The notes under the pieces: model-generated
Databases searched by the model: none
What the model saw: the letters and a program-made list of their open reading frames with translations, nothing else
Told to the model about the DNA's origin: nothing
Shown here: piece after piece, positions 1-64,000 of the stretch
Layout: the number at the start of each line of letters is the position of its first letter
Numbering within the stretch: the stretch's first letter is position 1
Origin: a virus
Lineage: Duplodnaviria > Heunggongvirae > Uroviricota > Caudoviricetes
Virus record (IMG/VR): IMGVR_UViG_3300011337_000358
DNA: 64,000 nt
Strand: one strand, 5' to 3'
Made by a program: the position numbers and the translations under genes

Positions 1-1
1 G

Positions 2-955
2 GCCGCGGCAATTTCTGCATTAGGCGGTTCAATGGGATCAGCTACAGGCGCGGCTGCAGGAGCAGTTGGCGGTGCCAGTATAATGCAAATTATTAAAAAC
101 TTATTTGCCGCAGACGAGAATAGTATACAAGCAGGAATTAAAAAGTGGGTAGAAAGACAAGTAGGTGACGAAGCCGATGTACAAGAATTTTTACTAACTC
201 ATGCCAAAGCCGCATATGACGGTAAACCTGGTTTCCGTTGGAGGGCTAAAGAGTGGCCTGTTAAATTAAGTAAAGATCAAGCAGAAGCATATTTAGAAAA
301 GAAAGATAAATCTTGGCTTGATTATGAAAAGCAAAAAATAATCGATGCTGAAAAAGCGAAGGCTGAAAAAGATAAAGAAGGTATGATGGAAGAACAACTT
401 GATGAACTAAATTGCTGGTCAGGTTACCATAGAGTTGCCGGCACTAAAGCAGGCTTTCCAGGTAGTTGTGCTAAAAATAAAACAAATGAATCAGAACATA
501 AATGCCCACATTGCGGTGGCGAGATGGTTAGTGAAGAACTAATGAATGAAAAGAAAGATGCTTGCTACTATAAAGTAAAGAGCCGTTATAAAGTATGGCC
601 AAGTGCTTATGCTAGTGGTGCGTTAGTTAAGTGCCGTAAGAGTGGTGCTGATAGCTGGGGCAACGGTGGAAAGAAGAATGAAGGTTCTATACTAGAAGGT
701 ATTAACCGAGCAGACGAAAGTTTGCATGATTGGTTTAATAAAGAAAAGTGGGTTCGCATGGATACTAAAGGAAAGATTAAAGGTCCGTGTGCTAGAGAAC
801 CAGGAGAAGGTAAACCTAAATGTTTACCTCAAGCAAAGGCACATAGTTTAGGCAAAAAAGGTCGTGCAAGCGCGGCTGCTAGAAAACGCAGAGAAGATCC
901 CAATCCAGAACGTAGTGGTAAAGCCATCAATGTTAATACTAAAAAGAAAGACTAA
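2..955 (+). CDS. Hypothetical Gly/Ala-rich, Lys-rich protein with a CxxC…CxxC zinc ribbon; 5'-truncated. Shares Gly-rich and 'EEQLDE(L/I)N' segments with the 593-aa capsid-targeted protein at 30334-32115.
   Basis: Reading frame is open from the window edge ('AAISALGGS' precedes the first Met). It shares 'G(M/T)EEQLDE(L/I)N' and 'GxxGxxG'-type Ala/Gly stretches with ORF 30334-32115(-). 'CPHCGG' is present. Confidence 0.5.
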   Translation, partial: AAAISALGGSMGSATGAAAGAVGGASIMQIIKNLFAADENSIQAGIKKWVERQVGDEADVQEFLLTHAKAAYDGKPGFRWRAKEWPVKLSKDQAEAYLEKKDKSWLDYEKQKIIDAEKAKAEKDKEGMMEEQLDELNCWSGYHRVAGTKAGFPGSCAKNKTNESEHKCPHCGGEMVSEELMNEKKDACYYKVKSRYKVWPSAYASGALVKCRKSGADSWGNGGKKNEGSILEGINRADESLHDWFNKEKWVRMDTKGKIKGPCAREPGEGKPKCLPQAKAHSLGKKGRASAAARKRREDPNPERSGKAINVNTKKKD

Positions 956-964
956 AGGACAATA

Positions 965-1405
965 ATGTTATCAGATAATCTAAAAGTACTTTTAGCTAGT
1001 ACACAAAGTTTTGCTATTAAAACACAAAACTTTCATTGGAATGTTGAGGGGAGTAATTTTCCACAGTATCATGCATTTTTTGATACGTTATACGGTGATG
1101 TAAGTGCTACTATCGATCCTATCGCTGAATATATCAGAATATTAGGTGCTTACACACCCGGCAGTTTACAACGTTATGCTGAACTAAGTATCATTCAAGA
1201 CCAAATCAAAATCCCACGTGCTCAACTAATGTTTGCTGAATCACTACAAGATTGTGAAAAAATGAGTGAATTAGTCGTTGCTATGTTTGACGAAGCAACA
1301 AACGAACGTCAGCAAGGCATTGCTAATTACATGGCTGAACTACAAGACCTATACGGTAAGAAAGCATGGTTCATTCGTTCTACATTGAAAACAGAACGTG
1401 AGTAA
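965..1405 (+). CDS. dps: Dps-like ferritin (DNA-binding protein from starved cells) homolog
   Basis: 'QNFHWNVEGSNF' matches the Dps signature 'HNFHWNVKGPNF'. Size (~146 aa) and the downstream 'ELSIIQD' helix pattern fit the ferritin-like fold. Confidence 0.75.
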   Translation: MLSDNLKVLLASTQSFAIKTQNFHWNVEGSNFPQYHAFFDTLYGDVSATIDPIAEYIRILGAYTPGSLQRYAELSIIQDQIKIPRAQLMFAESLQDCEKMSELVVAMFDEATNERQQGIANYMAELQDLYGKKAWFIRSTLKTERE

Positions 1406-2675
1406 ATTAGAATTTACCCAGAAAGAATGGGAAAAGATAGAAAATAACGGGACTTATTGTCCCGGTTTATTTAACAGCAAATACATAGAAACTGACGGTG
1501 GACTGAGAGCATGTTGTGTTCAAGATTTAAAAGGTGAACATTATACAAATACAGAATCCTATAACACCACTTCGTTAAAACAAGCCAGACAAAATTCATT
1601 ATCAGGGATTAAAGATTCCAGTTGCGCTAGATGTTGGGAAAATGAATCATTAAACACCAGATCATATAGACAAGGTCTAGTAGAGTCTGCTATTCACTGG
1701 AAAAGTAAAATCAAAGATAATATAAATGTTGACTATTCCATCACAGAACCCACCATAGACTACTTAGACATTAGATTTGATAATATCTGTAATTTAAGAT
1801 GTAGATATTGCAGTACTATTTTTAGTTCTAGTTGGAGACACGAAACTGAGTTACTAGAAAAAGAATTACCAATATTTAAATATATAAAAAGAAGATCAGT
1901 AGATACAAAAATATTGAATAGTGTAACCGATATTGACACGATATTAGCTGACCTTAGAACAGTTAAAAAAATATTTTTTGCGGGTGGCGAGCCATTAGTA
2001 AACGATAAACATTATGAAGTGTTAGAATATCTAATAGATAATAATAGAACCAACATTGAAATAACGTATAATACTAATTTTACAAACATTAAAAAAGTTA
2101 TTCCTTATTGGAAAAAGTTTTCAAACATACACGTGGGTGCAAGTTTAGATGCAAATTATAAAAGAGGAGAATACATTCGTAAAAATCTCGTATGGGACCA
2201 GATTGTAGAAAATAGAAAATTAATGATTGCCGAAGTTCCTCATGTTCAATTTGAAATAAATGCGTCAATGAGTATATTGAATGCGTATAATGTAGTAGAT
2301 TTTCATAAAGAATGGATTAATGATAAATTAATTGGACCTTTTGATTTAACTGCATGGAATTTTGTATCTAAACCTGAACATTATGATATTAGGAATTTAC
2401 CTGACCATCATAAGATTAAATTAAAAGAAATATATCAAACTCATATTGATTGGTTAAACTCCCTCACATCAGGCAATGATATTAAGTTTAAAAGTAAAAA
2501 TGATTCTAGTTTTGCTATTCAATCATATCAAGGTATAATTAATAGGTTAAATTTAAGTAGAAATTCATCTTTTGACAAATTTTGGGAATTTGACAAATGG
2601 TTAGATAATAATAGAGATGAAAACTTTTTTGATGTGTTTCCTGAGTATGAGGACTTTGCTAGATATTTTAGCTAA
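1398..2675 (+). CDS. Radical SAM enzyme with an additional N-terminal Cys cluster; substrate unknown
   Basis: 'DIRFDNICNLRCRYCS' is a canonical CxxxCxxC radical-SAM motif. An N-terminal 'YCPG…ACCVQ…SCARCW' extra Cys cluster is present. GTG start overlaps the dps stop. Confidence 0.7.
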   Translation: MSKLEFTQKEWEKIENNGTYCPGLFNSKYIETDGGLRACCVQDLKGEHYTNTESYNTTSLKQARQNSLSGIKDSSCARCWENESLNTRSYRQGLVESAIHWKSKIKDNINVDYSITEPTIDYLDIRFDNICNLRCRYCSTIFSSSWRHETELLEKELPIFKYIKRRSVDTKILNSVTDIDTILADLRTVKKIFFAGGEPLVNDKHYEVLEYLIDNNRTNIEITYNTNFTNIKKVIPYWKKFSNIHVGASLDANYKRGEYIRKNLVWDQIVENRKLMIAEVPHVQFEINASMSILNAYNVVDFHKEWINDKLIGPFDLTAWNFVSKPEHYDIRNLPDHHKIKLKEIYQTHIDWLNSLTSGNDIKFKSKNDSSFAIQSYQGIINRLNLSRNSSFDKFWEFDKWLDNNRDENFFDVFPEYEDFARYFS

Positions 2676-2704
2676 ATATTATTATAAGAACAATAGAGAG
2701 TAAC

Positions 2705-3142
2705 ATGAAAAAAATTATAACAACAATACTATTGGCATTAGCCACTGTAACATATGCACAGAAAACACCTCAAGGTGTTACATACGATGCAAACATCATT
2801 AAAGTAAGTGACGGTGACACTATTGTTATTGCCGCACCTTTTTTACCAGCTCCATTAAAGCCACAGTTAGCAGTTAGAATATTTGGTGTTGACACCCCTG
2901 AAAAAGGATTCAGAGCTAAATGTGAATCAGAAAATCAACGTGGTTTAGCCGCTAGCGAGTTTACTAAGAAACTCGTAGGTGCTAGTCAGAAGCGTCAAGT
3001 GATATTATATGATTGGGATAAGTTTGGCGGCCGTGTCTTGGGTGACATTATATTAGACGGCAAAAGCCTACGACAACAATTGATTGCTAATGGCTTTGCC
3101 CGTGAGTATTTTGGTGAAGCCAAGCAATCTTGGTGTAATTAA
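2705..3142 (+). CDS. Secreted staphylococcal-nuclease (SNase/thermonuclease)-like nuclease with signal peptide
   Basis: N-terminal signal peptide 'MKKIITTILLALATVTYA'. SNase motifs 'VSDGDTIVI' and 'RIFGVDTPE' are present. A C-terminal Cys pair is present. Confidence 0.7.
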   Translation: MKKIITTILLALATVTYAQKTPQGVTYDANIIKVSDGDTIVIAAPFLPAPLKPQLAVRIFGVDTPEKGFRAKCESENQRGLAASEFTKKLVGASQKRQVILYDWDKFGGRVLGDIILDGKSLRQQLIANGFAREYFGEAKQSWCN

Positions 3143-3867
3143 TTCTTAGTATAAACAAAGTATAATCTATCGTTATTGTCTTTCTTAAAGGTATCTAACT
3201 TTAGATTGTATTTCTCAGCAAACTCATTTACAACTTCAAAGCTCCAAGGGAAGATTTCTACATAAGGTCCATTTTTGTGAGGAATTCCTGGATTGGCTCG
3301 TAGATAAAATTTTCCACCTACCTTTAGCAAACTAACACAGTGTTCAAATCGTGTTTCAATCTCATCTTTGCTATTGAAGTTAATTGAACCAAGAGCCAGA
3401 ATTACATCGTGTGATTCTGGTTTTACTTTGTACTCTAATATATCAACTTCATAATCAGCTTGATTATTGTATGGATCAATGCCAATCAGATTCTGAATGC
3501 GACCCTTGAATGGGTGATATCCGCAACCAACATCAAGTACTTTTTCTGGGTTTAGTTTGTTAACTTCATCAGCTAGTTCCCAACCAGTGTGTTCATAGTC
3601 ACCTGTGCGTGGTTTCCAAATCTCACTAAAAAAACGTAAGATATAACGTTCACTTAAGTCATGTACAATTTCTTTTAATGTACCCACATAGTCGCAGGGT
3701 AGACTTAATTCAGCTTCCACCGCGTTTTTAAACTTGCTATATCGTGCAGGAGTCCAGGGTAAGTCTTGGACAATAGTGTTTTCATCAATAGAAATTTTGG
3801 AATACTTAGGTAAATTAAACGCAAGTTCTAAATTTTCCTTGACTAACTTAAAAATTTTTGTGTTCAT
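3139..3867 (-). CDS. Class I SAM-dependent methyltransferase (no DNA-MTase DPPY/NPPY motif, so probably a small-molecule or RNA methyltransferase)
   Basis: Motif I 'VLDVGCGYHPF' followed by 'LIGIDP'. Convergent with the nuclease gene. Confidence 0.65.
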   Translation of the reverse strand: MNTKIFKLVKENLELAFNLPKYSKISIDENTIVQDLPWTPARYSKFKNAVEAELSLPCDYVGTLKEIVHDLSERYILRFFSEIWKPRTGDYEHTGWELADEVNKLNPEKVLDVGCGYHPFKGRIQNLIGIDPYNNQADYEVDILEYKVKPESHDVILALGSINFNSKDEIETRFEHCVSLLKVGGKFYLRANPGIPHKNGPYVEIFPWSFEVVNEFAEKYNLKLDTFKKDNNDRLYFVYTKN

Positions 3868-3947
3868 AGTAATTTTTTCTATATTTTGTAAATTTTTATG
3901 CCAAATGGAATAAATATATGTTCATCATATTTATTATCGGAGGACAG

Positions 3948-4907
3948 ATGAGAAAACTTTTAGTATTATTAGCATTTATACCGTTAGTTGCTTTTGCTTG
4001 GCAACCAACAAAACCTGTAACAGTTATATTCCCAAATGGCCCGGGAGCAGGAAATGAAATATCATTTCGTATTGTAGCAGAGATTGTAGAAAAACAAACT
4101 GGTGCAAAATTTGTACCTGAATATAGGCCGGGAGCTGATGGCAATATAGCTATCAATCACTTTGTAACAGTTCCTACTGATGGGCACACTATCAGTGTTC
4201 CAGCATGTCAGTCAAATTGGGTCACCCCTGAAGTGTGGTATCCAAAGGTAATCAAGTATAACCCAATGGATTTAGAACCCATTGCTAATATTGCACGTAG
4301 TCCATTAGCATTCTGGGCGCATCCTAGCAGTAAGATTAATACTCCCGAAGAACTAGTAGCCGCTATTCGCAAAAAAGAGCGCCCTATTACAATAGCAATA
4401 GGTGGCGGCGGTCATAAGTTAGCAGTTGAATATCTTGCTGCCAAACTAAATGTACCGGGCGGTGATCGAATAGAAACAGCTATGTATAAAGGTCCAGCAC
4501 AAGCGTTATTAGATGTAATGGGAGGTCACGTTGAATTTGGAGTGACCCCGGTTGCTGTTGGATACCCTCACGTACAAACAGGAAAACTAAAGTTAATTGG
4601 TATTGCTGATACTAGACCATTGCCTGGATTAGAAACAGCACCATTGATGAATAAGGCAGCACCTGGATTAAGCATACATGGTTGCTGGAATATAGTTCTA
4701 CCTCCCAATACCCCGCAGGATATACAAAAATGGTATGCTGAACACTTTGTTCCTGCAATACGTAGCGCGGAAGCAGGCGCTAAATTCAAAGAAAACATGA
4801 TGTACATTACACCCGAAGAACATAGCCCAGCAGGTGTTCGTGCTAGTATGTCGAGACTACAGCAAGTTTGGCAACCGATTGCTAGAAGAATAGATCCTAA
4901 TAAATGA
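3948..4907 (+). CDS. Periplasmic TctC/Bug-family (tripartite tricarboxylate transporter substrate-binding) protein homolog
   Basis: Signal peptide 'MRKLLVLLAFIPLVAFA'. 'YRPGADGNIA' and 'PTDGHTISV' match Bug/TctC 'RPGAGG…PDGYTL'. RBS GGAGGA precedes the ATG at 3948. Confidence 0.65.
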   Translation: MRKLLVLLAFIPLVAFAWQPTKPVTVIFPNGPGAGNEISFRIVAEIVEKQTGAKFVPEYRPGADGNIAINHFVTVPTDGHTISVPACQSNWVTPEVWYPKVIKYNPMDLEPIANIARSPLAFWAHPSSKINTPEELVAAIRKKERPITIAIGGGGHKLAVEYLAAKLNVPGGDRIETAMYKGPAQALLDVMGGHVEFGVTPVAVGYPHVQTGKLKLIGIADTRPLPGLETAPLMNKAAPGLSIHGCWNIVLPPNTPQDIQKWYAEHFVPAIRSAEAGAKFKENMMYITPEEHSPAGVRASMSRLQQVWQPIARRIDPNK

Positions 4908-5479
4908 AAATAGGTTTATCAATGGAGATGACCCGCAAGTTGCGTGATACGTGGCATGCGGCTATCAATTACGAATGGTATGACTTTTTATCAGAGCATG
5001 ATACTGTTCCTTTATCCTGTCATGGAAAAGTTCCGCAGACAGATGAGTTTGACTTAATCATATTGGCAGGTGGTAATGACATGCACGGCATTAAAACATG
5101 GCGTGACAATCATTATCCAATACGTGACCACTATGAGCATAGTTTGATTCAACAATGTTTGTTAACTAACACCCCTGTTGCTGGCATATGCAGAGGAGCT
5201 CATTTTATCAATCATGTTATGGGTGGCACACATAAGTTAATGGATCACCCATACGACAATGTTAAAGTTCAATTGCCTCAGTTTGAAGTAACTTGCCATC
5301 ACACAATTCAACTTGATACATTAGCTCCTGGCTTTGAAGTGTTACAACAAGATAAAAATGGTATTGTTGAATTAGCAGTAAATAAATCACAACGTATGTT
5401 AGGTATTGGTTGGCATCCAGAACGTGAAGTTAACAAACATACTAGACAATACATTTTAGATTTGATTAAGGACTTATGA
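4904..5479 (+). CDS. Class I glutamine amidotransferase-like / peptidase C26 (PuuD-type) protein
   Basis: Nucleophile elbow 'GICRGAHF' (GATase1 'G-x-C-x-G'). 'GIGWHPE' matches the His-containing 'QFHPE' block. Confidence 0.6.
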   Translation: MKIGLSMEMTRKLRDTWHAAINYEWYDFLSEHDTVPLSCHGKVPQTDEFDLIILAGGNDMHGIKTWRDNHYPIRDHYEHSLIQQCLLTNTPVAGICRGAHFINHVMGGTHKLMDHPYDNVKVQLPQFEVTCHHTIQLDTLAPGFEVLQQDKNGIVELAVNKSQRMLGIGWHPEREVNKHTRQYILDLIKDL

Positions 5480-6096
5480 AATACATATTTGTAGCAGGTG
5501 CACCGGGCAGTAAGTGGAGTAGTGTGGTAAAGAACATTTACTATAGCCCTAGTGTTGACCAATCAGACTATAGTGATGATAGAACATATTATCACGATGC
5601 CAGTGGTAAGTTGGAGTTGATGCATCTAGGTGCATACTATGATCCTGGTATGGAGTTTGGTAAATTGTTTCACAGACTACCTATGTATGACAAAGAAACA
5701 TTAGAACGTGACTTTGATGAAGCATTTACTGGTGAAGGTGTTCGTATTATTAAGTCACACGTGTTTAGTAATCACATTGACTATATCAAAGAAACATGGC
5801 CTGAATGTCCATTAGTTCTGGTGCATCGTCCCGATGACGCATGTTTAGGATGGTGGGTGAAGTGCGGGCATTTCAACATCACATACCCTGACTATAGTGA
5901 ATATTATCAGAACTTGAAAGTAATGGCTGAAAAGATTAAAGAACAGAATCAGGGTATTATCAAAGCAACATATAAGTATCCAGGTCGAGCACCATTAACT
6001 AATCACATGCTGTGTAAGATGCTAAATATAGAACTACCACCGAGTGAGTATGAACAAAATTACGGTGTATCAAACATAAGGGTAACAGTAATATGA
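5476..6096 (+). CDS. Hypothetical protein with a degenerate P-loop-like N-terminus ('VAGAPGSKWSS')
   Basis: ORF with ATGA overlap to its neighbours. No confident motif. Confidence 0.5.
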   Translation: MKYIFVAGAPGSKWSSVVKNIYYSPSVDQSDYSDDRTYYHDASGKLELMHLGAYYDPGMEFGKLFHRLPMYDKETLERDFDEAFTGEGVRIIKSHVFSNHIDYIKETWPECPLVLVHRPDDACLGWWVKCGHFNITYPDYSEYYQNLKVMAEKIKEQNQGIIKATYKYPGRAPLTNHMLCKMLNIELPPSEYEQNYGVSNIRVTVI

Positions 6097-6779
6097 TAAG
6101 CAGTTGGGAACAAAGTAAGAAAAAAAGTAATTATCATTTTGATAATTTCAAAAATGATTTACAAGTTGACAAAGTAACTAAGTTGGGTAAGATAGTTGCA
6201 GACTACAGTGAGGATGTTAAACATGCAATAGAATCTTCAAAGCCAGCAACATGGCGTACACGTGGTGCAGTGGGTAAAACAAGACCTGAAGAAGAATTAG
6301 CCGCAGAAGACTATGATTTGGAACAATTTGGTTATGGTAAAGATTATCAAATCACTCACTTAAATTGGGAAATAACTCCTAACTTGAAAAAGATTAGTGA
6401 TTTGTTCGGTCTATCAGATTGCATGGAACGTATACATGTTCAAAAGCCCGGTGAAGTTTGGAATCTGCATTTAGATAAATTAGAGAAGTGGGCACCCGAT
6501 TCACCTTGGACAGTCATGCGTGTGCAAGTAGCATTGACTGATTGGGAGCAAGGTCATTTCTGGAGTTATGGTAATTACAATCATCAGCAATGGCATGCAG
6601 GCGATGTGACAACATTTGACTGGCATAATTTACCACATTGTACTGCAAATGCAGGACATAACCCTAGAGTCACGTTTCAATTAACTGGTGTTATTACTGA
6701 AAAAACTACAGAGTTTTTAAGTAGATTAAAGAGATTTGATAATTATACCTTGAATTTGTCAGAGAATTCTTGGTTCTGA
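6093..6779 (+). CDS. Hypothetical His/Trp-rich protein (possible cupin-like metal site)
   Basis: ORF that follows the overlap-coupling pattern. No confident motif. Confidence 0.5.
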   Translation: MISSWEQSKKKSNYHFDNFKNDLQVDKVTKLGKIVADYSEDVKHAIESSKPATWRTRGAVGKTRPEEELAAEDYDLEQFGYGKDYQITHLNWEITPNLKKISDLFGLSDCMERIHVQKPGEVWNLHLDKLEKWAPDSPWTVMRVQVALTDWEQGHFWSYGNYNHQQWHAGDVTTFDWHNLPHCTANAGHNPRVTFQLTGVITEKTTEFLSRLKRFDNYTLNLSENSWF

Positions 6780-6871
6780 ACACACCTTAGGACCGGTACT
6801 TGTTACCGCGGTGTAGCCGGCTGCTGGCTTGACGTATGAATTCGCTACTCAGAAGTCTAAAGTGAGCTTTA
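6780..6871 (+). other. Anomalous GC-rich structured intergenic element
   Basis: ~55% GC in a ~38% GC genome. Hairpin CGGTA-CTTGT-TACCG. Palindrome AGCCGGCT. Contains 'TTACCGCGG', 'CTGCTGGC' and 'TACTTGTTAC', which resemble conserved 16S rRNA primer-site sequences. Confidence 0.3.
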
Positions 6872-7141
6872 ATGATAAATAGTATACAAAGGACATTTAT
6901 TATGAAAGAACATATCTACACATCATCCAAAGGAGAGAGTTTTTTATCATGGGATGATTGGGCACTCCAAACACTAAACGAAAGTGATTTGAGTGTTTAT
7001 CTTAGCCCCCAAGTAGAAGGTTCAACATTATCTGCTGATAAATTGGCTTTATATGCACGTTGGGTAGACGAAGAACAAATATTAACACACGTTGTTAAAG
7101 AAGATGATGTTATAATACAACAATCAAATGCACTCAAGTAA
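6872..7141 (+). CDS. Hypothetical small protein
   Basis: ORF; an alternative start 'MKEHIY' at 6902 is possible. Confidence 0.4.
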   Translation: MINSIQRTFIMKEHIYTSSKGESFLSWDDWALQTLNESDLSVYLSPQVEGSTLSADKLALYARWVDEEQILTHVVKEDDVIIQQSNALK

Positions 7142-7700
7142 TTTTATTACAGAATCTGCCGTAGATGAGTTAGCAAAAAAACTACCCTCATTGACTAAAC
7201 ACGACTATGATACCATTGATACATTAATGAGAAGTATTGCCAGTAGACATAGCATGAGTGGTAATGCATTACATGATTTGTTTGTAAAAAAATATAAAAG
7301 AACACCCGATAACTGGATTAAACATAAATTAGACGAAGGTGATGATTCAGATTTGCAACAAGAAGTTGATAAATTCTGCGATTGGGCATGTAAACGATTG
7401 CATATAAAATCTAAACCTGAAATTGAACTCAGTATGGATACTGAAGAAGCACAAAATAATCATCATACAGGTGGTCATCAAATGGGCGCTGATAGTATTT
7501 GGGTATATGTAAATAATCGTAACCTAGTTGATATACTACGCACAGTATTTCATGAATTGGTTCATGTGCGCCAAGGTGAATTAGATATGATTAAGCCGGG
7601 TGATAGTTACCCAGGTAGCCCAATTGAAGCAATGGCAGATATGCTTGCGGGCAAATACATCAAAATTTATGGTGAACAGAACCATCATATCTTTCAATAA
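7128..7700 (+). CDS. Hypothetical HExxH zinc-metallopeptidase-like protein
   Basis: 'VFHELVHVRQGE' HExxH motif. Confidence 0.45.
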   Translation: MHSSNFITESAVDELAKKLPSLTKHDYDTIDTLMRSIASRHSMSGNALHDLFVKKYKRTPDNWIKHKLDEGDDSDLQQEVDKFCDWACKRLHIKSKPEIELSMDTEEAQNNHHTGGHQMGADSIWVYVNNRNLVDILRTVFHELVHVRQGELDMIKPGDSYPGSPIEAMADMLAGKYIKIYGEQNHHIFQ

Positions 7701-7726
7701 TTGATTATTTGTGCTATAATGCACAG

Positions 7727-8323
7727 ATGATTAAGATTACAGTTCCATTACCCAAACAAATTACTGTTGCATGTAGCGGCGGTGTTGATAGTATGGCTGT
7801 AGTTGACTTTCTAAGTCGCAAACACGATGTAACTATTGCCCATTTTAATCATAGAACACAAAACGGTGAACGTGCCGCCCAATTTGTTTCTGGGTATTGT
7901 GGTGATAATAATATTCCTATGCTATACGGATCACCTCGCAGTGAACGCGGAACAAAAGAATCAATGGAAGAATATTGGCGCAGAGAACGATATGAATTCC
8001 TAAGCGAATTAGGACCGGTCATCACTTGTCATCATCTGGATGACTGTGTTGAGACATATGTTTGGTCTAGTTTACATGGTACAGCCAAAGTTATCCCACT
8101 CACTCGCAAAAATGTATTGCGCCCATTTTTAACTACACGTAAGAGTGAATTTGTTCGATGGTGTGAACAACATAAAGTTCCTTGGATTGAGGACGAATCA
8201 AACAAAGATACCAAATACACAAGAAATTACATTCGCAACGAAATGATGCCACATATATTGAAAGTCAATCCGGGCATTCATACTTTGGTCAAGAAGATTG
8301 TAGAAGGTAAGCAAAATACTTGA
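7727..8323 (+). CDS. tilS: PP-loop ATP pyrophosphatase; matches TilS (tRNA(Ile)-lysidine synthetase) catalytic domain better than QueC
   Basis: 'ACSGGVDSMAV' PP-loop. 'AHFNHR' matches the TilS 'HxNHxLR' block. 'CHHLDDCVETYVW' matches TilS 'HHLDDQAET'. 'WIEDESNKDTKYTRNYIRN' matches TilS 'W.EDESN.D..Y.RN.IR'. The QueC C-terminal CxxC…C zinc cluster is absent. An extended -10 'TGCTATAAT' lies at 7712-7720. Confidence 0.7.
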   Translation: MIKITVPLPKQITVACSGGVDSMAVVDFLSRKHDVTIAHFNHRTQNGERAAQFVSGYCGDNNIPMLYGSPRSERGTKESMEEYWRRERYEFLSELGPVITCHHLDDCVETYVWSSLHGTAKVIPLTRKNVLRPFLTTRKSEFVRWCEQHKVPWIEDESNKDTKYTRNYIRNEMMPHILKVNPGIHTLVKKIVEGKQNT

Positions 8324-8348
8324 CTTCTCTACGCAAGCCAAGTACAAT
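8320..8348 (+). promoter_or_regulatory. Promoter TTGACT-17-TACAAT
   Basis: Hexamers with a 17-nt spacer. Confidence 0.5.
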
Positions 8349-8371
8349 AACTAATTATTTAAGGAGAAACT

Positions 8372-8638
8372 ATGTCAGATTATAACAGAACCTTTAACGG
8401 TGAGGCAAAAATTAAACTAACTCAACTAGTAAATGAGGGCATGACAGTCCTACATGAGATTGATACATTGAATGGTGGATTGAATGACACTATTAAAGCA
8501 GTCGCAGAAGAACTTGAAATCAAGGCTTCTACTTTGAAGAAAGCAATTAAAATTGCTCACAAAGCAAGTCTCGGTCAGACTAACAAAGACCACGATGAAC
8601 TCAACACTATCTTGGAAACTGTGGGCAAAACACTTTGA
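8372..8638 (+). CDS. Hypothetical small protein
   Basis: ORF preceded by TTGACT-17-TACAAT (8320-8348) and RBS AAGGAGA. Confidence 0.55.
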   Translation: MSDYNRTFNGEAKIKLTQLVNEGMTVLHEIDTLNGGLNDTIKAVAEELEIKASTLKKAIKIAHKASLGQTNKDHDELNTILETVGKTL

Positions 8639-11343
8639 GTTACGTTGACGCTATTCATAGTAGGGATGAAGACCGTATCTACGTGGTAGAACGTGATAAG
8701 AATGGCGTACGCCAGTATAAAGAATATCCTACTAACTATGTGTTGTATTACCCTGACCACAAGGGTAAACATCGTAGTATCTATGGCAATCCAGTTAGTC
8801 GTTTCAGTACACGCAAACGCACCGAGTTTGAAAAAGAAAAGCGCATCCACTCAGGTAAAACATTGTTTGAATCTGATATCAATGTAGTCTTTCGTTGTCT
8901 AAGCGAAAACTATCTTAAAGTTGATGCACCTAAACTTCATACTTGCTTCTTTGACATTGAAGTGGACTTTGATCCAGTCAAAGGATTCAGTCCTACAAGT
9001 GATCCATTCAATCCCGTAACTGCTATCAGTTGTTACTTAGATTGGCTTGACCAATGTATTACATTAGTTATTGCTCCTAAGCACATGACCACTGAGACTG
9101 CGTGGGAAATAGTTAGAGAGTTTCCTAATTGTTTTCTTTGCAATAACGAAAAGGAAATGTTTGATACATTCTTTGAATTAATTGAAGATGCTGATGTATT
9201 AACTGGCTGGAACTCAGAAGGATACGATATTCCATATATGGTCAATCGTGTTACTAGAGTAATGAGTAAAGATGATACACGCAAGTTTTGCTTGATGGGT
9301 CAGCTTCCTAAACCTCGTGAGTACGAACGATTTGGTAAGAAAGAAATGACTTACGATTTAGTCGGTAGAATTCACCTTGACTATTTACAACTTTACAAAA
9401 AGTATAACTATGAATCTCGACATTCATATAAGTTAGATGCTATCGGTGAGATGGAAGTTGGTGAAAACAAAACACAATATGAAGGTACTCTTGACCAGTT
9501 GTATAACAAAGACTTTAAAAAGTTCATTGAATACAATAGGCAAGATACAATGTTGTTGGTGAAGATTCACAACAAACTTAAGTTTTTAGAATTAGCTAAT
9601 CAACTTGCACACGAAAATACAGTACTGCTTCCAACAGTAATGGGTTCAGTGGCAATGATTGAGATGGCAATTTTTAATGAGGCCCACGAACGTGGGTTAG
9701 TTGTCCCAGATAAAAAACGAAAGGTTGAAAATGCAGAAGAAATCCAGCAGGCAGCAGGTGCCTATGTTGCTACGCCCAAAAGAGGTATGCACGAATGGGT
9801 CGGCGCCGTCGACATTAACTCGCTCTATCCCTCGGTTATTCGTGCCGTCAACATGGGAGGAGAAACGATTGTCGCACAAGTCAGACAAACATTAACCGAT
9901 CACTACATGAAAGAAAAGGGTCGTAATCTTGCTGAAGGAAAGAAATATTTCAAAGAAGGTGATGAAGATGTGACTGGTGCTATATTATGGGAGAACTTGT
10001 TCGGCTCATTAGAATATACTGCTATTATGAACCAAGAGCGTGGCACAATGCTTACTGTAGATTACGAAGATGGTCGTAGTGAAGAAATGAGTGCGGCAGA
10101 AGTATGGAAGATGATTTTTGATAGTCACAAACCCTGGATGCTCTCTGCAAACGGAACAATCTTCACATATGAAAAAGAAGGTGTTGTTCCTGGTCTACTC
10201 ACACGCTGGTATACAGAACGTAAAGTAATTCAAAAACAAGCAAAAGAAGCATATGGCACAGATATGTATGATTATTACGACAAGCGACAACTAGTTCGTA
10301 AGATTTTATTGAACTCCGCGTATGGTGCATTGTTGAACGAACATTGTCGTTTCTATGATAAGCGCATTGGTCAAAGTGTTACATTGAGTGGGCGTCAAAT
10401 CGTGCGACACATGATGAGTACAATCAATGAATCAGTAACTGGTGATTATAATCACGAAGGTCCTGCAATTGTTTATGGTGATACTGACTCATGTTATTTC
10501 ACAGCATATCCTATTCTTAAACAGCAAATTGAGAGTGGCGAACTAACTTGGGATAAAGAAACTTGTATCGGATTGTATGATGGCATCGCTGACCAAGCTA
10601 ATGAATCGTTCCCTGCATTTATGGAACGTGCATTTCATGCACCTCGCAAGAATGGTGAGATTATTAAAGCTGGTCGTGAACTGATCGGTGATCGTAGTAT
10701 CTTTATCACTAAGAAACGTTATGCTATTAACATCTTTGACAAAGAGGGCAAGCGTAAAGATAAAGACGGTGCTCTTGGTGATATCAAAGCTATGGGTCTT
10801 GACTTGAAACGTGCTGATACACCTAAGTATGTACAAGAATTCTTAATGGATGTGCTTGAGATGGTTCTTCAACGAGGTAAAAATCGTGAGGATGTAATTG
10901 AACGTGTTAAGGAATTTAAACGTGTTATGGTAGCACAGGACAGCTGGACTAAAGGTTCTCCTAAATCAGTTAATAATTTAACTAAGCATACACAAATATT
11001 TGACAAAACAGGTAAGTGTGGTGTTGGTCACGCACGTGCCGCAATCAATTGGAACTATCTACGCAGAATGAATGGGGACAACTACAGTCAACAAATTGTT
11101 GATGGTATGAAAATTATTGTATGTAAACTTAAATCTAACCCATTAGGCTTTAATAGTATTGCTTATCCGGTTGATGAATTACGATTGCCTACATGGTTCA
11201 AAGAATTACCATTTGACGATAGTGCAATGGAATCAACATTGGTTGATGAAAAGATTGACAACTTGCTTGGTGTTCTTAATTGGGACATTAAGAGTAACAT
11301 TGATGTTAAATCTACGTTTGATGACTTATTCAGTTTCGGTTAA
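8635..11343 (+). CDS. Family B DNA polymerase, T4 gp43-like
   Basis: Exonuclease I motif 'FFDIEVDF' and polymerase motif C 'VYGDTDS'. The N-terminus 'RIYVVERDKNGVRQYKEYPTNY' parallels T4 gp43 'NIVERYIDENGKERTREVEYLPTMF'. Length is 902 aa (T4 gp43 is 898 aa). TTG start overlaps the upstream stop. Confidence 0.95.
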   Translation: MSYVDAIHSRDEDRIYVVERDKNGVRQYKEYPTNYVLYYPDHKGKHRSIYGNPVSRFSTRKRTEFEKEKRIHSGKTLFESDINVVFRCLSENYLKVDAPKLHTCFFDIEVDFDPVKGFSPTSDPFNPVTAISCYLDWLDQCITLVIAPKHMTTETAWEIVREFPNCFLCNNEKEMFDTFFELIEDADVLTGWNSEGYDIPYMVNRVTRVMSKDDTRKFCLMGQLPKPREYERFGKKEMTYDLVGRIHLDYLQLYKKYNYESRHSYKLDAIGEMEVGENKTQYEGTLDQLYNKDFKKFIEYNRQDTMLLVKIHNKLKFLELANQLAHENTVLLPTVMGSVAMIEMAIFNEAHERGLVVPDKKRKVENAEEIQQAAGAYVATPKRGMHEWVGAVDINSLYPSVIRAVNMGGETIVAQVRQTLTDHYMKEKGRNLAEGKKYFKEGDEDVTGAILWENLFGSLEYTAIMNQERGTMLTVDYEDGRSEEMSAAEVWKMIFDSHKPWMLSANGTIFTYEKEGVVPGLLTRWYTERKVIQKQAKEAYGTDMYDYYDKRQLVRKILLNSAYGALLNEHCRFYDKRIGQSVTLSGRQIVRHMMSTINESVTGDYNHEGPAIVYGDTDSCYFTAYPILKQQIESGELTWDKETCIGLYDGIADQANESFPAFMERAFHAPRKNGEIIKAGRELIGDRSIFITKKRYAINIFDKEGKRKDKDGALGDIKAMGLDLKRADTPKYVQEFLMDVLEMVLQRGKNREDVIERVKEFKRVMVAQDSWTKGSPKSVNNLTKHTQIFDKTGKCGVGHARAAINWNYLRRMNGDNYSQQIVDGMKIIVCKLKSNPLGFNSIAYPVDELRLPTWFKELPFDDSAMESTLVDEKIDNLLGVLNWDIKSNIDVKSTFDDLFSFG

Positions 11344-11351
11344 ATTGCTCA

Positions 11352-11380
11352 TTGACATTTGCAATAAATGCCATTATAAT
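11352..11380 (+). promoter_or_regulatory. Sigma70-type promoter (TTGACA-17-TATAAT) for 11425-12153
   Basis: Consensus hexamers. Confidence 0.6.
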
Positions 11381-11424
11381 ACACAACATAACTACCTAAA
11401 TAGTACTATACATAAAGGAAAAAC

Positions 11425-12153
11425 ATGAAAGACTATCTTAAAGACTTAATCGACCATACACATGGTCTTGGTATTGATTTGATTAAAATCACAGGTACCG
11501 ACACAGAAACACAATTCAATGCTATTGCAGAAGATAAAAGTGTTATTGTTAGTGGAACATTTAAAAACCCAATTCACGATTTCATCGGTGTATTTGGTAT
11601 GCCTAACTTAAGCAAACTAAAAACAATCGTTGGCTTTGATGAGTATGATGAACATGCTAAAATCAATGTGTCTAAAACACAACGTGACGGTGAAGATGTT
11701 CCCGGAGCAATTCACTTTGAAACAAAGGCAGGTGACTTCATTAATGACTATCGTTTGATGTATAGAACAGTTGTTGAAGAAAAGATTAAATCTGTTGGCT
11801 TTAAAACTCCACCATGGAACGTTAGCTTTGAGCCTACTATTGCTGGCATTCAACGTTTGAAAAAACAAGCAAGTGCTAATAGCGAAGAAGAACATTTTGT
11901 TGCAAAAACTGACGGTGATGACTTGAAATACTATTTTGGTGACCCATCAACACACAGTGGTAGTTTTGTGTTTCATCCACAAGTAGGTGGTACATTATCT
12001 AAGAGTTGGTACTGGCCTGTTAAACAGGTTATTGGCATCATGGATCTAGTCGGTGATAAAATTGTTCGTATCAGTGATGCTGGTGCAACAGAAATTATTG
12101 TTGATAGTGGTTTAGCTACATATTGCTATAGACTCCCAGCACAAGCAAAATGA
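11425..12153 (+). CDS. Hypothetical protein; possible sliding-clamp (gp45-like) by position and size
   Basis: Lies immediately downstream of the polymerase. At 242 aa it is close to T4 gp45 (228 aa), with a loosely similar hydrophobic pattern ('FIGVFGMPNLSKL' vs gp45 'AIYDLNGFLGILSL'). Own promoter at 11352-11380. Confidence 0.35.
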   Translation: MKDYLKDLIDHTHGLGIDLIKITGTDTETQFNAIAEDKSVIVSGTFKNPIHDFIGVFGMPNLSKLKTIVGFDEYDEHAKINVSKTQRDGEDVPGAIHFETKAGDFINDYRLMYRTVVEEKIKSVGFKTPPWNVSFEPTIAGIQRLKKQASANSEEEHFVAKTDGDDLKYYFGDPSTHSGSFVFHPQVGGTLSKSWYWPVKQVIGIMDLVGDKIVRISDAGATEIIVDSGLATYCYRLPAQAK

Positions 12154-12542
12154 TAGACTATATACATGGTGGCGAGTATCTTAATGTTGTTAGTAACAAA
12201 GGTGCTCAGCCTTATATCAATATGAGTAGTACTCAGCCCATGATTGGTGCATTGTCTTATGACCATAGTAGTCAACATATGAAAGTATATGATGGTAATG
12301 GGTGGATGACTATTGGCGGTGGCAGTGCTACTGTCAATCTAGCACCAAATGCTATCAATATTTTAAAGTGGGCTGAACAGAAAATGCTAGAAGAAGCCGA
12401 GCGCAACAAATTAGCAGAAACAACCCCCGCTATTAGAGATTTGATGGACCAGATAAAAGAAAAAGAAGAACAGATAAAAATGGTCATGACTTTAATTAAA
12501 AGTACTGGTAATGATGCAATTAAACCCTCAATGGTACCCTAA
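12150..12542 (+). CDS. Hypothetical protein with C-terminal coiled coil
   Basis: ORF with overlap coupling. Confidence 0.5.
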   Translation: MIDYIHGGEYLNVVSNKGAQPYINMSSTQPMIGALSYDHSSQHMKVYDGNGWMTIGGGSATVNLAPNAINILKWAEQKMLEEAERNKLAETTPAIRDLMDQIKEKEEQIKMVMTLIKSTGNDAIKPSMVP

Positions 12543-14095
12543 TGGAACAAGATAATCTATCAGCAAAACAAAACCCAGAGTGGGCATTGTTCTTACCCGC
12601 AGTTAGTAGTTTTTATATTAGTGGTTTGGGTAAGCAACGTAAAGGTGAGGAGTACTTTGATAAGGCTCGTATCCCTACTCAGTTCAACGGTGATGTTGAG
12701 AAATTAAATTTCTTAAACAGTAGTGAAGGTCTCTATTATTATAAATGGGGCTTGTACAGTGCTGGTCACGCTAACTTAGATACTACTAAAGACGATGCTA
12801 GTGAATCAATCATTAGAGAACGTGAAGAAGGTACATTTATGTTGGGTGACAGTGGTGGATTTCAGATTCTTAAAGGTCAATGGCCAGCAGACTGGAAAGA
12901 TCCTAACTGCCCACGTGCTATGATTAAGCGTAAAGCTGTGTTGAATTGGATGGATACATATATGGATTATGGTATGTGTTTAGATATCCCAAGTCAATCA
13001 CTAACAACGTTTGGCATGAAAGATAAGAATGGTAATAGTCTGCATGGTATCAGTACTATTGAAGAAGCTATTACTGCCACTCACATTAACAACGAATACT
13101 TTATTAAGAATCGTAATGGGAAATGTAAGTTCTTAAATGTACTTCAAGGTCGTAATCATGGTCAGTCGGAAGACTGGTACAATGAAATGAAGAAGTACTG
13201 TGATCCAAACGTATATCCGGACAATCATTTCAATGGCTGGGCATTCGGTGGTCAGAACAAGATTGATGTACACTTGATGTTAACACGTATGGTTGATATT
13301 ATCCATGATGGATTGTTGGTAGAAGGTAAACATGATTTGATTCATTGTTTGGGTACAAGTATCTTAGAGTATGCGGTATTGTTTACTGATATTCAAAAAG
13401 CTATACGTAAATATCATAACTCAAAACTTCAGATTACATTTGACTGTGCTAGTCCATTTTATAGTGCGGCTAAAGGATTAGCATATTTCAATACTAACAT
13501 TGAGCATAATAAAAAATGGTCATACAGTATGGAAAAGACTGCTGAAAAGAAAAGTTATGCTAATGATACACGTAAATACCGTGATGCTGTGTTAGCAGAA
13601 GGCATCCATAAACTCTTTACAGATAGTCCAGTTACTGATAAACTACTACTTAAGGACATGTGTTATCGTGGTCAAGGGTTCATAGGACAACATGGTAAAG
13701 AAACTAAAACTAGTTGGGATACATTAAGTTACACATTGATTCAAAGTCATAATGTTTGGATGCATATGAATGCAGTTCAAGAGGCTAATCGTCAATATGA
13801 AACAGGTATTACTCCTAAAATGCTTATTCATAAATTTGAAGGTAGTAAGTTTTTTGGTGAAATAGTTGATGAAATTTTCTCAAAGAAAACTAAACAAGAA
13901 GCTATTGACTTGATTGATTATCATCGTAGTTATTGGATGCAATTTCAATCAGGTAGTCAGGGTATTAGTGGTAAGCGTACAGTTAATGCTATGACAATGT
14001 TTGACCAATTATTTGAAGTAAATACAGATGAACCGGAAGTTGATGAAGTCATTGAGGACAGTGATGATGAAATTTTCAAAGTACTAGGAGAATAA
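12542..14095 (+). CDS. dpdA: DpdA-like tRNA-guanine transglycosylase (TGT) family protein; likely 7-deazaguanine DNA transglycosylase
   Basis: 'MLGDSGGFQILKG' is the TGT 'DSGGFQ' catalytic-Asp block. 'ITFDCASP' matches TGT 'MFDCV' (second catalytic Asp). No CxCxxC zinc site, as in phage/bacterial DpdA. Confidence 0.8.
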   Translation: MEQDNLSAKQNPEWALFLPAVSSFYISGLGKQRKGEEYFDKARIPTQFNGDVEKLNFLNSSEGLYYYKWGLYSAGHANLDTTKDDASESIIREREEGTFMLGDSGGFQILKGQWPADWKDPNCPRAMIKRKAVLNWMDTYMDYGMCLDIPSQSLTTFGMKDKNGNSLHGISTIEEAITATHINNEYFIKNRNGKCKFLNVLQGRNHGQSEDWYNEMKKYCDPNVYPDNHFNGWAFGGQNKIDVHLMLTRMVDIIHDGLLVEGKHDLIHCLGTSILEYAVLFTDIQKAIRKYHNSKLQITFDCASPFYSAAKGLAYFNTNIEHNKKWSYSMEKTAEKKSYANDTRKYRDAVLAEGIHKLFTDSPVTDKLLLKDMCYRGQGFIGQHGKETKTSWDTLSYTLIQSHNVWMHMNAVQEANRQYETGITPKMLIHKFEGSKFFGEIVDEIFSKKTKQEAIDLIDYHRSYWMQFQSGSQGISGKRTVNAMTMFDQLFEVNTDEPEVDEVIEDSDDEIFKVLGE

Positions 14096-14096
14096 T

Positions 14097-14306
14097 ATGC
14101 CATATAAAAGCCGTATTAAAACATTAGAAGAATCACATAGATTAGTAGAAAATCAACTTTTTCAATTAGAAAAATCAAATGGTGATCCTGAAAAAATTAA
14201 AAAGTTGAGAGAGGCTAAGGAAAAGTATTTCACTGAATTACGTGCAATGAATCGGGCTCAATGGGATCATGACCATGAAACTGTAGATTTGAACGATGAC
14301 CGATGA
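14097..14306 (+). CDS. Hypothetical small coiled-coil protein
   Basis: ORF. Confidence 0.45.
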   Translation: MPYKSRIKTLEESHRLVENQLFQLEKSNGDPEKIKKLREAKEKYFTELRAMNRAQWDHDHETVDLNDDR

Positions 14307-14871
14307 TATTAAATTAATTCCCAATATACTAAAACCAGAGGTAGAGTGGGATATTAATAAACGAGTTATTGTTATTGATAACGCAATTAGCCCGGATATG
14401 TGTGATAGTATTATTAATTTTGCAACTGATAGAGTAGCAAAAGGAGTAAACAAATATCCACATGTATTTGGTATTAGTTTTCATTCATGTCTACTTCAGT
14501 TAGAACATGAAGTTCATCAATTGTTGCAACCAATATGGCAACAATCAATTAATCAATTGGGATTTGATATTGATTTCGTTGAACCATATGAAGTTAAAAA
14601 GTATACTTCTAAAGATTTCTTTGGTAAACACGTAGATAATTACTACAGTTTGACCAAAGACATAGACAGAAAGATAACAATGAGTGTACAATTGACTGAC
14701 AAATCAGAATATACTGGTGGTGAGCTATTAGTGTTAGGTAGAGACATGGGTGCTAAGTCTAAAGGTAGCGTCACTGTGTTTCCTAGCATTTTTTCACATG
14801 AAGTAAAACCCATTACTTTTGGTACACGATGGTCATTAATAAGTTGGGCTTGGGGCCCTTATTGGAAATAA
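14296..14871 (+). CDS. 2OG-Fe(II) oxygenase (prolyl-4-hydroxylase-like fold)
   Basis: HxD 'GKHVDNYY', a second His in 'FSHEVKPI' and a 2OG-binding Arg in 'TRWSLISW'. 'GGELLV' is typical. Confidence 0.65.
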   Translation: MTDDIKLIPNILKPEVEWDINKRVIVIDNAISPDMCDSIINFATDRVAKGVNKYPHVFGISFHSCLLQLEHEVHQLLQPIWQQSINQLGFDIDFVEPYEVKKYTSKDFFGKHVDNYYSLTKDIDRKITMSVQLTDKSEYTGGELLVLGRDMGAKSKGSVTVFPSIFSHEVKPITFGTRWSLISWAWGPYWK

Positions 14872-14872
14872 C

Positions 14873-15325
14873 ATGGAACAACATATTCAAGCAGAAACAG
14901 AAAAACGAGTACGCATTAAGCATCATGCAAAGCGTATGATTTTCGTAACATTTCAAAAAGAGGGTATTCATATGTACCCGGCGGCGGCAACAGATCCAGC
15001 ACTCGCAACGGGTGATGAATATGATGTTCGCTTTTTAGGAACTCCACATCGTCACATCTTTCACTTTAACGTGGCGATTGAAGTATTTCACAACGACAGG
15101 GATATTGAATTCATTCAATTTAAACGCTGGTTAGAGAATCTCTATAAAGGCGGTACACTTGAATTGAATTACAAGAGTTGTGAAATGATTAGTGATGACC
15201 TCTATGAAGTTATTGCTACTCGCTATCCCGATCGTAACATTGAGATTACCGTCAGTGAAGATGGTGAGAACGGTGCTACGATTTATTACAACACAATTAG
15301 ACCTTATCTTTCAACCGCTATTTAA
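14873..15325 (+). CDS. Hypothetical protein
   Basis: ORF. Confidence 0.5.
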   Translation: MEQHIQAETEKRVRIKHHAKRMIFVTFQKEGIHMYPAAATDPALATGDEYDVRFLGTPHRHIFHFNVAIEVFHNDRDIEFIQFKRWLENLYKGGTLELNYKSCEMISDDLYEVIATRYPDRNIEITVSEDGENGATIYYNTIRPYLSTAI

Positions 15326-15337
15326 AGGATTATCAAA

Positions 15338-15544
15338 ATGGCAAAACCAACATTTCAAACTAACCCACGTGTTCATCAAATATTTGAGGACTTGGAAAAG
15401 TATCTTGAATTCTGTCAAGAGTATGGATATAAGTATAATGAGGCAGACCTCTATGACCAACGCAGTTATGTGTTTCGTCAGTTTGCAAAATGCATGACAG
15501 GTAAGCCTGCAAAAAATCAATGGACAGAACACTCACGTCCATGA
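15338..15544 (+). CDS. Hypothetical small protein
   Basis: ORF with RBS. Confidence 0.45.
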   Translation: MAKPTFQTNPRVHQIFEDLEKYLEFCQEYGYKYNEADLYDQRSYVFRQFAKCMTGKPAKNQWTEHSRP

Positions 15545-16293
15545 AGATAGTATTAGTAACTGGTGGATTTGATCCATTACACAGCGGTCATATTGAATAT
15601 TTCAAAGCCGCAAAACAACTCGGTGACAAGTTAGTTGTCGGGGTAAACAGTGATGCATGGTTGGCTCGTAAAAAGGGCCAACCTTTTATGCCTAGCATTG
15701 AGCGTATGTCAATAATTGAAAATTTAAAAATGGTAGATCATTGTGTTATCTTTAATGATGATGATGGTTCTAGTATTGAAGCTATCAATAATGTAAAGAT
15801 GATGTATCCTGATTCTGAAATCATCTTTGCTAATGGAGGGGATAGAACATCAGCCAACATTCCAGAAATGATCTTTGATGATGTAGAATTTGTTTTTGGT
15901 GTAGGTGGCGAGAATAAAATGAACAGTAGTTCATGGATACTACGTGAATGGAAACAACCTAAAACATTGCGGCAATGGGGTTATTATCGTATACTACATG
16001 ATGTGCCCGGGACTAAAGTAAAAGAACTAACAGTAGAATCTGGAAAGAGTTTGAGTTTACAACGACACAAACATAGAGCAGAATACTGGCATGTATCAGA
16101 GGGAAGATGTGCAGTAGAACAAAGAATGCCTAATGGCTATCAACTACCTACTCTAGAATTAGATACACTAAGTCAAATAGTTATTCCTATGAATGATTGG
16201 CATAGGCTATACAATCCGTTTGATGTCCCATGTAGAATTATTGAAGTTCAATATGGTACTATGTGCGAAGAAGAAGATATAGAACGCAAATGA
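15541..16293 (+). CDS. Bifunctional nucleotidyltransferase (RfaE-domain-II / TagD-like HIGH cytidylyl/adenylyltransferase) fused to a C-terminal cupin domain
   Basis: 'VLVTGGFDPLHSGHIEYF' is the HxGH nucleotidyltransferase signature (compare RfaE 'GCFDILHAGHVSYL'). The C-terminal 'QRHKHRAEYWHVSEG' is a cupin G(X)5HXH(X)3-4E(X)6G motif. Confidence 0.7.
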   Translation: MKIVLVTGGFDPLHSGHIEYFKAAKQLGDKLVVGVNSDAWLARKKGQPFMPSIERMSIIENLKMVDHCVIFNDDDGSSIEAINNVKMMYPDSEIIFANGGDRTSANIPEMIFDDVEFVFGVGGENKMNSSSWILREWKQPKTLRQWGYYRILHDVPGTKVKELTVESGKSLSLQRHKHRAEYWHVSEGRCAVEQRMPNGYQLPTLELDTLSQIVIPMNDWHRLYNPFDVPCRIIEVQYGTMCEEEDIERK

Positions 16294-17018
16294 ATCGTGC
16301 TATCTGTGCCCCGTGCGGTGGTTTAATGAATCATGTCAGATGGTTAACATTAATGTCATCTGAATTTAAACTTCCTTTTAAAGGTAAGTTAGAATTTATG
16401 AAGGGTGTTTACGCTACCAACAGATCGCCATTTGTATGGTTAAAAAATGAATATTTTTATAGGGAACGACCTTTTATAAAGGATTTGGTATTTGGAACTC
16501 ATCACATTGAAGACTGCCTAACATTAGAAAGTCCTAGAAAAATTTTAATATTGGTTCCTTCCCCTGAATTAAGTTTCACCCATTATTTAAAGTTTAATCC
16601 ATCATTGAATGGATTATTAAAACTACGAATCAATCAGCCCTACCTTACAGTAGAAGATATAAAAAATCTGTATTTGCTTGGCATTTCGGATCACAATTAC
16701 CGTAATAAGTTGCATGATACCTCAACTAATGATATAATTACTTCAAATATTGATAAATTATATACTAATAGAGAATTAGATGTGGACACGTATCGTACTA
16801 TAACTGATTTTTTTGAGATATCAAATGAATACAACTTAGCAAATGAAGTTCACAATATGTGGTTTGATTTACAAGAACATGGTAAAAAATTAATGCTAAC
16901 ACTCTCAGAAAACGCAAAAGATGTAGAGAATTATTGGAGATTGAATCATATTGAAGCAATCAACCAATCTGATTATAATATTGCACTTAAACTTATTAAA
17001 GAGACATACGGAGAATAA
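16290..17018 (+). CDS. Hypothetical protein
   Basis: ORF; ATGA overlap. Confidence 0.5.
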   Translation: MNRAICAPCGGLMNHVRWLTLMSSEFKLPFKGKLEFMKGVYATNRSPFVWLKNEYFYRERPFIKDLVFGTHHIEDCLTLESPRKILILVPSPELSFTHYLKFNPSLNGLLKLRINQPYLTVEDIKNLYLLGISDHNYRNKLHDTSTNDIITSNIDKLYTNRELDVDTYRTITDFFEISNEYNLANEVHNMWFDLQEHGKKLMLTLSENAKDVENYWRLNHIEAINQSDYNIALKLIKETYGE

Positions 17019-18218
17019 ATGAAAACATTATATTATATGGGACTAGAACCCTACAAAGCACGTTACACTCTACAGTTACAAGAGTGGAATGAACGGGTCT
17101 TTAAACAACGTGGTATTAACTATGTCATTGTACCCGGTGAAACACTAACTAATGACCAAGCTATTGTAACTGGTCAAGTACTAGATGCACATGGTCGTAC
17201 ATACTTTGGTATGAGTCAACTTATGAATCTAGTTAAGATGATGAAGCAAGGTGAAGTAGGTGCAGGTGATATCGTATACTTTGAAGATATGTTTCAGCCG
17301 GGCATTGAGTCATTGCCATACATTATGAAACAGATTCCGATCACAAGTCGTCCTAAGATTTTTGTTCGCTGTTTAGCACAAAGTATTGACCCAGATGACT
17401 TTGTTCATGTCTGGGGTATGAGTGAATTCATGGGTCACTATGAGAAGATGGTTGATTCGTTTGTTGATGGTGTGCTTGCTAGTAACGAAGAAATGGTAAT
17501 GCACATGAAGATTGCGGGTTGGAAAGCTCCTATCTATAATATATCAGGTCTAGCATTTGGTAAAGATGAAGTTCGTAGTCGTATTAATAATAATATTAAA
17601 CCCTTTGATGAACGTAAAATGCGTATTGCTTTTAGTGCAAGATGGGACCAAGAGAAACAACCTGACTTCTACATGGATGTGATTGAAGAATTCTTTAATC
17701 GGTATGGTGAGAAGGATCGTCACGGTATATATCGTGGTGTAGAATTTTGTGTATTCAGTGGTAGCAAATTAAAAAGCAATAACGATAGTTATATGAAACG
17801 CACACACGACTTTCAAGGTCGTGGATTGTTGACAGTTTATGAAGACTTGGACAAGAATGCATATTATGAATTATTAAATGATACCAGAGTATTGTTTAAT
17901 TGTGCATTACAAGATTGGGTAAGTAATACAGTTAGTGAAGCAGATAGTTTGGGTTGTAATGTGTTGTATCCAGCATATCGCAGTTTTCCAGAAACGTTTG
18001 CAAACGACTATACAAGAATGTATGCGCCCTGGTCAGTTGAAGATGCGGCAATAAAGTTGTATAATATGTTACATCAGCCACATATAAATCAAGGAAAGAT
18101 TAGTGATTGGACTGATGGTACTATTGATAGAATCTGTGATATCTTAGAAGGTAAGGGACAACAATGGTTGCGTATGGACAAAGATTATCGCAAACATACT
18201 AGAGAAAATAAATACTAA
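17019..18218 (+). CDS. Hypothetical 399-aa protein; candidate (unsupported) glycosyltransferase by context and size
   Basis: Large ORF inside the sugar-metabolism cluster. No motif identified by eye. Confidence 0.5.
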   Translation: MKTLYYMGLEPYKARYTLQLQEWNERVFKQRGINYVIVPGETLTNDQAIVTGQVLDAHGRTYFGMSQLMNLVKMMKQGEVGAGDIVYFEDMFQPGIESLPYIMKQIPITSRPKIFVRCLAQSIDPDDFVHVWGMSEFMGHYEKMVDSFVDGVLASNEEMVMHMKIAGWKAPIYNISGLAFGKDEVRSRINNNIKPFDERKMRIAFSARWDQEKQPDFYMDVIEEFFNRYGEKDRHGIYRGVEFCVFSGSKLKSNNDSYMKRTHDFQGRGLLTVYEDLDKNAYYELLNDTRVLFNCALQDWVSNTVSEADSLGCNVLYPAYRSFPETFANDYTRMYAPWSVEDAAIKLYNMLHQPHINQGKISDWTDGTIDRICDILEGKGQQWLRMDKDYRKHTRENKY

Positions 18219-18230
18219 AAGGAGAAAATT

Positions 18231-18920
18231 ATGTTTGAAACAACTTATACAGATAATGTAAATTACCGTTCTGCTAGCGAAATTAACTCAGCAATGGGCC
18301 GTGTTTATGGTCACATGAGTCTAGCTGTCATTGTATCAATGTTAGTTAGCTATTTTGTAGGCTCTAGTCCAGAGTTACTACAATTCTTTTTTACAGGTGT
18401 ATTGAAATGGATTGTGATCTTTGCCCCATTAGCGGCAATATTTGGTGTTGCTATGGTCCTAGGTAACAACCCTAGTAAGGGCGTAGCACAACTATGTTTA
18501 CATGGATTTGCCGCACTAATGGGATTAAGTTTTGCTACAATCTTTGCTGTATTCAACATGGGTAGTATTGTAAGCTCATTTATGGGAGCAGCCATATTGT
18601 TTGGCGTTATGAGTGGCTATGGTTATTTTACTAAACAAAGTTTAGACAGTCTTGGCAAGTTTATGTTTGTTGGATTGATTGCAATAGTTATTGCCAGCAT
18701 TGTCAATATCTTTATCGGCAGTACCGTAATGCAAATGGTTATCAGTGCGTTGGCTATCATTATCTTTTTAGGATTGACTGCTTACGACACACAAAAGATT
18801 CGTGAAGAATTAAGTCTAGAAACCAGTGATAGTGCAGAAGTACGCGGTGCATTAACATTGTACATGGACTTCATTAATTTGTTTATTAACCTCTTACAAC
18901 TATTTGGTGATAGGAAATAA
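18231..18920 (+). CDS. Bax-inhibitor-1/YccA family membrane protein (FtsH modulator homolog)
   Basis: Seven-TM-like hydrophobic profile. C-terminal 'ALTLYMDFINLFINLLQLFG' matches the BI-1/YccA C-terminal signature. Strong RBS AAGGAGAAA. Confidence 0.7.
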   Translation: MFETTYTDNVNYRSASEINSAMGRVYGHMSLAVIVSMLVSYFVGSSPELLQFFFTGVLKWIVIFAPLAAIFGVAMVLGNNPSKGVAQLCLHGFAALMGLSFATIFAVFNMGSIVSSFMGAAILFGVMSGYGYFTKQSLDSLGKFMFVGLIAIVIASIVNIFIGSTVMQMVISALAIIIFLGLTAYDTQKIREELSLETSDSAEVRGALTLYMDFINLFINLLQLFGDRK

Positions 18921-18922
18921 TC

Positions 18923-19339
18923 ATGGCAACATGGATATTAAAAACACTGCACAAAAAGAGTGCATATGAAAGACAGCATTGGTACAAAGATGGTAAAGAA
19001 ATCATCCGTGAAGAAGGTTACCGTTGGGGCACATTTTACTGTGAAAGTGATGAGAAACCTGATATTGACCTAACTAATGATGATGGTTATGAAATTGGTC
19101 AAGATGAGTATGAGTGGGAGCTTGATAGCCTCGATGACGGTTGTTGGGCTGATTGGGAATTCCCCGATGACATGAGTGAAGAAGAACAAGAAGAAATTCA
19201 AAATGCTTGGGATGAAAATTATTTTGAAGGCATGGAAGAATTAGGTTGGAGTTGCGATGATACAGATTATATCTTGCAAGGTCCGTTAGAATTATCAGAT
19301 GAAGATGGTAATGTAGTAGGTTCTGGTGATACAGAATAA
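18923..19339 (+). CDS. Acidic Trp-rich protein, 'WEF.DD' family member 1 (DNA-mimic candidate)
   Basis: 'EYEWELDSLDDGCWADWEFPDDMSEEEQEEI' is paralogous to 19735-20220 and 50887-52254. Confidence 0.55.
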   Translation: MATWILKTLHKKSAYERQHWYKDGKEIIREEGYRWGTFYCESDEKPDIDLTNDDGYEIGQDEYEWELDSLDDGCWADWEFPDDMSEEEQEEIQNAWDENYFEGMEELGWSCDDTDYILQGPLELSDEDGNVVGSGDTE

Positions 19340-19362
19340 GTTCATTTCAAATAGGAGAAAAC

Positions 19363-19557
19363 ATGAGCGCACAAAATGATATCGAAACAAGTTTGGCAGC
19401 ATACAACGCTGAAAACGATAAGTTTAACAAAGGCAATGCAGCCGCAGGTACACGTGCCCGCAAAGCATTAGCAGAACTAGCTAAAGCAGTTAAGGCTCGC
19501 CGTAACGAAATTACAGCAGAAAAAGCCGCACGTGCTGAAGCAAAGGTAAAGGCTTAA
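19363..19557 (+). CDS. Small basic Ala/Lys-rich DNA-binding-like protein (histone H1/HU-tail-like)
   Basis: 'KARRNEITAEKAARAEAKVKA'; strong RBS AGGAGAAAAC. Confidence 0.5.
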   Translation: MSAQNDIETSLAAYNAENDKFNKGNAAAGTRARKALAELAKAVKARRNEITAEKAARAEAKVKA

Positions 19558-19558
19558 T

Positions 19559-19732
19559 ATGACCTGCAGAGGCTATGATAGCAGGGCAATTAAATTGCCA
19601 AAAGAGATAAAATGCAGAGCGGCAACTATTTTAGATAATCATCAGCGAGGTGAATTTATACGTAGTTGGGTAGCAATATATAAAGAGGCCGCACATTCAA
19701 GGGGCTCCAATAAAAAACATTCTAAGGATTAA
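19559..19732 (+). CDS. Hypothetical small protein (57 aa)
   Basis: ATG overlaps the upstream stop (TAATATG); below the 60-aa track cutoff. Confidence 0.3.
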   Translation: MTCRGYDSRAIKLPKEIKCRAATILDNHQRGEFIRSWVAIYKEAAHSRGSNKKHSKD

Positions 19733-19734
19733 TA

Positions 19735-20220
19735 ATGGCTAATGTCTACTGTATTAAACCACTAGAGAAGAAAAGTATTAGCTGGCGGGTAGAAATGTAC
19801 CGTGAGAATAGTGACGGATCTTTCAGTTGGTTTAATATGGAAGAATTATATCGTTGGGGTCAGGGTTTTATTGAAGAAGACCTTGATTGCAACCTGCCTT
19901 GGAAAGGTTCTAACTCTGCACATTGCAAAACAGATGCAGGTTGGGGATGTGAGTTTGAAGATTCTATCAGTATTGACTGGGAATTTTCAGACGATATCAC
20001 AGAATTGGAACAACAAGAAATTAAAGAATCATACTATGATGGTGGCGCGGCTTGGTTGTTTGACGGTGAACATGATTGGCAAACTGAAGATGATTATGTC
20101 ATAGTCTTGGCGCCCTTTAGTGTTGACTATGCTAGTGACAACGGTGATATAATCACTGAGAACGTAGAATTAAAAGAACGTCCACCATTAGACCCAAATG
20201 CGGCATGGCCTTTTTCTTAA
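19735..20220 (+). CDS. Acidic Trp-rich protein, 'WEF.DD' family member 2
   Basis: 'GWGCEFEDSISIDWEFSDDITELEQQEIKESY' is a paralog of 18923-19339. Confidence 0.55.
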   Translation: MANVYCIKPLEKKSISWRVEMYRENSDGSFSWFNMEELYRWGQGFIEEDLDCNLPWKGSNSAHCKTDAGWGCEFEDSISIDWEFSDDITELEQQEIKESYYDGGAAWLFDGEHDWQTEDDYVIVLAPFSVDYASDNGDIITENVELKERPPLDPNAAWPFS

Positions 20221-20304
20221 ACAAACACACACTAAGATAAATAAAGATGTAACACAAAGGTTACAAAATTTCAAAACAAAAACCATCACAAAGGAAGGTT
20301 ATCT

Positions 20305-20985
20305 ATGAGTTATAATAAAACAAAAACAGATCCAGAGTTGGGTCAACGAGTACACGAACATCTAGTTAAGATGGGTGTTGAAACTCCCACTAATCCAAAC
20401 AACTATGACCGTAAAGAAAAGATAGATCATATTGAAGCGCATTTTACACACATTATGCGTATCTTGGGTCTTGACTTAACAGACGATAGTTTGATTGAAA
20501 CCCCTAAGCGTGTTGCCAAGATGTATGTCAACGAAATCTTTTGGGGACTTGACTATGACGCATTCCCTAAATGTACAACAGTTGACAACAAGATGCAATA
20601 CAACGAAATGGTTGTAGAGCGTAATGTTAACGTTCAATCTAACTGCGAACATCATTTTGTAGTCATCGATGGACTAGCTACTGTAGCTTATGTCCCTAAA
20701 CAAAAAGTTCTAGGGCTTAGTAAGATAAACCGTATCGTAGAATATTTTAGCAAAAGGCCTCAAATCCAAGAGAGGTTAACAGAGCAAATTTTTCACACCT
20801 TACAGTTCATCCTTGAAACAGAAGATGTTGCAGTTATGATTGATGCACAACACTATTGTGTAAAATCACGTGGTGTAGAAGATACGGGATCTAGTACTGT
20901 TACTTGTCGTTTAGGTGGCGGTTTCAAATCAGATCCTGCGGCAAGACAAGAGTTTTTACAGATTGCTAACAAAGGTTGCAAATGA
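20305..20985 (+). CDS. folE: GTP cyclohydrolase I (FolE)
   Basis: 'QSNCEHHFVVIDG' matches FolE 'CEHHLVPF'. 'GLSKINRIVEYFSKRPQIQERLTEQI' matches the FolE C-terminal block. Confidence 0.9.
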   Translation: MSYNKTKTDPELGQRVHEHLVKMGVETPTNPNNYDRKEKIDHIEAHFTHIMRILGLDLTDDSLIETPKRVAKMYVNEIFWGLDYDAFPKCTTVDNKMQYNEMVVERNVNVQSNCEHHFVVIDGLATVAYVPKQKVLGLSKINRIVEYFSKRPQIQERLTEQIFHTLQFILETEDVAVMIDAQHYCVKSRGVEDTGSSTVTCRLGGGFKSDPAARQEFLQIANKGCK

Positions 20986-21113
20986 TTATTACAATATTAG
21001 TTACAATAGCAGTAATAATAGCTATTGTTATAATGATTGCTACGATGCCAAATGCTAGTAGATGTAACGGAGACTGCAATCAAGGTCGTAACTGTACTTG
21101 TAGGGAGCAATAA
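20982..21113 (+). CDS. Small hydrophobic Cys-rich membrane peptide (43 aa)
   Basis: 'MIITILVTIAVIIAIVIMIA…CNGDCNQGRNCTC'; ATGA-coupled to folE. Confidence 0.35.
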   Translation: MIITILVTIAVIIAIVIMIATMPNASRCNGDCNQGRNCTCREQ

Positions 21114-21331
21114 TGGCACTGATATATAAAGAAGTAGAAGTTGATATTGATCTGAGCGATTTTGATACTGACGAATTAGTTGAAGAATTGGAAAACCGTG
21201 GCTCAGGTGTTATGGACTACGATGACGGCAAGGAAGTACTACAGTCGATTTACGAAAAACGTAGACTTGGACAAGACTATCAGCAAGAACTAGACCAATT
21301 AATTTGGTTAGGATTAGGGAGAGTTGTATGA
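21113..21331 (+). CDS. Hypothetical small acidic protein
   Basis: ORF. Confidence 0.45.
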
Positions 21332-21522
21332 TGAAATTTAAATTAGGTGACATGGTTAAAAAAGTGTCTGGTTCACAATGGCATGGAAAAGTAGTTGGTA
21401 CATACTCAACTGAGTTAACGCCTGAAGGATATGCAGTTGAGAGTCATACAGAAAAAGGTTCTGTACAAATATACCCTGCAAAGGCTCTTGAGTTATGGGA
21501 GTTGAATAATGGGATTTCGTAA
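21328..21522 (+). CDS. Hypothetical small protein
   Basis: ORF with ATGA overlap. Confidence 0.45.
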
Positions 21523-21745
21523 ACAAATGGACTACAATGCAGTACATCATCAAATCTATATGAGTGGTGTAGAATTACATAGTAATTACAATGATGGTTA
21601 CAATCAGTTTGAAATCAAAAAAGATTTACATCGTATCAAGTGGTTGTTAGATGAGATTATGGCTGACAGCCCTACATTTGCAGGGGAAGACGAATTCTTA
21701 AAAGAACATGAACAAACTAAGATGTGGAGAACTCTTTCAAAATGA
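21509..21745 (+). CDS. Hypothetical small protein
   Basis: ORF. Confidence 0.45.
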
Positions 21746-22215
21746 TTTTCAATCACATTAAAAAACTCAAACAAGATGGAAAGAAGATAGGTATTACTTT
21801 TAGTACATTCGACCTACTTCACGCAGGTCATATTGCTATGTTAAGTGAAGCAAAAAATCATTGTGATTATCTTATTTGTGGATTACAAACTGACCCCACG
21901 ATTGATCGACCTGAAACAAAGAATAAACCCATTCAAAGTATCGTAGAACGACAGATTCAACTTGCGGCTTGCCGCTATGTCGATGAAGTTGTTGTTTATC
22001 AAACTGAACAGGACCTTATTGACTTGTTACTTATTCTACCACTAGATGTTCGCATTTTGGGTGTAGAGTATGCAGATAAAGACTTTACCGGAAGATATGA
22101 AGGTAGTGAGCGTGGCATTGAAATTGTATTCAATGGTCGTGACCACAGTTTCAGCAGTAGTAGTTTACGAAAACGGGTAGCTGATGCCCAGATTATTAAC
22201 GTTCTTAATAAATAA
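21742..22215 (+). CDS. Cytidylyltransferase-like nucleotidyltransferase (TagD / glycerol-3-phosphate cytidylyltransferase-like)
   Basis: 'GITFSTFDLLHAGHIAMLSEAK' matches TagD 'VITYGTFDLLHWGHIKLLERAK'. Confidence 0.75.
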   Translation: MIFNHIKKLKQDGKKIGITFSTFDLLHAGHIAMLSEAKNHCDYLICGLQTDPTIDRPETKNKPIQSIVERQIQLAACRYVDEVVVYQTEQDLIDLLLILPLDVRILGVEYADKDFTGRYEGSERGIEIVFNGRDHSFSSSSLRKRVADAQIINVLNK

Positions 22216-22243
22216 CTATAGCGGTCTTTGGACATCATCCCGC

Positions 22244-22271
22244 TTTACAAATTCTGCTGCCTATGCTATAA
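22244..22271 (+). promoter_or_regulatory. Promoter TTTACA-16-TATAAT for queD
   Basis: Hexamers. Confidence 0.5.
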
Positions 22272-22289
22272 TCAACATAGGAGAAATTC

Positions 22290-22772
22290 ATGGCAAACAA
22301 AAAATTCTTTTCAACAAAGACATACAGACAAATAGGTCCTGTCGCTTATCGTCAATGGCGTGCTGACAGTCATTGTAACTTAATTCATGGCTATGCTATG
22401 AGTTTTCACTTTGAGTTTGAGGCTGATACGTTAGACGCACGTAACTGGGTAACTGACTTCGGTGGATTACGACCTCTCAAAGATAAACTAGAAGAATGGT
22501 TTGACCATACATTACTAGTTGCACAAGATGACCCAATGCGTGAACATCTATTAGAACTAGGTCGTTTAAAGCTAGCTAAAATTACAGAAGTAGAACGTAC
22601 TGGGTGTGAAGGTATTTCTGACTTTTTATATGAATACATTAACACAATTTTTTTGCCTAACTGCGGTAGTGAAGAAGCTAAACGTGTATGGTGCTGTAGA
22701 GTAGAAGTCCGCGAGACTGATAGTAACATGGCAGGACGTAGTGGTCATAGGGAAGATAGAGAGTTTGAATAA
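22290..22772 (+). CDS. queD: QueD / 6-pyruvoyl-tetrahydropterin synthase family protein (CPH4 synthase-like), variant metal site
   Basis: 'HCNLIHGYAMSFHFEFE' matches QueD 'CGRLHGHSFMVRLE' (C-x3-H-G-[HY]). Own promoter TTTACA-16-TATAAT at 22244-22271. Confidence 0.7.
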   Translation: MANKKFFSTKTYRQIGPVAYRQWRADSHCNLIHGYAMSFHFEFEADTLDARNWVTDFGGLRPLKDKLEEWFDHTLLVAQDDPMREHLLELGRLKLAKITEVERTGCEGISDFLYEYINTIFLPNCGSEEAKRVWCCRVEVRETDSNMAGRSGHREDREFE

Positions 22773-23395
22773 TGTTAGAAACAATTTGCGATACATTAGT
22801 TGAAGCATATAAACGCAACTGGATTACCAGTCGTGATGGCAATGTAAGTATTCGTCATCATGATCGGGATCATTTTTACATCACACCCAGTGGTGTGCGT
22901 AAGCAGACAATGCAACCGGATCAGTTTAAGAAGATTCGTATTGTTGGTAGTATGTTATGGGAAGAGCAACCATACACTGATATCAGTGCTAATCTTAAAC
23001 CGTCAGGTGAGCTACCACTACACCTCGGACTACAGCGAAAAATGGGACAGCACAATAATGATGTTAGAGTAGTAGTACATTTACATCCCACATACTGTGT
23101 TGCCGCTATGCACCGCGGCATTGAGTTGAGTAGTCTGGCTAATGACTTTCCTGAACTCAGTCGCTATACTAGCGTGGCACCCAATGTGGGTGATGTGCCT
23201 CCTATTAGCCAGGAACTTGCAGACCGCTGTCATGAAAATTTGGGACTAGATAAGAATGGTACTATTGCTTATGACATTGTAGGTATCAAAGGTCACGGTG
23301 TGGTCGCTATAGATACTAGCCCATGGAGGGCTTTTGAACATATTGAACGATTAGAACATATTTGTCAAATCGTATTAGCATCAGGGAAATATTAA
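22772..23395 (+). CDS. Class II aldolase/adducin-family protein (fuculose-1-phosphate aldolase-like)
   Basis: 'GELPLHLGL' and 'VVHLHPTYCVAAM' match the class II aldolase metal-binding blocks. Confidence 0.55.
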   Translation: MLETICDTLVEAYKRNWITSRDGNVSIRHHDRDHFYITPSGVRKQTMQPDQFKKIRIVGSMLWEEQPYTDISANLKPSGELPLHLGLQRKMGQHNNDVRVVVHLHPTYCVAAMHRGIELSSLANDFPELSRYTSVAPNVGDVPPISQELADRCHENLGLDKNGTIAYDIVGIKGHGVVAIDTSPWRAFEHIERLEHICQIVLASGKY

Positions 23396-23396
23396 A

Positions 23397-23810
23397 ATGT
23401 TAGACTGTATAATTATAGGTGATAGCATTGCAGTTGGTACAGCTATGGCTCGTCCAGAGTGTGTAAGTTATTCAAAAGGCGGCTGGAACAGTTGGCAATG
23501 GAACAAGGATTACTTAGCCAAAGCCTCTGCTCAACCTGCTCAAACTATAATCATTAGTCTTGGAGCCAACGACCACAAGGGTGTTAAGACTGAGCTTGAG
23601 TTACGTAAAATGCGAGAAGCAGTTAAGGGCCAGCGTGTGTTTTGGATCGATCCAGGTCAAGACCGTAAACCTATTCCACACGATGCAATTATTCGCATTG
23701 CTAAAGAATATGGTGATACAGTATTGCCTAGGCCAAAGAATCATATGAGTGCTGACGGAGTACATCCAACTGGTCGAGGTTATAAGATTTTAGGAGAGAT
23801 GGCAAAATGA
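23397..23810 (+). CDS. SGNH/GDSL-family hydrolase (short)
   Basis: Block I 'IIGDSIAVG', block III 'GANDH' and block V 'DGVHPT'. Confidence 0.6.
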   Translation: MLDCIIIGDSIAVGTAMARPECVSYSKGGWNSWQWNKDYLAKASAQPAQTIIISLGANDHKGVKTELELRKMREAVKGQRVFWIDPGQDRKPIPHDAIIRIAKEYGDTVLPRPKNHMSADGVHPTGRGYKILGEMAK

Positions 23811-24442
23811 GTTATATTGTAGGATCATTACCTCCTATTAAGTGTTGGATAAAACGTGAATTTCTTTACAACTTTGAAAAAGGTCACGGAGAATTAGAAC
23901 CTGCCATATGGGTAAGTCTTAAAGCATTACGTGGACAAGTGTTTCGTATTGAATCATTATTACCCAATTACGGAGCACTCTACGATAAACTGCCCATTCA
24001 TGCCTATGTATGGCAAGACAACTACACAGGCAATCTACCTATAGATACTTTACAACTCTGGGACTGCATGGGTTATCGCTTTACTATCATTGAAAAAATA
24101 GGTTTACGTAATCTAGGCGTTAAGTTCTTGGGCAAAGATAAAGAATGGCATCACGGAACTTATTTATTTACAGTAGATTTTTGTGCTGATGGAATGGATG
24201 TAGATACAGGTTTTACTGAAGTAGCAGAAGAACACAAGTCGTTTAATTTTATTAGATTAGAAAATGGACAGTTTGCTTGTCAACCCAATAATCGATGTTT
24301 GTGGTACGACCAAAGTTTGATTTCAGGTACAGTGAAATTTCCAGACTTTAAAGCCGCACAGACCATATTTACAGTAGATGGTACTCGCAAGTGGAGTGCA
24401 GGAGATGATTGGTTTTATTCTATTGAGGAAAAAAATGAATAG
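23807..24442 (+). CDS. Hypothetical protein
   Basis: ORF. Confidence 0.5.
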   Translation: MSYIVGSLPPIKCWIKREFLYNFEKGHGELEPAIWVSLKALRGQVFRIESLLPNYGALYDKLPIHAYVWQDNYTGNLPIDTLQLWDCMGYRFTIIEKIGLRNLGVKFLGKDKEWHHGTYLFTVDFCADGMDVDTGFTEVAEEHKSFNFIRLENGQFACQPNNRCLWYDQSLISGTVKFPDFKAAQTIFTVDGTRKWSAGDDWFYSIEEKNE

Positions 24443-24626
24443 TTTAGAAAAAATATGGGCTAGAGCAACTGGTCATTTAATGGGTAACACTGATGATGAT
24501 AGACCCGATGTACCTATTCTTACTTTACGAGAAGCAAGAATTGCATTGTTCCTAAAAACTTTCTGGATTATACTACATGTGATAACATGTTGTTTCATCA
24601 TAGCAAATACATTACGTCATTGGTAA
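24435..24626 (+). CDS. Hypothetical small membrane protein
   Basis: C-terminal TM 'FWIILHVITCCFIIANTL'. Confidence 0.35.
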   Translation: MNSLEKIWARATGHLMGNTDDDRPDVPILTLREARIALFLKTFWIILHVITCCFIIANTLRHW

Positions 24627-24629
24627 AAT

Positions 24630-24827
24630 ATGAACAAAAAAATTACAGAACTATGGGAACAGGCCGCTCAACGAGATGACTTACTAGACGAAAAACGGTA
24701 TGAGCATTTTGCTGAATTATTAATTAGAGATTGTGCAAAACAAGTTAATCATCTGGCTAAACAAGGTGGCGGAACTTGGGGCGAAGTCATTCTAGAAAAC
24801 TACAATATAAGTGTATATAAAAAATGA
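24630..24827 (+). CDS. Hypothetical small protein
   Basis: ORF. Confidence 0.4.
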   Translation: MNKKITELWEQAAQRDDLLDEKRYEHFAELLIRDCAKQVNHLAKQGGGTWGEVILENYNISVYKK

Positions 24828-25672
24828 GTCATTTAAAAGTATCAGAATTATTTTACAGTATCCAGGGAGAAGGTCGCTATATGGGAGTGCCAAGTATTTT
24901 CCTAAGAACATATGGATGCAATTTTACATGCGGTGGCTTCGGTATGCCTAAGGGAGAAATGAGTAATGAGAGAGATGTTATCGCAATTAAAGCAGAAGAT
25001 TATACAGATTATAAATCCTTACCACTTGTCAGTACTGGATGTGATAGTTACGCATCTTGGGACCCTCGCTTTAAACATCTTAGTCCTGTTATCTCTACCG
25101 ATTCTATTGCTGACAGTATTATGGATATACTTCCTCACAAGCGTTGGATGGATGAACATCTTGTTATTACAGGTGGTGAACCTTTGCTTGGATGGCAAAG
25201 AGCGTATCCAGACTTACTTTCAAACGAGAAAATGAGAGCATTGAAAGAGATTACATTTGAAACTAATGGCACACAAGAACTAAGTAAAGACCTTACTAAC
25301 TATCTTCATCAATGGAAGATCAGCCGTGAAAATAACGCACTTACATTCAGTGTGAGTCCTAAACTTAGTATCAGCGGTGAGAAGTGGGAAGAAGCAATAT
25401 GTCCACAAGTTGTTCGTCAATATGAAAGTGTTGGCTTTGTATATCTTAAATTTGTTATTGCTACTAAAGAAGATGCGATTGAGGCAGATAAAGCAGTTAA
25501 AGAATTTCGTACAGCTGGATTCAGAGGTCCAATATACTTCATGCCATGCGGTGGTGTAGAAAGTATCTATAATTTAAATGCTAGAAATGTTGCTATTGAA
25601 GCAATGAATCGTGGCTATCGCTATAGTGATAGATTACAGGTGCCTCTATTTAAAAATGAATGGGGGACATAA
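24824..25672 (+). CDS. queE: QueE-family radical SAM 7-carboxy-7-deazaguanine synthase
   Basis: 'ELFYSIQGEGRYMGVPSIFLRTYGCN' matches QueE 'EMFQTLQGEGYFTGVPAIFIRLQGC'. The Cys cluster 'GCNFTCGG' is atypical. Confidence 0.8.
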   Translation: MSHLKVSELFYSIQGEGRYMGVPSIFLRTYGCNFTCGGFGMPKGEMSNERDVIAIKAEDYTDYKSLPLVSTGCDSYASWDPRFKHLSPVISTDSIADSIMDILPHKRWMDEHLVITGGEPLLGWQRAYPDLLSNEKMRALKEITFETNGTQELSKDLTNYLHQWKISRENNALTFSVSPKLSISGEKWEEAICPQVVRQYESVGFVYLKFVIATKEDAIEADKAVKEFRTAGFRGPIYFMPCGGVESIYNLNARNVAIEAMNRGYRYSDRLQVPLFKNEWGT

Positions 25673-25875
25673 TGACAGAAACAAAAAAACGCACAGTGGT
25701 AAGGATGCTTACCTATAGATTGACAGCATGGTTATTCACAATCTTTTGGACTTATCTGTTTACAGGTAATCTAGGTAACTCAGCCGGCTTTGCTACTGCA
25801 TTACATATATTATTAAGTATAGACTATTACATTCACGAACGCATTTGGTTGAGAATCAAATGGGGTAAGGAATAA
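25672..25875 (+). CDS. Hypothetical small membrane protein
   Basis: Two hydrophobic segments. Confidence 0.4.
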   Translation: MTETKKRTVVRMLTYRLTAWLFTIFWTYLFTGNLGNSAGFATALHILLSIDYYIHERIWLRIKWGKE

Positions 25876-25876
25876 T

Positions 25877-26101
25877 ATGCCATTAGATCAAGTCCAATCA
25901 TATGATTACTTTTATGACAAATTGATAGGTACTGAACTTAAGTTTACTTGGCTACCCCAAACTTGTGACATATCAGGTAAGCGTATTTGGTTAAAGTATG
26001 GGTATAGGATGACTAGGATGATTACTGGACCGGGCACACCTGTCTTTGAGTATAGATGGCACGATAAGAATACCCATATTATATGGAAACTAAAAAGGTA
26101 A
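25877..26101 (+). CDS. Hypothetical small protein
   Basis: ORF. Confidence 0.4.
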   Translation: MPLDQVQSYDYFYDKLIGTELKFTWLPQTCDISGKRIWLKYGYRMTRMITGPGTPVFEYRWHDKNTHIIWKLKR

Positions 26102-26105
26102 ATAT

Positions 26106-26285
26106 ATGTATGAATTAAGATATCTTGTCCGAAACGGTTGGGATGGACCTGAACAAGTGTTACAATATAGAACTCAACATGAAGTAACAGACTATAGTGG
26201 CACAGATCCTAAAACAGGTGGATTCATTAGAAAAATAGAATGGACTGAATGGAAGTATGTCCCCACCGTAGATGAAACAAAATGA
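26106..26285 (+). CDS. Hypothetical small protein (59 aa)
   Basis: ORF coupled to neighbours. Confidence 0.3.
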   Translation: MYELRYLVRNGWDGPEQVLQYRTQHEVTDYSGTDPKTGGFIRKIEWTEWKYVPTVDETK

Positions 26286-27631
26286 AATTATACGATAAAC
26301 GAATTGCTTTTTTGATTAGTGACCAACATTTTATACCGCATGGTGGTATAGGTAGTTTTGCTAAAGGCTTTACTGAGATGTGTGGTCGTATCGGGTGGAA
26401 GGTTGATATTATATTAGACAAAGCACCTACTAATTTATTCAGTGATTTAATTATTAGTCTAGGTGCTAACATTGTTTACCCTGATGAACCACTACGATAC
26501 AGTGACCATACTGCTACGTTTGCATTTAGCGATACTATCAACTTTGAAAAGATTATCAACTTCCGTAAAGCAATATTAAAAGCATTTGAAACAAATGTAT
26601 ACGACATGATTGTGTGTAATACACAAGAGGCAATGACTGCTAGTTATGCCATGACGGTTAACAAGTATATACCTGTTGTATTCTATACTCATTTGCACAG
26701 TATGATTTTTCGTGAAAGTCAAGGTAGTGATGTATTTTTAGACAGCTATCACAATTTCTATAACAAACATATGGAGTTTACTGATATCATTATAGGCACA
26801 CAAAGTCAAAAGAACATTGACGAACTAACTAAGTTTGGTGCAACTAACTGTCAGTTATTGCGTATGCCAATGAGTGAACGTGGTCTATTAGAACGATACA
26901 ATGGATCTAAGAAGGGTGTACTATTCATTGGACGATGGGAAGAAGGTAAGAACCCTGAAGCATATATTCGTGTAATGAAAGAATGTAAATTACCATGTAA
27001 GGTAATGACAAATAGTAACGGTGCAAAAAAGTTTGAGAAGGCATTCAGTGACGCAGGTATTACTGATTATGAAATCAAAGCCGGTATTACTGGACAAGAG
27101 AAAGTAGATTTTGTTCGTGGTGCTAATGTATTCTTTATGCCCAGCCTTCGTGAAAACTATCCATTTGCATTTTTAGAATGTCTTGGTCATATGCCTTGTG
27201 TTGTGCTTGATAATCAAGATTGGTCAGACAACTTTGAGCGAGAATACTATCATCAAGTTTCAATTGGTTCAGCAGCCGACATGATTAAAACATTGTATGG
27301 CACAAATCAATTATCTTCAGTATTAGACTATGTGAAACAATTAGATGATGAGGTAGCTCAAGGTTGGATTACATTCTTAGATAATTTTGCAGGCAAGCGT
27401 AGCAACACAAATGCCGCAAAGATTAATACATATGATACAGTTAAGTATAGTGATTATATCAAGGATTTAAATCGTACACATTTAGCACGTGAGGACTTTG
27501 AAAGCGTACTCGCAAACAAATATAAGTTTTTAAATGTCTGCTACACAGATAGTGACACTTACCTAAGCAAAGACCCAACATATAAACCAGTCGAGGAAGA
27601 AACAGCATTAAGTCTGTTTGAAGGATTATGA
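26282..27631 (+). CDS. GT-B glycosyltransferase, family 4-like
   Basis: N-terminal 'ISDQHFIPHGGIGSF' (GT4 N-domain) and C-terminal 'FMPSLRENYPFAFLECLGHMPCVV' (E-x7-E motif). Confidence 0.7.
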   Translation: MKLYDKRIAFLISDQHFIPHGGIGSFAKGFTEMCGRIGWKVDIILDKAPTNLFSDLIISLGANIVYPDEPLRYSDHTATFAFSDTINFEKIINFRKAILKAFETNVYDMIVCNTQEAMTASYAMTVNKYIPVVFYTHLHSMIFRESQGSDVFLDSYHNFYNKHMEFTDIIIGTQSQKNIDELTKFGATNCQLLRMPMSERGLLERYNGSKKGVLFIGRWEEGKNPEAYIRVMKECKLPCKVMTNSNGAKKFEKAFSDAGITDYEIKAGITGQEKVDFVRGANVFFMPSLRENYPFAFLECLGHMPCVVLDNQDWSDNFEREYYHQVSIGSAADMIKTLYGTNQLSSVLDYVKQLDDEVAQGWITFLDNFAGKRSNTNAAKINTYDTVKYSDYIKDLNRTHLAREDFESVLANKYKFLNVCYTDSDTYLSKDPTYKPVEEETALSLFEGL

Positions 27632-28458
27632 AAAAAGTTTTAATTACAGGTAACTCAGGTTACATTGGCAGTCATCTAAGTAAGATGTTAATGGATACAA
27701 TGAAATATGAAGTTCATGGATTAGATATCCGTGACCCGCAATATGCATTGAATAGATTTTATCGTCAAGATATCAATAGACAATTTTCATTAGATGAAGA
27801 ATTTGATGCAGTCATTCACTTAGCCGCATTAGTTAATGTAGGTGAAAGTGAACAGATACCCATTCAATATTATATCACTAACTTAAATGGCACAATGAAT
27901 GTCATTAACAAAGTAAAGACTAAAAACTTTATATTTGCAAGTACGGGTGCCGCAGTTGGTTGCGAAAGTGCTTATGGTATCAGTAAACGTGCCGCAGAAG
28001 ATGTAGTCAAAGAATACTGCACACATCACAATAAAAAAGATTATACTATCTTTAGATTTTATAATGTGATTGGTACTACCGTTGTTCCACCTACAAATCC
28101 AGATGGATTAATGTATAACTTAATGAAAGCACGTGAAACAGGTGAGTTTACTATCTTCGGTAATGACTATGACGTTAGTGATGACGGTACATGTGTGCGT
28201 GATTATGTACATGTGAATGAAATTTGTGACTCATTAGCACAGGCTATCGAAAAGCCTAGTAACCAAATTGAATCATTGGGTCACGGAGTGGGATGGACAG
28301 TTAAAGAGATTGTCGATGAGTTTCAAAAAGTCAATCACGTTGACTTTGAAGTAAAATACGGCCCAAGAAGAAAGGGTGATCTTGCTAGTTCTGTACTAGA
28401 AGATGTTTCACCCTATATGCGTAATCTATATACTATGGATGAGTTGCTTAAGGTTTAA
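27628..28458 (+). CDS. NAD-dependent epimerase/dehydratase (extended SDR; UDP-sugar 4-epimerase-like)
   Basis: Rossmann 'ITGNSGYIGSHL' and catalytic 'YGISK' (YxxxK). Confidence 0.75.
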   Translation: MKKVLITGNSGYIGSHLSKMLMDTMKYEVHGLDIRDPQYALNRFYRQDINRQFSLDEEFDAVIHLAALVNVGESEQIPIQYYITNLNGTMNVINKVKTKNFIFASTGAAVGCESAYGISKRAAEDVVKEYCTHHNKKDYTIFRFYNVIGTTVVPPTNPDGLMYNLMKARETGEFTIFGNDYDVSDDGTCVRDYVHVNEICDSLAQAIEKPSNQIESLGHGVGWTVKEIVDEFQKVNHVDFEVKYGPRRKGDLASSVLEDVSPYMRNLYTMDELLKV

Positions 28459-28459
28459 T

Positions 28460-28933
28460 TTATAGACCAATCTTGGGTGGATACATTGGGCCAGACTTTA
28501 TTCGTTCACCACCGTCAAAGTAACTAATTTCTACTGGTAATTCTTTCCAGCCTAATCTATGTGCAGCCATGATACGATGATTACCTTCGTTTACCCAGGC
28601 ACTGCCATCATAGGCCACATTGATAAAAGGTTTGTATTCTTCACTAGAGTGTGAATGTAATGGTAGCTTGCCGGTGTCCTTCATTATTTTCATAATTGCA
28701 ATAAGATCACCTTGACGCACATTTTGTTGTTCGTTTCGCATACCGGGTATTTGTCTTAGTAAGTTAACAGGAATTTCAACTTTTCTGACAGTAGCAGTTG
28801 TCTTTCCCATGTAGGGCAAACCATTACGATCAGGACTTTTTTGCTTGGCATACGCAATAGCATCGTTTAGCCATTCCTCATTAGGCACATCAACACTAAG
28901 TGTTCCTTCAGTTATAAATTCTTTTGCTCTCAC
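28460..28933 (-). CDS. ParB/sulfiredoxin-superfamily protein with T4-type capsid-targeting N-terminus
   Basis: 'GNHRIMAAHRLGWKELP' matches ParB 'GERRWRAAKLAGL'. N-terminus 'MRAKEFITE|G' resembles the T4 capsid-targeting sequence / gp21 cleavage site. Confidence 0.55.
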   Translation of the reverse strand: MRAKEFITEGTLSVDVPNEEWLNDAIAYAKQKSPDRNGLPYMGKTTATVRKVEIPVNLLRQIPGMRNEQQNVRQGDLIAIMKIMKDTGKLPLHSHSSEEYKPFINVAYDGSAWVNEGNHRIMAAHRLGWKELPVEISYFDGGERIKSGPMYPPKIGL

Positions 28934-29604
28934 ATTGATCCTTTAGAATTAACAAACCAGGGGTCAACTATAACTAATTCTCCATTACTACGTTGCATGA
29001 CATTTTCGGTGTGCAAGTCCCAACCAAATTTGTTTATTCTACCCGATTGATATAATAGTTTCATTACACTAAACAAGGTAGCATACGTCTTATAAAAAGT
29101 AACACCTTGCTGTGTCATTGCATTATCTATAAGTTTAGCCATTTTAGATGATATTGGGCTAGAGAAGAATTTCCAAGTTTCAGGATCAGTTAGTGAAGGT
29201 AAGATTTGTTGCCAAGTCTCACCTGTAACAGCATAGTCACTTAATATCCAGACCATTGCTTCTTCAACACTGTTCTTTTTAATAGGCTGAAGATGTTCCA
29301 TGTCAATTTGTATGTAATCCTCACCGGCAATATCGATTGTATTCATTTCATTAAATATAGGTAAACAAGAAATCTCAGGATGATTTTCACAGAATTCGTA
29401 AAACTTTTTAAATACTTTTTCAGCGTGACCACTAGGATCATCTGGCATTAATATTTTAATCACATGACTAGTATCTTTAGCCCATACTCTTGCATCAGCT
29501 CCGCTACCAATATGTTTGTAACCTAGTGATTTTAAATGCGCGGCAATTTCTTTGAAGGCTGGTCCTGTTGCAGCCTCATCTACTGCAAATTCATTGGCTC
29601 TCAT
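28930..29604 (-). CDS. Protein-kinase-like fold protein with capsid-targeting N-terminus (candidate injected kinase)
   Basis: Gly-rich loop 'IGSGADARVW'. Catalytic-loop-like 'WDLHTENVM' (D-L-H-x-x-N). 'LVIVDPWF' is DFG-like. N-terminus 'MRANEFAVDE|A'. Confidence 0.55.
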   Translation of the reverse strand: MRANEFAVDEAATGPAFKEIAAHLKSLGYKHIGSGADARVWAKDTSHVIKILMPDDPSGHAEKVFKKFYEFCENHPEISCLPIFNEMNTIDIAGEDYIQIDMEHLQPIKKNSVEEAMVWILSDYAVTGETWQQILPSLTDPETWKFFSSPISSKMAKLIDNAMTQQGVTFYKTYATLFSVMKLLYQSGRINKFGWDLHTENVMQRSNGELVIVDPWFVNSKGSM

Positions 29605-29783
29605 TTCTTGCGACCCCTAAACCCTACTGGCATCTGCAAATCATTAACGGGAAACATTGCTTTGAACCACTCATCAGTACCAGGCTTAGCAGTAATTTTG
29701 CTACGGTCTATAGGCACAGAAGATGTAGGTTTTCCTCTATGGTCGGTAACTCCTGCAAGTCTTTTAAGTTGATCTATGTTCAT
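29601..29783 (-). CDS. Hypothetical small protein
   Basis: ORF coupled within the minus-strand operon. Confidence 0.4.
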   Translation of the reverse strand: MNIDQLKRLAGVTDHRGKPTSSVPIDRSKITAKPGTDEWFKAMFPVNDLQMPVGFRGRKK

Positions 29784-30334
29784 AGACTCTTACCCCAGCG
29801 TGTGTTAATCACATTCCAGTTGATAATCTTCCACTGTTCAGCCAAATACTTTTTCTTATCAGCACCGTAGTCTAATATCCACGCATGTTCCCACCAATCA
29901 ACTAATAACAATATATCATTGCGTACTTCATGGTTCTTAATTGTTTTAATTTTACCATCAGTTGCTAAATATACCCACCCACTACCTTGTATCTTCATTG
30001 CTTCAGTTTCAAACTGTGACTTCATATTATCGTATGAGCCAAAATGTTTGTTAATAAAGCCCATCATGGGGCCGTTTGGATTGTTTTTATTTCTTACTTC
30101 ACGGAACTGAGGGAACAATGTATTATGTAAGAATGCACCTGCATAGTTAAATTCTTTATCTCCGATATCTTTGTTATATCTTTCAGCATAGCCATGTGCT
30201 AACTTGCCATAGTGTAAGTCTATAGTGTCTACCGACAAAACCGGACTTAGTTCTTTTGGCTCAAAATTAAGCTGAATGATTTCTATATCTTGAGGTTTTG
30301 ACTTATCCTCAAGTAACTGAATTAAATCACGCAT
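29780..30334 (-). CDS. Fe/Mn superoxide dismutase-like protein
   Basis: C-terminal 'VDWWEHAWILDYGADKKKYLAEQWKIINW' matches SOD 'DVWEHAYYL…Y……INW' (Asp/His metal ligands). 'HYGKLAHGYAERYNK' and 'AFLHNTLF' resemble the SOD N-terminal His blocks. Length is 184 aa. Confidence 0.6.
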   Translation of the reverse strand: MRDLIQLLEDKSKPQDIEIIQLNFEPKELSPVLSVDTIDLHYGKLAHGYAERYNKDIGDKEFNYAGAFLHNTLFPQFREVRNKNNPNGPMMGFINKHFGSYDNMKSQFETEAMKIQGSGWVYLATDGKIKTIKNHEVRNDILLLVDWWEHAWILDYGADKKKYLAEQWKIINWNVINTRWGKSL

Positions 30335-32115
30335 CAGTGTTTCAATAATAATGTAGAAATGATGTTAGGATCGTTAGCACTGATATCACCTTCACCGGGT
30401 GCAACGATAACATTGTACTTCATACCGGCTGGTATTGATTTACGTTTAGCCATGTACTGATTATAGTCTAATATAGAGTTGGCACTTAATCCATACTCTT
30501 TTGCAAGACGATTCTTTAGTTCAGGTAACTTATCAGGTTGTACTTGCCATTGGCCTTCTGACCCCTTAACTAAGTTTTTCTTTTCGTCCTTAACTAATAA
30601 ATCTTGGAACAAGTCATCTGGAACAATACGACTATTCTTAGTTTTATCTAAGTTAGCATCACTTGCCTTAACTTGTTTCTCTTGTGATGTATGAGCACCT
30701 TCACTCCAATTGATAATAAAGTTAGGTGGCTTCTGACCTAATGCGGCACCAGCCATCTTTGTGTAAGCATAGAACTTAGTATCAGGATGCTTTGCAGCCA
30801 TCTTTAATGCCAAGTCTAAATATTCTGGGCTGAAGAAGTCACCAGCATCATGCCAACGAATAGTAGTTTGCCAACCTTTAGGGAATTTCTTATCACCCTT
30901 TTGACCAGCTTGTTCTTCTTTGCTAATCTCACTACTTAATTGATTGAAGAACCCGTCTGGATCATTCAATAGATATGTTAATATTCTTCCGTCACTTTGC
31001 CATGCGTTCTTAAACTGAATTTTTCCGCCCTTCATAGCAAAACAATCTATTTTACATGAGCCTGCGCCCGGGCATGTATTAACAATGATTAGTTTATTTG
31101 TTTGTTCGTCTAGTGCAATACCAGTCAATGCCGCAAAGCCAACGTTGAAGAATTGTTCAAACTCTCCGTTACTATGCTTCATCTTTTCGTTTTGCTTTAG
31201 TAATGATTTAGGGCGTTGTGACAATGTTTTCTTAACTGCATCCTCATCATATGTTGCACCATCTGGACCTAAGTATTCAACTACACTACTACGGTGGATA
31301 TAAGGCATTTTGTATCTATCTGTTTTTGTTTTACCAGATACATATTTTTCATTACCCTTTTTATCTACCTTAACATTACCTGCTTTGTCTGTATCAGGAG
31401 TACCAACAATACGTTTCATGTAATCTTGGAACTCATCGCCACCAAACTCACGGCTACTTGCTGGCAGTTTAGTTGCTTCTTCTAAGCCAGATAGTTTGCG
31501 AATTCTATCTAAGCCTTCCGCCACACCTTCATTTGCACTTTGACTAGCCAATTTATAAATATACGCAGTACCGTTGGGTAATAGATACGTAGTATAATTT
31601 CCTATACCCCTCTCACCCATTTGAGCCTGTTGAATTTTTATCATTTTTGCGCCGCGCGGCGTTGGGCCATCTTTAGGTACCAGCATACCTTTATATTCTT
31701 TGCCTCCATGGTGCACAACTATACCAGTGTCGCTTCGTTCTACTTTTTCTGCTGTATCAACATTTTGATTTGGCATCTGACCACCAGATTTTTCTGCACT
31801 GGCTTGAAATCCTTGTTGAGCCATTTGTTGTGCGGCACTAGGTGACATTTGGCCATCAGCACCAAGACTAACTCTTGCGTGTGCAGAGCCAGCTGACCCT
31901 AACGCACCCATTGCACCTAATGCCATTGCACCTGTTGCGGCTGCTTTTTTCCAATTAATTTCGTCAAGTTGCTCTTCCGTCATACCTTCTTCTGATTCTT
32001 CATCGGGCATATCACCCGCTTTAGTAACGAATTGCTGAGGTGTCATAATTTGGATGCCACTAGGTGCTCCAGGCATTTTTGGCTCTACGCCTTCGAATAG
32101 TTCTTTGAAATTCAT
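30334..32115 (-). CDS. Large internal-protein-like protein (593 aa) with capsid-targeting N-terminus; Alt-like by architecture only
   Basis: N-terminus 'MNFKELFE|GV' (compare T4 Alt 'MELITELFDE'). Gly/Ala-rich linker. Shares 'EEQLDEIN' with ORF 2-955. Confidence 0.5.
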   Translation of the reverse strand: MNFKELFEGVEPKMPGAPSGIQIMTPQQFVTKAGDMPDEESEEGMTEEQLDEINWKKAAATGAMALGAMGALGSAGSAHARVSLGADGQMSPSAAQQMAQQGFQASAEKSGGQMPNQNVDTAEKVERSDTGIVVHHGGKEYKGMLVPKDGPTPRGAKMIKIQQAQMGERGIGNYTTYLLPNGTAYIYKLASQSANEGVAEGLDRIRKLSGLEEATKLPASSREFGGDEFQDYMKRIVGTPDTDKAGNVKVDKKGNEKYVSGKTKTDRYKMPYIHRSSVVEYLGPDGATYDEDAVKKTLSQRPKSLLKQNEKMKHSNGEFEQFFNVGFAALTGIALDEQTNKLIIVNTCPGAGSCKIDCFAMKGGKIQFKNAWQSDGRILTYLLNDPDGFFNQLSSEISKEEQAGQKGDKKFPKGWQTTIRWHDAGDFFSPEYLDLALKMAAKHPDTKFYAYTKMAGAALGQKPPNFIINWSEGAHTSQEKQVKASDANLDKTKNSRIVPDDLFQDLLVKDEKKNLVKGSEGQWQVQPDKLPELKNRLAKEYGLSANSILDYNQYMAKRKSIPAGMKYNVIVAPGEGDISANDPNIISTLLLKH

Positions 32116-32804
32116 TTCTTGTGGTTCCTAATAAATTGTTCTGCTAGCATTACTAATTCTTGCATTTGCTCAATAGATTCACAATGCCATCTACGTAAAC
32201 TCTTATTAATATTGCTGTTTGGATCACGTGCTGTTTTAGCACTTGTACGATGTTTCTTCATACCGCGCATTCTAGCGCAAAAACTAGCACGGCGCTTTGC
32301 GTCCTTGCTACCCTTTTTAATCTTGCTTGGCTTTTTAGTAACTGCTGTTTGAATCTTGCTACCAGGATGACTACGGCGATAACTACTTACAGATTTTTTA
32401 CTCATCCCACCTACACGTTTGTTATTGTGCTTTGACCAATTCTCGCCTTCCGCCACACCTTGACTTAATAATTTTTTAACAGATATTGGACCTGATTGAT
32501 TTTCTGCACCGGTTAAAAATTCATTTCCCCATGGGGTTATCCAACCATCAAATTCAATATCATTGCCTTGAACCATAATATCATTATTACCATCAAGGTT
32601 TTGATATCCATTCAACTCTTTGTACCATTTTCTTAATGATTGTAACTTGTATGGACCTTTGTAGCCTTGTTTTTTCAAAATAGAAATAATTTCCGGAGTA
32701 AATCCAACTGGTTGACCCTCAGATACTTTCTCTTTTTTGCTAATAGCAATAGCGGCTTGTTGTGCTGGATTTGCGGCTTCTGTTAAAATTTCTGTTATTC
32801 TCAT
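32112..32804 (-). CDS. Basic internal-protein-like protein with capsid-targeting N-terminus
   Basis: N-terminus 'MRITEILTE|A'. Very basic C-terminal half. First gene of the minus-strand operon. Upstream 'GATAAATA' (rc of 32860-32867) is T4 late-promoter-like. Confidence 0.5.
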   Translation of the reverse strand: MRITEILTEAANPAQQAAIAISKKEKVSEGQPVGFTPEIISILKKQGYKGPYKLQSLRKWYKELNGYQNLDGNNDIMVQGNDIEFDGWITPWGNEFLTGAENQSGPISVKKLLSQGVAEGENWSKHNNKRVGGMSKKSVSSYRRSHPGSKIQTAVTKKPSKIKKGSKDAKRRASFCARMRGMKKHRTSAKTARDPNSNINKSLRRWHCESIEQMQELVMLAEQFIRNHKK

Positions 32805-32822
32805 AATGGTATCCGTAAATAG

Positions 32823-32851
32823 TTGACTTTATTGCGTAGTTGTGCTACACT
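32823..32851 (+). promoter_or_regulatory. Promoter TTGACT-17-TACACT for uvdE. The divergent region also carries rc 'GATAAATA' (32860-32867) for the minus-strand late operon.
   Basis: Hexamers; T4 late promoter consensus is TATAAATA. Confidence 0.5.
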
Positions 32852-32880
32852 GTATATATTATTTATCACTTTGGGCTTTT

Positions 32881-33909
32881 ATGTACACAAATCAATCAGT
32901 CAAACGTATCGGCTTTGCTTGCAAATGGGCAGAAATCAACAAGAAAGGTGAAATTGCTTCAGCCGAAGGTCTTAACACTGGCGGCACAACTCATGCTTGG
33001 GCAAAGCGTAATAGTCGTAATGTAGTAGAAGAAAAGATTATGGATGTTGCAAAACGCAATATTATGAATACACATGCACTAGTTAAACGTGTCGCTACAC
33101 TAGAACCACAATTACGTATGTTGCGTCTTACTAGCGATATGCTGAGTTTTTACACACTAGATGAATATAAAGGCTTTTGGCAAAGTAGTGATGTACAAAA
33201 CAGCTTGGCTCGATGGTTTGCCCCGATCGGGGAAACAGCACGTGCCAATGATGTTCGTCTTAGTTTTCACCCTGACCAGTTTGTAGTTTTAGCAAGCGAC
33301 CGTGAAGAAGTAGTAAATAAGAGTATTGAAGAATTTGAATATCATTGTGACATGGTTCGTTGGATGGGCTATGGCAAAGAGTTTCAAGACTTCAAAGTAA
33401 ATGTACATATCTCGGGACGTAAAGGCCCACAAGGCATCAGGGATGTGTACAACAGATTGTCGCCAGAAGCGAGAAACACACTAACACTAGAGAATGAGGA
33501 ATACACACATGGACTTACTGACTGCTTATCATTATCTGACCTCGTACCTACGGTCATGGACATACATCACAATTGGATTCGTGAGGGAGAATATATTTCC
33601 CCCAATGATGACAACGTTAAAAAGGTTATTGATAGTTGGCGCGGTATTAGGCCTACTTTACATTACTCCGTCAGCCGTGAAGATGTACTTGTCGGGCATT
33701 CCGGATCACAGTTACCCGATCATGGTGCGTTGATTGAATCTGGATACAGTAAGCAAAAACTTCGGGCACATAGTGATTACTATTGGAACGAAGCTGTGAA
33801 CGATTGGGCATTGACATTCATTGATAAATTTGATATGATGTGTGAATCGAAGGCAAAGAATCTTGCCAGCTTTAAATTATTAGAGAGATATAAATGTTTG
33901 ACAAAATAA
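32881..33909 (+). CDS. uvsE: UV DNA damage endonuclease (UvdE/UvsE) homolog
   Basis: The ordered blocks match B. subtilis UvsE: 'RIGFACKW' / 'RFGFVSNA', 'VRLSFHPDQFVVLAS' / 'LRTSFHPNQFTLFTS', 'VNVHISG' / 'INIHIGG', 'TLTLENEE' / 'RMTLENDD', 'DIHHNW' / 'DFHHF', 'RAHSDYV' / 'RSHADYV'. Promoter TTGACT-17-TACACT at 32823-32851. Confidence 0.8.
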   Translation: MYTNQSVKRIGFACKWAEINKKGEIASAEGLNTGGTTHAWAKRNSRNVVEEKIMDVAKRNIMNTHALVKRVATLEPQLRMLRLTSDMLSFYTLDEYKGFWQSSDVQNSLARWFAPIGETARANDVRLSFHPDQFVVLASDREEVVNKSIEEFEYHCDMVRWMGYGKEFQDFKVNVHISGRKGPQGIRDVYNRLSPEARNTLTLENEEYTHGLTDCLSLSDLVPTVMDIHHNWIREGEYISPNDDNVKKVIDSWRGIRPTLHYSVSREDVLVGHSGSQLPDHGALIESGYSKQKLRAHSDYYWNEAVNDWALTFIDKFDMMCESKAKNLASFKLLERYKCLTK

Positions 33910-34325
33910 AAAACTTATTTAAAAAGCCAGAACCTGTAAAGCCTGTACAGCAAAAGAAACCACGACAGCCTAAAAAGAAGAAGGAAGATACACCTCTTTC
34001 AGAAAAAGAAAAAGCTACAATGGAAGGCATGCCCTATGTTAATATTCTTAAAATGGAACTAGATCCATACGATATTAATACAGGTGCATTTGAATTAGAT
34101 TGGAACGATAAGTTTGTATTGAACTTAATCAAATCTGGATTTAAGATTCGTGAGGATGATACTGATACAATGATTGTTGAACGTTGGTTTCAAACAGTAT
34201 GCCGCAATGTCGCACTAGAACTCTATGAACAGCAACAAGCTGATCCAGAGAATCGTACAATGGCTAGTGAAATGCGTGTGGTCCGTGCTAAAGATTTGGG
34301 CGATGGCCGTACTGAGGTAAGCTAA
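33894..34325 (+). CDS. Hypothetical protein with basic Lys/Pro-rich N-terminus
   Basis: ORF. Confidence 0.5.
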   Translation: MFDKIKNLFKKPEPVKPVQQKKPRQPKKKKEDTPLSEKEKATMEGMPYVNILKMELDPYDINTGAFELDWNDKFVLNLIKSGFKIREDDTDTMIVERWFQTVCRNVALELYEQQQADPENRTMASEMRVVRAKDLGDGRTEVS

Positions 34326-34351
34326 TTTACCCAAAATCTTAACGAATAAAG

Positions 34352-34380
34352 TTGACATATATTCCATTTAACTGTATAAT
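34352..34380 (+). promoter_or_regulatory. Promoter TTGACA-17-TATAAT
   Basis: Consensus. Confidence 0.65.
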
Positions 34381-34415
34381 ACTATTTCTTTCAACAACTC
34401 TTAAGGGGTAAACAA

Positions 34416-35600
34416 ATGGCTTATTTCTATAAATGGAAAAACAATAGTCAAAAACGCAAACTTGTCCCAATCGACAATAAACTCAAACGTGAGAAGAATA
34501 CCTTTAAGGTTAAGGATGTTGTTGGATTAGCAAAAGAATTGAATGATCCTTCCAATACAGGATGGCATGACAACATTGCACACTATACTGCAAACAATAT
34601 TTATTTTGAACTTAACAAGCGTCCTAAGCATGACCAAATTGAATTGCGTCTGTTACTTAGTGACGAGGACATTCAACGGTTGTTAGATGGTGGACACTGT
34701 GCTGACATTTCGGCCCCGGGAGTATTTGATGAGCGCAGACTTAATCCCATTTTTGCTGTAAAATTACCTAACGAAGATTATTTTCACGTTACTGATGGCC
34801 AACACACTCTTGCAGTTATTGCTGGATTAGCACTAGCAGGTAGATTGAAACTTAATGGTAAAATCATTGAGTCAAAAGATTGGTTGAGCGTTAAGGTTGA
34901 TGTGATGTATGTAGAAAGTGATAGCCTAAGTTTTGCACGTAAACACTTCCTATATATCAATGGTGAAGGTAAGAAACCAATTGAAGAATATGATACTCAT
35001 GCAGTTAATACATTATGTGTTCGTTTAGATAGTGATACTGATCCAGATTCTCTCAAAGCAGAAGAATTGCAGGCTATTGCAGAAGAATATGGTATTACTA
35101 CATTACCTAAAAATCATTCTCAATCAGAAGAACCAAACGCAGTAACTCACATTAGTGGTATGAATAAGATGACTGCTGAGGCATGGCGCTTCTTATGTGC
35201 AAATCACGCAAAATATTGGTCAAGCGAGAAAGTTGACAATGCTGAATTTGGTTTGTTTGGTGGACTGTATGAACATTGTACTAAAACTAAATCTGGAATA
35301 CGTACTGATACTAAAGCATTCACTGAATTTCTCCGTGATTTTAATGCTACAGTAAAAGAAGTTTTTGTAAATCCAAATGGATTAAAGGAAGCTACTACTG
35401 AAGCATATAAAAAGTATTCACTGCAAACAGTTAAGTATGAAAAAAGTCCTGATAAAACAGTTGCATTGGCAATCGTACTAAAGATTTACAAAAAAGCAGG
35501 TGGCACACATATTGTTCCCGGAGTTATTATGGCTCACGCACAAGATGGGTACGATGTTACTGATTTTCTTTCTGATGAAATTAAGGCAAAGTTACCATGA
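34416..35600 (+). CDS. Hypothetical protein (394 aa)
   Basis: Strong promoter at 34352-34380 and RBS AAGGGGTAAACAAATG. Confidence 0.6.
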   Translation: MAYFYKWKNNSQKRKLVPIDNKLKREKNTFKVKDVVGLAKELNDPSNTGWHDNIAHYTANNIYFELNKRPKHDQIELRLLLSDEDIQRLLDGGHCADISAPGVFDERRLNPIFAVKLPNEDYFHVTDGQHTLAVIAGLALAGRLKLNGKIIESKDWLSVKVDVMYVESDSLSFARKHFLYINGEGKKPIEEYDTHAVNTLCVRLDSDTDPDSLKAEELQAIAEEYGITTLPKNHSQSEEPNAVTHISGMNKMTAEAWRFLCANHAKYWSSEKVDNAEFGLFGGLYEHCTKTKSGIRTDTKAFTEFLRDFNATVKEVFVNPNGLKEATTEAYKKYSLQTVKYEKSPDKTVALAIVLKIYKKAGGTHIVPGVIMAHAQDGYDVTDFLSDEIKAKLP

Positions 35601-36019
35601 AATGGTTCTATGTTATTAAAACAAGTCACAATGACACACTAGGATTTGGAATTACTATTCATTTGTCTAAACGATTAGTTGATGGTTATTGTAATCCTAG
35701 TGCGGCAAAACAACAATTTTCAAAATTGTATTATGGAGAAAATCTCCATATCAATCAATTAGAAAAATATATCAAACAGGTATATAGTAATAAACGATTA
35801 AACTTTACTAACACACGTACCCGTAAATTAGAATGGATAGATCCAAAATATGACATTTCAATTGAGGATTTGATTGATACTGTTGAGGATCGTATTTTGG
35901 GCTACCCATTACCTATCAAACGTATCAGGGATAAATTCTTACCATACACCCTTGATAATCCGGATATCTTTAAAACAATCAATGAGAATCCTGATTTGTT
36001 TTTGGAACAACTCGGTTGA
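35597..36019 (+). CDS. Hypothetical protein
   Basis: ORF. Confidence 0.5.
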   Translation: MKWFYVIKTSHNDTLGFGITIHLSKRLVDGYCNPSAAKQQFSKLYYGENLHINQLEKYIKQVYSNKRLNFTNTRTRKLEWIDPKYDISIEDLIDTVEDRILGYPLPIKRIRDKFLPYTLDNPDIFKTINENPDLFLEQLG

Positions 36020-36044
36020 CAACATCTAAATAGTAGTATATAAT
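36016..36044 (+). promoter_or_regulatory. Promoter TTGACA-17-TATAAT for the rnh-like gene
   Basis: Consensus. Confidence 0.65.
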
Positions 36045-36050
36045 AGACAC

Positions 36051-37049
36051 ATGAAATACGCACTCATTGACACAGCAAATACATTCTTCCGTGCCCGTCA
36101 CATTGCATCACGTAATAGTGATACATGGGAAAAGATCGGCATGGCCCTACACTTGACATTGGCAAGTACTAATCAAATTGTTCGCAAGTTTGGTGTGGAT
36201 CACGTTGTGTTTTGTTTAGAGGGTCGTAGCTGGCGCAAAAGTTTCTACGAGCCATACAAGAAAAATCGCATTGTTGATACACTATCACAAACAGAAGCCG
36301 AGATTGAAGAAAATAAAATGTTCTGGGAGACGTATGAAGTATTTACAAATTTTTTACGTGAGAAAACTAATGTTAGTGTCCTTCGTCATGCTGAGGCTGA
36401 GGCTGATGACTTAATTGCACGTTTCATTCACTTGCATCCCGATGATGAACATTTTATTATCAGTAGCGATAGCGACTATGTGCAATTGATTACCGAAAAT
36501 GTAAAACAATATAATGGGGTAGCTAATCAACTGATTACGTTAGATGGTTACTTTGATGACAAGGGTAAGATTGTCAAAGATAAGAAAACTAAAGAACCCA
36601 AGCTACTAGAAGATCCACAATATTTGCTATTTAAAAAATGTATGCGGGGTGATGGTACTGACAATGTGTTTAGTGCTTATCCTGGTGTGCGTGAGAAAGG
36701 TAGCAAGAATAAAGTTGGCTTGATGGAAGCATATGCTGATAGAGAAAAACAGGGCTACCAGTGGAACAATCTACTACTTCAACGCTGGCTAGACCATAAT
36801 GGAGTAGAACATCGTGTACGTGAGGATTATGAACGTAATCGTATACTAATTGATTTGACTGCACAACCTCAGGATATCAAAGACAAGGTTGATGCTAGTA
36901 TCATTGAGGGTGTTCGTACAACTACTACCCCTCAAGTTGGTATTCACTTTATGCGATTCTGTGGCAAATATGAGTTGACTAAGATTAGTGAACAAGCAGA
37001 AACATATGCGAAATGGTTGAATAGTCCTTACATGGGAAGTTTAGTATGA
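36051..37049 (+). CDS. rnh: 5'-3' exonuclease / flap endonuclease (T4 RNase H-like)
   Basis: 'LIDTANTFFRARHI' matches the FEN 'LLVDGSSLAFRAFYA' block. 'ISSDSDYVQLI' matches 'GDKDLLQLV'. Promoter at 36016-36044. Confidence 0.8.
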   Translation: MKYALIDTANTFFRARHIASRNSDTWEKIGMALHLTLASTNQIVRKFGVDHVVFCLEGRSWRKSFYEPYKKNRIVDTLSQTEAEIEENKMFWETYEVFTNFLREKTNVSVLRHAEAEADDLIARFIHLHPDDEHFIISSDSDYVQLITENVKQYNGVANQLITLDGYFDDKGKIVKDKKTKEPKLLEDPQYLLFKKCMRGDGTDNVFSAYPGVREKGSKNKVGLMEAYADREKQGYQWNNLLLQRWLDHNGVEHRVREDYERNRILIDLTAQPQDIKDKVDASIIEGVRTTTTPQVGIHFMRFCGKYELTKISEQAETYAKWLNSPYMGSLV

Positions 37050-37252
37050 ATGAAATAATTAAAGAACTAATGAAACATGCCGGTACTGATACTAGTGGTA
37101 AATGGATGGGTGTAGAACACGCTGAAAAGTTCACCGAATTGATTGTGCAGGAATGTGCTGATGTTCTATTAAAGTGGAAGGGTGAACCCTTTCCATTTGA
37201 TGAAGACCTTGCGGCAAGTCTAATTAAAGAACATTTCGGAGTTGGATCGTGA
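37046..37252 (+). CDS. Small protein, 'MNERI…FAELIVREC…KEHFGV' family member
   Basis: 'FTELIVQECADV…IKEHFGVGS'. Confidence 0.5.
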   Translation: MNEIIKELMKHAGTDTSGKWMGVEHAEKFTELIVQECADVLLKWKGEPFPFDEDLAASLIKEHFGVGS

Positions 37253-37452
37253 ACGAACGAATTAAACAGATTGCAGATGACTGCGGATTGTATATTGCCT
37301 ACGACAATAGAGAAGTGACTAACAAAGAGTTATCATTTTTTGCCGAGACAATCGTGCGAGAATGTATGGATGTTGTTAGTAAAGCCACTGCCAGTCCAAA
37401 CGGATATCAGGCTCTTATGAAACATTTCGGAGTTGATAATGTGGGCACGTGA
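37249..37452 (+). CDS. Small protein, same family
   Basis: 'MNERIKQIADD…FAETIVRECMDV…MKHFGVDN'. Confidence 0.5.
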   Translation: MNERIKQIADDCGLYIAYDNREVTNKELSFFAETIVRECMDVVSKATASPNGYQALMKHFGVDNVGT

Positions 37453-37639
37453 ACAAAGTATACACTATCTCAAACAGTATATTCATGCCAGGAAAACAAC
37501 ACCATGGGTTGTGAGTATGTGTCCCAATAGTGAAGAACGTGCTAGATGTGCTATACAATACTTAGGTGGCATGGCCGGAGATTGGTATGGTAACCGAAAT
37601 GACTGTCACTACTATTATTCTCAACAGGTAAAAGAATGA
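37439..37639 (+). CDS. Hypothetical small Cys/His-containing protein
   Basis: ORF; the track start 37433 is a TTG. Confidence 0.4.
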   Translation: MWAREQSIHYLKQYIHARKTTPWVVSMCPNSEERARCAIQYLGGMAGDWYGNRNDCHYYYSQQVKE

Positions 37640-37779
37640 AACTATACAAACACAGCAACGGTAAGTCAAGTCTCTTCCCCGAGCATATCCCTAAGGGTTG
37701 GGAAGTTATGTTGAAGCCAACTACATTCGAAATTGTATGGCGTAGAATTAAATCAGGCCTACTGCATATCAAGCGTTAA
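37636..37779 (+). CDS. Hypothetical small protein (47 aa)
   Basis: ATGA-coupled ORF. Confidence 0.3.
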   Translation: MKLYKHSNGKSSLFPEHIPKGWEVMLKPTTFEIVWRRIKSGLLHIKR

Positions 37780-37801
37780 TGGAACATTGGAGTATTGAAG
37801 A

Positions 37802-38029
37802 ATGAACTACTCATTCCCTGACAAAATTATCAAAACGATTAGGAAAGATGATCCAGACTTTCATATTGTTAATGGCATCACTATGGCACCACGTGCAGGG
37901 TTTGAGATTAGTAACAAATGTCCGAGTCAATATAAATTTATGATTATAGAAGCTATTAACAATGGTTGGCTCAAACCCATAGCATACATGAAAGATTCTG
38001 AATATATGTGGGAAAAACTAGGAGAATAA
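37802..38029 (+). CDS. Hypothetical small protein
   Basis: ORF. Confidence 0.45.
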   Translation: MNYSFPDKIIKTIRKDDPDFHIVNGITMAPRAGFEISNKCPSQYKFMIIEAINNGWLKPIAYMKDSEYMWEKLGE

Positions 38030-38030
38030 T

Positions 38031-38273
38031 ATGAATGATGAAGGACGAGAATACATTATCAATGGATTAACCTCAGCAGAAGTTAAAATGCTTGAAATAA
38101 TGTGGAATATCCAATCGTCTGACGATATGGAAGATTGGTTAATGAGCCTTAGTCGTAAAAAACGTGTAATGGCGCATCGTCTTAAAATGTTGTTGCTCAT
38201 TGAAATGATTGATTATGATGCAATAAAAGATTTGTCTATAGCCAAAACTTACTTGAAAAAGTTTCAATTATGA
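38031..38273 (+). CDS. Hypothetical small protein
   Basis: ORF. Confidence 0.45.
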   Translation: MNDEGREYIINGLTSAEVKMLEIMWNIQSSDDMEDWLMSLSRKKRVMAHRLKMLLLIEMIDYDAIKDLSIAKTYLKKFQL

Positions 38274-38734
38274 AAAAAATATTTTATGAAAAGGTAGGTC
38301 GTAGATACGTACCAGTGTACGAATACGACCAAACCATGATGGATGCTTTTCCCAAAGGTAATCACATTGTGATGTGCTACCCAGGGGGACAAAGCCGTCG
38401 GTACAATATTGATCCCAACTATGCGGCTATGATTGCCGCAGGGCGTGTAGCTGAGGATGCTATTAGCAGTGCTATTCACAAAGCAAGCGAACTAAGTCCA
38501 CAACGAACACCACTAACTAAGAGTCAACTTAAGGCTTGGCAGAACTTGGCTAAAGAGTTTGGTGAAGAGCTTTGCACCTTGCAAGGGGCAAGCACCCGAG
38601 ACATTGCGGAAGCAGGCGTAAAGGCTATGATGGAAGAGGCTAATAAATTGATGTCAAATCCAGCCGCTAAAAAAGCATTCGAACATTTTCTTTTAGTGTG
38701 TGAATTAACTAAAGAACAACATGAACCTAGCTGA
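38270..38734 (+). CDS. Hypothetical protein
   Basis: ORF. Confidence 0.5.
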   Translation: MKKIFYEKVGRRYVPVYEYDQTMMDAFPKGNHIVMCYPGGQSRRYNIDPNYAAMIAAGRVAEDAISSAIHKASELSPQRTPLTKSQLKAWQNLAKEFGEELCTLQGASTRDIAEAGVKAMMEEANKLMSNPAAKKAFEHFLLVCELTKEQHEPS

Positions 38735-38999
38735 TTACTTTGATAAACATCGGTACAAGCCCAAATATGAGTTTATGGCTAGGGTAACCGGAATGCACGG
38801 AAAAATCAGATGGATTGGTAGTGTGGGTAATGACACTGTTATAAGTGAACAGCGTGGACCCGAATTACATATCCATCTAGATTTACCATTAAAGATTGAC
38901 AATAGATACACAAATGTGTTAGTATGTACACATAAGGGCGTAACAAGATTAACTAATTTTGATGACGAGCCTTCAACAAAGAAAAGAAAAAAATTATGA
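38721..38999 (+). CDS. Hypothetical small protein
   Basis: ORF. Confidence 0.45.
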   Translation: MNLADYFDKHRYKPKYEFMARVTGMHGKIRWIGSVGNDTVISEQRGPELHIHLDLPLKIDNRYTNVLVCTHKGVTRLTNFDDEPSTKKRKKL

Positions 39000-39457
39000 C
39001 TAATAAAATACTAATTGCAAAACCAGTAGTACAGAACCAGTTCTGGATAGTAACAGACGGAAACGAAAAAGTCGGTAACGTATTAGCTGATGGTTCCGGG
39101 TTTGAAGTTAAACTGAATGGTAACAAAACTCATTTTAAAAATACAAATGCTATTGAGAAGCAAACTAAAATTGAATTCCAGAAGGTTAAGAAAGAAAAAG
39201 TTAAAAAAGATATTCCTTTCAGTGAATACCCAACAACTAAAAAGGTATATAATTCTATCTTAGATATCAAACGTAAGATTCACTTGTTTACAAAGACACC
39301 AAAAAGTAAGTGTTATTATGCCGCAGGATGGTATATTGTTAGTCAGGGTAGTGAACCTACTATAGAATTTTGCCCTAAATATATCTTTATTCAGCGTTAT
39401 GACTACGTTGGTCCATTTAAAACAGAAGATGAAGCAAAAGACTTGATAAATATCTAA
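38996..39457 (+). CDS. Hypothetical protein
   Basis: ORF. Confidence 0.5.
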   Translation: MTNKILIAKPVVQNQFWIVTDGNEKVGNVLADGSGFEVKLNGNKTHFKNTNAIEKQTKIEFQKVKKEKVKKDIPFSEYPTTKKVYNSILDIKRKIHLFTKTPKSKCYYAAGWYIVSQGSEPTIEFCPKYIFIQRYDYVGPFKTEDEAKDLINI

Positions 39458-39654
39458 TGATTCAAATTAAGCGGTTTATTGAGAGAGTATCGTTAATTGA
39501 GGGGCGCCAAGGTAAGGATGTGGTTATTCCAGTATCTGACGCTAGAGGCCTACGTGATGAATTATCTAAGCTATTAGCAGACCACTATGAAATGAAAAAG
39601 GATTCCCCGAATGAGGTAATTCAAGTTCAAGTAACCGGGGGAACATTTAAATGA
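39457..39654 (+). CDS. Hypothetical small protein
   Basis: ORF. Confidence 0.4.
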   Translation: MIQIKRFIERVSLIEGRQGKDVVIPVSDARGLRDELSKLLADHYEMKKDSPNEVIQVQVTGGTFK

Positions 39655-39944
39655 GTAGAACACAACCAAAAGTCTTACTAGAATTAGTAGATAAAGTAAC
39701 ATACAAGTGCGATCAGATTGTTGAAGCAAGTGGCATCTGGGCTGTATTCTATGATGGACAACCAATTAATCTAAAATCACAACATTACTTAGATAACGAG
39801 GCTACACCCAAGTATAAGAAGACAAGTTTTAGTAATCCCGGTCACGCAAGAAACTTATGTAGAAAATTAAACGCACAATTTAAATCTGATAAATTTACTG
39901 TCGTGTTTATGAATAATGGTACTATTGTGTACCCCAATGAGTGA
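39651..39944 (+). CDS. Hypothetical small protein
   Basis: ORF. Confidence 0.45.
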   Translation: MSRTQPKVLLELVDKVTYKCDQIVEASGIWAVFYDGQPINLKSQHYLDNEATPKYKKTSFSNPGHARNLCRKLNAQFKSDKFTVVFMNNGTIVYPNE

Positions 39945-40329
39945 TAGCAAATCAAATAAGCAACGTATCACTGAGGCTGTACTTAAACAGTTGCCGCCCA
40001 CAGATCAACCTATAGATAAAATAATTAACGAATGGTGGTTCACTAGATCCAGTGAGGGACTACGATTATCTGCCATTGGTGATTTAAGTTTTCGTCACGC
40101 ACAAATAGAATTCTTTAATCTCCCATTAAAAATTACTCAGGACAATTGGCATAAGTTTATAGTTGATTGTAGTAAGAAGATTAAATGTCCATATTACTTT
40201 GGTGTCAATAAAAATGAATTAAAAGAAAAAGAGGCATACATAAGATTGTATGACAGTAAAATTGCTATGATGATACAATTATATGGGGATATACACAGTT
40301 ATTTAGAATCAGTAAAGGCAAGAAAATGA
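39937..40329 (+). CDS. Hypothetical protein
   Basis: ATGA-coupled start at 39937. Confidence 0.45.
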   Translation: MSDSKSNKQRITEAVLKQLPPTDQPIDKIINEWWFTRSSEGLRLSAIGDLSFRHAQIEFFNLPLKITQDNWHKFIVDCSKKIKCPYYFGVNKNELKEKEAYIRLYDSKIAMMIQLYGDIHSYLESVKARK

Positions 40330-40493
40330 CAGAAGAAAAGAAAAGTAAAAATCCGTTTATTAATTTAGCTAATGCCGCTAAGAAAGATAGTAAGCATCCT
40401 GGATTAGGTAAAGCTCCTAAATCACAAGGACCTAAACCAACTAAGGGTAACGGTGGTGCAACGGTTGTTCGTAGAAGCGGTCGCGGTGGTTAA
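40326..40493 (+). CDS. Small basic Gly/Lys-rich protein (55 aa)
   Basis: '…KAPKSQGPKPTKGNGGATVVRRSGRGG'; below the track cutoff. Confidence 0.3.
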   Translation: MTEEKKSKNPFINLANAAKKDSKHPGLGKAPKSQGPKPTKGNGGATVVRRSGRGG

Positions 40494-40978
40494 TACCATC
40501 TACCTTCATTACGCATACGTTTAATGAGAGTTAGATAAGTGCTACATACACCATAGCATTTTAATTGCACAGTACTAAACAAACTACGGTCATCTATTTC
40601 GGGAAGAAAGATAATACTAGTATTGTTTATAGCAACAGTACCCGGAGTGATTAGTTTCCCACTACTTGTAGTAACTGGGGTACTCTCAGTAGCATCGGGA
40701 AACCAAAAGTAATTAGGATATAATTTACTCGGTTGAGTAGTTAACCAAGTTTGCATGTCTGTATTTCTAGCGTTGATCCAAAAACGTACACCTTGTAGAT
40801 ATTTTTCGGTCACTTCAGTAGTTGGTTCAAAACTACCCAAATATAGTTTTCCATCTACTCTCCAAACATCTACCATGCAGGAATATCCGGCGTTGAATGC
40901 TTTTCCTATTTGTGCTGGGGTATTAGCATCTTCAAAATTTTGGCTATCAAAGATACCCTGGTAAGATATATATAACAT
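40490..40978 (-). CDS. Hypothetical protein (lone minus-strand gene)
   Basis: 162-aa ORF, convergent with the upstream + strand genes. Confidence 0.45.
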   Translation of the reverse strand: MLYISYQGIFDSQNFEDANTPAQIGKAFNAGYSCMVDVWRVDGKLYLGSFEPTTEVTEKYLQGVRFWINARNTDMQTWLTTQPSKLYPNYFWFPDATESTPVTTSSGKLITPGTVAINNTSIIFLPEIDDRSLFSTVQLKCYGVCSTYLTLIKRMRNEGRWY

Positions 40979-41076
40979 AATATGTATTTATGTCAACGGA
41001 ATACATAGCTGCCGCGTTATATATATGTAGACACAAAAAATGTTGTTCTACTTTCATTAACATAAAGGAAATCAAA

Positions 41077-41397
41077 ATGAAACAACTTATCGCTCTATTT
41101 GCCGCTGTTGCAGTTGGCACCGCTTTTGCTCAAGCTCCTGCTAAAAAGGAAGAAGCCAAGCCAGCCGCGGCTGCTCCTGCTAAAAAGGAAGAAGCCAAGC
41201 CAGCCGCGGCTGCTCCTGCTCCAGCTAAAGCAACAGCGCCGGCTGCACCTGCTAAAGCAGAAGCACCAAAAGAAGAAATGAAATTAGCTAAGAAGAAAGA
41301 AGACAAAAAAGCTGATGCCACTAAAAGTGAAGCAAAGCCTGCTAGTCCAGCGCCAGCAAAAGCTGACGATAAAAAAGCCGAAGCTCCTAAGAAGTAA
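41077..41397 (+). CDS. Secreted low-complexity Ala/Lys/Pro-rich repeat protein
   Basis: Signal peptide 'MKQLIALFAAVAVGTAFA'. Tandem 'APAKKEEAKPAAAA' repeats (42-bp direct DNA repeat at 41136-41219). RBS AAAGGAAATC. Confidence 0.6.
   Translation: MKQLIALFAAVAVGTAFAQAPAKKEEAKPAAAAPAKKEEAKPAAAAPAPAKATAPAAPAKAEAPKEEMKLAKKKEDKKADATKSEAKPASPAPAKADDKKAEAPKK
41136..41219 (+). repeat. 42-bp perfect tandem duplication inside the AKP-rich gene
   Basis: 'GCTCCTGCTAAAAAGGAAGAAGCCAAGCCAGCCGCGGCT' ×2. Confidence 0.8.
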
Positions 41398-41614
41398 TCC
41401 ATATAGGCTCACTGCAATTAGAATCTGGGGTTTCGATCCCAATAAGGTTCTAGTTGATGATGAGGATATATTAGTTAATTCCCGTCGTATCATATTAAAG
41501 ATTAAAACTTCTTTAGATAATGATGTGGAATTAACTGATTATGTCAAGTTAAGATTGTTTCTGGCCAGAGAAATGGCTATGTCAAAATATAGAGAAATCT
41601 ATCAGACGGCATAA
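41315..41614 (+). CDS. Overlapping/+1-frame ORF. The C-terminal 72 codons (41399-41614) look protein-like but have no canonical start.
   Basis: Frame-2 ORF overlaps the 3' end of 41077-41397. A6 runs lie in the overlap. A terminator-like hairpin follows at 41631-41657. Confidence 0.25.
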   Translation: MPLKVKQSLLVQRQQKLTIKKPKLLRSNPYRLTAIRIWGFDPNKVLVDDEDILVNSRRIILKIKTSLDNDVELTDYVKLRLFLAREMAMSKYREIYQTA

Positions 41615-41630
41615 ATATACATGAAGTTAT

Positions 41631-41657
41631 GAGTTCTTCATAAAAACTCAATTTTTA
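41631..41657 (+). terminator. Terminator-like hairpin GAGTT-N9-AACTC followed by AATTTTT
   Basis: Hairpin plus T-run. Confidence 0.4.
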
Positions 41658-41680
41658 AACACACACATAGGAGATATAAA

Positions 41681-41956
41681 ATGTTTAACACAGCAACTTA
41701 CGCCTTTATTGACGGCGTTTCAGACTTCAAAAAGAAATTCGTAGAACAAACAGTTCAACACGATGGCATCAAAACAGCATTAAACGGTTTTGTTGATGCA
41801 CAATCAAAATACACAAAAGCAGCCGCAGATGCAGGAATGCAATCTATGATGGCTATGGGTATGATTTTTAGTAGCAAAGAATTCTACACACAATTAGCTG
41901 ACCAGTATAAAGCAATGGTTCCTGCTTTCAACGCTAAAAAAGCTAAGGCTAAGTAA
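41681..41956 (+). CDS. Hypothetical small abundant-looking protein
   Basis: Strong RBS TAGGAGATATAAAATG. Confidence 0.55.
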   Translation: MFNTATYAFIDGVSDFKKKFVEQTVQHDGIKTALNGFVDAQSKYTKAAADAGMQSMMAMGMIFSSKEFYTQLADQYKAMVPAFNAKKAKAK

Positions 41957-42329
41957 TTATGAAACTTTTAGGAATGCTAATAGCGTTCCTAGGTTTCTCT
42001 ACAGACACCTACGGAACTGAGTTGGAAAAATATATAGTCGGCCGAAATCCACAAGATGTAGGTGACATTGAACGATTAACATACGAGTTCCATCGCAAAC
42101 AATCTGATTGGAGATTTCTATGAACACACTTAAACAACTTTTTAACAGCCTACTAGAGGCAATACAATCTATCAAAGACTACAAAGCGAGTAAAATGAAA
42201 TGAATCAATGGCAACCTATGACTGACGAAGATTGGGAATGGGTTAATCATGGTACATTACCAAAACCGGTTGACATCCCAGTCAAAACAAACTATAATTA
42301 ACACACATACACTTTTTTAAGGAAATAAA

Positions 42330-42605
42330 ATGACAGACTTTACACCAAAATTGCCAGAAGTTAAATTTAACAAAAATGGCTACGAACTACGTACAGATAT
42401 TTTAGCTATGGCTAAAGATGTTGTTCAACAAGAATATCAAATGAAATTTCAAGGTTGGGAACTAACAGCAAAACGTGATGAGAAAACAGGTCAACTAGTA
42501 ACAACAGTTGGTATGCCTGAGTTTCCAGGTCTAGATAAGGTCCTTGAAACTGCTGAAAAAATGTACGGCTTTGTAAATCAAGGTCAAACACAATCTAAGA
42601 AGTAA
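42330..42605 (+). CDS. Hypothetical small protein
   Basis: RBS AAGGAAATAAAATG. Confidence 0.55.
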   Translation: MTDFTPKLPEVKFNKNGYELRTDILAMAKDVVQQEYQMKFQGWELTAKRDEKTGQLVTTVGMPEFPGLDKVLETAEKMYGFVNQGQTQSKK

Positions 42606-42613
42606 TTCTTAAC

Positions 42614-43282
42614 ATGAAGGCTCTTTGTGAGCCTTCCTTTACGGCTATAAATAATTTTATGAAATATCATATTTTAGGAAGACCGGGCGGAAGCAGACCA
42701 CTAGTATCAACTATTTTTAATATGATGGGATACAATTCGTATTACGGCTCTTTAGATAAACCCAATGACAATGATACAGCAATATTAATAACATATCAAT
42801 ACGATATGTTCGCATGGGTAATGACCTCTAGATACGTTGAAGATATATTATACAATTATAATTTAGGTAATAAAGAAAACTTTAATCATTGGCTTACTCA
42901 CTATGTGGGTCCAGGCACACCGTCAACCCCAGATGATATCAGCATGAGTGATTGGGCGGCGCACGTAGTGAACAGTTATAAACACATAGGAATGTTTGCT
43001 CCTTTAAACGGTATCTATGAAGATTTAGAATTATATTGTAAAGATTCAAAATGTATGCGACACGAATTGCCGTTAGAATTAATTGTAGATAGTCCAAATC
43101 AGGCTATAATTAGGATAGAAGAAATTACAGAAAAAGTTATGGATCAACAAATTAAGAATTTTTTCTTAAAAGAAGTTGAGAAACAAAAAATATTACTTTC
43201 TCCATGGATGGATGATTACTATAAAGCAAAAGAAAAATCCACAGACAGTTATCTGTGGCTTAAAAAGCAATCCTCAATTTGA
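42614..43282 (+). CDS. Hypothetical protein
   Basis: ORF; start uncertain (42614 or 42659). Confidence 0.45.
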   Translation: MKALCEPSFTAINNFMKYHILGRPGGSRPLVSTIFNMMGYNSYYGSLDKPNDNDTAILITYQYDMFAWVMTSRYVEDILYNYNLGNKENFNHWLTHYVGPGTPSTPDDISMSDWAAHVVNSYKHIGMFAPLNGIYEDLELYCKDSKCMRHELPLELIVDSPNQAIIRIEEITEKVMDQQIKNFFLKEVEKQKILLSPWMDDYYKAKEKSTDSYLWLKKQSSI

Positions 43283-43307
43283 CATAAATTCCAAATAGTG
43301 TTACAAT
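43279..43307 (+). promoter_or_regulatory. Promoter TTGACA-17-TACAAT for the lipoprotein
   Basis: Consensus. Confidence 0.6.
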
Positions 43308-43313
43308 AAGGGT

Positions 43314-44615
43314 ATGAAAAAATTTATACTCATACTATCTATTGTTCTATCCGGTTGTGGGGGCGGTGGTGGCACCAGTACTGGCGATAGTTCGCAGGCA
43401 GTATCAGTAAAATCAACGTGTACCCTTGCTGTAAATTCAAATACAGTTCCACAATCATATTATGGCACTAATTCAATACCCACACCATTATCAAAATTTG
43501 ATAATACTATTCTAAGAGGTATTGGTCTTAAAGATTATCATCCTAGATTTAATCTGGCAAATACAAATTGCACTCAAGATGAACATTCCAGATTACTATA
43601 TCAAAAAACACTAGACAGATTAAAACTATTAAACGTAGATTATGTTGAAGTATATCAATATGGCCCGGTAGTTGATTTTAATGCTACTACTTGGGTAGTA
43701 GATAAATCTACATGGCAAATACCAGAAAGTGAATTGATCTGGTTTATTAAAGAGGCTAATAGTAGAAACATTAAAGTAAATATTATTTGGCAATTATGGC
43801 CAACTGATAGTAAAGGTAATACTATAAATTCAAGTTATGATATGTCAGAAGCGGAAATGTTAAAAGTATTGCGGGGATGGCATAATATTATTGTAGATTT
43901 AGCTAAGTTTGGTGGTAGTAATGGTTTGAATATATTAACCGTACATTGGAATGCATTTCATTTTCCAGTAACTAACAAATATAAAGAATCTGCCACCTTA
44001 GAATTTTTATCAATCATTAATGATGTGCGACAACATTTTAATGGTAAATTATTTATGGGAGCATCGCCTGTATTTTTTGATAAGAGAATTGTTGAAAAGG
44101 TCGATGGTATTATTATTCCATTAACTCCTAGTAATTGGTCTAGAAATGATGATATTAATATATCTGTCAGTTTGTTAAAAAGCCGATATTTAGATAATAT
44201 ATTAGGAAAAGCATTAGAACTTTCTATGGCTACTGGATTAGATTTAAAAAGTATTCCGGTTATCTGGGATTTTAATATTCAGAGCAGAGATAAAGCATTG
44301 AGTGAAGGTTGGGTAGAAGATGGATTTTGTATTAAAGAAGGTGGCGATGGTGCCCCTGTAAGTTGGGGTAATCCTGAATGTGCCAAACAAATGAATTATA
44401 TAACCGATTTTAGTATTCAAGCATTAGCTATTGAAGGTGCATTTCAGGCTATTAAAGAACAAACATTAATTAAAACATATGGTATTAACTTTAGTACTAG
44501 TTATTGGCATACTGATACGTTAGTACCCGGGCAAGAAGGCTTTCCCAACTTGTCGCAATCTATTCGAGGAAAACCTGCTGAGAATGTAGTCAAACATTGG
44601 TTCTCCAAAAATTGA
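43314..44615 (+). CDS. Lipoprotein (433 aa), unknown function
   Basis: Lipobox 'LSIVLSGCGGGGG'. Promoter TTGACA-17-TACAAT at 43279-43307. Confidence 0.6.
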   Translation: MKKFILILSIVLSGCGGGGGTSTGDSSQAVSVKSTCTLAVNSNTVPQSYYGTNSIPTPLSKFDNTILRGIGLKDYHPRFNLANTNCTQDEHSRLLYQKTLDRLKLLNVDYVEVYQYGPVVDFNATTWVVDKSTWQIPESELIWFIKEANSRNIKVNIIWQLWPTDSKGNTINSSYDMSEAEMLKVLRGWHNIIVDLAKFGGSNGLNILTVHWNAFHFPVTNKYKESATLEFLSIINDVRQHFNGKLFMGASPVFFDKRIVEKVDGIIIPLTPSNWSRNDDINISVSLLKSRYLDNILGKALELSMATGLDLKSIPVIWDFNIQSRDKALSEGWVEDGFCIKEGGDGAPVSWGNPECAKQMNYITDFSIQALAIEGAFQAIKEQTLIKTYGINFSTSYWHTDTLVPGQEGFPNLSQSIRGKPAENVVKHWFSKN

Positions 44616-44640
44616 CAATAAATGGGTATTGTGCTATAAT
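44612..44640 (+). promoter_or_regulatory. Sigma70-type early promoter cassette, copy 1 (TTGACA-17-TATAAT) with conserved UTR 'AGAATCTTAAACAGTAAAGAAAAGGA'
   Basis: Exact consensus hexamers with a 17-nt spacer. Confidence 0.7.
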
Positions 44641-44672
44641 AGAATCTTAAACAGTAAAGAAAAGGAAACGAA

Positions 44673-44945
44673 ATGTCAGCACTCACAGAATACACATTGG
44701 AAATTTACAAAACTGACAAGCGTACCAAAGAAGGTAAGCGTTTGGTTTCAAAGCAAGATTTTGCACCAGTAACAGTAGACTACATTAATGCCGTTGCAGA
44801 CGGTAAGCGTAGGTTGGGTTTTGTTGTTGAAGTGTTCGAAACCTTTGTTACCCGCAAAAACTTGATGGCAGGTAAGTCATTCCAAGAACGTTATGACACC
44901 CCTTACTTTTGTTCACCAAGTTCCGAATCTTACTGGTCAATGTAA
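44673..44945 (+). CDS. Hypothetical small protein (promoter-cassette gene)
   Basis: Cassette promoter at 44612-44640 plus the conserved UTR. Confidence 0.55.
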   Translation: MSALTEYTLEIYKTDKRTKEGKRLVSKQDFAPVTVDYINAVADGKRRLGFVVEVFETFVTRKNLMAGKSFQERYDTPYFCSPSSESYWSM

Positions 44946-44948
44946 AGG

Positions 44949-44977
44949 TTGACAGTAATTGGATTTGGGTATATAAT
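44949..44977 (+). promoter_or_regulatory. Promoter cassette copy 2 (TTGACA-17-TATAAT)
   Basis: Spacer '…ATTGGATTTGGGTA' is shared. Confidence 0.7.
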
Positions 44978-45008
44978 ACTTGTATTGACTTGATTAAAGG
45001 ACTACAAA

Positions 45009-45275
45009 ATGGCTAAGAAAATCTCTATCAAAGTGTTTGCAGACCCCGGACATGCTTGGGCACGTTTTCCCAAAGCAAAATTGGTCAGTCTCGGTATTGC
45101 TGACAAAATTAGTACTTATAGTTACATGAATGGTTCCAATGCATTCTTGGAAGAGGACTGTGATTTGTCTGTATTGCTGGTTGCTCTCCGTAATCGTGGC
45201 TATGAGATTAAATTTAACGAAAGTCACACAAACCGTCAAAGCAAAATCCGCAATTATTTTACCTACAAGGCTTGA
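45009..45275 (+). CDS. Hypothetical small protein (promoter-cassette gene)
   Basis: Cassette promoter at 44949-44977. Confidence 0.55.
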   Translation: MAKKISIKVFADPGHAWARFPKAKLVSLGIADKISTYSYMNGSNAFLEEDCDLSVLLVALRNRGYEIKFNESHTNRQSKIRNYFTYKA

Positions 45276-45300
45276 CAATAAATCACTTTGGGTATATAAT
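45272..45300 (+). promoter_or_regulatory. Promoter cassette copy 3 (TTGACA-17-TATAAT), UTR subtype 2
   Basis: Consensus. Confidence 0.7.
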
Positions 45301-45334
45301 AGAGTCTTATTCAGTCAAACAACAGGAGTTAAAA

Positions 45335-45538
45335 ATGGGTCTCGAAAAAGACGTTCTCGCTAAGGTTGCTAGTGTTATCGGTGATGACAAATCTGCCGCG
45401 TTTGAATATGGTACTTTGTTTGTTATGTGTGAAGAAAGTCAGGCCCGTTCAGTGTTTCACAAACTGAGCAAAGACTACGGTTTTGGTAAAGTACGTGTTT
45501 CTAAAACCCCCTTTGAATATGCTTTTGATTTTGTTTAA
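45335..45538 (+). CDS. Hypothetical small protein (promoter-cassette gene)
   Basis: Cassette promoter at 45272-45300; RBS AGGAG. Confidence 0.55.
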   Translation: MGLEKDVLAKVASVIGDDKSAAFEYGTLFVMCEESQARSVFHKLSKDYGFGKVRVSKTPFEYAFDFV

Positions 45539-45547
45539 GGAGTAATC

Positions 45548-46201
45548 ATGGCTCGCTATCAAAAACCCGTTCTCAATATCCCTGCTGAAAACGTCTGGGG
45601 TGCGGCATGTCAGGCACAACGCATTAACGGTGCCTATGTTAAACTGAGTGTGTTGACAGAGGCTGACAAGACAGAGAACAAATTGTCCAATCGTCAACTG
45701 GTCGAAAGTTTCATGGTTGACCCTAGCTTGATTACCGAAGAAGATATGGAGCAAGGTAAAAAAGTTCGTGCATTTTATCAGGCATTCACTTTCAAAATCT
45801 TGCAAGGCAAACGATTGAATGAATTTGACAACACCGCAATGTTGCTTGCCAATCGTGATGTTATTACTGGTAGTTATGATGTTGCGGTTATTGCTAGTTT
45901 GCCAAGTTGCTATGAGCGTGGTATGAAACGTCAAACAGCAGACCAACGTGTTAATTTTGCTAGCGGTGGATTTGTGGGTTCAGTTGGTGATAAAGTTTCA
46001 ACTACTATTGAAGTATTGAAATCTGTATTCTCAATGAAATGGGGCACACACTATGTTACCGGCATCACTAGTGATGACCAAGTAGTGTTCTTTGCTTACA
46101 AAAGTGAATTACCAATTGGTAAGATATATGATATTTATGGTACTGTTAAAGCACACCGAGATAACACTACCCAACTTAATCGTGTAAAGGTTATTGTATG
46201 A
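45548..46201 (+). CDS. Hypothetical protein
   Basis: RBS AAGGAG. Confidence 0.55.
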   Translation: MARYQKPVLNIPAENVWGAACQAQRINGAYVKLSVLTEADKTENKLSNRQLVESFMVDPSLITEEDMEQGKKVRAFYQAFTFKILQGKRLNEFDNTAMLLANRDVITGSYDVAVIASLPSCYERGMKRQTADQRVNFASGGFVGSVGDKVSTTIEVLKSVFSMKWGTHYVTGITSDDQVVFFAYKSELPIGKIYDIYGTVKAHRDNTTQLNRVKVIV

Positions 46202-46485
46202 ACGAACGAATTCGACAACTGGCTCTACAGGCTGATGAATATGCTGAACAAACTGTTCATTATTATATGGGTCAGTTTGATGGATTGACTTGGGAAGGCA
46301 AAATCAAACAAACAAGAGATACAAAGTTCGCCGAGTTGATTGTTAGGGAATGTATTGACAAGATTACAACTTATGATTTGGTTCCAGGTCATTCAGCCAA
46401 ATGGGAAGATATCTACGATATCCATACTAGGCTGCTACAAGACTTAGGTGAAGAATTGAAAGAACATTTCGGAGTTGAAGAATGA
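46198..46485 (+). CDS. Small protein, 'MNERIRQL…FAELIVREC…KEHFGVEE' family
   Basis: Paralog motifs present. Confidence 0.5.
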   Translation: MNERIRQLALQADEYAEQTVHYYMGQFDGLTWEGKIKQTRDTKFAELIVRECIDKITTYDLVPGHSAKWEDIYDIHTRLLQDLGEELKEHFGVEE

Positions 46486-46709
46486 ATACAGAATTGATTC
46501 AGAAATTGAAGTCACAATGTATCTTCCGTGAAATGCGTGGTACTACTGCGTTTAACAGTTATATGGTAGATCGGTTTGATAGTGAAAAGTTTGCAGAACT
46601 GATTGTACGAGAGTGTGACCGTTATGCCCGTAGTGTATGGGAACATGGTCCATTGTTAGGTAAGGATTTGTTAATACATTTTGGAATTGAGGAGATGAGT
46701 GATGAGTAA
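46482..46709 (+). CDS. Small protein, same family
   Basis: 'FAELIVRECDRY…IHFGIEE'. Confidence 0.5.
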   Translation: MNTELIQKLKSQCIFREMRGTTAFNSYMVDRFDSEKFAELIVRECDRYARSVWEHGPLLGKDLLIHFGIEEMSDE

Positions 46710-46830
46710 ATTAATTATTGGTTTTATTCTTGGTATTGTTGTATCAACGGTTGGCTTTAGTGGCATCGCTAGAATGGCTGATAAAGGCGTAGACAAGGTT
46801 AAAGAAGTAACCATCGAACAAGCAAAGTGA
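46702..46830 (+). CDS. Small single-TM membrane peptide (42 aa)
   Basis: 'MSKLIIGFILGIVVSTVGFSGIA'. Confidence 0.3.
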   Translation: MSKLIIGFILGIVVSTVGFSGIARMADKGVDKVKEVTIEQAK

Positions 46831-46859
46831 AATTTAAACGTAAACAGGTGGAGGATAAA

Positions 46860-47282
46860 ATGGGACTAGATATGTATGCTTATGTTGCCAGCAGAAAAGG
46901 TCAGTATGATGAATTCCATGAAAAGGCTGAATGGGATGAGACTATAAAAGATTTTACCTCTCCTATCAGTAAGCCATTGGAGATTGCTTATTGGCGTAAG
47001 CATCCTAACTTGCATGGTTGGATGGAACAACTATGGGAACGCAAAGGCAAACCCGGTGCAGGCCCTAAAGAAATATTCAATGGCATTGAATTGGAACTGA
47101 CATGGGATGATTTGGATGAGCTTGAACGAGCTATTCTCCGTGGTCAACTCCCGGATACTCAAGGTTTCTTTTTTGGTAAACCAGCAGATAATCGTTATTA
47201 TGAACAAGACCTAGAGTTTGTAGACAACGCTAAGGCGGAAGTGTTTTTGGGATTGAAAGTATTTTACAACAGTAGTTGGTAA
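46860..47282 (+). CDS. Hypothetical protein
   Basis: RBS GGTGGAGG 7 nt upstream of the ATG at 46860. Confidence 0.5.
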   Translation: MGLDMYAYVASRKGQYDEFHEKAEWDETIKDFTSPISKPLEIAYWRKHPNLHGWMEQLWERKGKPGAGPKEIFNGIELELTWDDLDELERAILRGQLPDTQGFFFGKPADNRYYEQDLEFVDNAKAEVFLGLKVFYNSSW

Positions 47283-47385
47283 TGTATATTACAAATAAAT
47301 ATCATTCAATTAAGTTGCCATATAGTGAAGATTTATTAGAATGGCTGATTGAAACATATCCTAAATCAGAATATAGAGTAGTAAA

Positions 47386-47724
47386 ATGAACGAAAATATT
47401 AAAGCAGGTGGAGACATTCACGCAGGTGATGGTGGTTACTCTATTGGCACCAAAGAAAAATATGATGAATTTGTGAAGAATAGGAATCGTATGAACGACC
47501 GAATTCGACAACTTATAGAGCAAGCTACGGATACTATAGAAATTGTTAATCCAGATACTGGAATCACTCATTATCGTGAGTTTTTTGATAAGGAAAAATT
47601 TGCCGAGTTGATTGTGTGGGAATGTATGGAACAGGTTTGGTATAGTCGTGAAGATAGTATCAACGGCAATGTTTCCGAAGTTATCAAAGACAGGATTAAG
47701 AAACATTTCGGAGTTGAAGAATGA
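47386..47724 (+). CDS. Small protein of the MNERIRQ family (alternative start at 47491 'MNDRIRQL' matches the paralogs)
   Basis: 'MNDRIRQLIEQ…FAELIVWECMEQ…KKHFGVEE'. Confidence 0.45.
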   Translation: MNENIKAGGDIHAGDGGYSIGTKEKYDEFVKNRNRMNDRIRQLIEQATDTIEIVNPDTGITHYREFFDKEKFAELIVWECMEQVWYSREDSINGNVSEVIKDRIKKHFGVEE

Positions 47725-48116
47725 ACTTAACAAAATACAGTAAAAACAAAATGTTGCAAACATTTGCACGTTGGGAAGTTCCCAAAGAGTTTGTTGAACC
47801 TTTCTATAACTATCTAGTCTGGGGATTTAGGCCAGGTAGTTGTTTTGAAGCAATACTGGCTAATGATTTTGCCAAGGCAATCTCACGTAGTCATCCTAGT
47901 AATACTATAGAAGCGTACAAAGCCTTGGTAGGTTGGATTGACAGCACAGTACCGAAAGTAGCACGTGGCAGTCATAAACAGATTCTGCTTTGGTCTAGTA
48001 TTGATGAAGAACAACGTAGAAGTATTTTAGAAGAACATCGCTTGATCTTCACCAGCAAGGAAGAAGTTATGTTGATTCTAAAAGATGAACGTATAGTTGA
48101 ACCACACTTATATTAA
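47721..48116 (+). CDS. Hypothetical protein
   Basis: ORF. Confidence 0.5.
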   Translation: MNLTKYSKNKMLQTFARWEVPKEFVEPFYNYLVWGFRPGSCFEAILANDFAKAISRSHPSNTIEAYKALVGWIDSTVPKVARGSHKQILLWSSIDEEQRRSILEEHRLIFTSKEEVMLILKDERIVEPHLY

Positions 48117-48156
48117 GGTAACATAATCACTAACTAAATATGCTACTAGGTGTAGT

Positions 48157-48390
48157 ATGTTCCACAAATTGTTTAAAGATGTAATTATAATAATATTATC
48201 AATATTAGCAATATACTTTTGGTTGGGAAATGAAACAGAATATTATGAATATGATAACTCCGATGATGTTACCATTGAATATAAATGTAGTGTAATTAAA
48301 GAATACCAACATGTTCCAGCCGAAGTTCTTAAGGAATGTAGGAAACGGAAAAACGTACCCGAAGATATTGACGATAAAACAGCAGTGTGA
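48157..48390 (+). CDS. Hypothetical small membrane protein
   Basis: N-terminal TM segment. Confidence 0.4.
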   Translation: MFHKLFKDVIIIILSILAIYFWLGNETEYYEYDNSDDVTIEYKCSVIKEYQHVPAEVLKECRKRKNVPEDIDDKTAV

Positions 48391-48396
48391 TATAAT
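48368..48396 (+). promoter_or_regulatory. Promoter TTGACG-17-TATAAT (extended TGTGATATAAT) for the ligase
   Basis: Hexamers. Confidence 0.55.
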
Positions 48397-48425
48397 ATAA
48401 CATATTATTAACTTAAGGAATTTTC

Positions 48426-49763
48426 ATGTCAGCATCGTGGATTCGTAAACTAAATGAATCAGACAGCCGCCTTCACAAGGAAGACGTAATCAAACAAGCA
48501 TTAGAGGCAAGTGTCCTTGGTAGCACAAATGCTATTAATTTCCTCTCATTCACTAAAGCCTGTTATAACCCGTATGTAACATTTGGTGTTCGTCAAATAC
48601 CAGAACTGGTAGGGATCACTAACGCAGAAAATCCCTGGGAAGAATTTAATGAGTTGATGTTACAACTTAGTCAACGTAGATTGACTGGTCATGCCGCACG
48701 TGATGCTATTCAAAGTATGGCTGAACGTTTTGATAGTGACGAATGGAATACATTCTTAGCACCTGTATTGCGTAGAGACTTACGTGCAGGCATTAGCGAC
48801 AAAACAATCAATAAAATTTGTAAGAAAACAGATTATGAAATTCCAATCTTTGGTTGTCAATTAGCGACCAACAGTGAAGGTCGTCCTGAGATGAAAGGCA
48901 TCAAACGTCTTGAACCTAAGTTAGACGGTGTTCGCATGTTGATGATGGTCATCCCAAGCGATTTTGGTGATGTGACTATTATCTGTTTTAGTCGCAATGG
49001 CAAACAGTTTGATAACTTCATTGACATTGAAAAACAAGTGCGTGATAATTGGGTCAAGATGGTTCGCAAGGCCGCAACGTCAAACTTGAGTATGGGATTT
49101 GTACTTGATGGTGAAGTGATTGGTAATAGTTTCCAAGAACTAATGCGACAAGCCCGCCGCAAGACTGATGTACGAGCAGAAGATAGTGTCTATAATGTGT
49201 TTGACATTTTACCTCTAGATGCTTTCCGTGAAGGTCATTGGAATGCTCAACTTGAAAAGCGCATCAAAATCTTAGATGACATGCGCCCGATCATTGATAC
49301 TATGCCTAATGTCGAATTGCTTCCGCACATCATGGTTGACCTTGATACGGCCGCAGGTAAGGATCAACTTGAACGCTATGCCAAAGATAATGTGAACGCA
49401 GGGTTTGAGGGCATTATGATTAAAGAATTAGAAGCACCATATATCTGTAAGCGTAGTACAGATTGGATGAAATGGAAACCTACGATTACAGTAGACTTGG
49501 AGGTAGTAGGTGTTGAAGAAGGAACTGGTAGAAATTTGGGAAGACTTGGAGCACTTGTTTGTCATGGAGTTGACGACGGGAAAGAAATTACAGTCAATGT
49601 GGGTAGTGGCTTTAGTGATACTGATAGAGATGACTATTGGACTAACCGTAATTTGGTCATTGGTCGTACTGCTGAAGTCCTGTGTGATGTGATTACACAG
49701 AACCAAGATGGAACATACAGTTTACGTTTTCCTCGATTTGTTAGATTTAGGGATGACAAATGA
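48426..49763 (+). CDS. ATP-dependent DNA ligase, T4 gp30-like
   Basis: Motif I 'LEPKLDGVRMLM' (KxDG). 'LTGHAARDAI' and 'VLRRDLRAGISDKT' parallel T4 ligase 'LTGNAAIEEL' and 'VMMRDLECGASVS'. Promoter TTGACG-17-TATAAT at 48368-48396. Confidence 0.85.
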   Translation: MSASWIRKLNESDSRLHKEDVIKQALEASVLGSTNAINFLSFTKACYNPYVTFGVRQIPELVGITNAENPWEEFNELMLQLSQRRLTGHAARDAIQSMAERFDSDEWNTFLAPVLRRDLRAGISDKTINKICKKTDYEIPIFGCQLATNSEGRPEMKGIKRLEPKLDGVRMLMMVIPSDFGDVTIICFSRNGKQFDNFIDIEKQVRDNWVKMVRKAATSNLSMGFVLDGEVIGNSFQELMRQARRKTDVRAEDSVYNVFDILPLDAFREGHWNAQLEKRIKILDDMRPIIDTMPNVELLPHIMVDLDTAAGKDQLERYAKDNVNAGFEGIMIKELEAPYICKRSTDWMKWKPTITVDLEVVGVEEGTGRNLGRLGALVCHGVDDGKEITVNVGSGFSDTDRDDYWTNRNLVIGRTAEVLCDVITQNQDGTYSLRFPRFVRFRDDK

Positions 49764-49936
49764 TTAAAGTAGTATTTGCATTCATTGTTATTTTTGCACT
49801 ATTCTTTTTGGGCATCAAAACTATCAGAAATATGTCCGGTAAAGATGCATTGGCATTGACAAAAATAGTAGGTTATAGTATACTATGTTCACTACTGACG
49901 ATTGCGATATTAATTTCAATCGTTGTTATTTTTTAA
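49760..49936 (+). CDS. Small two-TM membrane protein (58 aa)
   Basis: 'MIKVVFAFIVIFALFFLGI…ILCSLLTIAILISIVVIF'. Confidence 0.35.
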   Translation: MIKVVFAFIVIFALFFLGIKTIRNMSGKDALALTKIVGYSILCSLLTIAILISIVVIF

Positions 49937-49946
49937 GGACTATAAT

Positions 49947-50033
49947 ATGTTTCCTGACTTTCTTATTAGACCTTTGTATTTTATACTTGGGTTTGTTTTT
50001 TGTTTTTTTCTTTTTGTAAAAGGTATTATCTAA
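49947..50033 (+). CDS. Tiny hydrophobic peptide (28 aa)
   Basis: 'MFPDFLIRPLYFILGFVFCFFLFVKGII'. Confidence 0.2.
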   Translation: MFPDFLIRPLYFILGFVFCFFLFVKGII

Positions 50034-50034
50034 A

Positions 50035-50832
50035 ATGATTCGCTCTATTAAAATTGGTTTTGTTCTCACCGCAGTTGCACTGGTTAGTGCATGTACTCGC
50101 ATTGAGACTGGTGAGGTTGGTGTACGTGTTGGTTTTGATAAACAAGTGCAAAGTGGTGAACTCTTACCCGGCTCATTTAATCAAACCTTTATTGGTGACG
50201 TTCTTACATTTCCAATCAAAGACGTTAATGTTAAACTGGATGATATGACTCCAGTTGCTAAAGATAACAGCACCATGAAAGACTTTGATGCTGTGGTTAT
50301 CTATAACATCAATCAAGCACAGGTTGCTGAATTGTACTCAACTAAGAGTCAAGCATTCCACGCTCGGCATAACGGTGATATTTACTTGATGTACAACTAT
50401 ATTGTTCAAGCCACACGTAATGCTATCTACAAAGAAGCACGTAAGTATGAAGCACTGGATATGGCAGACAATCGCCAGGCTATGGAACAGGCAATTAAAG
50501 AACAAGTTCAAAAGTCACTAGCTGATGAAAAACTTGACGGTAGTTTAATTATTGGACAGGTATTGATTCGAAATATTGTACCTGCAGATTCAGTTGTTGC
50601 TAGTGCAAATGAGTTGGTTCGTGCTAAGAATGAATTGAAACAAAAAGAAGTTGAAGTTAAGACAGCAAAGATGGAAGCTGAACGTATGCAAGCATTGAGT
50701 AATCAAGGTGCTCAAAGTATTGCTTACATGCAAGCGCAGGCCATGATGAATATTTCTGAAGGTATTAAGAACGGCAAGGTGCAGACTATTGTTGTTCCAA
50801 GTAACTTCAATGCATTGATGATGAGCAGGTAA
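50035..50832 (+). CDS. SPFH/band-7 (HflC/prohibitin-like) domain lipoprotein
   Basis: Lipobox 'ALVSAC'. 'IETGEVGVRVGFDKQV' matches the SPFH N-terminal block. Long C-terminal coiled coil. A terminator follows. Confidence 0.65.
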   Translation: MIRSIKIGFVLTAVALVSACTRIETGEVGVRVGFDKQVQSGELLPGSFNQTFIGDVLTFPIKDVNVKLDDMTPVAKDNSTMKDFDAVVIYNINQAQVAELYSTKSQAFHARHNGDIYLMYNYIVQATRNAIYKEARKYEALDMADNRQAMEQAIKEQVQKSLADEKLDGSLIIGQVLIRNIVPADSVVASANELVRAKNELKQKEVEVKTAKMEAERMQALSNQGAQSIAYMQAQAMMNISEGIKNGKVQTIVVPSNFNALMMSR

Positions 50833-50840
50833 TAAAAATA

Positions 50841-50875
50841 GGGGAGATTCTCTCCCTTATTCCTTAATTTTTGAA
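50841..50875 (+). terminator. Rho-independent terminator after the SPFH gene
   Basis: 'GGGGAGATTCTCTCCC' hairpin followed by 'TTATTCCTTAATTTTT'. Confidence 0.6.
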
Positions 50876-50886
50876 AGGACCATATT

Positions 50887-52254
50887 ATGGTAACAATCGT
50901 TAAACATGAATGGCATCAACATGATAGACAATATGCTATTGAACTTGATGAAGCACTATTGAGTGAGATTTATCCCGACAAGGAAGAAGATGAGATTAAA
51001 GTAATACTAGATGGTATTGCTGATGGCACATATGATTATGAAGATGTTATTAATGATGCCTATGAGAATGACGTAGAGATTGAATGGGAGTTTCAGTATG
51101 ATGATTGTTGGACTGACCGCAAAGGTGGGTACGATGTTACATACGAACTAGGTGATGAAGATAGTTGGCATAGTGACCCGCCTCCACCAGAGCCTACTCA
51201 TAAGTGCACCAAATGTAAGTGGACTGGTCAGAGTTATGATGCTGAATGGGTGTGGCCCGATGAAGATGCTCCCGGCAAGCATGAGGCAAAGAAAGTCTGT
51301 CCTTACTGTGAAAGTGATGTTGAACTAACAGAAGCCGGTGTCATAGCAGAAAAAGAAAGTGCTGAACGTACAGCACGATGGGCTAAAGAAGCCAGTGATG
51401 CTGAGGAAGAAGTTCCTTGTTTCAGTTGTGGTGCAATGCACAAAGAAAGTGAACTACCTGAAATCAAAGAGAGTGGTTACTACTGTCCTGATTGCCATGA
51501 AGGTTGGGTTATGATGGAAGATCGGCCGACAGATGAAGAACCGGTTGATGAGGTTGAATTGGAACGAGCATTAGAAGAACTCAAAGCAGAGTTTGAAACA
51601 TTGACTGCGGATGATGATTCATTAAAAGAAAGTTATCCTGAAGATACATATACAATTCGTATCTGGGGTCGCACCCGTGAGATTGGTGTACATAAGATTA
51701 AGAAACAACAATACGACCATTGGAGTAGTGAAGAACACGAAGATGATTTGAGTGATGCTCTTAATGAGAACTATGACTATGATGAGAATGGTACTCCCAA
51801 AGCGGCAAGATTTGATTCTGCTTATTACGAGTACCAAGATAAGATTTCGTTCTGGGGTTTTGACCAAGATGATACACACATGACTATTGAAAATAGTGAA
51901 GGTGAAACAATATATGATGGTGATTTGGAATCATTCTTTGGCGAAGCACATGGTGAAGAAGATAGTCTATATGATACTACCGAAGAACAAGAAGAACTAT
52001 ATCCAGAATATCTTGGTAAAGGTTACTGGTTGATGTGGACACAAGGTGGTAAAGGATCTTGTATTCAAACTACTATTGAGGGTGTGTTTGAACCTAAGAA
52101 ACTTAAAGCACTTAACTGGGATATTCAGGGCACAAGTGTAGTTACACGATTAGTATATGACGGTGAAGAATTAAGTGATGATGGTATGGACAGTGAACAT
52201 GACAACTGGCGTGGTCAGTGGTCACAGTTTGATGTATATCATAATACAAAATGA
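50887..52254 (+). CDS. Acidic protein with two zinc ribbons, 'WEF.DD' family member 3
   Basis: 'VEIEWEFQYDDCW'; 'CTKCKW…CPYCESD'; 'CFSCGAMH…CPDCHEG'. Confidence 0.55.
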   Translation: MVTIVKHEWHQHDRQYAIELDEALLSEIYPDKEEDEIKVILDGIADGTYDYEDVINDAYENDVEIEWEFQYDDCWTDRKGGYDVTYELGDEDSWHSDPPPPEPTHKCTKCKWTGQSYDAEWVWPDEDAPGKHEAKKVCPYCESDVELTEAGVIAEKESAERTARWAKEASDAEEEVPCFSCGAMHKESELPEIKESGYYCPDCHEGWVMMEDRPTDEEPVDEVELERALEELKAEFETLTADDDSLKESYPEDTYTIRIWGRTREIGVHKIKKQQYDHWSSEEHEDDLSDALNENYDYDENGTPKAARFDSAYYEYQDKISFWGFDQDDTHMTIENSEGETIYDGDLESFFGEAHGEEDSLYDTTEEQEELYPEYLGKGYWLMWTQGGKGSCIQTTIEGVFEPKKLKALNWDIQGTSVVTRLVYDGEELSDDGMDSEHDNWRGQWSQFDVYHNTK

Positions 52255-52472
52255 CACCAGAACAATTAATACCCGGATTAAGCTATACGTTTGAAGATGG
52301 TAATAAGATTGAAATCATTCAAGTAAGAATGGTTGATGAACAAAGAGGTGGCCCATCAGTCACTTACTTTACTCATCAAGGTCGTGGCATACCTCAAAAG
52401 TTAATTATGCCTATGGAACCCTTCCTTGAATTGTATGGCCATCTATTCGAAGATAATCCACCCATAGAATAG
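52251..52472 (+). CDS. Hypothetical small protein
   Basis: ORF. Confidence 0.45.
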   Translation: MTPEQLIPGLSYTFEDGNKIEIIQVRMVDEQRGGPSVTYFTHQGRGIPQKLIMPMEPFLELYGHLFEDNPPIE

Positions 52473-52485
52473 ACTAAATACATAG

Positions 52486-54096
52486 ATGTTAAATAGAATA
52501 TTAAATTTTTCCAACCTCACATTATTAGTAGCACTGTCACTTAGTTCAGTAGCTGCCTGGTATAGTATCATAGGTCTAACTGCTATCTTTGCAGGTGCAG
52601 TTATTCCTGTTATCATCATGGGTAGTATCCTAGAAATAGGTAAGATTACTACTACAGTATGGCTACGTAAATACTGGCATCGTGCTGGATGGCTACTAAA
52701 ACTATACTTGGTTCCCGCCGTTATAGCATTGGCATTATTAACCAGCATGGGTATCTTTGGCTTCTTAAGCAAAGCACACATGGATCAAGGTATGATATCA
52801 GGTGACGTAATAGCTAAGATTGCAATATATGATGAAAAAATCAAAACCGAAAAAGAGAATATTGAAGCAAACCGTAAGGCACTTAAACAGATGGATGAGG
52901 GAGTGGACCAAGTACTGGGCCGCTCAACAACAGAAACGGGTGCAGAAAGAGCTGTGGCTATGCGAAAGTCCCAGCAGAAAGAGCGTACTCGACTTCAAAA
53001 TGAAATACTACAGTCGCAAAAGTCTATCGCGGAACTTAACGATGCACGTGCGCCTATTGCCGCCGAGGTACGTAAAGTCGAAGCAGAAGTTGGGCCAATT
53101 AAGTATATCGCCGCATTAATATACGGTGACAATACTGATGCGAACATGTTGGAAGCCGCAGTTCGTTGGGTTATTATTTTACTTGTTATTGTATTTGATC
53201 CATTAGCTATTGCACTTGTACTTGCGGCAAATGCAAGCAGAGAATGGGACGATGAAGAACCTAATAAAGAAGAACCGGCATATGAACCAGATGACGGACC
53301 ATTAACAGAAAATCAAATTGAACAAATAAAACAAAATGTTAATGATCTTGAGGTAACAACAGAAGAGGAAGAAGCGTTTAAATCGCTTGAACCAAAAGGT
53401 AGTGACCCTACAAATAACTGTTATTTGTGTGGTACTGAGTTAATCAATGCTCCCGGTATAGGTCCATTCTGTCCCAATAAGTCATGTAAGGTGATGGATA
53501 ATACAATGGGGGCAAACTGGGAAGTTATTAAACCGGAACCTGAAAAATCTTTATTAGAACAACATCCTTACTTAAATAAAGGATTTGACCATTTCAAAAA
53601 TCTAAAGCCAATGGTTACGTCAACTAATAAGATAGTTCCAGAAATAACGGAACTTACAGTTGACTCAACTAAGCCAATTGATGTTGTAACTGAGGGTGTT
53701 ACTATTCCCAAACCGTTTAAAGAATTAGAAGGTGGTTATGTAACATTTGAAGGTAAACACATGCACCGTGATGTGTTAATGGGTAATCATCCCGAAGTAT
53801 TTAAATTAGTAGCAGATTCCGCAAGATCAGCTAATACTAGTTTTGGAACTGAATTCCCAAAAATAGCAGAAAAAGGTGATTCTTTTGTTCGGGTAGATGT
53901 ATTGCCAAACCGTGTGTATAAGTTTGATGGAACTAGATGGATTATCGTAAATAAGGATGTATCCAAAAGTTATTTACATGACCAAGAATATATAAAATAT
54001 CTCATAACTAAAATAGACAATGGTGAGTATGATATTGAATTATTGAGTGATTCCGAAAAACAGCAAATTGAAGAACACTTGACCAAAAAGTCTTGA
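52486..54096 (+). CDS. Membrane protein (N-terminal multi-TM) with coiled coil and zinc ribbon
   Basis: Hydrophobic N-terminal 110 aa plus 'IILLVIVFDPLAIALVLAA'; 'CYLCG…CPNKSC'. Confidence 0.55.
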   Translation: MLNRILNFSNLTLLVALSLSSVAAWYSIIGLTAIFAGAVIPVIIMGSILEIGKITTTVWLRKYWHRAGWLLKLYLVPAVIALALLTSMGIFGFLSKAHMDQGMISGDVIAKIAIYDEKIKTEKENIEANRKALKQMDEGVDQVLGRSTTETGAERAVAMRKSQQKERTRLQNEILQSQKSIAELNDARAPIAAEVRKVEAEVGPIKYIAALIYGDNTDANMLEAAVRWVIILLVIVFDPLAIALVLAANASREWDDEEPNKEEPAYEPDDGPLTENQIEQIKQNVNDLEVTTEEEEAFKSLEPKGSDPTNNCYLCGTELINAPGIGPFCPNKSCKVMDNTMGANWEVIKPEPEKSLLEQHPYLNKGFDHFKNLKPMVTSTNKIVPEITELTVDSTKPIDVVTEGVTIPKPFKELEGGYVTFEGKHMHRDVLMGNHPEVFKLVADSARSANTSFGTEFPKIAEKGDSFVRVDVLPNRVYKFDGTRWIIVNKDVSKSYLHDQEYIKYLITKIDNGEYDIELLSDSEKQQIEEHLTKKS

Positions 54097-54121
54097 ACAA
54101 AACTCCAGTTTAGTATATAAT
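54093..54121 (+). promoter_or_regulatory. Promoter TTGAAC-17-TATAAT for the lipoprotein
   Basis: Hexamers. Confidence 0.5.
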
Positions 54122-54151
54122 AATAACATTATTAACTAACTGGAGTTTCCA

Positions 54152-54784
54152 ATGAAAAAACTAATTGTTTGTGCAACTGTACTAGCCTTAACTGGTTGCG
54201 GCAATTTTGGTAAAAAATCTGATGAGCATGAACCAATTCGCAATCAGAAACTTTCAACCTCTTTTAAAAATGATACAATCCGTATTGAAACAGATTGTGT
54301 TTGGTATAAGCCATGGAAAAGTGATTGTGATGTGACTTCAATCGAAGCTACCGCAACTGCTAGTGCTAACGGCAATACTGATTCAAATCGCCGTACTGCG
54401 TTGATTCGTGCAGGTGATCGTGCTAGGGCTAGTGTTCGTCATTTTATTCAAGAAGACTTGAATAGTACCCGAACTCAGTCTACACTTGCCAAGAATGTAG
54501 AGAAAGCAAGTGATAGAATGAAATCATCTACTGTCAATGGCGAGACGGTAGCAATTAGTGATACTGATGCTGAAAAGGATTCAAGCCATAGTATTCGCAC
54601 TAATAGCAATGATACTGCATATCAATTACAAGAATCTATTCGTGTTAATGCAAGTGGCATTTTGCGTGGATTCAGGGTAGTAAAACAAGAAGTTATTGGT
54701 GGGCAAGAAGTTAGTGTAACGATTCGCTGGGATAAAGATTCCGAAAATACTGCTAATCTTTTGCGTAAAAAATTCGGTAATTAA
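54152..54784 (+). CDS. Lipoprotein (210 aa)
   Basis: Lipobox 'LALTGCG'. Promoter TTGAAC-17-TATAAT at 54093-54121. Confidence 0.6.
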   Translation: MKKLIVCATVLALTGCGNFGKKSDEHEPIRNQKLSTSFKNDTIRIETDCVWYKPWKSDCDVTSIEATATASANGNTDSNRRTALIRAGDRARASVRHFIQEDLNSTRTQSTLAKNVEKASDRMKSSTVNGETVAISDTDAEKDSSHSIRTNSNDTAYQLQESIRVNASGILRGFRVVKQEVIGGQEVSVTIRWDKDSENTANLLRKKFGN

Positions 54785-54787
54785 AAA

Positions 54788-55753
54788 ATGAGACTGCTGT
54801 TAATAGCGGTTTGTTTATTCTTTACAAATGCATTTGCTGGTGACTATACTAGAGTGGTAGGGCACGGGCCTAACATTGAGACTGCAAAAGAAAATGCATT
54901 TCGTGAAGCAATAATGATTCGTGTAGGTACCGTTGTACTTAGTGAGCGTGAATCTACTATAAACAATCTAAAACGTGATGACATTTCTGTGTACAGCGCC
55001 GGCTATGTTAATGATTACAAAATCATTTCAGTAGAAAGATATGGATCAACAGTTAAAGTAACAGTTGATGTGTTAGTTGCTGATAGTAAACTTGTCAATC
55101 AACGATTAAATTCAGGTACTACAATTAATACTATCAACGGTGATAATGCATTTACCAATTACAAAACCTTTATTGACCAAAAACTTAAAGCTGATAGATT
55201 AATCAAATCAGTCTTATCATCCTATCCCAACAATGCTTATATAGTAGAGCAATCACCTTATCAAATAGGTGTTGATTCTTTTCGCAATGCTATACTAACA
55301 GTTCAATATAAGTTAAAGTGGAACTATGATTATATCATTGCCTTTAATGAATTAATGTCATTAGTAGAAGATAGTAAGTATGGCATGCTAGAACATGCAC
55401 CTAGTAATGTCATCATTCTAGGTAAAAATCCCAAAGATTTTGTTTTAGGTGAAAAGAAGCATTATAAATTTAGTGATATCCTTTTGTTAGATAGAATTAA
55501 AGACTCAATGACATACGGGAGAGAAGTAAAGTTAAAATTGTCAATGAGTGATATTAATTTTAACAATTTAATTTCTCAATGTTTTAACGTGAACAAAACT
55601 TATTTTTCAGTTGGCAATCCTAGAAGTCTGGTGTTATACGGGAATACTAAAGAAGAAGGGGTATTGCAATTACGTATCCCAGTAGAGTATAATAACGTTA
55701 TACAACGAGCAAGCAACATACAAGTATCGGTTGTTCCATACAATCAATGTTAA
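54788..55753 (+). CDS. Secreted protein (signal peptide)
   Basis: 'MRLLLIAVCLFFTNAFA'. Confidence 0.55.
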   Translation: MRLLLIAVCLFFTNAFAGDYTRVVGHGPNIETAKENAFREAIMIRVGTVVLSERESTINNLKRDDISVYSAGYVNDYKIISVERYGSTVKVTVDVLVADSKLVNQRLNSGTTINTINGDNAFTNYKTFIDQKLKADRLIKSVLSSYPNNAYIVEQSPYQIGVDSFRNAILTVQYKLKWNYDYIIAFNELMSLVEDSKYGMLEHAPSNVIILGKNPKDFVLGEKKHYKFSDILLLDRIKDSMTYGREVKLKLSMSDINFNNLISQCFNVNKTYFSVGNPRSLVLYGNTKEEGVLQLRIPVEYNNVIQRASNIQVSVVPYNQC

Positions 55754-55789
55754 AAAATATTAGTGAAAATAAAAACGATAAATTAAAGT

Positions 55790-56995
55790 ATGACCTCTGA
55801 ATCTAAACTAAACCATTGTTCCTTTTGTGGCAATCACAAAGATAAAGTTACTAAACTTATCGTAAGCGAAGATGTTGCTATTTGTAGTGACTGTATTGAA
55901 TTATGCAACCAATTAGTTATTGATGAACTTGTAACCAGTGAATCGGCTAATGTAAAAGAAAACACCATTAATGACCCTCATTTAATTAAAGAGTACCTGG
56001 ATGAGCATGTAATTGGACAAGATTCTGCTAAAACAGTACTGAGTGTGGCTATTGCTAATCATTATAAACGCATTACCTATCCACCAAAAGACTTAGAAAT
56101 TTCTAAAGGTAATGTCTTAATTATTGGGCCTACTGGATCAGGTAAAACACTATTAGCTAAAACAGTAGCAAAATACTTAAATGTACCTTTCATTGTTGCT
56201 GATGCTACTAGTTTAACTGAAGCAGGGTATGTGGGTGATGATGTTGAATCAATGATTAGTATGCTTGTTAATGCCGCAGGTGGAGATCCTAAACTAGCAG
56301 AACGTGGTATTGTGTTTGTTGATGAAATTGATAAGATTGCACGTAAGAGTGAGGGTACTAGTATTACCCGTGACGTATCAGGTGAGGGTGTTCAACAGGC
56401 GTTATTGAAATTAGTTGAAGGCACCGTGTGTCGTATTCCAGCTAGTGGCGGACGCAAACATCCCGGTGGTGATATGCTAGAAATTAATACAAAAAATATA
56501 TTGTTCATTGCAGGTGGGGCATTTGTTGGATTAAAAGAAATTATTTCTAATCGTAAAAACGGTACCAGTATTGGATTTGGGGCAAATATTAAAGAAAATA
56601 AAAAAGAAGGTGAACTAAGCCAAGTAACTCCTGACGATTTGACTAAGTTTGGTATGATTCCTGAGTTTATCGGCCGCTTTACTACTACAGTTAGCATTGG
56701 TGAATTGGGGAAAGATGAGTTAAAACAAATATTAACTTCCGTTAAAAACAATTACATCAAGCAATATCAATATCTATTAAGTATTGATGGTATTGAATTG
56801 AACTTTGAAGATGGTGCTTTGAATCAAATTGTAGATAATTGCTTGAAATTAAAGACCGGAGCACGTGGATTACATACTGAAATTGAACGTGTATTGATGC
56901 CACATATGTTTAATGTCAACAAGTATAAGGAAAATAACGTAAAAGTGATAAATATAAGTCAGGACGCAGTTATAGAACCAAAAATTATGTTATGA
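55790..56995 (+). CDS. clpX: ClpX ATP-dependent protease unfoldase subunit
   Basis: N-terminal C4 zinc-binding domain 'CSFCGN…CSDCIELC'. Walker A '[11 protein letters not shown]'. Length 401 aa. Confidence 0.9.
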
Positions 56996-57213
56996 GTATT
57001 AAAGGAAGACGAGTTATTGTACAAGACGGGAATTTTGAAAAAGCATTACGCAAATTCAAAAAGAAGATATCCGACCTGGATTTATTACAAGAAGTTCGTG
57101 ACCGTCAACAATATGTTAAACCTACTGTTAAACGCAAACTAGCAAAAAGCCAAGCTAAACGTAGATGGCAAAAATATCTACGTGACCAAAGTCTACCCAA
57201 GAAACTTTTTTAA
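56992..57213 (+). CDS. rpsU: Ribosomal protein bS21 (RpsU) homolog
   Basis: '[41 protein letters not shown]' matches E. coli S21 '[41 protein letters not shown]'. Length 73 aa. Confidence 0.85.
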
Positions 57214-57261
57214 CCTAAATATTATAATTTATTGCGTATTAGTAGTATAATAAATACATAC

Positions 57262-57313
57262 GTAGATGCCGATAATCGGGTCTACATATAGTCATCTTGC
57301 TTAATAAAGGAGA
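57262..57313 (+). promoter_or_regulatory. Candidate ROSE-like RNA thermometer in the Hsp20 5'UTR
   Basis: Nested hairpin 'GTAGATGCCGATAATCGGGTCTAC' followed by 'UUGCU' (57297-57301) positioned to pair with SD 'AGGAG' (57308-57312), with the G·G mismatch typical of ROSE elements. Confidence 0.4.
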
Positions 57314-57319
57314 AAACAA

Positions 57320-57772
57320 ATGACAAAAACTTTAACCCTTCGTTCCCTCGACATTCCGTCGCTTCATAAATTTGGTATCGGTTTCGATTCAATGTTTGAT
57401 GAATTGCACAGAATTCATTCTCAACAATCCAACACAAACTATCCCCCATATAACATAGTCCAAATTAATGAGGACGAGTATATGATTAGTGTAGCTGTAG
57501 CTGGATTTGGTCTTGATAATCTTTCAATAACAAAAGACAAAAACTTTTTGATTATTGAAGGGAAGGAATATCAATCTGATAGCGAAGAAATCATACCAAA
57601 CTATCTACACAAAGGTATTAGCAACAGAGACTTCCGTCGTGAATTCAAACTTGCAGACCACGTAGAGATAGTGGATGCAAATTTAGAATTGGGTATCCTC
57701 AACGTTCATTTAAAACGTGAAGTTCCTGAAGAACAAAAGCCCAAGTCTATTGCAATTACTTATACTAAGTGA
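57320..57772 (+). CDS. Small heat-shock protein Hsp20/alpha-crystallin family (IbpA-like)
   Basis: 'FRREFKLADHVEIVDANLELGILNVHLKRE' is the alpha-crystallin domain C-terminal block. Confidence 0.85.
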   Translation: MTKTLTLRSLDIPSLHKFGIGFDSMFDELHRIHSQQSNTNYPPYNIVQINEDEYMISVAVAGFGLDNLSITKDKNFLIIEGKEYQSDSEEIIPNYLHKGISNRDFRREFKLADHVEIVDANLELGILNVHLKREVPEEQKPKSIAITYTK

Positions 57773-57795
57773 TATAATAGAATTTCAATAAATAA

Positions 57796-57817
57796 GTGTG
57801 CGGGGTAACTCGCACAC
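57796..57817 (+). promoter_or_regulatory. Stem-loop (GTGTGCG-N8-CGCACAC) in the clpS leader, after a TGATATAAT extended -10
   Basis: 7-bp perfect inverted repeat. Confidence 0.35.
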
Positions 57818-57832
57818 AACTTAAATAAAATT

Positions 57833-58138
57833 ATGTCCAAAACTGATACTAAAGTAAAAATCAAACCTAATCTCGCTTTAAGAGAGCCGCCCTTGTTTAA
57901 AATCATTTATTTCAATGATGATGTTACAAGTCTGGAATTTGTTGTGGGAAGTTTAATTGATTATTTTAATTATAATCAGGATACTGCTACTTCTATTAGT
58001 GAAAATATTCATCATCAAGGAAGTGCTGTGGTTGCAGTACTACCTTATGAAATTGCAGAGCAAAAAGGCATCGAAGTTACACTAGAAGCTAGAAGCCAAG
58101 GTTACCCGCTTCAAGTTAAGATTGAAGCTGAAGTTTAA
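57833..58138 (+). CDS. clpS: ClpS adaptor protein
   Basis: 'PLFKIIYFNDDVTSLEFVVGSL' matches E. coli ClpS '[23 protein letters not shown]'. Confidence 0.85.
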   Translation: MSKTDTKVKIKPNLALREPPLFKIIYFNDDVTSLEFVVGSLIDYFNYNQDTATSISENIHHQGSAVVAVLPYEIAEQKGIEVTLEARSQGYPLQVKIEAEV

Positions 58139-58836
58139 ATAGTTATTTCAATTCGTTTAGCCCAATAAGGGTTTCGATTGTAATATGAATTGTTGATGTA
58201 GTTGATACCATTAATAGTGGTATCAACTACTTTTCCATATGTGCCATAGACCCAATTAGTTACTTTACTTTCGGTATCATATGTTAAAGTAATTCCCAAA
58301 CTTAGTTGATTTTTTACTGATTCCGGTTGTTCTTTAAAATACAAATCTACACTAGGCACAGAGTTAGATACTAATATAATTTTTTTAACATCTAAGTGTT
58401 TTTGTAATCGTTCAACCGTATTTTTAAGATATAGTATATCTTCATTCCTGTGTTGTTCAATTAATGCTTCTGTCGTTGCATCAGATGGTATAGTATTTCC
58501 GTACCATCCATTTGCTCCAGCTAATGCAATGCCATCAACAATTACCACATGATGGTGCATCACTGCAACATTTTTTATGGTTTGACATAGTTTATGAATT
58601 TCGTTGGTTCGTGCTTCTATATCAGACGTTTGATGATATTCAGTAGAACCTAAGGTATAGAAAATACCCTGATAAAACCTAGACAGATGCAATAGAGTTT
58701 GCCTAATTGTGCGTAAATCACTACTAATATTACCTGCAATAATGAGGTATAAACTAGTTGCTTTGCCTTCCCAATTAAAACTACTTTCGGGTGACAAATT
58801 TAAGTCACTGATTACGTCAAACCCTATTGTTGTCAT
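58135..58836 (-). CDS. Hypothetical protein, possibly a degenerate calcineurin-like metallophosphoesterase
   Basis: 'VISDLNL' (DxH-like with H→N), 'IIAGN', 'MHHHVVIVDG'. Weak. Confidence 0.35.
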   Translation of the reverse strand: MTTIGFDVISDLNLSPESSFNWEGKATSLYLIIAGNISSDLRTIRQTLLHLSRFYQGIFYTLGSTEYHQTSDIEARTNEIHKLCQTIKNVAVMHHHVVIVDGIALAGANGWYGNTIPSDATTEALIEQHRNEDILYLKNTVERLQKHLDVKKIILVSNSVPSVDLYFKEQPESVKNQLSLGITLTYDTESKVTNWVYGTYGKVVDTTINGINYINNSYYNRNPYWAKRIEITI

Positions 58837-58839
58837 CAG

Positions 58840-59094
58840 TTATTTTGCTACGCTAATTTTTGGCTTTCTTGGTGCCTTTGGCTTAGCAGGTGCTTTAGCT
58901 TTTGGGGCAGCCGGTCCTCGGGCGGCGGCTGTGCGAGCCGGAGCTTTTGGCTTAGCTGGTGCTTTTTCAGCAACCGGGGCAGGTGTTTCCACTTTTGCCG
59001 GTTCAACCGCTTTTGGTGCTTCTACTTTGTACGGGGCGGGCGCCTCGACTGGTTTAGCTGAAAAGCCAAATAAACGCTTGATAAAGTCTATCAT
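58840..59094 (-). CDS. Small basic Ala/Lys/Pro-rich histone-H1-tail-like protein
   Basis: 'APKAVEPAKVETPAPVAEKAPAKPKAPARTAAARGPAAPKAKAPAKPKAPRKPK'. Confidence 0.5.
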   Translation of the reverse strand: MIDFIKRLFGFSAKPVEAPAPYKVEAPKAVEPAKVETPAPVAEKAPAKPKAPARTAAARGPAAPKAKAPAKPKAPRKPKISVAK

Positions 59095-59175
59095 TTCTAT
59101 CTCCTAAACATATATTTACTCGGGTTTGAACCATAAACATTTTTTCCTTAAGTATATGAAGTTTCCAAAAGTTAA

Positions 59176-59685
59176 GTGTATCATAAATACATGATGTTCA
59201 GAAAAGCCAATCTTGCCGAACTTATGCGTGAGGAGTTGCCTCCGATAGCATACCAAAAACGCCTTTGTTACAGGACCGACCGTGACGAAGTTGTAATGCT
59301 TTATCGTCTAATTAATAAGACAATTTTTGACAACAAATTAAAGATGCCAGAGATTGAAGTTATGGCACGATGCCGTAAATATTGGGGAATGTGCTATGGG
59401 TCATACGAAACACCCACAAAAAACAAAAGCTCCTGCAAGATTAGAATGATGGACAAATGGTACTGTCGGCAATGGCTTATTACAGTATTAGCACACGAAA
59501 TGTGCCATCAATATCAATGGGATGTGCAGGGTATAGAACGTAGAAAGATCGGAAAAGATCCTATTATGAGTCATGGTCCTAGCTTCTTTGTATTCAGAGA
59601 TAAATTAAAGAAGAATGGAATCTCATTAAAAAGCGCACATGGCCGCAAACGTTGGTTCAAACATCAAAACTTCTTTAAGTGCTAA
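59176..59685 (+). CDS. SprT-like zinc metalloprotease domain protein
   Basis: 'VLAHEMCHQYQW' matches the SprT 'HEMCH' signature. Confidence 0.6.
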   Translation: MYHKYMMFRKANLAELMREELPPIAYQKRLCYRTDRDEVVMLYRLINKTIFDNKLKMPEIEVMARCRKYWGMCYGSYETPTKNKSSCKIRMMDKWYCRQWLITVLAHEMCHQYQWDVQGIERRKIGKDPIMSHGPSFFVFRDKLKKNGISLKSAHGRKRWFKHQNFFKC

Positions 59686-59689
59686 CATT

Positions 59690-59697
59690 GATAAATA
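59690..59697 (+). promoter_or_regulatory. T4 late-promoter-like motif 'GATAAATA' ~20 nt upstream of the capsid-targeted protein gene
   Basis: 7/8 match to TATAAATA. Same motif in front of the minus-strand capsid-targeted operon. Confidence 0.4.
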
Positions 59698-59715
59698 CTT
59701 CATAGGTATATTATT

Positions 59716-61140
59716 ATGAGAGCACTAGAATTTTTAACTGAAGCCCCACTTACACCAGGAAACTTATTTGACCCTCGTCACTTAAACTGGAGACCACAAA
59801 ACTTTCTTAAAAAGTTAGAAGCAGGGACACCGTTCGTAGATAAATCCGGTAATAAGTATTACCCGGAAGATGGAGAATTTGAAAGAATTACTCCTATCGT
59901 TACTCAAATATTACAACAGTTAGAAAAACAACCTAACGCCCCTCTACCAAGTATCAGCATCAATATGAAAGATGTTGGTCCTGTTTCATTGAGCAAATTA
60001 GAAAAAGCAGATTTGCAAACAGCAGGTGGACAGTTTACTAGTGACGTTAATGTACAACCATTAGGTATTGGTATTGCGGCTGATCCTATCAATAAACCCG
60101 GCACAAAGCCTGCTGATAAAATAACAATGACAACTGATGAAGAAATTCAGGCTGCATTGGACAAACATCAAGAAATTAAAGCTGGTCAATTGTATGAGGT
60201 TATCATGTCTAATAAGACACTTGACCAAGCAGGAGAGTTGGGTAAAGCAATCAAGCAAGCCGCAACTGAAATGAATAATAATCAAGTACCTATTATTAAA
60301 CAGTATGCGGAATCAGTACAAAAGAAAATCGCAATTGATGCAGGTGAATATTTAGGTGTATTGGCAATGGTCAAAGATGTTGCTGACTTTCCCAAAAAAG
60401 CCGCATTCTTAAACTTTCTACGTGCAAATGATTTTGAAAATTTATCAATTATTTTTCCCGGAGAACAGAACTCTCCATTAGGTGACAGTTACGGTGTACA
60501 AAATGCAGAAACTGGTCATAATATTGTTATCAGTAGCAAAGGTGGTAAGGGTAGTACGGCATCTGGCGCCGCCCCTAGCCTAGGAGGTTTAAAGACTTCT
60601 GTTGACAAACGTGCATCGAAGATTAGAAAAGGTAACGGACTCGATTTTATTAATCATATTATTCAAGTTAGTCCAACTTCAGCGCAAGGCTTTGCAGGTA
60701 TTAATTGGATTGCAAATAATTATCCAGAATCAGTGCCAGACAAATATAAAAATTTAGTTCCATTCTACAGCGAAGATGTGAAACAAATATTGAAAAACAT
60801 TCGCACAAAGGGCGCAGAACCTATTCCAGAAAAGTTCTTATCATTAATCAGTGCTCCTAGTATTCAAGCAAGTAAAGGTACTGATGGTGGTAAGTTAGTA
60901 TATGTTGTAACTAAAGATTTGGTGAGTGCCATCAATGCAGGTATCATTAAAAACTTTAGAACTACTGTGTTAGAACTATTAGATGAGAACTTTGTTCAAA
61001 TCTTCTCACGCATTATTGGTGGCAAACTTGTTACCAAAGTATTGTGGCCAGGTAAAGTTGATGGCAATGTATCGTTGCATACTAAGATTTCTCCGGGAGA
61101 TCCAGGTGGTGCAGGATTAAGTTTCAAGGTTACCGATTAA
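59716..61140 (+). CDS. Internal-protein-like protein (474 aa) with capsid-targeting N-terminus
   Basis: N-terminus 'MRALEFLTE|A', paralogous to the minus-strand block N-termini. Upstream 'GATAAATA' at 59690-59697 is late-promoter-like. Confidence 0.55.
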   Translation: MRALEFLTEAPLTPGNLFDPRHLNWRPQNFLKKLEAGTPFVDKSGNKYYPEDGEFERITPIVTQILQQLEKQPNAPLPSISINMKDVGPVSLSKLEKADLQTAGGQFTSDVNVQPLGIGIAADPINKPGTKPADKITMTTDEEIQAALDKHQEIKAGQLYEVIMSNKTLDQAGELGKAIKQAATEMNNNQVPIIKQYAESVQKKIAIDAGEYLGVLAMVKDVADFPKKAAFLNFLRANDFENLSIIFPGEQNSPLGDSYGVQNAETGHNIVISSKGGKGSTASGAAPSLGGLKTSVDKRASKIRKGNGLDFINHIIQVSPTSAQGFAGINWIANNYPESVPDKYKNLVPFYSEDVKQILKNIRTKGAEPIPEKFLSLISAPSIQASKGTDGGKLVYVVTKDLVSAINAGIIKNFRTTVLELLDENFVQIFSRIIGGKLVTKVLWPGKVDGNVSLHTKISPGDPGGAGLSFKVTD

Positions 61141-61152
61141 CACTAAAATCAA

Positions 61153-61181
61153 TTGACTTTGACATAAACTTCCGTTATAAT
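61153..61181 (+). promoter_or_regulatory. Promoter TTGACT-17-TATAAT for clpP
   Basis: Hexamers. Confidence 0.6.
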
Positions 61182-61209
61182 AGTGGAAACATTTATATAA
61201 AGGAAGTTT

Positions 61210-61797
61210 ATGTCTCTAGTCCCAATGGTTCTTGAACAAACAGCAAAAGGTGAGCGTAGCTATGATATCTACAGCCGCCTATTACGTGACCGTGTTATTT
61301 TACTTGAAGGTGAAGTGCATGACCAAATGGCAAATCTTATCGTTGCCCAATTGCTTTACTTAGAAAGTGAAAGCGACAAAGATATCTCAATGTACATCAA
61401 TAGCCCAGGTGGTAGTGTGACTGCTGGTATGGCAATATATGATTGTATGCAATTTGTTAAACCTGACATTCACACTATTGTAATGGGTCAAGCCTGTTCA
61501 ATGGGGTCATTACTTGCACAAGCAGGCAGTGCAGGCAAACGATTTATGTTGCCCAATGCACGACATATGATTCACCAACCAAGTGGTGGCGCACGTGGTA
61601 TGCAAAGTGACATTGAAATCAGTTACAAAGAAATCACATACTTGAAAAAACGTCTAACTGAAATTTATGTTAAGCATAACTCAGCCGGCAAATCATACGA
61701 AGATTTTGAACGTGACATGGATCGTGATAAGTTTATGAGTGCTGAGGAAGCTTTGGCCTACGGACTTATTGACAAGATTGTTGAAAAGCGCCAGTGA
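61210..61797 (+). CDS. clpP: ClpP protease proteolytic subunit
   Basis: '[17 protein letters not shown]', catalytic Ser '[10 protein letters not shown]', His 'MIHQPSGG'. Promoter TTGACT-17-TATAAT at 61153-61181. Confidence 0.9.
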
Positions 61798-62465
61798 TTA
61801 AATTTATCCCCGTACCTGTAAATGAGCATGATGCAATATTGGGTAGTAACTTTAATCAATTATTTGCCCAAGAAATGCAGTCATACTATTCACCTTTCGT
61901 TGCCAAGAACAGAGATATTCAGGTAGCAAAAGAGACATGGGAGTATGCTGTTGCTGATAGCATACTTAACTCTGAGTGGTGCGGGGCAGGAAAAAACGTA
62001 GTAGATGTTAAAGCACCTATAGCAGACCTAGATGTTAAGGGTATTAGTATCGGGGTGATTACTGACAGCCAAACGACAGAAGCCAGTTTCTTACAGAATA
62101 ACAAACAAGAAAACGATGGTTTTAGTAAATTGTTTGAGAACAAAGATTTTTTAGCATTAAAGCAAATGTTTGTCGATCCAATGGATGACAAAATAAAGGG
62201 CACTAACAATTTACATTTGCTTAGTATCATCAGAGAAAAATCCACTAGGAAAGTATATTATTGTTTACTTAAGGTGGAATCCAGCACAATATCCGATATT
62301 GATTTTCTATCACAAATGACTATCGATGGAAAACGTAGCGTGACATTACCTATGATCGATCCTACACACGGAAAAACATACATCTACATAGCCAAACGAA
62401 GACTGGAAATTCGGTTGAACGGGGAGGGCCTGACACCGTTCTTGGTCTATTCCCATAGCTACTGA
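61794..62465 (+). CDS. Hypothetical protein
   Basis: ORF coupled to clpP. Confidence 0.5.
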
Positions 62466-62467
62466 CG

Positions 62468-62496
62468 GTTGACAATAAATGGATTTGGGTTTATAA
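62468..62496 (+). promoter_or_regulatory. Promoter cassette copy 4
   Basis: 'TTGACAATAAATGGATTTGGGTTTATAAT'. Confidence 0.7.
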
Positions 62497-62528
62497 TACA
62501 TGTATTGAATCGATAAAAGGAGCTAGTA

Positions 62529-62816
62529 ATGAGTAACGTAGATTTTGACATTCGTGTAGCAGTCGGTAACGATATGCAACAAAAACGTGAAATTCGTATG
62601 TATGGTTGCACAGAAGCCCAAATGCGTGAGGCTGTAGAACAAAGTCTTACTTTACGTCATTCAGGTCCTGCAATGATGGCCGCTAGTCTCATGTCCGATG
62701 CCCAAGAGATGATTAACACCGAATACGGTGACATTGACTACATGCGAGCCGAGGACGCCCGTCAATGTCTGAACCGTGCTAAGTGGATCCTGTTTGAGTA
62801 TTGCGATAAAAAGTAA
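62529..62816 (+). CDS. Hypothetical small protein (promoter-cassette gene)
   Basis: Cassette promoter at 62468-62496; RBS AAAGGAG. Confidence 0.55.
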   Translation: MSNVDFDIRVAVGNDMQQKREIRMYGCTEAQMREAVEQSLTLRHSGPAMMAASLMSDAQEMINTEYGDIDYMRAEDARQCLNRAKWILFEYCDKK

Positions 62817-62840
62817 TACTTAGTACTACATATCCAAAAT

Positions 62841-62869
62841 TTGACAATAAATGGCTTTGGGTATATAAT
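62841..62869 (+). promoter_or_regulatory. Promoter cassette copy 5 with conserved UTR 'AGAATCTTAGACAGTAAAGAAAAGGA'
   Basis: Consensus. Confidence 0.7.
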
Positions 62870-62902
62870 AGAATCTTAGACAGTAAAGAAAAGGAACACA
62901 AA

Positions 62903-63394
62903 ATGAATTGCAACCCCACTCTGACAGCCGATGAATTCAAGACCATTCACAATGCATTGTGTGAATTGGATTATGTCAAGCGAAGATTGGAAGATATCCT
63001 GAGCAAGGATCTATACATTAAATTGGTTAAAGCCTCTAATGATATCCGTAAGGGTCTGGAAGGTGCTTACGAGCAGGACAGCAAGGCTTTTGATACTAAG
63101 ATGGACTATTACGATAGCGTCCGTAAAGAACTTGGTTTGAGTGCTACTTGGTCTATGTACGAGGTTGACAATCTTAGCGACCGTCATCCGTTTGAAGGTG
63201 TGACAAAAGTGGTATATCGTGCTTATGGCTCCGGCGATCATGAGGTTGCTATCAATGGTGCTACTTGGGCGGCATTGTATGTTGCGGCCAATGCACTTAT
63301 CCGCGATAGCGGTGACGATCACCATTCATTCATTGAGGGTTTTACTCAGTCCTCTATTGACCCCACAATTCTTTTCTTGTCAACTGGATCCTAA
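62903..63394 (+). CDS. Hypothetical protein (promoter-cassette gene)
   Basis: Cassette promoter at 62841-62869 plus the conserved UTR. Confidence 0.55.
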   Translation: MNCNPTLTADEFKTIHNALCELDYVKRRLEDILSKDLYIKLVKASNDIRKGLEGAYEQDSKAFDTKMDYYDSVRKELGLSATWSMYEVDNLSDRHPFEGVTKVVYRAYGSGDHEVAINGATWAALYVAANALIRDSGDDHHSFIEGFTQSSIDPTILFLSTGS

Positions 63395-63395
63395 A

Positions 63396-63617
63396 ATGAC
63401 TAAATTTGAAAACCTCCAAGAATTGGTATCTTTGCTTAACGAAGCACAGGATATGATTGAAGAAATTTTTGGTGATGCTGACGAGGCTTTTGACATGTCC
63501 ATCAACCTTAGCAATGTCATCTCTGATGCGGAAAACTTGATGGAATTCCAAGAGTTTGTCGATAACCAAAACTTGACAATAAATGGTGTTTCTGTTACAA
63601 TAGAATCTAGACAGTAA
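63396..63617 (+). CDS. Hypothetical small acidic protein
   Basis: ATG at 63396 directly follows the upstream stop. Confidence 0.45.
   Translation: MTKFENLQELVSLLNEAQDMIEEIFGDADEAFDMSINLSNVISDAENLMEFQEFVDNQNLTINGVSVTIESRQ
63574..63602 (+). promoter_or_regulatory. Promoter cassette copy 6 (TTGACA-17-TACAAT) with conserved UTR
   Basis: Consensus. Confidence 0.65.
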
Positions 63618-63632
63618 AGAAAAGGACTTGAA

Positions 63633-63905
63633 ATGCGTACAAAAACTATCATCGAAGGTTTCAAAAATTCACAAAAATTCCGTGTAATTTTTAAGGGTGA
63701 CGGATCCGAAAACGATATCGGCATGTACTTGACCATCAAGCAAATGTCCGAGCAATTTGCTACTGTTAACGCTAGGGCTACTTGCTGGGATGCTATGATT
63801 AAATTGTCATACCTGCGTTATGAGGCCAAGCGCAAAAACGAGACAGTCCCAACAGGTCTAGGCACTACGATCCGCAACAAACAAGTCCAAGTTGACTTGG
63901 TGTAA
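63633..63905 (+). CDS. Hypothetical small protein, 'MRTKTIIEGF' family (promoter-cassette gene)
   Basis: Cassette promoter at 63574-63602. Confidence 0.55.
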   Translation: MRTKTIIEGFKNSQKFRVIFKGDGSENDIGMYLTIKQMSEQFATVNARATCWDAMIKLSYLRYEAKRKNETVPTGLGTTIRNKQVQVDLV

Positions 63906-63909
63906 AAGG

Positions 63910-63938
63910 TTGACAATAAATGGATTTGGGTATATAAT
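63910..63938 (+). promoter_or_regulatory. Promoter cassette copy 7, UTR subtype 2
   Basis: Consensus. Confidence 0.7.
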
Positions 63939-63972
63939 AGAGTCTTAGATAGTTAAACAACGGAGCAAACAA

Positions 63973-64000
63973 ATGCGTAGGAAAACAATCATCGAAGGTT
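63973..64000 (+). CDS. 3'-truncated paralog of 63633-63905 ('MRRKTIIEG…')
   Basis: Cassette promoter at 63910-63938. The N-terminus is near-identical to the previous gene. Confidence 0.45.

Follow-up and report, generated by a model that had tools for sequence, protein, structure and literature searches.

The closest described counterpart of the nuclease considered here is the micrococcal nuclease of Staphylococcus aureus (Nuc; PF00565, COG1525), with which it has the fold in common and about 30% identity over about 107 residues. Like Nuc, it is by comparison a small basic enzyme with a signal peptide, in which equivalents of the Ca2+ ligands and catalytic residues can be aligned. A propeptide of the Nuc type is absent from the phage protein which, unlike Nuc, has a two-residue loop insertion bearing Cys73 and a C-terminal Cys144, and is encoded by a phage with a probable diderm host. 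Nearer still are the "thermonuclease family" or "SNase-like" proteins of phages and plasmids of the PHROG 452 type, which form the same subfamily. Two of these, EVB97_211 of Rhizobium phage RHph_Y65 and a "nuclease-like protein" of Caudoviricetes MW202675, are 47-54% identical to the present protein and have the same signal peptide and Cys pair. This copy differs from the known ones in its residence in a jumbo phage of the RaK2/Atu_ph07-like group. As no role has been demonstrated for proteins of this type, membership gives a name and not a function.

Other systems resemble the locus in concept. In T4 superinfection, a membrane block by Imm and Sp is combined with breakdown of late-arriving DNA by the periplasmic endonuclease I of the host. 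The destruction by a periplasmic nuclease of DNA kept out of the cytoplasm would be common to T4 and the role favored below, but in T4 the nuclease comes from the host and the membrane block from the phage, and no such block was identified among the ten exported or membrane ORFs scanned in the window (the whole 64-kb stretch of DNA analysed). IdeA of the ICE VchInd5, SxnA of SXT and Dns of the Campylobacter prophage CJIE1 are of the endonuclease-I type rather than SNases. They lie on integrated elements that gain from long-term residence, and the effect shown is on natural transformation, not on phages. As nucleases of mobile elements that are exported to the periplasm or outside and degrade incoming DNA, they provide a precedent for the role (PMC12378983, PMC7693049). 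The DNA of tailed phages, according to a review, is as a rule protected against periplasmic nucleases on its way into the cell (PMC10975011), so that a periplasmic nuclease alone should not exclude them. Our searches of the literature for SNases of jumbo phages, or for SNases with a signal peptide in phage genomes, found nothing relevant.

The gene occupies positions 2705..3142 on the plus strand of the window and runs from an ATG to a TAA stop at 3140-3142, encoding a precursor of 145 aa. The exact coordinates were confirmed by the ORF listing and by direct reading of the DNA. Sixteen contigs are on record with an identical protein, and the reading covered 18 contigs that carry it. Relative to its homologues the whole gene shows a dN/dS of 0.04-0.12 and the mature part 0.02-0.09; this is a real gene under strong purifying selection, with a GC content of 39.3% (against 37.1% for the window). 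A purine-rich AGAGAG at 2695..2700 (+), read from the sequence and lying 4 nt 5' of the ATG, is a possible ribosome-binding site. The gap separating the gene from the radical-SAM gene upstream is only 29 nt, and in a relative on a 356-kb metagenomic contig, which carries a nuclease 95% identical over 91% of the query, the start of the nuclease overlaps the upstream stop as ATGA. The gene is probably co-transcribed with those upstream. The sole promoter-like match reaching the upstream gap (2656-2685, 9/12) is weak, and sigma-70-like matches were not enriched in the window (40 found, against 32 +/- 5.2 in shuffled sequences). Nor was a terminator found between the gene and its overlapping convergent neighbor. 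For these reasons the timing of expression can only be inferred, and the early- or middle-looking position of the module is no proof of it.

Assignment of the product to the SNase family draws on sequence, profile and predicted fold. The Pfam SNase model PF00565 matched at E=2.4e-10 with 41.3 bits, against a gathering cut-off of 21, and PHROG 452 ("endonuclease") at E=1.5e-18; PF00565 was also precomputed on all 240 of the homologues listed. A phmmer comparison with PDB sequences returned about 280 variants of S. aureus nuclease, with E values from 2e-6, over query residues 28-134, and a family profile built from 47 members matched the PDB S. aureus nuclease at E=2.9e-13. The match is far above that of a chance motif. 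Scores fell well below the cut-offs of the NCBIfam equivalogs NucI (NF047694; 37.6 versus 250 bits) and EcnA (NF047969; 33.6 versus 180), which makes the protein a member of the SNase family but not an orthologue of a named enzyme; a literature search on EcnA found only plant papers on other subjects.

The mature domain, predicted to be an OB-fold SNase, spans 2759..3139 (+; aa 19-145, 127 aa, 14.0 kDa, pI 9.2). A sequence-only reading of this DNA had proposed a nuclease with intact SNase motifs, and both motifs are in place: DGDT at aa 36-39 (2810..2821, +) and, within the block RIFGVDTPE at aa 58-66 (2876..2902, +), the "R.FGVDTPE" pattern. In HMMER alignments to PDB chains, numbered against the mature S. 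aureus nuclease, D38, D63 and T64 fall on Asp21, Asp40 and Thr41, the Ca2+ ligands of that enzyme, and R58, E66 and R110 on Arg35, Glu43 and Arg87, which act in catalysis; the codon for R110, within DKFGGRV, lies at 3032..3034 (+). Tyr85 of the S. aureus enzyme is replaced by F107, and Tyr113 is kept as Y135. An exhaustive HMMER search yielded 4385 clusters at E<=1e-3, of which 852 also passed E<=1e-10, and 129 full-length cluster representatives from this search were aligned. Among these the putative Ca2+-ligand positions are kept in 125 (D38), 127 (D63) and 121 (T64), and the putative catalytic positions in 126 (R58), 128 (E66) and 126 (R110). By alignment, then, all six catalytic and Ca2+-binding residues are retained, and the proposal of an SNase-type enzyme is borne out to that extent. 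An AF2 model computed with 47 more diverse relatives reached a pLDDT of 89.5 and a pTM of 0.79; an alignment from the profile of distant representatives was needed, as 25 near-identical sequences alone gave a pLDDT of only 58.9. The 50 best Foldseek matches listed from the PDB were all S. aureus nuclease (E from about 5e-9 to 2e-8, TM 0.59-0.69), the top ones with an E of 5.5e-9, a TM of 0.62-0.69 and about 30% identity. Ending some 10 residues past Y135, the phage protein is without the C-terminal helix of the SNase fold.

The N-terminus of the precursor, MKKIITTILLALATVTYA followed by QKTP, is organised into n-, h- and c-regions as in a Sec signal peptide. The predicted leader covers aa 1-18 (2705..2758, +) and consists of the n-region MKK, the h-region IITTILLALATV and the c-region TYA; its n-region is positive, the 12-residue h-region is uncharged, and small residues stand at -3 and -1. 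Cleavage is predicted between A18 and Q19 (TYA/QK). This call combines our own scoring with comparative evidence, chiefly from 120 close homologues of at least 89% identity. In these, strong variability is confined to the leader (mean column entropy 1.07 bits, versus 0.11 for aa 19-145), and its physical properties are nonetheless constant: position -1 is A in 110 and S in 10, position -3 is A, T, V, G or S, and no charged residue occurs in the h/c region of any of the 120. The leader has a dN of 0.13-0.34 against 0.015-0.19 for the mature part, 2-20 times higher, and a dN/dS of about 0.3-0.9, where the mature part shows the low values given above. Variable sequence combined with constant properties is the expected signature of a cleaved leader that is constrained only physically. 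A leader with a scored cleavage site is found in 78 of the 80 best viral relatives, the other two having a hydrophobic leader as well, and a signal-peptide-like leader in 111 of the 129 cluster representatives. Residues 1-18 thus appear to behave as a cleavable leader of the Sec/signal-peptidase-I type, in keeping with the signal peptide suspected from the sequence alone. Readings of the protein as a lipoprotein (no lipobox Cys), as a Tat substrate (no RR) and as anchored in the membrane (an h-region too short at 12 residues, with an AxA-type site after it) were considered and rejected. No outer-membrane secretion signal was evident on inspection, and there is no room for a C-terminal secretion domain, as the protein ends one residue past the conserved Cys144. 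Nearly all of the bacterial SNase relatives that we examined have a leader or an anchor, and the predicted leader is accordingly the family norm rather than a special feature of this homologue. Given the export signal, the nuclease most likely acts outside the cytoplasm, and the location in the periplasm or beyond that had been proposed holds as the probable one.

These observations bear directly on whether the enzyme might instead remain in the cytoplasm and degrade host DNA in the manner of T4 or T7, with an N-terminus that is not an export signal or a true start farther downstream. Some phage SNase homologues, such as that of cyanophage S-RIM2, are leaderless, and the gene sits within a replication and nucleotide module. 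Against this, hundreds of variants have retained a functional type of leader and a canonical cleavage motif, residues 2 to 145 include no Met at which translation could restart, the conserved Cys pair is typical of exported proteins, and the window encodes other, leaderless nucleases for intracellular work (32842-33909, a phrog_8420 endonuclease; 36051-37049, a phrog_107 exonuclease). We consider a cytoplasmic site of action extremely improbable.

The mature protein contains exactly two Cys residues. The codon for Cys73 (2921..2923, +) falls in a two-residue insertion in the loop after E66, corresponding to the omega-loop region of SNases, and that for Cys144 (3134..3136, +) specifies the penultimate residue, within SWCN. 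Cys73 is present in 128 of the 129 cluster representatives and Cys144 in 125, both occurring together in 125; in a broader GTDB set, 37 sequences have both residues, 29 have neither and 13 are discordant. All 80 related viral loci encode proteins ending in WC, with or without one further residue. The homologues of the Rhizobium phage and of a Manatee-Spring phage have a leader and both Cys, and that of S-RIM2, the one clearly leaderless phage homologue inspected, is without either. This tendency to joint presence or absence across the family suggests a disulfide between C73 and C144.

The phage itself was placed through the ORF at 8635-11343, which encodes a T4-type family-B DNA polymerase (phrog_262, E=3e-197) with Sinorhizobium phage Phosso (49%) and Agrobacterium phage Atu_ph07 (46%) as best cultured relatives, and 44% identity to Klebsiella phages RaK2 and K64-1. 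Judged by protein similarity of the DNA polymerase, on which alone the placement rests, the source is a jumbo phage with RaK2, Atu_ph07 and Phosso as distant relatives; megablast of window positions 1-12000 against GenBank phages gave no match. An ATP-dependent ligase, an exonuclease, an endonuclease and a QueE-like enzyme are encoded downstream of the polymerase, and no tRNAs were found in the 64-kb window. The source is a large phage of fresh water. The window also encodes three lipobox lipoproteins, further leaders of the SPI type and a periplasmic binding protein of the TctC type, and the host should be diderm (Gram-negative-type).

Taken together with these features, the nuclease is most plausibly viewed as a small secreted SNase-family enzyme of a jumbo phage that acts on nucleic acid outside the cytoplasm, with destruction of foreign DNA as the leading payoff; we regard this account as probable, if by no means assured. 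The precursor would be exported through the host Sec system during infection of the diderm host, the leader would be cut off, the C73-C144 disulfide would form in the oxidising periplasm, and the basic 14-kDa enzyme would accumulate there. By analogy with S. aureus nuclease, activity would be expected to need Ca2+ at levels unusual in the cytoplasm. Through its location and its need for the metal, an enzyme that cuts DNA and RNA irrespective of sequence would be kept away from the replicating genome of the phage. The same compartment, and the existence of separate leaderless nucleases for the cell interior, would leave it periplasmic nucleic acid as substrate and, following lysis, that outside the cell. 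Periplasmic substrates might be DNA that the cell has taken up, or the genomes of phages arriving later, if these fail to cross the inner membrane or are prevented from doing so; on lysis, the DNA and RNA set free might be added.

Ten exported or membrane ORFs of the window were scanned against PHROGs, and none was annotated as Imm/Sp-like or as another exclusion protein, a holin or a spanin. With PADLOC, the sole outcome was a weak match at domain level (SNc+LTD, 1.3e-6). The blocking of transformation would bring little gain to a strictly lytic phage, and was counted against the favored account.

The last of the substrates just named points to a possible, though less probable, alternative, namely that the nuclease is parked in the periplasm and serves after lysis, digesting released host DNA and RNA and unpackaged phage DNA, such that progeny, with their DNA protected in capsids, could spread freely instead of being caught in matrix or viscous DNA. 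The export evidence speaks for such clearing just as well, and the data are equally compatible with it. SNase is a robust extracellular enzyme, and Ca2+ is available outside the cell; both facts were counted in its favor, as was the proposal that the secreted DNases encoded by streptococcal prophages aid phage spread. A link to lysis is also hinted at by a GH19/"chitinase A"-type wall hydrolase, which adjoins the nuclease in MW202675 and in 6 of the 80 viral loci (in these as a sub-threshold Pfam match). In most lineages, however, the gene lies among replication and nucleotide genes and not in lysis cassettes, and the benefit of clearing is doubtful for planktonic freshwater hosts at low cell density. 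We infer a ranking in which periplasmic destruction of competing or foreign DNA comes slightly first and clearing after lysis a close second.

Gene order provides a further view of the locus. Here, as in other lineages, the nuclease is located (on the plus strand in this window) among genes of replication and nucleotide metabolism. The local order comprises ferritin/Dps, a variable insert, the SNase gene, a second variable insert, a 190-aa protein, a PP-loop ATPase and the DNA polymerase, and is common only to the phage's own lineage; the variable inserts hold the radical-SAM gene, a minus-strand "methyltransferase", TctC and an amidotransferase. The minus-strand ORF, at 3139..3867, had attracted attention earlier as a SAM methyltransferase convergent with the nuclease. 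The convergence is real, since the two stop codons overlap by 4 nt. The identity of the neighbor is less secure: it has a VLDVGCG motif but only sub-threshold matches to class-I methyltransferases. Such an ORF accompanies the nuclease in only 1 of the 80 viral loci and is absent from the 356-kb relative, and the link between nuclease and "SAM methyltransferase" is a weak one and not meaningful.

A further reading is that of nutrient or nucleotide scavenging, in which extracellular DNA and RNA would be digested to provide phosphate and nucleotides for a very large genome. In Rhizobium phage RHph_Y65 the nuclease directly follows the genes for the alpha and beta subunits of ribonucleotide reductase (RNR), and the small subunit of RNR is found within 3 genes in 12 of the 80 loci. 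In the window, a TctC periplasmic solute-binding protein is encoded by the phage 0.8 kb away; the relatives come from lakes; and Bdellovibrio-like predators have homologues with this Cys pair. Yet the TctC companion is found in only 1 of the 80 loci and is missing from the 356-kb relative, the scan of exported proteins of the window recognised no exported phosphatase or nucleotidase, and a Sec/SPI protein that shows no additional secretion signal should remain periplasmic. An intact outer membrane should not let polymeric DNA through unaided, which would make scavenging during infection unlikely, and products released after lysis would be useless to an infection already finished. Scavenging is in our estimation very unlikely.

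Homologues of the nuclease are widespread among uncultured phages. Relatives are encoded on at least 555 contigs of IMG/VR; the best 80 of these are 64-94% identical, and represent several phage lineages with mostly other phage backgrounds, and where the genome context differs the nuclease still shows 64-82% identity. In GTDB the closest matches (60-79% identity) lie on contigs in lake MAGs assigned to different phyla, for the most part Bacteroidota, with Actinobacteria (Planktophila) and Armatimonadetes besides; in our reading these contigs are of phage origin and were mis-binned. Homologues that are clearly bacterial and chromosomal are far more distant (about 28-35% identity), as are plasmid copies in Phaeobacter, Shewanella and others (29-37%). 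The neighbors of the chromosomal homologues (a transposase, a deacetylase, TerB, a sulfotransferase and unknowns) are uninformative. Among cultured relatives of the RaK2/Atu_ph07-like group, no match to the nuclease was obtained at E<=1e-5.

Public labels for this exact protein family read "micrococcal nuclease" and "endonuclease YncB (thermonuclease family)", homologues from cultured phages are labelled "nuclease SNase-like protein", and SNase-fold proteins have already been catalogued in many viruses. The enzyme type is therefore ordinary and already annotated as a thermonuclease; as export is the family norm, nothing about it is new in kind. As it stands, the gene is that of a recognisable thermonuclease homologue and changes nothing fundamental. 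Once worked out, its role would explain why an exported nuclease is retained, with strong conservation, by many uncultured lake phages. Whether the periplasm of diderm hosts is armed by lytic phages against DNA of competitors would become clear as well; to date such arming is documented for integrated elements, whose nucleases belong to a different family.

A broader proposal, which we hold to be rather unlikely, is that T4-like and jumbo phages of fresh water widely use the exported SNase as a weapon against other phages, a phage-supplied "superinfection breakdown" nuclease that destroys the genomes of later arrivals stalled in the periplasm and spreads between co-infecting phages as cargo beside homing endonucleases of the SegE type. 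Were this so, periplasmic DNA serving as a cue for the timing of lysis may be erased as well. In the viral loci, a SegE-type GIY-YIG homing endonuclease is encoded downstream in 15 of 80 (at +1 in 13 and at +2 in 2), and an HNH endonuclease occurs in 6. An exported, Cys-rich protein of 119 aa lies directly upstream in 10 of the loci, the T4-type DNA polymerase is a neighbor in 8 (at -1 in 7 and at -2 in 1), and UvsX in 7. Neighbors that are at once recurrent and varied point to the nuclease as a mobile, strongly conserved accessory gene of the replication and nucleotide modules of several lake-phage lineages.

The window is a portion of a jumbo phage genome. Its T4-type DNA polymerase (8635-11343, plus strand) is 44-49% identical to the polymerases of Sinorhizobium phage Phosso, Agrobacterium phage Atu_ph07 and Klebsiella phage RaK2, and a relative is carried on the 356-kb JGI contig Ga0502775_0000029; in a megablast of positions 1-12000, none of the GenBank phages matches at the nucleotide level. 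The phylum of its host is weakly hinted to be Bacteroidota. All 120 close homologues (at least 89% identical) have Gln as the predicted first mature residue of the SNase-family nuclease (Q19, 2759-2761), as do 66 of the 80 best viral relatives among the IMG/VR loci, or 71 if the sequence AQG is taken as A|QG. Gln at this predicted position agrees with the "Bacteroidetes Q-rule" described for SPI substrates (PMC5837995, PMC10653852). Bacteroidota MAGs also hold four of the five closest GTDB matches to the nuclease, and the remaining leaders in the window obey the rule in part only.

The nuclease lies between two genes that vary among loci of this lineage sharing the local gene order. Immediately upstream is a variable insert of low GC content (29%) encoding a Twitch-domain radical SAM protein (1398-2675, plus strand; NCBIfam NF033640, E=3.9e-90), for which viperin-like matches in NCBIfam and PADLOC are weak. 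Downstream, the second insert is a 242-aa ORF (3139-3867), the one gene read from the minus strand within the window's first 28 kb; it bears a VLDVGCG SAM-binding-like motif, its methyltransferase matches are all sub-threshold, and a PADLOC match to "mad2" (8e-6) is weak. A Dps/ferritin-like gene (965-1405, plus strand; PF00210; phrog_3636, "DNA binding protein") is found upstream of the nuclease in most same-lineage loci with sequence extending that far.

In 15 of the same 80 viral loci the nuclease is followed by a SegE-type GIY-YIG homing endonuclease (at position +1 in 13 and at +2 in two), as exemplified by locus L121, where it is located just 3' of the nuclease (PF19835, E=1.9e-32), and an HNH endonuclease is close by in six. 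Such adjacent homing endonucleases may account for the occurrence of 64-82% identical nucleases in unrelated phage backgrounds. In 10 IMG/VR loci (L157, for example) the gene immediately upstream encodes an exported, Cys-rich protein of 119 aa, containing a glycine-zipper-like segment and returning no family match, which could be a partner or inhibitor of the nuclease.

Other proteins of the window are also predicted to be exported. A TctC/Bug-type periplasmic solute-binding protein (3918-4907, likely start 3948, plus strand; PF03401, E=1.2e-21) has a signal peptide of its own, MRKLLVLLAFIPLVAFA; its gene, present in one of the best 80 related viral loci in IMG/VR, is a candidate for an unusual auxiliary gene of nutrient uptake. 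Five further plus-strand genes (41077-41397, 43314-44615, 50035-50832, 54152-54784 and 54788-55753) encode envelope-targeted proteins, three with lipoboxes (LSG|C, VSA|C and LTG|C) and two with SPI-type leaders; family matches are absent for four of the five, and one of the lipobox proteins is an SPFH/Band-7 lipoprotein (PF01145; phrog_200). Also on the plus strand, a QueE-like radical SAM enzyme (24824-25672; phrog_2076, E=5e-53), a PP-loop ATPase (7709-8323; PF01171) and a glutamine amidotransferase (4904-5479) together hint at a 7-deazaguanine-type pathway of DNA or nucleotide modification.

What the first reader, a model, noticed from the sequence alone, without database searches (positions are those of the whole stretch)
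7727..8323. Phage-encoded TilS-like lysidine synthetase catalytic domain (not QueC)
The PP-loop protein next to a deazaguanine pathway would naively be called QueC. However, the 'HFNHR', 'CHHLDDCVETYVW' and 'WIEDESNKDTKYTRNYIRN' blocks match TilS (HxNHxLR, HHLDDQAET, W.EDESN.D..Y.RN.IR), and the QueC zinc-binding Cys cluster is absent. At 204 aa it carries only the catalytic domain and no anticodon-recognition domains. A phage TilS could lysidinylate a phage or host tRNA-Ile(CAU) to boost AUA decoding in an AT-rich genome. It could instead be an ATP-dependent amidotransferase-like activity co-opted for base modification, possibly partnered with the orphan GATase 2.2 kb upstream.
Basis: partly seen in the sequence, partly recalled or inferred. 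Interest (0 to 1): 0.6.

Follow-up and report, generated by a model that had tools for sequence, protein, structure and literature searches.

The report
Phage minimal tRNA-Ile lysidine synthetase (TilS)
This jumbo-phage gene encodes only the catalytic domain of TilS, the enzyme that lets a CAU-anticodon tRNA read the isoleucine codon AUA, and it is not the queuosine-pathway enzyme QueC; similar phage genes are already annotated, so it is a sound but fairly ordinary find.

Summary
Window 7727-8323 (+) encodes a 198-aa PP-loop protein that passes NCBIfam's curated TilS N-domain model (126 bits, cutoff 93.6). It gives no QueC Pfam hit even at E<=10. Its model folds like Aquifex and E. coli TilS, with QueC ranked 47th. 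It keeps every residue shared by the short family and bacterial TilS, but lacks both tRNA-binding C-terminal domains.

It belongs to a large, uncharacterised catalytic-domain-only family, about 180 clusters at 50% identity, nearly all near 200 aa. PA5oct/MIJ3 "tilS" is a member. In 50 dereplicated viral loci the nearest tRNA is a CAU tRNA in 22 of 46 (13.7% expected, p=3e-8). Thirteen loci have it within 200 nt on the same strand. A 114-kb contig related to the window carries both the gene and an Ile2-like tRNA(CAU).

The rival reading, a QueC substitute partnered with the GATase, is not supported. The window encodes DpdL, the known QueC-independent 7-deazaguanine route. The GATase occurs in 2 of 40 relatives. 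None of 80 diverse loci has Que genes.

Best explanation: the enzyme lysidinylates a phage tRNA-Ile2 so that AUA codons can be read. This is a new member of a known kind. How it recognises tRNA without C-terminal domains is open.

The parts
7727..8323 (+). ORF of 198 aa: TilS N-terminal (catalytic, PP-loop ATP-pyrophosphatase) domain only, with no CTD1 or CTD2
   Evidence: PF01171 122.9 bits. TIGR02432 126.3 bits against cutoff 93.6. It aligns to A. aeolicus TilS residues 25-227. The AF2 model has pLDDT 81, and the top Foldseek hits are TilS 2e21/1wy5/2e89 at E about 1e-13. E. coli TilS used as a control shows PF09179 and PF11734, which are absent here. dN/dS is 0.11.
7775..7792 (+). PP-loop ATP-binding motif S17-G-G-V-D-S22
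   Evidence: Read directly from the sequence. These positions are 93-96% conserved in 136 short-family sequences and identical in E. coli (S20-S25) and A. aeolicus (S32-S37) TilS. It is the only such motif in six frames of the window.
8030..8056 (+). H102-H-L-D-D-C-V-E-T110 block (TilS HHLDDxxET motif)
   Evidence: H102, L104, D106 and E109 are 98-99% conserved in the short family. They match A. aeolicus H133, L135, D137 and E140.
8183..8236 (+). W153-IEDESNKDTKYTRNYI-R170 block (TilS W.EDxSN...RNxIR motif)
   Evidence: D156, N159, R166 and R170 are 95-99% conserved. They match A. aeolicus D191, N194, R201 and R205 and E. coli D177, N180, R187 and R191.
7128..7700 (+). Context only: conserved upstream neighbour, a 190-aa HExxH-containing protein of unknown function
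   Evidence: Present in 59 of 71 close relatives directly upstream of the TilS gene. It matches phrog_10346, function unknown. No link to TilS function is shown.
8372..11343 (+). Context only: conserved downstream neighbours, an 88-aa protein and family-B DNA polymerase
   Evidence: Present in 78/78 and 73/78 close relatives. The polymerase is 46-49% identical to those of Sinorhizobium phage Phosso and Agrobacterium phage Atu_ph07, and 46% to PA5oct's in a local tblastn.

Best explanation
The gene encodes a stand-alone TilS catalytic domain, that is, a minimal tRNA(Ile2) lysidine synthetase of a roughly 350-kb uncultured jumbo phage distantly related to Pseudomonas phage PA5oct.

Inferred mechanism, taken from the established TilS reaction: the PP-loop binds ATP and adenylates C2 of cytidine 34 in a tRNA with anticodon CAU. 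The epsilon-amino group of L-lysine then displaces AMP to give lysidine. This switches the tRNA from AUG/Met to AUA/Ile.

The most likely substrate is a phage-encoded Ile2-like tRNA(CAU), which lies in a tRNA cluster outside this window. Enzyme and tRNA together would give the AT-rich phage a host-independent supply of AUA decoding.

Shown here: family membership of the catalytic domain, absence of the C-terminal domains, purifying selection, genomic linkage of the family to tRNA(CAU) genes, and substantial AUA use in the phage. Inferred, not shown: catalytic activity, lysine as the nucleophile, and which tRNA is modified.
For: 1. Sequence. TIGR02432 is above its curated cutoff. PF01171 is the only meaningful Pfam hit. 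The best solved-structure relatives are three TilS proteins.

2. Fold. The top five Foldseek PDB hits are TilS, with TMq 0.75-0.79. QueC ranks 47th at E=3e-3.

3. Residues. Every column conserved at 80% or more in 136 short-family members that aligns to bacterial TilS catalytic-domain residues is identical or conservative in E. coli and A. aeolicus TilS.

4. Context across the family. All 80 diverse IMG/VR loci carry 188-263-aa ORFs. After dereplication to 50 clusters, 46 have a tRNA within 10 kb and 33 have a tRNA(CAU). In 13 the tRNA(CAU) is within 200 nt and on the same strand. The nearest tRNA is CAU in 22 of 46, against 13.7% expected (p=2.8e-8). In several loci the adjacent CAU tRNA is the only tRNA in 20 kb. 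In L187/L215 the tRNA(CAU) ends where the ORF starts.

5. Own lineage. JGI contig 3300032291 Ga0335297_1217068 (114,406 bp) has window-type synteny with a 202-aa PF01171 ORF between the 192-aa ORF and the 88-aa/DNA-polymerase genes. It is about 80% identical to the window at the nucleotide level. The IMG/VR contig from the same sample with the same length has a 16-tRNA cluster at 99-114 kb. That cluster includes an Ile2-like tRNA(CAU) and an initiator-like one.

6. PA5oct. Its TilS homolog is 40% identical. It has three CAU tRNAs. Two share the whole anticodon stem-loop with an E. coli tRNA that PGAP annotates as tRNA-Ile(CAT), and the third is initiator-like.

7. Codon demand. AUA makes up 20.8% of Ile codons (14.3 per 1000) in the window. 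In PA5oct it is 55% (43.8 per 1000), against 0.9 per 1000 in its host P. aeruginosa (PMC12514573, Table 1).

8. LR756502. Its homolog sits between two tRNA clusters.

9. Selection. dN/dS is 0.11.
Against: No tRNA lies in the window or within 10 kb of the gene in 44 close relatives. In this lineage, enzyme and putative substrate are about 106 kb apart on the one contig that links them.

[quoted passage not shown] Deleting CTD2 from a type I enzyme strongly lowers activity (PMC11947777). Activity of a bare catalytic domain is therefore unproven.

Calling the phage CAU tRNAs 'Ile2' rests on three things: similarity of the anticodon stem-loop to E. coli tRNA-Ile2, the absence of initiator features, and genomic context. 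No isotype-specific classifier was run.

The LR756502 neighbourhood has a tRNA-Ile(UAU) and no CAU tRNA within 20 kb.

The host is unknown, so a codon-usage mismatch cannot be shown for this phage.
Confidence: 0.8

Rival explanations
1. QueC substitute. The PP-loop protein, perhaps using ammonia from the GATase at 4904-5479, would convert 7-carboxy-7-deazaguanine to an amide or nitrile in the phage's deazaguanine DNA-modification pathway.
For: The window and PA5oct both encode FolE, QueD, QueE and a putative DpdA-like protein, but no QueC. The TilS-like ORF is the only PP-loop ORF in the window and in the 281 kb of PA5oct examined. PA5oct DNA resists G-containing restriction sites (PMC12191111).
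Against: Window 14873-15325 is a DpdL homolog with the LxxxHRHxF motif (LGTPHRHIF). It is 57% identical to the Acidovorax phage ACP17 protein and 35% to the phiST protein. DpdL marks the known route used by phages that have DpdA, FolE, QueD and QueE but not QueC (PMC10516641, section 16), so no QueC-like step is needed. ACP17, phiST and Phosso have DpdL but gave no short-TilS hit. None of 80 diverse short-TilS loci has FolE, QueD, QueE, DpdL or GATase homologs. The GATase is present in 2 of 40 close relatives. There is no QueC HMM hit, no Zn-Cys cluster, and QueC ranks 47th by fold.
Confidence: 0.03
2. Relaxed-specificity enzyme used for host takeover. Without the discriminating C-terminal domains it would also modify host tRNA-Met(CAU), or other C34 tRNAs, and so reprogram or cripple host decoding.
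For: CTD1 and CTD2 are absent. Removing CTD2 from a type I TilS relaxes acceptor-stem discrimination (PMC11947777).
Against: The tight same-strand pairing with one particular tRNA(CAU) gene points to a dedicated partner. The delta-CTD2 enzyme still rejected tRNA-Met (PMC11947777). Converting tRNA-Met would also damage phage translation. There is no direct evidence.
Confidence: 0.07
3. A TilS-derived enzyme with a different chemistry or target. It might use another amine nucleophile, modify another cytidine, or act on DNA cytosine.
For: The lysine-binding determinants could not be checked residue by residue here. The phage clearly invests in nucleic-acid modification. Sulfur-transfer PP-loop enzymes (TtuA) are the next-best structural neighbours.
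Against: All residues shared with bacterial TilS are retained. The Fe-S cysteines required by TtcA/TtuA are absent, and TtcA scores 18.6 bits against a cutoff of 272. The family-wide context is tRNA(CAU), not DNA-modification genes.
Confidence: 0.07
4. A decaying or non-catalytic remnant of a captured bacterial tilS gene.
For: It is truncated relative to every characterised TilS.
Against: dN/dS is 0.11. Catalytic motifs are invariant among 33 close homologs. Length is uniform at about 200 aa across about 180 clusters at 50% identity. The position is conserved in 77 relatives.
Confidence: 0.02

Closest known systems
Putative TilS of Pseudomonas jumbo phages PA5oct / MIJ3 (Wroclawvirus; MIJ3 gp263, PMC6892783)
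   Same: The architecture is the same (203 aa, catalytic domain only) and identity is 40% over 97% of the query. The genome type is the same, with shared DNA polymerase, DpdA-like, DpdL, QueE and Clp blocks. PA5oct also co-encodes Ile2-like tRNA(CAU) genes.
   Different: In PA5oct the gene lies 6-10 kb downstream of the tRNA cluster. Here it abuts the DNA-polymerase module and the tRNAs are far away. Function is untested in both. The 2019 paper did not discuss the missing C-terminal domains.
Bacterial type II TilS (Aquifex aeolicus, PDB 1wy5/2e21/2e89; NTD + CTD1)
   Same: It is the best sequence match (E=1.4e-19) and the best fold match (E about 1e-13, TMq 0.76-0.79). The PP-loop and the H63, R113, H133, D137, E140, R167, D191, N194, R201 and R205 equivalents are conserved.
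   Different: The phage protein ends where the A. aeolicus N-domain ends (about residue 227 of 317). CTD1, which approaches the anticodon stem, is missing.
Bacterial type I TilS (E. coli MesJ/TilS, 432 aa; G. kaustophilus 3a2k)
   Same: The catalytic domain is homologous (E=3e-14 and 4e-12).
   Different: The phage protein lacks both PF09179 (CTD1) and PF11734 (CTD2), which the E. coli control shows at 66.5 and 88.5 bits. It scores 63.9 bits against the full-length equivalog cutoff of 606.
Virus-encoded TilS reported elsewhere: 39 of 41 chloroviruses (bioRxiv 10.1101/2020.07.06.190819), some group PMP-A pelagimyophages (PMC7029224), Ralstonia phage RsoM2USA ORF84 (PMC8504454)
   Same: The proposed rationale is the same. 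An AT-rich virus needs more AUA decoding than its host supplies, and the gene co-occurs with viral tRNA clusters.
   Different: RsoM2USA ORF84 is 349 aa, so it keeps a C-terminal extension, and is only 27% identical. The architectures of the chlorovirus and pelagimyophage proteins were not examined here.
QueC (7-cyano-7-deazaguanine synthase, PF06508)
   Same: It belongs to the PP-loop ATP-pyrophosphatase superfamily, and a deazaguanine pathway is present in the same genome.
   Different: There is no PF06508 hit at E<=10. The PHROG QueC-like model scores 19 bits on the PP-loop stretch only. There is no Zn-binding Cys cluster. The fold match ranks 47th.

Membership tests
TilS (tRNA-Ile lysidine synthetase), catalytic N-terminal domain | PP-loop SGGxDS ATP-binding motif | tested here: met
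   S17-GGVD-S22 at 7775-7792. It is conserved in the short family and in E. coli and A. aeolicus TilS.
TilS (tRNA-Ile lysidine synthetase), catalytic N-terminal domain | Score above the curated cutoff of the equivalog-domain model TIGR02432 (lysidine_TilS_N) | tested here: met
   126.3 bits against cutoff 93.6, covering profile positions 2-189 of 189.
TilS (tRNA-Ile lysidine synthetase), catalytic N-terminal domain | TilS-type conserved blocks beyond the PP-loop (HxNH, HHLDDxxET, RPL/F, W.EDxSN, RNxIR) | tested here: met
   H42, R88, H102, D106, E109, R132, P133, D156, N159, R166 and R170 are identical to A. aeolicus and E. coli TilS.
TilS (tRNA-Ile lysidine synthetase), catalytic N-terminal domain | TilS N-domain fold | tested here: met
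   The AF2 model has pLDDT 81.2 and pTM 0.77. Foldseek ranks 1-5 are TilS structures, E from 8e-14 to 2e-11.
Full-length TilS, type I or type II as characterised in bacteria | CTD1 (PF09179, TilS substrate-binding domain) | tested here: not met
   No hit at E<=10, while the E. coli control scores 66.5 bits. The protein ends at the N-domain boundary. tblastn found no separate CTD-like ORF in the window, PA5oct or 160 loci, although that search has low sensitivity.
Full-length TilS, type I or type II as characterised in bacteria | CTD2 (PF11734, TilS_C) and the full-length equivalog score (NF007942) | tested here: not met
   No PF11734 hit. NF007942 scores 63.9 bits against cutoff 606.
TilS (functional definition) | A cognate tRNA-Ile2 with anticodon CAU is available as substrate | tested here: inconclusive
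   There is none in the window. An Ile2-like tRNA(CAU) is on the same 114-kb contig of a relative and in PA5oct. Family-wide adjacency to tRNA(CAU) is significant. Isotype (Ile2 versus elongator Met) was judged by similarity and context only.
TilS (functional definition) | ATP- and lysine-dependent formation of lysidine at C34 | not testable with these tools
   This needs an enzyme assay or mass spectrometry.
QueC (PF06508) | QueC HMM match and a C-terminal Zn-binding cysteine cluster | tested here: not met
   No PF06508 hit at E<=10. The cysteines are at positions 16, 58, 101, 107 and 146, with no CxxC (sequence). Foldseek ranks QueC 2pg3 at 47, E=3e-3.
TtcA/TtuA tRNA thiolases | Family HMM above cutoff and Fe-S-binding CxxC motifs | tested here: not met
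   TtcA NF007972 scores 18.6 bits against cutoff 272. There are no CxxC motifs. TtuA is only the second tier of fold matches.

The most novel reading that the evidence does not exclude
The bare catalytic domain has lost the discrimination that the C-terminal domains provide. During infection it would also lysidinylate host tRNA-Met(CAU), or it would use a nucleophile other than lysine. Either way the phage would actively rewrite host decoding rather than simply supplementing AUA reading. A milder and much more probable version, about 0.5-0.7, is that enzyme and co-encoded tRNA(CAU) form a natural self-contained orthogonal pair. Specificity would then reside in the catalytic domain and the co-evolved tRNA, defining a third TilS architecture with no appended domain.
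Probability: 0.08. Interest if true: 0.75.

Novelty: new member of a known kind. Interest (0 to 1): 0.38.

Why it matters
Correct annotation matters here. A PP-loop gene in a genome with FolE, QueD and QueE is easily mislabelled QueC. That would wrongly predict a preQ0-type DNA modification. The phage instead has the DpdL (7-deazaguanine) route together with a separate translation gene.

Beyond annotation, recent TilS papers state that TilS enzymes carry at least one appended tRNA-recognition domain (PMC11947777, PMC12514573). The short phage family contradicts that picture. It comprises about 180 clusters at 50% identity and is frequently fused in an apparent operon with a tRNA(CAU) gene.

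This gives enzymologists a natural minimal system. It can be used to ask how tRNA-Ile2 is told apart from tRNA-Met by the catalytic domain alone. It also offers compact enzyme-tRNA pairs for engineering AUA decoding.

Tried and rejected
1. Megablast of 5 kb around the gene against 50,697 phage records found nothing. The lineage has no cultured close relative.

2. tRNAs were sought in the window with ARAGORN and with Rfam at gathering threshold, and within 10 kb of the gene in 44 close relatives. None were found.

3. Walking off both ends of the window by exact-protein look-up gained only 3.4 kb on the right and nothing useful on the left.

4. L104 was first taken as collinear with the window, which would have placed a tRNA cluster about 15 kb upstream of TilS. 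This was rejected. L298 is 99.9% identical to L104 and extends 6.8 kb further, yet shows no TilS or DNA polymerase. The shared methyltransferase-like, TctC-like, 206-aa and 228-aa genes therefore form a movable island. A physical link came instead from the 114-kb contig.

5. Classifying CAU tRNAs by 1:72 pairing and by the C29:G41 pair was abandoned. The ARAGORN 3' ends are inconsistent and the E. coli rule is not general.

6. The original TilS structure paper (Nakanishi 2005) could not be read. The experimentally essential residues are therefore not cited. Only conservation shared with E. coli and A. aeolicus TilS is used.

7. The sigma-70 promoter scan around the gene was at chance level.

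8. The QueC-substitute hypothesis was taken seriously once PA5oct also turned out to lack QueC. It was rejected after DpdL was found.

9. The 517-aa DpdA candidate has no Pfam, PHROG or PDB sequence hit. Only a low-confidence model gave a weak TGT match.
Full report
**1. The observation**

Window 7727-8323 (+) is an ORF of 198 aa from its ATG. More than 100 homologs are 196-199 aa and begin MIK(I/L)TVPLP with an invariant first methionine, so the ATG is the real start.

- Pfam finds only PF01171 (PP-loop, 122.9 bits). It finds no QueC (PF06508) even at E<=10.
- NCBIfam's equivalog-domain model for the TilS N-terminal domain, TIGR02432, scores 126.3 bits against a curated cutoff of 93.6.
- The only PHROG hit is a 19-bit match of the PP-loop stretch to a QueC-like family.
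- Against solved structures, the three hits are all TilS: A. aeolicus at E=1.4e-19, E. coli MesJ and G. kaustophilus.
- An AlphaFold2 model (pLDDT 81, pTM 0.77) matches A. aeolicus and E. coli TilS best (E from 8e-14 to 2e-11, TMq 0.75-0.79). TtuA thiolases come next, and QueC ranks only 47th.

**2. What is missing**

The protein aligns to A. aeolicus TilS residues 25-227, which is the catalytic N-terminal domain, and then stops. E. coli TilS run as a control shows PF09179 (CTD1) and PF11734 (CTD2). Neither is found in the window protein, nor in its homologs from PA5oct, LR756502 or L187.

[quoted passage not shown] Type I has NTD+CTD1+CTD2. Type II, about 30% of enzymes, has NTD+CTD1. Deleting CTD2 leaves weak activity with relaxed acceptor-stem discrimination (PMC11947777, PMC12514573).

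tblastn found no separate CTD-like ORF in the window, in PA5oct or in 160 related loci. That search is not sensitive.

**3. The family**

A word-indexed search found 2,397 homologs at E<=1e-10. The best 120 are all 195-203 aa and 72-88% identical, on contigs of up to 352-357 kb.

An exhaustive HMMER search of 1.84 billion cluster representatives found 180 clusters (50% identity) at E<=1e-30. Nearly all are 180-230 aa long. This is therefore a large family of catalytic-domain-only TilS-like proteins.

Columns conserved at 80% or more in 136 family members include the PP-loop and H42, E81, R85, R88, H102, L104, D106, E109, G118, R132, P133, D156, N159, R166 and R170. Almost all of these are identical in E. 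coli and A. aeolicus TilS. The exception is H102, which is Gln in E. coli.

Median dN/dS against 67 close relatives is 0.11.

**4. The genome**

The DNA polymerase is 46-49% identical to those of the jumbo phages Phosso and Atu_ph07 and about 44% to RaK2-like phages.

The best TilS matches in GenBank phages are two 635-642-kb uncultured phages at 45-46%. Next is the Pseudomonas PA5oct/MIJ3 group at 40%, where the gene is annotated tilS. The MIJ3 paper reported it as a putative TilS of unknown role (PMC6892783).

PA5oct shares gene order with the window. The shared order runs from an 88-aa gene through DNA polymerase, a 242-aa gene, a 130-aa gene, a 517/540-aa gene and DpdL to QueE. It also shares a ClpX-S21-Hsp20-ClpS-ClpP block.

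In 80 close relatives the TilS gene keeps its place between a 190-aa HExxH protein (59 of 71) and the 88-aa gene plus polymerase (78 of 78 and 73 of 78). Everything further upstream is hypervariable.

**5. Is there a substrate?**

The window has no tRNA by ARAGORN or by Rfam. No tRNA lies within 10 kb of the gene in 44 relatives.

*PA5oct.* It has 12 tRNAs, three of them with anticodon CAU.
- Two share the full anticodon stem-loop GCGACTCATAATCGC with an E. coli tRNA that PGAP annotates as tRNA-Ile with anticodon CAT. They are 75-83% identical to it.
- The third is initiator-like.

*The window's lineage.* Searching IMG/VR for that stem-loop, and then for a 35-nt lineage-specific version of it, recovered tRNA clusters on relatives of the window (L104 and L299-L304).
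- One of these loci, L301, is the 99-114-kb end of IMGVR_UViG_3300032291_002057 (114,406 bp).
- JGI contig 3300032291 Ga0335297_1217068 comes from the same sample and has the same length.
- That JGI contig carries, at 5.6 kb, a 202-aa PF01171 ORF in exactly the window's gene order. It is about 80% identical to the window at the nucleotide level, and its TilS protein is 57% identical.
- So a relative encodes both the enzyme and an Ile2-like tRNA(CAU), plus an initiator-like one, about 106 kb apart.

An earlier idea was withdrawn. I had placed the tRNA cluster about 15 kb upstream of TilS on the basis of L104. L298, a 99.9%-identical extension of L104, shows that the shared genes are a movable island and not collinear sequence.

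**6. Family-wide context**

An alignment-based scan, seeded on a distant member, returned 80 diverse IMG/VR loci. All have ORFs of 188-263 aa. They were dereplicated at 70% identity into 50 clusters, with the following counts:

| Feature | Clusters |
|---|---|
| At least one tRNA within 10 kb | 46 of 50 |
| A tRNA(CAU) in the locus | 33 of 50 |
| tRNA(CAU) within 1 kb | 20 of 50 |
| tRNA(CAU) within 200 nt, always on the same strand | 13 of 50 |
| Nearest tRNA is CAU | 22 of 46 |

CAU tRNAs make up 13.7% of all tRNAs in these loci, so the last row gives a binomial p of 2.8e-8.

In several loci the adjacent CAU tRNA is the only tRNA in 20 kb. In L187/L215 the tRNA ends at the base where the 190-aa ORF starts. 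In LR756502 the gene sits between two tRNA clusters.

This is the strongest evidence that the family acts on a co-encoded tRNA(CAU).

**7. Codon demand**

AUA accounts for 20.8% of Ile codons (14.3 per 1000) in the window's ORFs. In PA5oct it is 55% (43.8 per 1000). In its host P. aeruginosa it is 0.9 per 1000, and the host TilS is comparatively inefficient (PMC12514573, Table 1). The window's host is unknown.

**8. The rival: a QueC substitute**

This deserved attention, for three reasons.
- The TilS-like ORF is the only PP-loop ORF in the window and in the 281 kb of PA5oct examined.
- Both phages have FolE, QueD and QueE but no QueC.
- PA5oct DNA resists restriction at G-containing sites (PMC12191111).

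However, window 14873-15325 carries the DpdL signature LxxxHRHxF (LGTPHRHIF). It matches the ACP17 protein at 57%, the phiST protein at 35% and the PA5oct protein at 57%. Cui et al. 2023 proposed DpdL as the CDG decarboxylase of phages that encode DpdA, FolE, QueD and QueE but not QueC, giving 7-deazaguanine in DNA (PMC10516641, section 16). The missing QueC is therefore expected.

Further points against the rival:
- Phages with DpdL (ACP17, phiST, Phosso) gave no short-TilS hit.
- None of the 80 diverse short-TilS loci has any Que, DpdL, DpdA-like or GATase homolog.
- The GATase at 4904-5479 occurs in only 2 of 40 close relatives.

The rival is not supported.

**9. Comparison with what is known, and novelty**

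Virus-encoded TilS has been noted before:
- PA5oct/MIJ3 (2019)
- some pelagimyophages (PMC7029224)
- 39 of 41 chloroviruses, with the same AUA rationale (bioRxiv 10.1101/2020.07.06.190819)
- RsoM2USA, as a 349-aa protein

The window gene is thus a new member of a known kind.

I did not find two things described in the papers I read. One is the size of the domain-less family. The other is its tight pairing with tRNA(CAU) genes. Both sit awkwardly with the statement that TilS always carries an appended recognition domain. That is a modestly interesting open question, not a new kind of system.

**10. Verdict**

- The most likely function is lysidinylation of a phage tRNA-Ile2(CAU) for AUA decoding (confidence 0.8).
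- Activity without C-terminal domains, lysine as the nucleophile, and the identity of the tRNA substrate remain inferred.

Noticed in passing
window 14873-15325 (+), with 12542-14095, 20305-20985, 22290-22772 and 24824-25672: There is a DpdL homolog carrying the LxxxHRHxF motif, plus FolE, QueD, QueE and a 517-aa ORF. That ORF's only significant structural match is tRNA-guanine transglycosylase (6yry, E=2e-4, from a low-confidence model of pLDDT 59). The set predicts a QueC-independent 7-deazaguanine (dDG) DNA modification. PA5oct has the same gene set, and its DNA modification is still chemically unidentified.
   Followed up: partly
window about 1-7100: This is a hypervariable island upstream of the conserved replication module. 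It contains ferritin/Dps (965-1405), a 425-aa radical SAM protein (1398-2675), SNase (2705-3142), a methyltransferase-like ORF (3139-3867, minus strand), a TctC-like solute-binding protein (3918-4907), a GATase/Peptidase_C26 (4904-5479, with a weak match to gamma-glutamyl-CDP-amidate hydrolase), and 206-aa and 228-aa ORFs. In other relatives (L104, L296, L298) part of the island sits next to the tRNA cluster instead.
   Followed up: partly
window 14296-14871 (+): A 2OG-Fe(II) oxygenase lies between the DpdA-like ORF and DpdL. It is present in only 5 of 28 relatives by the positional test, but it is also seen in L305. It might further modify the deazaguanine base or DNA.
   Followed up: no
window 15520-16293, 21742-22215, 22772-23395, 23397-23810 and 23807-24442: Several genes are interleaved with the Que genes: two cytidylyltransferase-like genes (one fused to a cupin), a class II aldolase, a GDSL hydrolase and a phrog_3704 'ferredoxin'-family protein. 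Their role is unknown. It could be sugar-nucleotide chemistry or further base chemistry.
   Followed up: no
window 55790-61797: A ClpX, ribosomal protein S21, Hsp20, ClpS, SprT-like and ClpP block has the same order as PA5oct 169-181 kb. L208 shows a weak ribosomal L12-like ORF just beyond the window's right end.
   Followed up: no
L212 (LR756502.1) 13502-13575: The 642-kb uncultured phage has a tRNA-Ile with anticodon UAU 6.5 kb upstream of its short TilS gene. No CAU tRNA lies within 20 kb. That genome may therefore use two different AUA-decoding strategies.
   Followed up: no
L305 5163-5771 compared with window 7727-8323: In a relative whose flanking genes are about 80% identical at the DNA level, the TilS protein is only 57% identical. 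This suggests allelic replacement or faster evolution of this gene at a fixed position.
   Followed up: no
window 7712-7726: An extended -10-like TGCTATAAT ends 6 nt before the TilS ATG. No Shine-Dalgarno sequence is visible. The promoter scan as a whole was at chance level.
   Followed up: partly
L001-L007 (PA5oct) 267558-268250; L104 125-469; L122; L299 and L301-L304: The Ile2-like tRNA(CAU) is repeatedly paired with a tRNA-Leu(UAA) as its immediate neighbour, in PA5oct and in the window's relatives. This is a conserved two-tRNA unit for the A-ending codons UUA and AUA.
   Followed up: no

Follow-up and report, generated by a model that had tools for sequence, protein, structure and literature searches.

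A predicted phage module for 7-deazaguanine DNA modification with linked sugar genes

Described systems and the locus

The FolE, QueD and QueE enzyme families convert GTP to 7-carboxy-7-deazaguanine (CDG), and this chemistry is established. In Cellulophaga phage phiST, a cluster encoding FolE, QueD, QueE, DpdL and DpdA3, without QueC, brings about the replacement of all dG by 2'-deoxy-7-deazaguanine (dDG) (Cui et al., 2023, PMC10516641). Decarboxylation of CDG by DpdL was proposed in the same study, in which dpdA and dpdL of the T4-like phage ACP17 were also named and no dDG was obtained when dpdL and dpdA of ACP17 or phiST were placed in E. coli (PMC10516641). The DNA of the Pseudomonas jumbo phage PA5oct (Wroclawvirus) resists several restriction enzymes whose sites contain G, and it is attacked by a nuclease that acted on modified-G phages (END nuclease preprint, PMC12191111). 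A modified-G system was predicted for this phage, of which the preprint names only QueE and PTPS (PMC12191111), while its transglycosylase, DpdL and glycosyltransferase (GT) are annotated as hypothetical. We found no published report of a sugar attached to 7-deazaguanine in phage DNA.

Here we describe a locus (12542-28458) within a stretch of 64,000 nucleotides of viral DNA (the window), which is part of a probably much larger genome, where genes for a TGT-fold protein, FolE, QueD and a QueE-like radical SAM enzyme are interspersed with sugar genes; every gene listed in an earlier note on this DNA was recovered, all on the + strand. The cluster is probably a phage module of the QueC-less, DpdL-containing type that swaps guanine of the phage's own DNA for 7-deazaguanine, with a sugar step included. 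QueC-less FolE/QueD/QueE/DpdL/DpdA clusters are known, and this locus differs from that of phiST by its linked sugar genes and by an unnamed DpdA-like subfamily. Presence counts out of 29 or 16 given below refer to 29 related loci spanning the cluster or to 16 related loci reaching the second GT gene.

The pathway to the base and the transglycosylase

In the proposed route, FolE, QueD and QueE would convert GTP to CDG, a DpdL homolog would decarboxylate CDG to 7-deazaguanine, as Cui et al. (2023) suggested for DpdL, and the TGT-fold protein would exchange G in DNA for 7-deazaguanine after replication. The genes assigned to these steps, and a small neighbor, are as follows.

20305..20985, + strand: GTP cyclohydrolase I (FolE); PF01227 1.9e-61, NF006824 330 bits vs cutoff 202
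22290..22772, + strand: QueD (CPH4 synthase), phage-type variant; PF01242 56.7 bits vs cutoff 22.4, phrog_2389 2.4e-41
24824..25672, + strand: QueE-like radical SAM enzyme (CDG synthase); phrog_2076 4.7e-53
14873..15325, + strand: DpdL homolog, QueD-like T-fold, proposed CDG decarboxylase; motif and homology
15338..15544, + strand: conserved small ORF (68 aa) directly 3' of dpdL; 29/29 related spanning loci
12542..14095, + strand: TGT-fold protein, predicted DNA guanine/7-deazaguanine transglycosylase; 517 aa, unnamed DpdA-like subfamily

FolE and QueD, both called in the earlier note, exceed their model cutoffs. The QueD site, C-NLI-H-G-Y, had been regarded as a variant, but C-x3-H-G-Y is common to the QueD proteins of phiST, ACP17 (70% identical to the window QueD) and BUCT-ZZ01, and since it is shared with phiST it is an ordinary phage QueD form. 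The QueE-like call stands by phrog_2076, by a list of top five NCBIfam matches that are all QueE models (about 1e-12) and by 31-47% identity to the annotated QueE of PA5oct, BUCT-ZZ01 and the loci L085 and L087, but the NCBIfam matches all lie under equivalog cutoffs and the Pfam Radical_SAM match is sub-threshold.

QueC (PF06508) has no match anywhere in the 64 kb window, as the earlier note had read, and none was found across about 2.5 Mb of related loci, L087 excepted; a QueC gene may still lie farther off in the probably much larger genome. The only PP-loop protein of the window (7709-8323) scores 126 bits with the TilS N-domain model (cutoff 93.6) and shows no QueC signal, again in line with the first reading. 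A class-I GATase-like gene (4904-5479) and this PP-loop ATPase gene lie upstream of the cluster.

From the missing QueC, the earlier note had suggested that the inserted base may be at CDG level or a new derivative, a suggestion that overlooked the DpdL homolog two genes downstream of dpdA. This protein carries L-GTP-H-R-H-I-F, which fits the LxxxHRHxF motif of DpdL, matches phrog_17812 (2.5e-35) and is 68% identical to its homolog in Phosso, 57% to ACP17 DpdL, 57% to EST35_0318 of PA5oct and 35% to phiST DpdL (E 6e-9); the gene is kept in 29/29 related loci spanning the cluster. With this gene the cluster falls into the known QueC-less class of phiST, where dDG is made (PMC10516641), rather than at the CDG level. 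The window shares with phiST the FolE, the C-x3-H-G-Y QueD, the QueE, the DpdL motif, the lack of QueC and the position of the cluster near a DNA polymerase gene. As the partner pathway is without QueC, the base would not be preQ0, unlike that of the bacterial DpdA system, and we lean slightly towards an inserted base at the 7-deazaguanine level, formed via DpdL.

It is improbable, by comparison, that the QueC-less pathway ends at CDG, that dCDG or a direct derivative (a glycosyl ester or an amide) enters the DNA and that DpdL has some other role. Such an outcome would have a parallel in the dCDG of Sulfolobus virus STSV-2 DNA, the carboxylate is a possible chemical handle, decarboxylation by DpdL is a proposal for which the heterologous tests failed, and the GATase-like and PP-loop genes upstream could be counted in its favor; however, phiST shares this gene set and CDG was sought there but not detected, the score of the PP-loop protein exceeds the curated TilS cutoff, and sugar esters are labile.

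The TGT-fold protein was described in the earlier note as having both catalytic Asp blocks and no zinc site, and direct reading confirms GDSGGFQ (D103), ITFDCASP (D301) and the absence of CxCxxC...H downstream of D301. In the profile check suggested for it, the protein matches neither PF01702 nor any other entry of Pfam, PHROG, NCBIfam or the PDB sequences, but fold and profile comparisons place it in the TGT superfamily. Among solved structures, that of DpdA, which inserts preQ0 into DNA, is its nearest match, ahead of Tgt, and the catalytic motifs align with those of E. coli Tgt and of ACP17-type DpdA. From bacterial DpdA (the enzyme that inserts preQ0 in the dpd system, PDB 7ui4) and phage DpdA1/DpdA2 the window protein differs by a sequence identity of 12%, by about 100 extra C-terminal residues and by the lack of a PF01702 match and of the CxCxxC motif. 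DpdA3 of phiST is much shorter (259 vs 517 aa; hhalign probability only 61%), and the T4-like ACP17, BUCT-ZZ01 and BUDD have DpdA proteins of a separate subfamily (416-437 aa; hhalign probability 97%, 20% identity). PA5oct encodes an ortholog of the TGT-like protein (35% identical across 80% of the length) together with DpdL, the GT-B partner discussed below, QueE and the same gene order PolB, structural gene, TGT-like gene. In PA5oct, L085, L090 and the window the TGT-like family is accompanied by DpdL and the GT-B gene, whereas its companion in L087 is QueC; from these pairings the family appears to work with differing deazaguanine pathways.

Modification of DNA with 7-deazaguanine via the TGT-like protein is very probable. 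That the enzyme acts on tRNA instead, or that the product of the cluster is a free metabolite, a pterin or 7-deazapurine with a sugar attached, is a far-fetched reading: DpdA and not Tgt is the best structural match, the window was searched for tRNA genes and none was found, the TGT-like gene adjoins PolB in the replication block in several clades, QueE and DpdL would have no part in pterin glycoside synthesis, and PA5oct DNA shows G-specific restriction resistance.

Sugar genes that travel with the module

A sugar contribution had been suggested in the earlier note, and comparative genomics upholds the link to sugars, but most of the genes that were stressed are variable among relatives (2OG oxygenase 5/29, aldolase 6/29, SGNH hydrolase 0/29, cupin fusion 8/29). 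The conserved sugar genes are others, listed here with two small ORFs that accompany them.

17019..18218, + strand: GT-B glycosyltransferase-like protein, conserved DpdL partner; model fold and linkage
26282..27631, + strand: second glycosyltransferase-like protein (GT1/GT4-type); Glyco_trans_1_4 and Glycos_transf_1 at E 5e-4, below cutoffs
21724..22215, + strand: small cytidylyl/adenylyltransferase-family enzyme (HldE domain II / TagD-like); PF01467 1.8e-12, TIGR02199 5e-23 (below cutoff)
27628..28458, + strand: extended-SDR sugar-nucleotide epimerase, GalE-like; PF01370 4.6e-32, TIGR01179 2.7e-46 (below cutoff)
25877..26285, + strand: pair of conserved small ORFs (74 and 59 aa) separating queE from the second GT gene; 16/16 and 15/16 related loci

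The GT-B protein, which the earlier note had passed over, is supported computationally in its fold by a structure model of low confidence (pLDDT 63), and the Pfam GT matches of both GT-like proteins are sub-threshold; the second, previously assigned to GT4, is GT-like with only GT1-family matches of this kind. The window GT-B protein is homologous to the GT of PA5oct, ACP17 and BUDD, with its closest cultured homolog in BUCT-ZZ01 (63%), and its gene adjoins dpdL or dpdA in PA5oct, ACP17, L085, L090, Phosso, BUCT-ZZ01 and BUDD. The T4-like ACP17, BUCT-ZZ01 and Xanthomonas BUDD/X1 resemble the window in carrying the DpdL and GT-B pair beside dpdA and queE. Among 80 viral contigs picked by the GT-B gene alone, DpdL lies within 1.2 kb in 78 (median gap 252 bp), and 69 also have the TGT-like gene. 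The dpdA-dpdL pair of BUCT-ZZ01, whose DpdA is of the other subfamily, has homologs of the two window GTs as its immediate neighbors, beside folE, queD and queE. Comparative genomics gives the idea of a sugar link strong support.

The second GT is kept in 16/16 related loci reaching that far and was found in 0/80 second-clade loci. Of 50,697 phage records, only 3 have a full-length homolog, in each case together with DpdL and the GT-B gene; the BUCT-ZZ01 copy, between folE and dpdA, is 44% identical over 95% of the length. The small nucleotidyltransferase, presumed to make the NDP-activated donor, is present in 29/29 related loci. Homologs occur in 37/80 second-clade loci (58-67% identity to the best-matching query, be it the small or the cupin-fused window enzyme or that of BUDD), usually a short way upstream of the gene for the TGT-like protein, and the BUDD enzyme is encoded 8 kb from dpdA. 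In 45/80 second-clade loci the TGT-like gene has an SDR epimerase-like gene at its side, and PA5oct has one such gene (EST35_0320). In the second clade, nucleotidyltransferase and epimerase genes are found immediately upstream of the TGT-like gene. Apart from this SDR fragment, the 25 kb examined of PA5oct contain no homolog of the second GT, the small nucleotidyltransferase or the epimerase. These three genes are recurrent with the module, yet not universal. Purine phosphoribosyltransferase genes in BUCT-ZZ01 and, as a purine phosphoribosyltransferase-like gene, in PA5oct set both clusters apart from the window, where the family has no match.

Both GT-like proteins, the small nucleotidyltransferase and the GalE-like epimerase would belong to the same module, the most likely outcome, going by linkage, being the transfer of one or two NDP-activated sugar (or polyol-phosphate) units onto deazaguanine, either as the free base or as the base already in DNA. 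As GT genes co-travel with the module in many unrelated phages, attachment of a sugar to the base looks probable enough to be considered; judged by gene linkage, we regard such decoration of 7-deazaguanine as plausible, at slightly less than even chances.

Plain dDG of the phiST type is an unlikely alternative, in which the GTs, the nucleotidyltransferase and the epimerase would have another task, such as glycosylation of virion proteins, of host envelope glycans or of a different DNA base, and the sugar genes would be merely co-housed in an early or replication-phase gene block. The phiST cluster differs from that of the window in having MazG and an AAA_18 ATPase and in lacking the GT-B partner, second GT, nucleotidyltransferase and epimerase; as phiST reaches 100% dDG with DpdL and without such a GT, the GT is dispensable for dDG as such. 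Several window sugar genes are demonstrably strain-variable, large aquatic phages commonly carry auxiliary sugar genes, and C7 of 7-deazaguanine offers no handle for attaching a sugar. Co-housing fits poorly, however, with a GT-B family that is almost never away from DpdL, with an adjacency that recurs in ACP17, BUCT-ZZ01 and BUDD despite their different DpdA subfamily, and with a second GT confined to DpdL-positive phages.

For a sugar on the base, 7-deazaguanine has no obvious acceptor group at C7, and the only precedent known to us concerns free 7-deazaguanine bases that are glycosylated at N2 (huimycin, dapiramicin). Mannosyl- and galactosyl-queuosine of eukaryotic tRNA are glycosylated 7-deazaguanines too. 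These cases are alike in that glycosyltransferases can decorate 7-deazaguanine scaffolds, but the products are preQ0- or queuosine-derived secondary metabolites or tRNA nucleosides and not DNA bases. PF12038, which we take to be the QTMAN N-terminal domain (DUF3524), was not among the Pfam matches found. The T4 alpha- and beta-glucosyltransferases are not the closest GT-B match and use a pyrimidine hydroxymethyl group (5-hydroxymethylcytosine in DNA) as acceptor; no hmC pathway was seen in the window.

Strain-variable genes within the cluster

The remaining genes lie outside the core, and most of them are strain-variable insertions.

14296..14871, + strand: 2OG-Fe(II) oxygenase; PF13640 1.9e-12
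15520..16293, + strand: nucleotidyltransferase fused to a mannose-6-P-isomerase-type cupin; PF01467 + PF01050
16263..17018, + strand: 251-aa ORF unique to the window; no Pfam, PHROG or NCBIfam match, 0/80 related loci
18231..18920, + strand: Bax1-I/YccA-type membrane protein; PF01027 5.5e-53, 3/29 relatives
22772-23395, + strand: class II aldolase; PF00596 4e-30
23397-23810, + strand: SGNH-like hydrolase; borderline GDSL match
23807-24442, + strand: phrog_3704 protein; phrog_3704 5e-75, 5/29 relatives

The annotations given earlier to the oxygenase, the aldolase, the epimerase and the two nucleotidyltransferases, one of them cupin-fused, agree with their Pfam families; the SGNH hydrolase is a borderline case, scoring 32.5 bits where the cutoff is 32.9. 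The 2OG oxygenase of the relatives is 42-56% identical to that of the window and sometimes differs in position. The Bax1-I/YccA-type protein is probably unrelated to the module, and the aldolase, SGNH-like and phrog_3704 genes form one variable block (22772..24442, + strand).

The TGT-like protein and its genomic setting

The product of 12542-14095 (517 aa) has the TIM-barrel fold of TGT enzymes and carries the motifs GDSGGFQ and TFDCASP. It was recognised solely by a fold search and by profile-profile comparisons, sequence-only searches having failed: there was no match to PF01702 or any other Pfam family at E ≤ 0.01, none in PHROGs, in NCBIfam or, by phmmer, among PDB sequences, and a 54-sequence profile of the family found no match in the PDB either. 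In hhalign the family matched E. coli Tgt at 90% probability, with the FDC nucleophile, the substrate Asp and the DSGGFQ, QG and GG motifs all brought into line (paired as GDSGGFQ/TDSGGFQ, LD/FDE, LQG/IQG, GWAFGG/GYAVGG and TFDCASP/MFDCVMP). Invariant in an alignment of 54 homologs (26-40% identity) are three aspartates, D103, D148 and D301, together with S73, S104, G106, P150 and H268; in the Z. mobilis enzyme the catalytic and substrate aspartates are D102, D156 and D280, in DSGGFQ, xD and FDC contexts, respectively. On direct reading, C303 and C374 are the only cysteines after D301, and the CxCxxC...H zinc site is absent. Comparison with the phage DpdA of the ACP17, BUCT-ZZ01 and BUDD type gave a probability of 97.3%, and that with DpdA3 of phage phiST was weak (61%). 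The protein is a TGT-superfamily enzyme, structurally nearest to DpdA, and by its sequence it appears to fit no recognisable DpdA subfamily (those with names being bDpdA and DpdA1-4).

Relatives amount to 835 clusters (at 50% identity) among 1.84 billion cluster representatives and to more than 6,600 proteins in a search of 5.8 billion, and none of the 120 listed of the latter carries a Pfam domain. In a tblastn search of 50,697 phage genomes the only matches were PA5oct-like phages, Phosso and one Vibrio phage. Because this family is very large and unannotated, DpdA screens based on the Pfam TGT domain would miss many modified phages.

The gene lies a short way downstream of the DNA polymerase gene in the window clade (80 loci related to the window), in PA5oct and in a second large metagenomic clade, from which 80 viral contigs were collected with the PA5oct-type glycosyltransferase (GT) as bait. 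It co-localises with deazaguanine synthesis genes in the window, in PA5oct, in the related loci L085, L087 and L090 and in 69 of the 80 second-clade loci, its partners being DpdL, QueE and FolE in PA5oct, L085 and L090, and QueC, FolE and QueE, with DpdL absent, in L087. The latter is a distant relative (its TGT-like protein is 34% identical), in which an inositol-3-phosphate synthase (L087:8452-9585; TIGR03450 7e-110, below cutoff) is encoded between the TGT-like and QueC genes and hints at further decoration chemistry attached to the family. Two other members (L086 and L089, 26-37% identical) are found beside integrase genes on small contigs, with no deazaguanine synthesis genes nearby, which suggests temperate elements depending on host-made bases.

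The DNA of PA5oct shows G-specific restriction resistance, and END nucleases, whose sole targets are hypermodified phages, also restrict the phage; END-Mag, one of those acting on PA5oct, affected only phages with modified G (PMC12191111). The resistance is indirect evidence for an exchange of guanine in DNA for a 7-deazaguanine base. The same study noted QueE and PTPS and named no transglycosylase (PMC12191111). EST35_0316, the ortholog of the TGT-like protein annotated as hypothetical in PA5oct, is the obvious candidate, which gives the PA5oct-type jumbo phages, themselves candidates for phage therapy, a candidate transglycosylase. A role in tRNA or small-molecule chemistry, as an alternative to DNA modification, is unlikely because of the DpdA-like structure, the position in the replication block and the PA5oct restriction data.

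A DpdL homolog and predicted base synthesis without QueC

Every gene listed in the earlier note was found in the window. FolE (20305-20985) scores above curated cutoffs, and so does the QueD/PTPS-family protein (22290-22772) with PF01242, supported by a match to the phage QueD PHROG (2e-41); against TIGR03367 the latter reaches 33.5 bits (cutoff 89), and its motif is CxxxHGY rather than CxxxHGH. This motif had been regarded as a variant, but it is equally present in the QueD of ACP17, BUCT-ZZ01 and phiST, the last being a phage that produces 2'-deoxy-7-deazaguanine (dDG). For the predicted QueE (24824-25672), the full-length match to the "QueE-like" phrog_2076 (4.7e-53) agrees with the call, whereas the top NCBIfam matches, five QueE models at about 1e-12, are all far below their equivalog cutoffs. 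The reported absence of QueC was borne out: no window ORF of 90 aa or more matched PF06508, tblastn with the E. coli and L087 proteins in the window and 174 related loci returned nothing except L087 itself, and a scan of viral contigs found no relatives of the L087 QueC. Likewise, no QueC was found in about half of the BUCT-ZZ01 genome or in any of the 80 second-clade contigs.

The sole PP-loop protein of the window (7709-8323, +) is indeed TilS-like (TIGR02432, 126 bits, cutoff 93.6), a stand-alone TilS N-terminal domain of 204 aa without the C-terminal tRNA-binding domains, and in roughly 50 related viral contigs its gene is conserved in this place, ahead of the TGT-like gene by about 4.4 kb, yet the window lacks tRNA genes. 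A class-I glutamine amidotransferase/gamma-glutamyl hydrolase-like protein (4904-5479, +; Peptidase_C26 1.3e-16) is encoded 2 kb upstream of it, its nearest NCBIfam model being gamma-glutamyl-CDP-amidate hydrolase, below cutoff. The possibility that these two proteins substitute for QueC was rejected as the main reading because the PP-loop protein exceeds the curated TilS N-domain cutoff; activation of a carboxylate such as that of 7-carboxy-7-deazaguanine (CDG) by the PP-loop protein is conceivable but unsupported.

Two genes after the TGT-like gene, and overlooked in the earlier note, is a DpdL homolog of 150 aa (14873-15325), in which the sequence LGTPHRHIFHF fits LxxxHRHxF, in place of CxxxHGH. 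LxxxHRHxF is the DpdL signature according to Cui et al. 2023, and DpdL is a QueD-like T-fold protein proposed to decarboxylate CDG to 7-deazaguanine (PMC10516641). The window protein aligns with DpdL of phiST (35% identity, E 6e-9), ACP17 (57%), BUCT-ZZ01 and BUDD, is 57% identical to EST35_0318 of PA5oct and 68% to a Phosso protein, and co-occurs with FolE, QueD, QueE and the DpdA-like gene, without QueC. Phage phiST encodes FolE, QueD, QueE, DpdL and DpdA3 and no QueC, and its dG is wholly replaced by dDG, CDG being undetected (PMC10516641). The earlier note had taken the missing QueC to point to a CDG-level product; with DpdL present, the QueC-less state is expected from the pathway described for phiST and is therefore no sign of such a product, which would require that DpdL does not act as a decarboxylase. 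The biosynthetic core is of a known kind, that is phiST-type, QueC-less and with DpdL.

Conserved and accessory sugar genes

The gene at 17019-18218, also overlooked previously, encodes a protein of 399 aa with no family match: it passes no curated GT family model and has no Pfam match. A weak structural model supports a GT-B fold of two Rossmann domains, and the E/D-x7-E motif for donor binding, near the C-terminus, is conserved. The homologs in PA5oct, ACP17 and L085 match Glycos_transf_1 at E 2.5e-4 to 0.05, below cutoff, some database members of the family carry PF00534 or PF13524, and two phage records label the homolog a glycosyltransferase. Between the window protein and the PA5oct/ACP17-type GT, hhalign gave 99.5% probability (E 9e-23), a distant but clear homology, in a run without shared sequences and after removal from the alignment of P0271, apparently a member of the other of the two GT families compared. 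A likeness to the tRNA-queuosine mannosyltransferase QTMAN/GTDC1, suggested by the motifs PHR..(E/D)K(Q/D)P and PL.P..L.Y.E, was dropped, as PF12038, the Pfam domain corresponding to QTMAN/GTDC1, was absent from the Pfam matches at E ≤ 1.

Homologs of this GT are directly beside dpdL or dpdA in PA5oct (EST35_0317), ACP17 (ASD50404), BUDD, L085 and L090. The linkage was quantified in 80 viral contigs, picked with the PA5oct-type GT alone from at least 590 such contigs: DpdL is encoded within 1.2 kb of the GT in 78 of them, with a median gap of 252 bp, and in the remaining two the GT is near the contig end. The same contigs carry the TGT-like gene (69), a purine-type phosphoribosyltransferase (64), FolE (55), QueE (47), an SDR epimerase-like gene (45) and a nucleotidyltransferase (37; 58-67% identical to the best query, be it the small enzyme of the window, the cupin-fused one or that of BUDD), usually in the order PolB, nucleotidyltransferase, epimerase, TGT-like, DpdL, GT-B, phosphoribosyltransferase, FolE, QueE. 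The T4-like cyanophage BUCT-ZZ01 has, contiguously, QueE, the phosphoribosyltransferase, one ORF, QueD, FolE, a homolog of the second GT of the window (26282-27631; 44% identity), an ACP17-type DpdA, DpdL and the GT-B homolog (63%). Of 50,697 phage records, the only ones with a full-length homolog of the second GT are BUCT-ZZ01, BUDD and X1, and all three belong to the 28 DpdL-positive records. DpdL has a glycosyltransferase as its near-obligate neighbour, and the association persists across phage type (jumbo or T4-like), gene order and DpdA subfamily, the pattern that a shared pathway predicts. According to the main rival explanation the product is plain dDG and the sugar genes are unrelated to it; it draws on phiST, where dDG needs no GT, yet it leaves the near-obligate adjacency of GT and DpdL unexplained.

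The dpdL and dpdA genes of ACP17 gave no dDG when expressed in E. coli, and Cui et al. suspected missing enzymes (PMC10516641). As the GT gene of ACP17 is exactly between dpdA and dpdL, its absence could explain the failed expression, which is suggestive, nothing more.

The purine-type phosphoribosyltransferase, absent from the window, lies beside queE in PA5oct, BUCT-ZZ01, L085 and 64 of the 80 second-clade loci, and could serve either in the salvage of guanine released by transglycosylation or in deazaguanine nucleotide synthesis. Examples from related loci are:

L085:5962-6489, purine-type phosphoribosyltransferase, beside queE
L001:15946-16380, purine-type phosphoribosyltransferase, beside queE
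L091:9093-9554, purine-type phosphoribosyltransferase, beside queE

Conservation within the window clade was judged in 80 loci with a TGT-like protein 84-97% identical to that of the window, 29 of which span the TGT-like gene to QueE. DpdL, a 68-aa ORF, FolE, the small nucleotidyltransferase (21724-22215) and QueD are present in 29/29, the GT-B gene in 27/29, and the second GT and the epimerase (27628-28458) in all 16 loci that extend further. Among the sugar and decoration genes named in the earlier note, the two nucleotidyltransferases, the class II aldolase, the GalE-like SDR epimerase and the 2OG oxygenase were confirmed, whereas the SGNH call is borderline and "GT4" relies on sub-threshold matches. 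The genes it had offered as evidence of decoration are flexible insertions, and the conserved sugar genes are other ones. The remaining genes of the cluster are much rarer in the 29 loci: the 2OG oxygenase is present in 5, the cupin-fused nucleotidyltransferase in 8, the aldolase in 6, the phrog_3704 protein in 5 and a Bax1-I protein in 3, and none has the SGNH-like gene or the 251-aa ORF. The last two (23397-23810 and 16263-17018, both +; the 251-aa ORF has a GTG start and overlaps the end of the cupin gene) are missing from all 80 related loci, and are either recent insertions or, in the case of 16263-17018, perhaps not a real gene.

Other variable genes of the cluster are the following:

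18231-18920 (+), Bax inhibitor-1/YccA-type multi-pass membrane protein (PF01027 5.5e-53), mid-cluster
18923-19339 and 19735-20220 (+), two very acidic paralogous ORFs with about 26% mutual identity and no family match
23807-24442 (+), protein of 211 aa matching phrog_3704 ("ferredoxin", 5e-75), with no Pfam or NCBIfam match

The first is a mobile accessory gene, as only 3 of the 29 related loci carry it; the acidic pair, between the membrane protein and folE, is variably present in relatives, and the phrog_3704 protein, where it occurs (5/29), is encoded between queD and queE.

The proposed modification and its phage

FolE, QueD and QueE convert GTP to CDG, as is established for these families. 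DpdL would turn CDG into 7-deazaguanine, as proposed in the literature and in keeping with the present findings, and the TGT-like protein would then exchange G in replicated phage DNA for this base, releasing guanine that the phosphoribosyltransferase of the relatives could salvage. From linkage, the small nucleotidyltransferase and the GalE-like epimerase may supply an NDP-activated donor, which the GT-B enzyme, with the second GT where present, may transfer onto the deazaguanine, before or after its insertion. 7-Deazaguanine has no handle at C7 for sugar attachment; glycosylated 7-deazaguanine bases occur in huimycin and dapiramicin, whose N2-glycosylation is the only such precedent known to us.

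We therefore put forward, as a tentative reading that we hold to be possible rather than probable, that the phages with this module (the window clade, PA5oct-like jumbo phages, ACP17, BUCT-ZZ01 and BUDD) replace G in their DNA with a glycosylated 7-deazaguanine, bearing a mono- or disaccharide or a polyol-phosphate, by means of an unnamed DpdA subfamily and a dedicated GT-B enzyme, itself obligately partnered with DpdL; the strain-variable genes within the cluster (cupin fusion, aldolase, SGNH hydrolase and 2OG oxygenase) would serve to vary the decoration in response to the pressure that modification-dependent nucleases exert. Compared with the literature searched, the transglycosylase subfamily, its tie to PA5oct-type phages and the conserved GT partner with the recurring nucleotidyltransferase and epimerase genes appear to be new. 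Modification with 7-deazaguanines is a major route by which phages escape restriction and CRISPR, and eight such derivatives are known in DNA (PMC10516641), none of them sugar-bearing. No report of a glycosylated 7-deazaguanine in DNA was found in the literature search. The near-obligate GT beside DpdL predicts a new class of hypermodified purine. No sugar-bearing purine in DNA is known to us, and a glycosylated 7-deazaguanine in phage DNA would be the first example.

Judged by gene order and by the polymerase, which is 45% identical, the window has its nearest cultured relative in the Pseudomonas jumbo phage PA5oct. Megablast of the 16-kb region against 50,697 deposited phage genomes found no close relative, and close relatives are abundant in metagenomes, on contigs of up to about 350 kb. 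The window (GC about 37%) has dense ORFs, mainly on the + strand, and no tRNA genes in its 64 kb. It encodes a family B DNA polymerase, a 5'-3' exonuclease, an ATP-dependent DNA ligase and UvdE, as well as ClpX, ClpP, ClpS, Hsp20, superoxide dismutase and a ferritin-like protein, a content usual for virulent phages of very large size. The proteostasis genes are grouped on the + strand (ClpX 55790-56995, Hsp20 57320-57772, ClpS 57833-58138 and ClpP 61210-61797), with a SprT-like protein among them (59176-59685, +). Near the start of the window, a Twitch-domain radical SAM protein (1398-2675, +; NF033640 3.9e-90, above cutoff) adjoins a ferritin/Dps-like gene (965-1405), and 3918-4907 (+) encodes a homolog of the TctC-family periplasmic binding proteins of tripartite tricarboxylate transporters, with a signal-peptide-like N-terminus.
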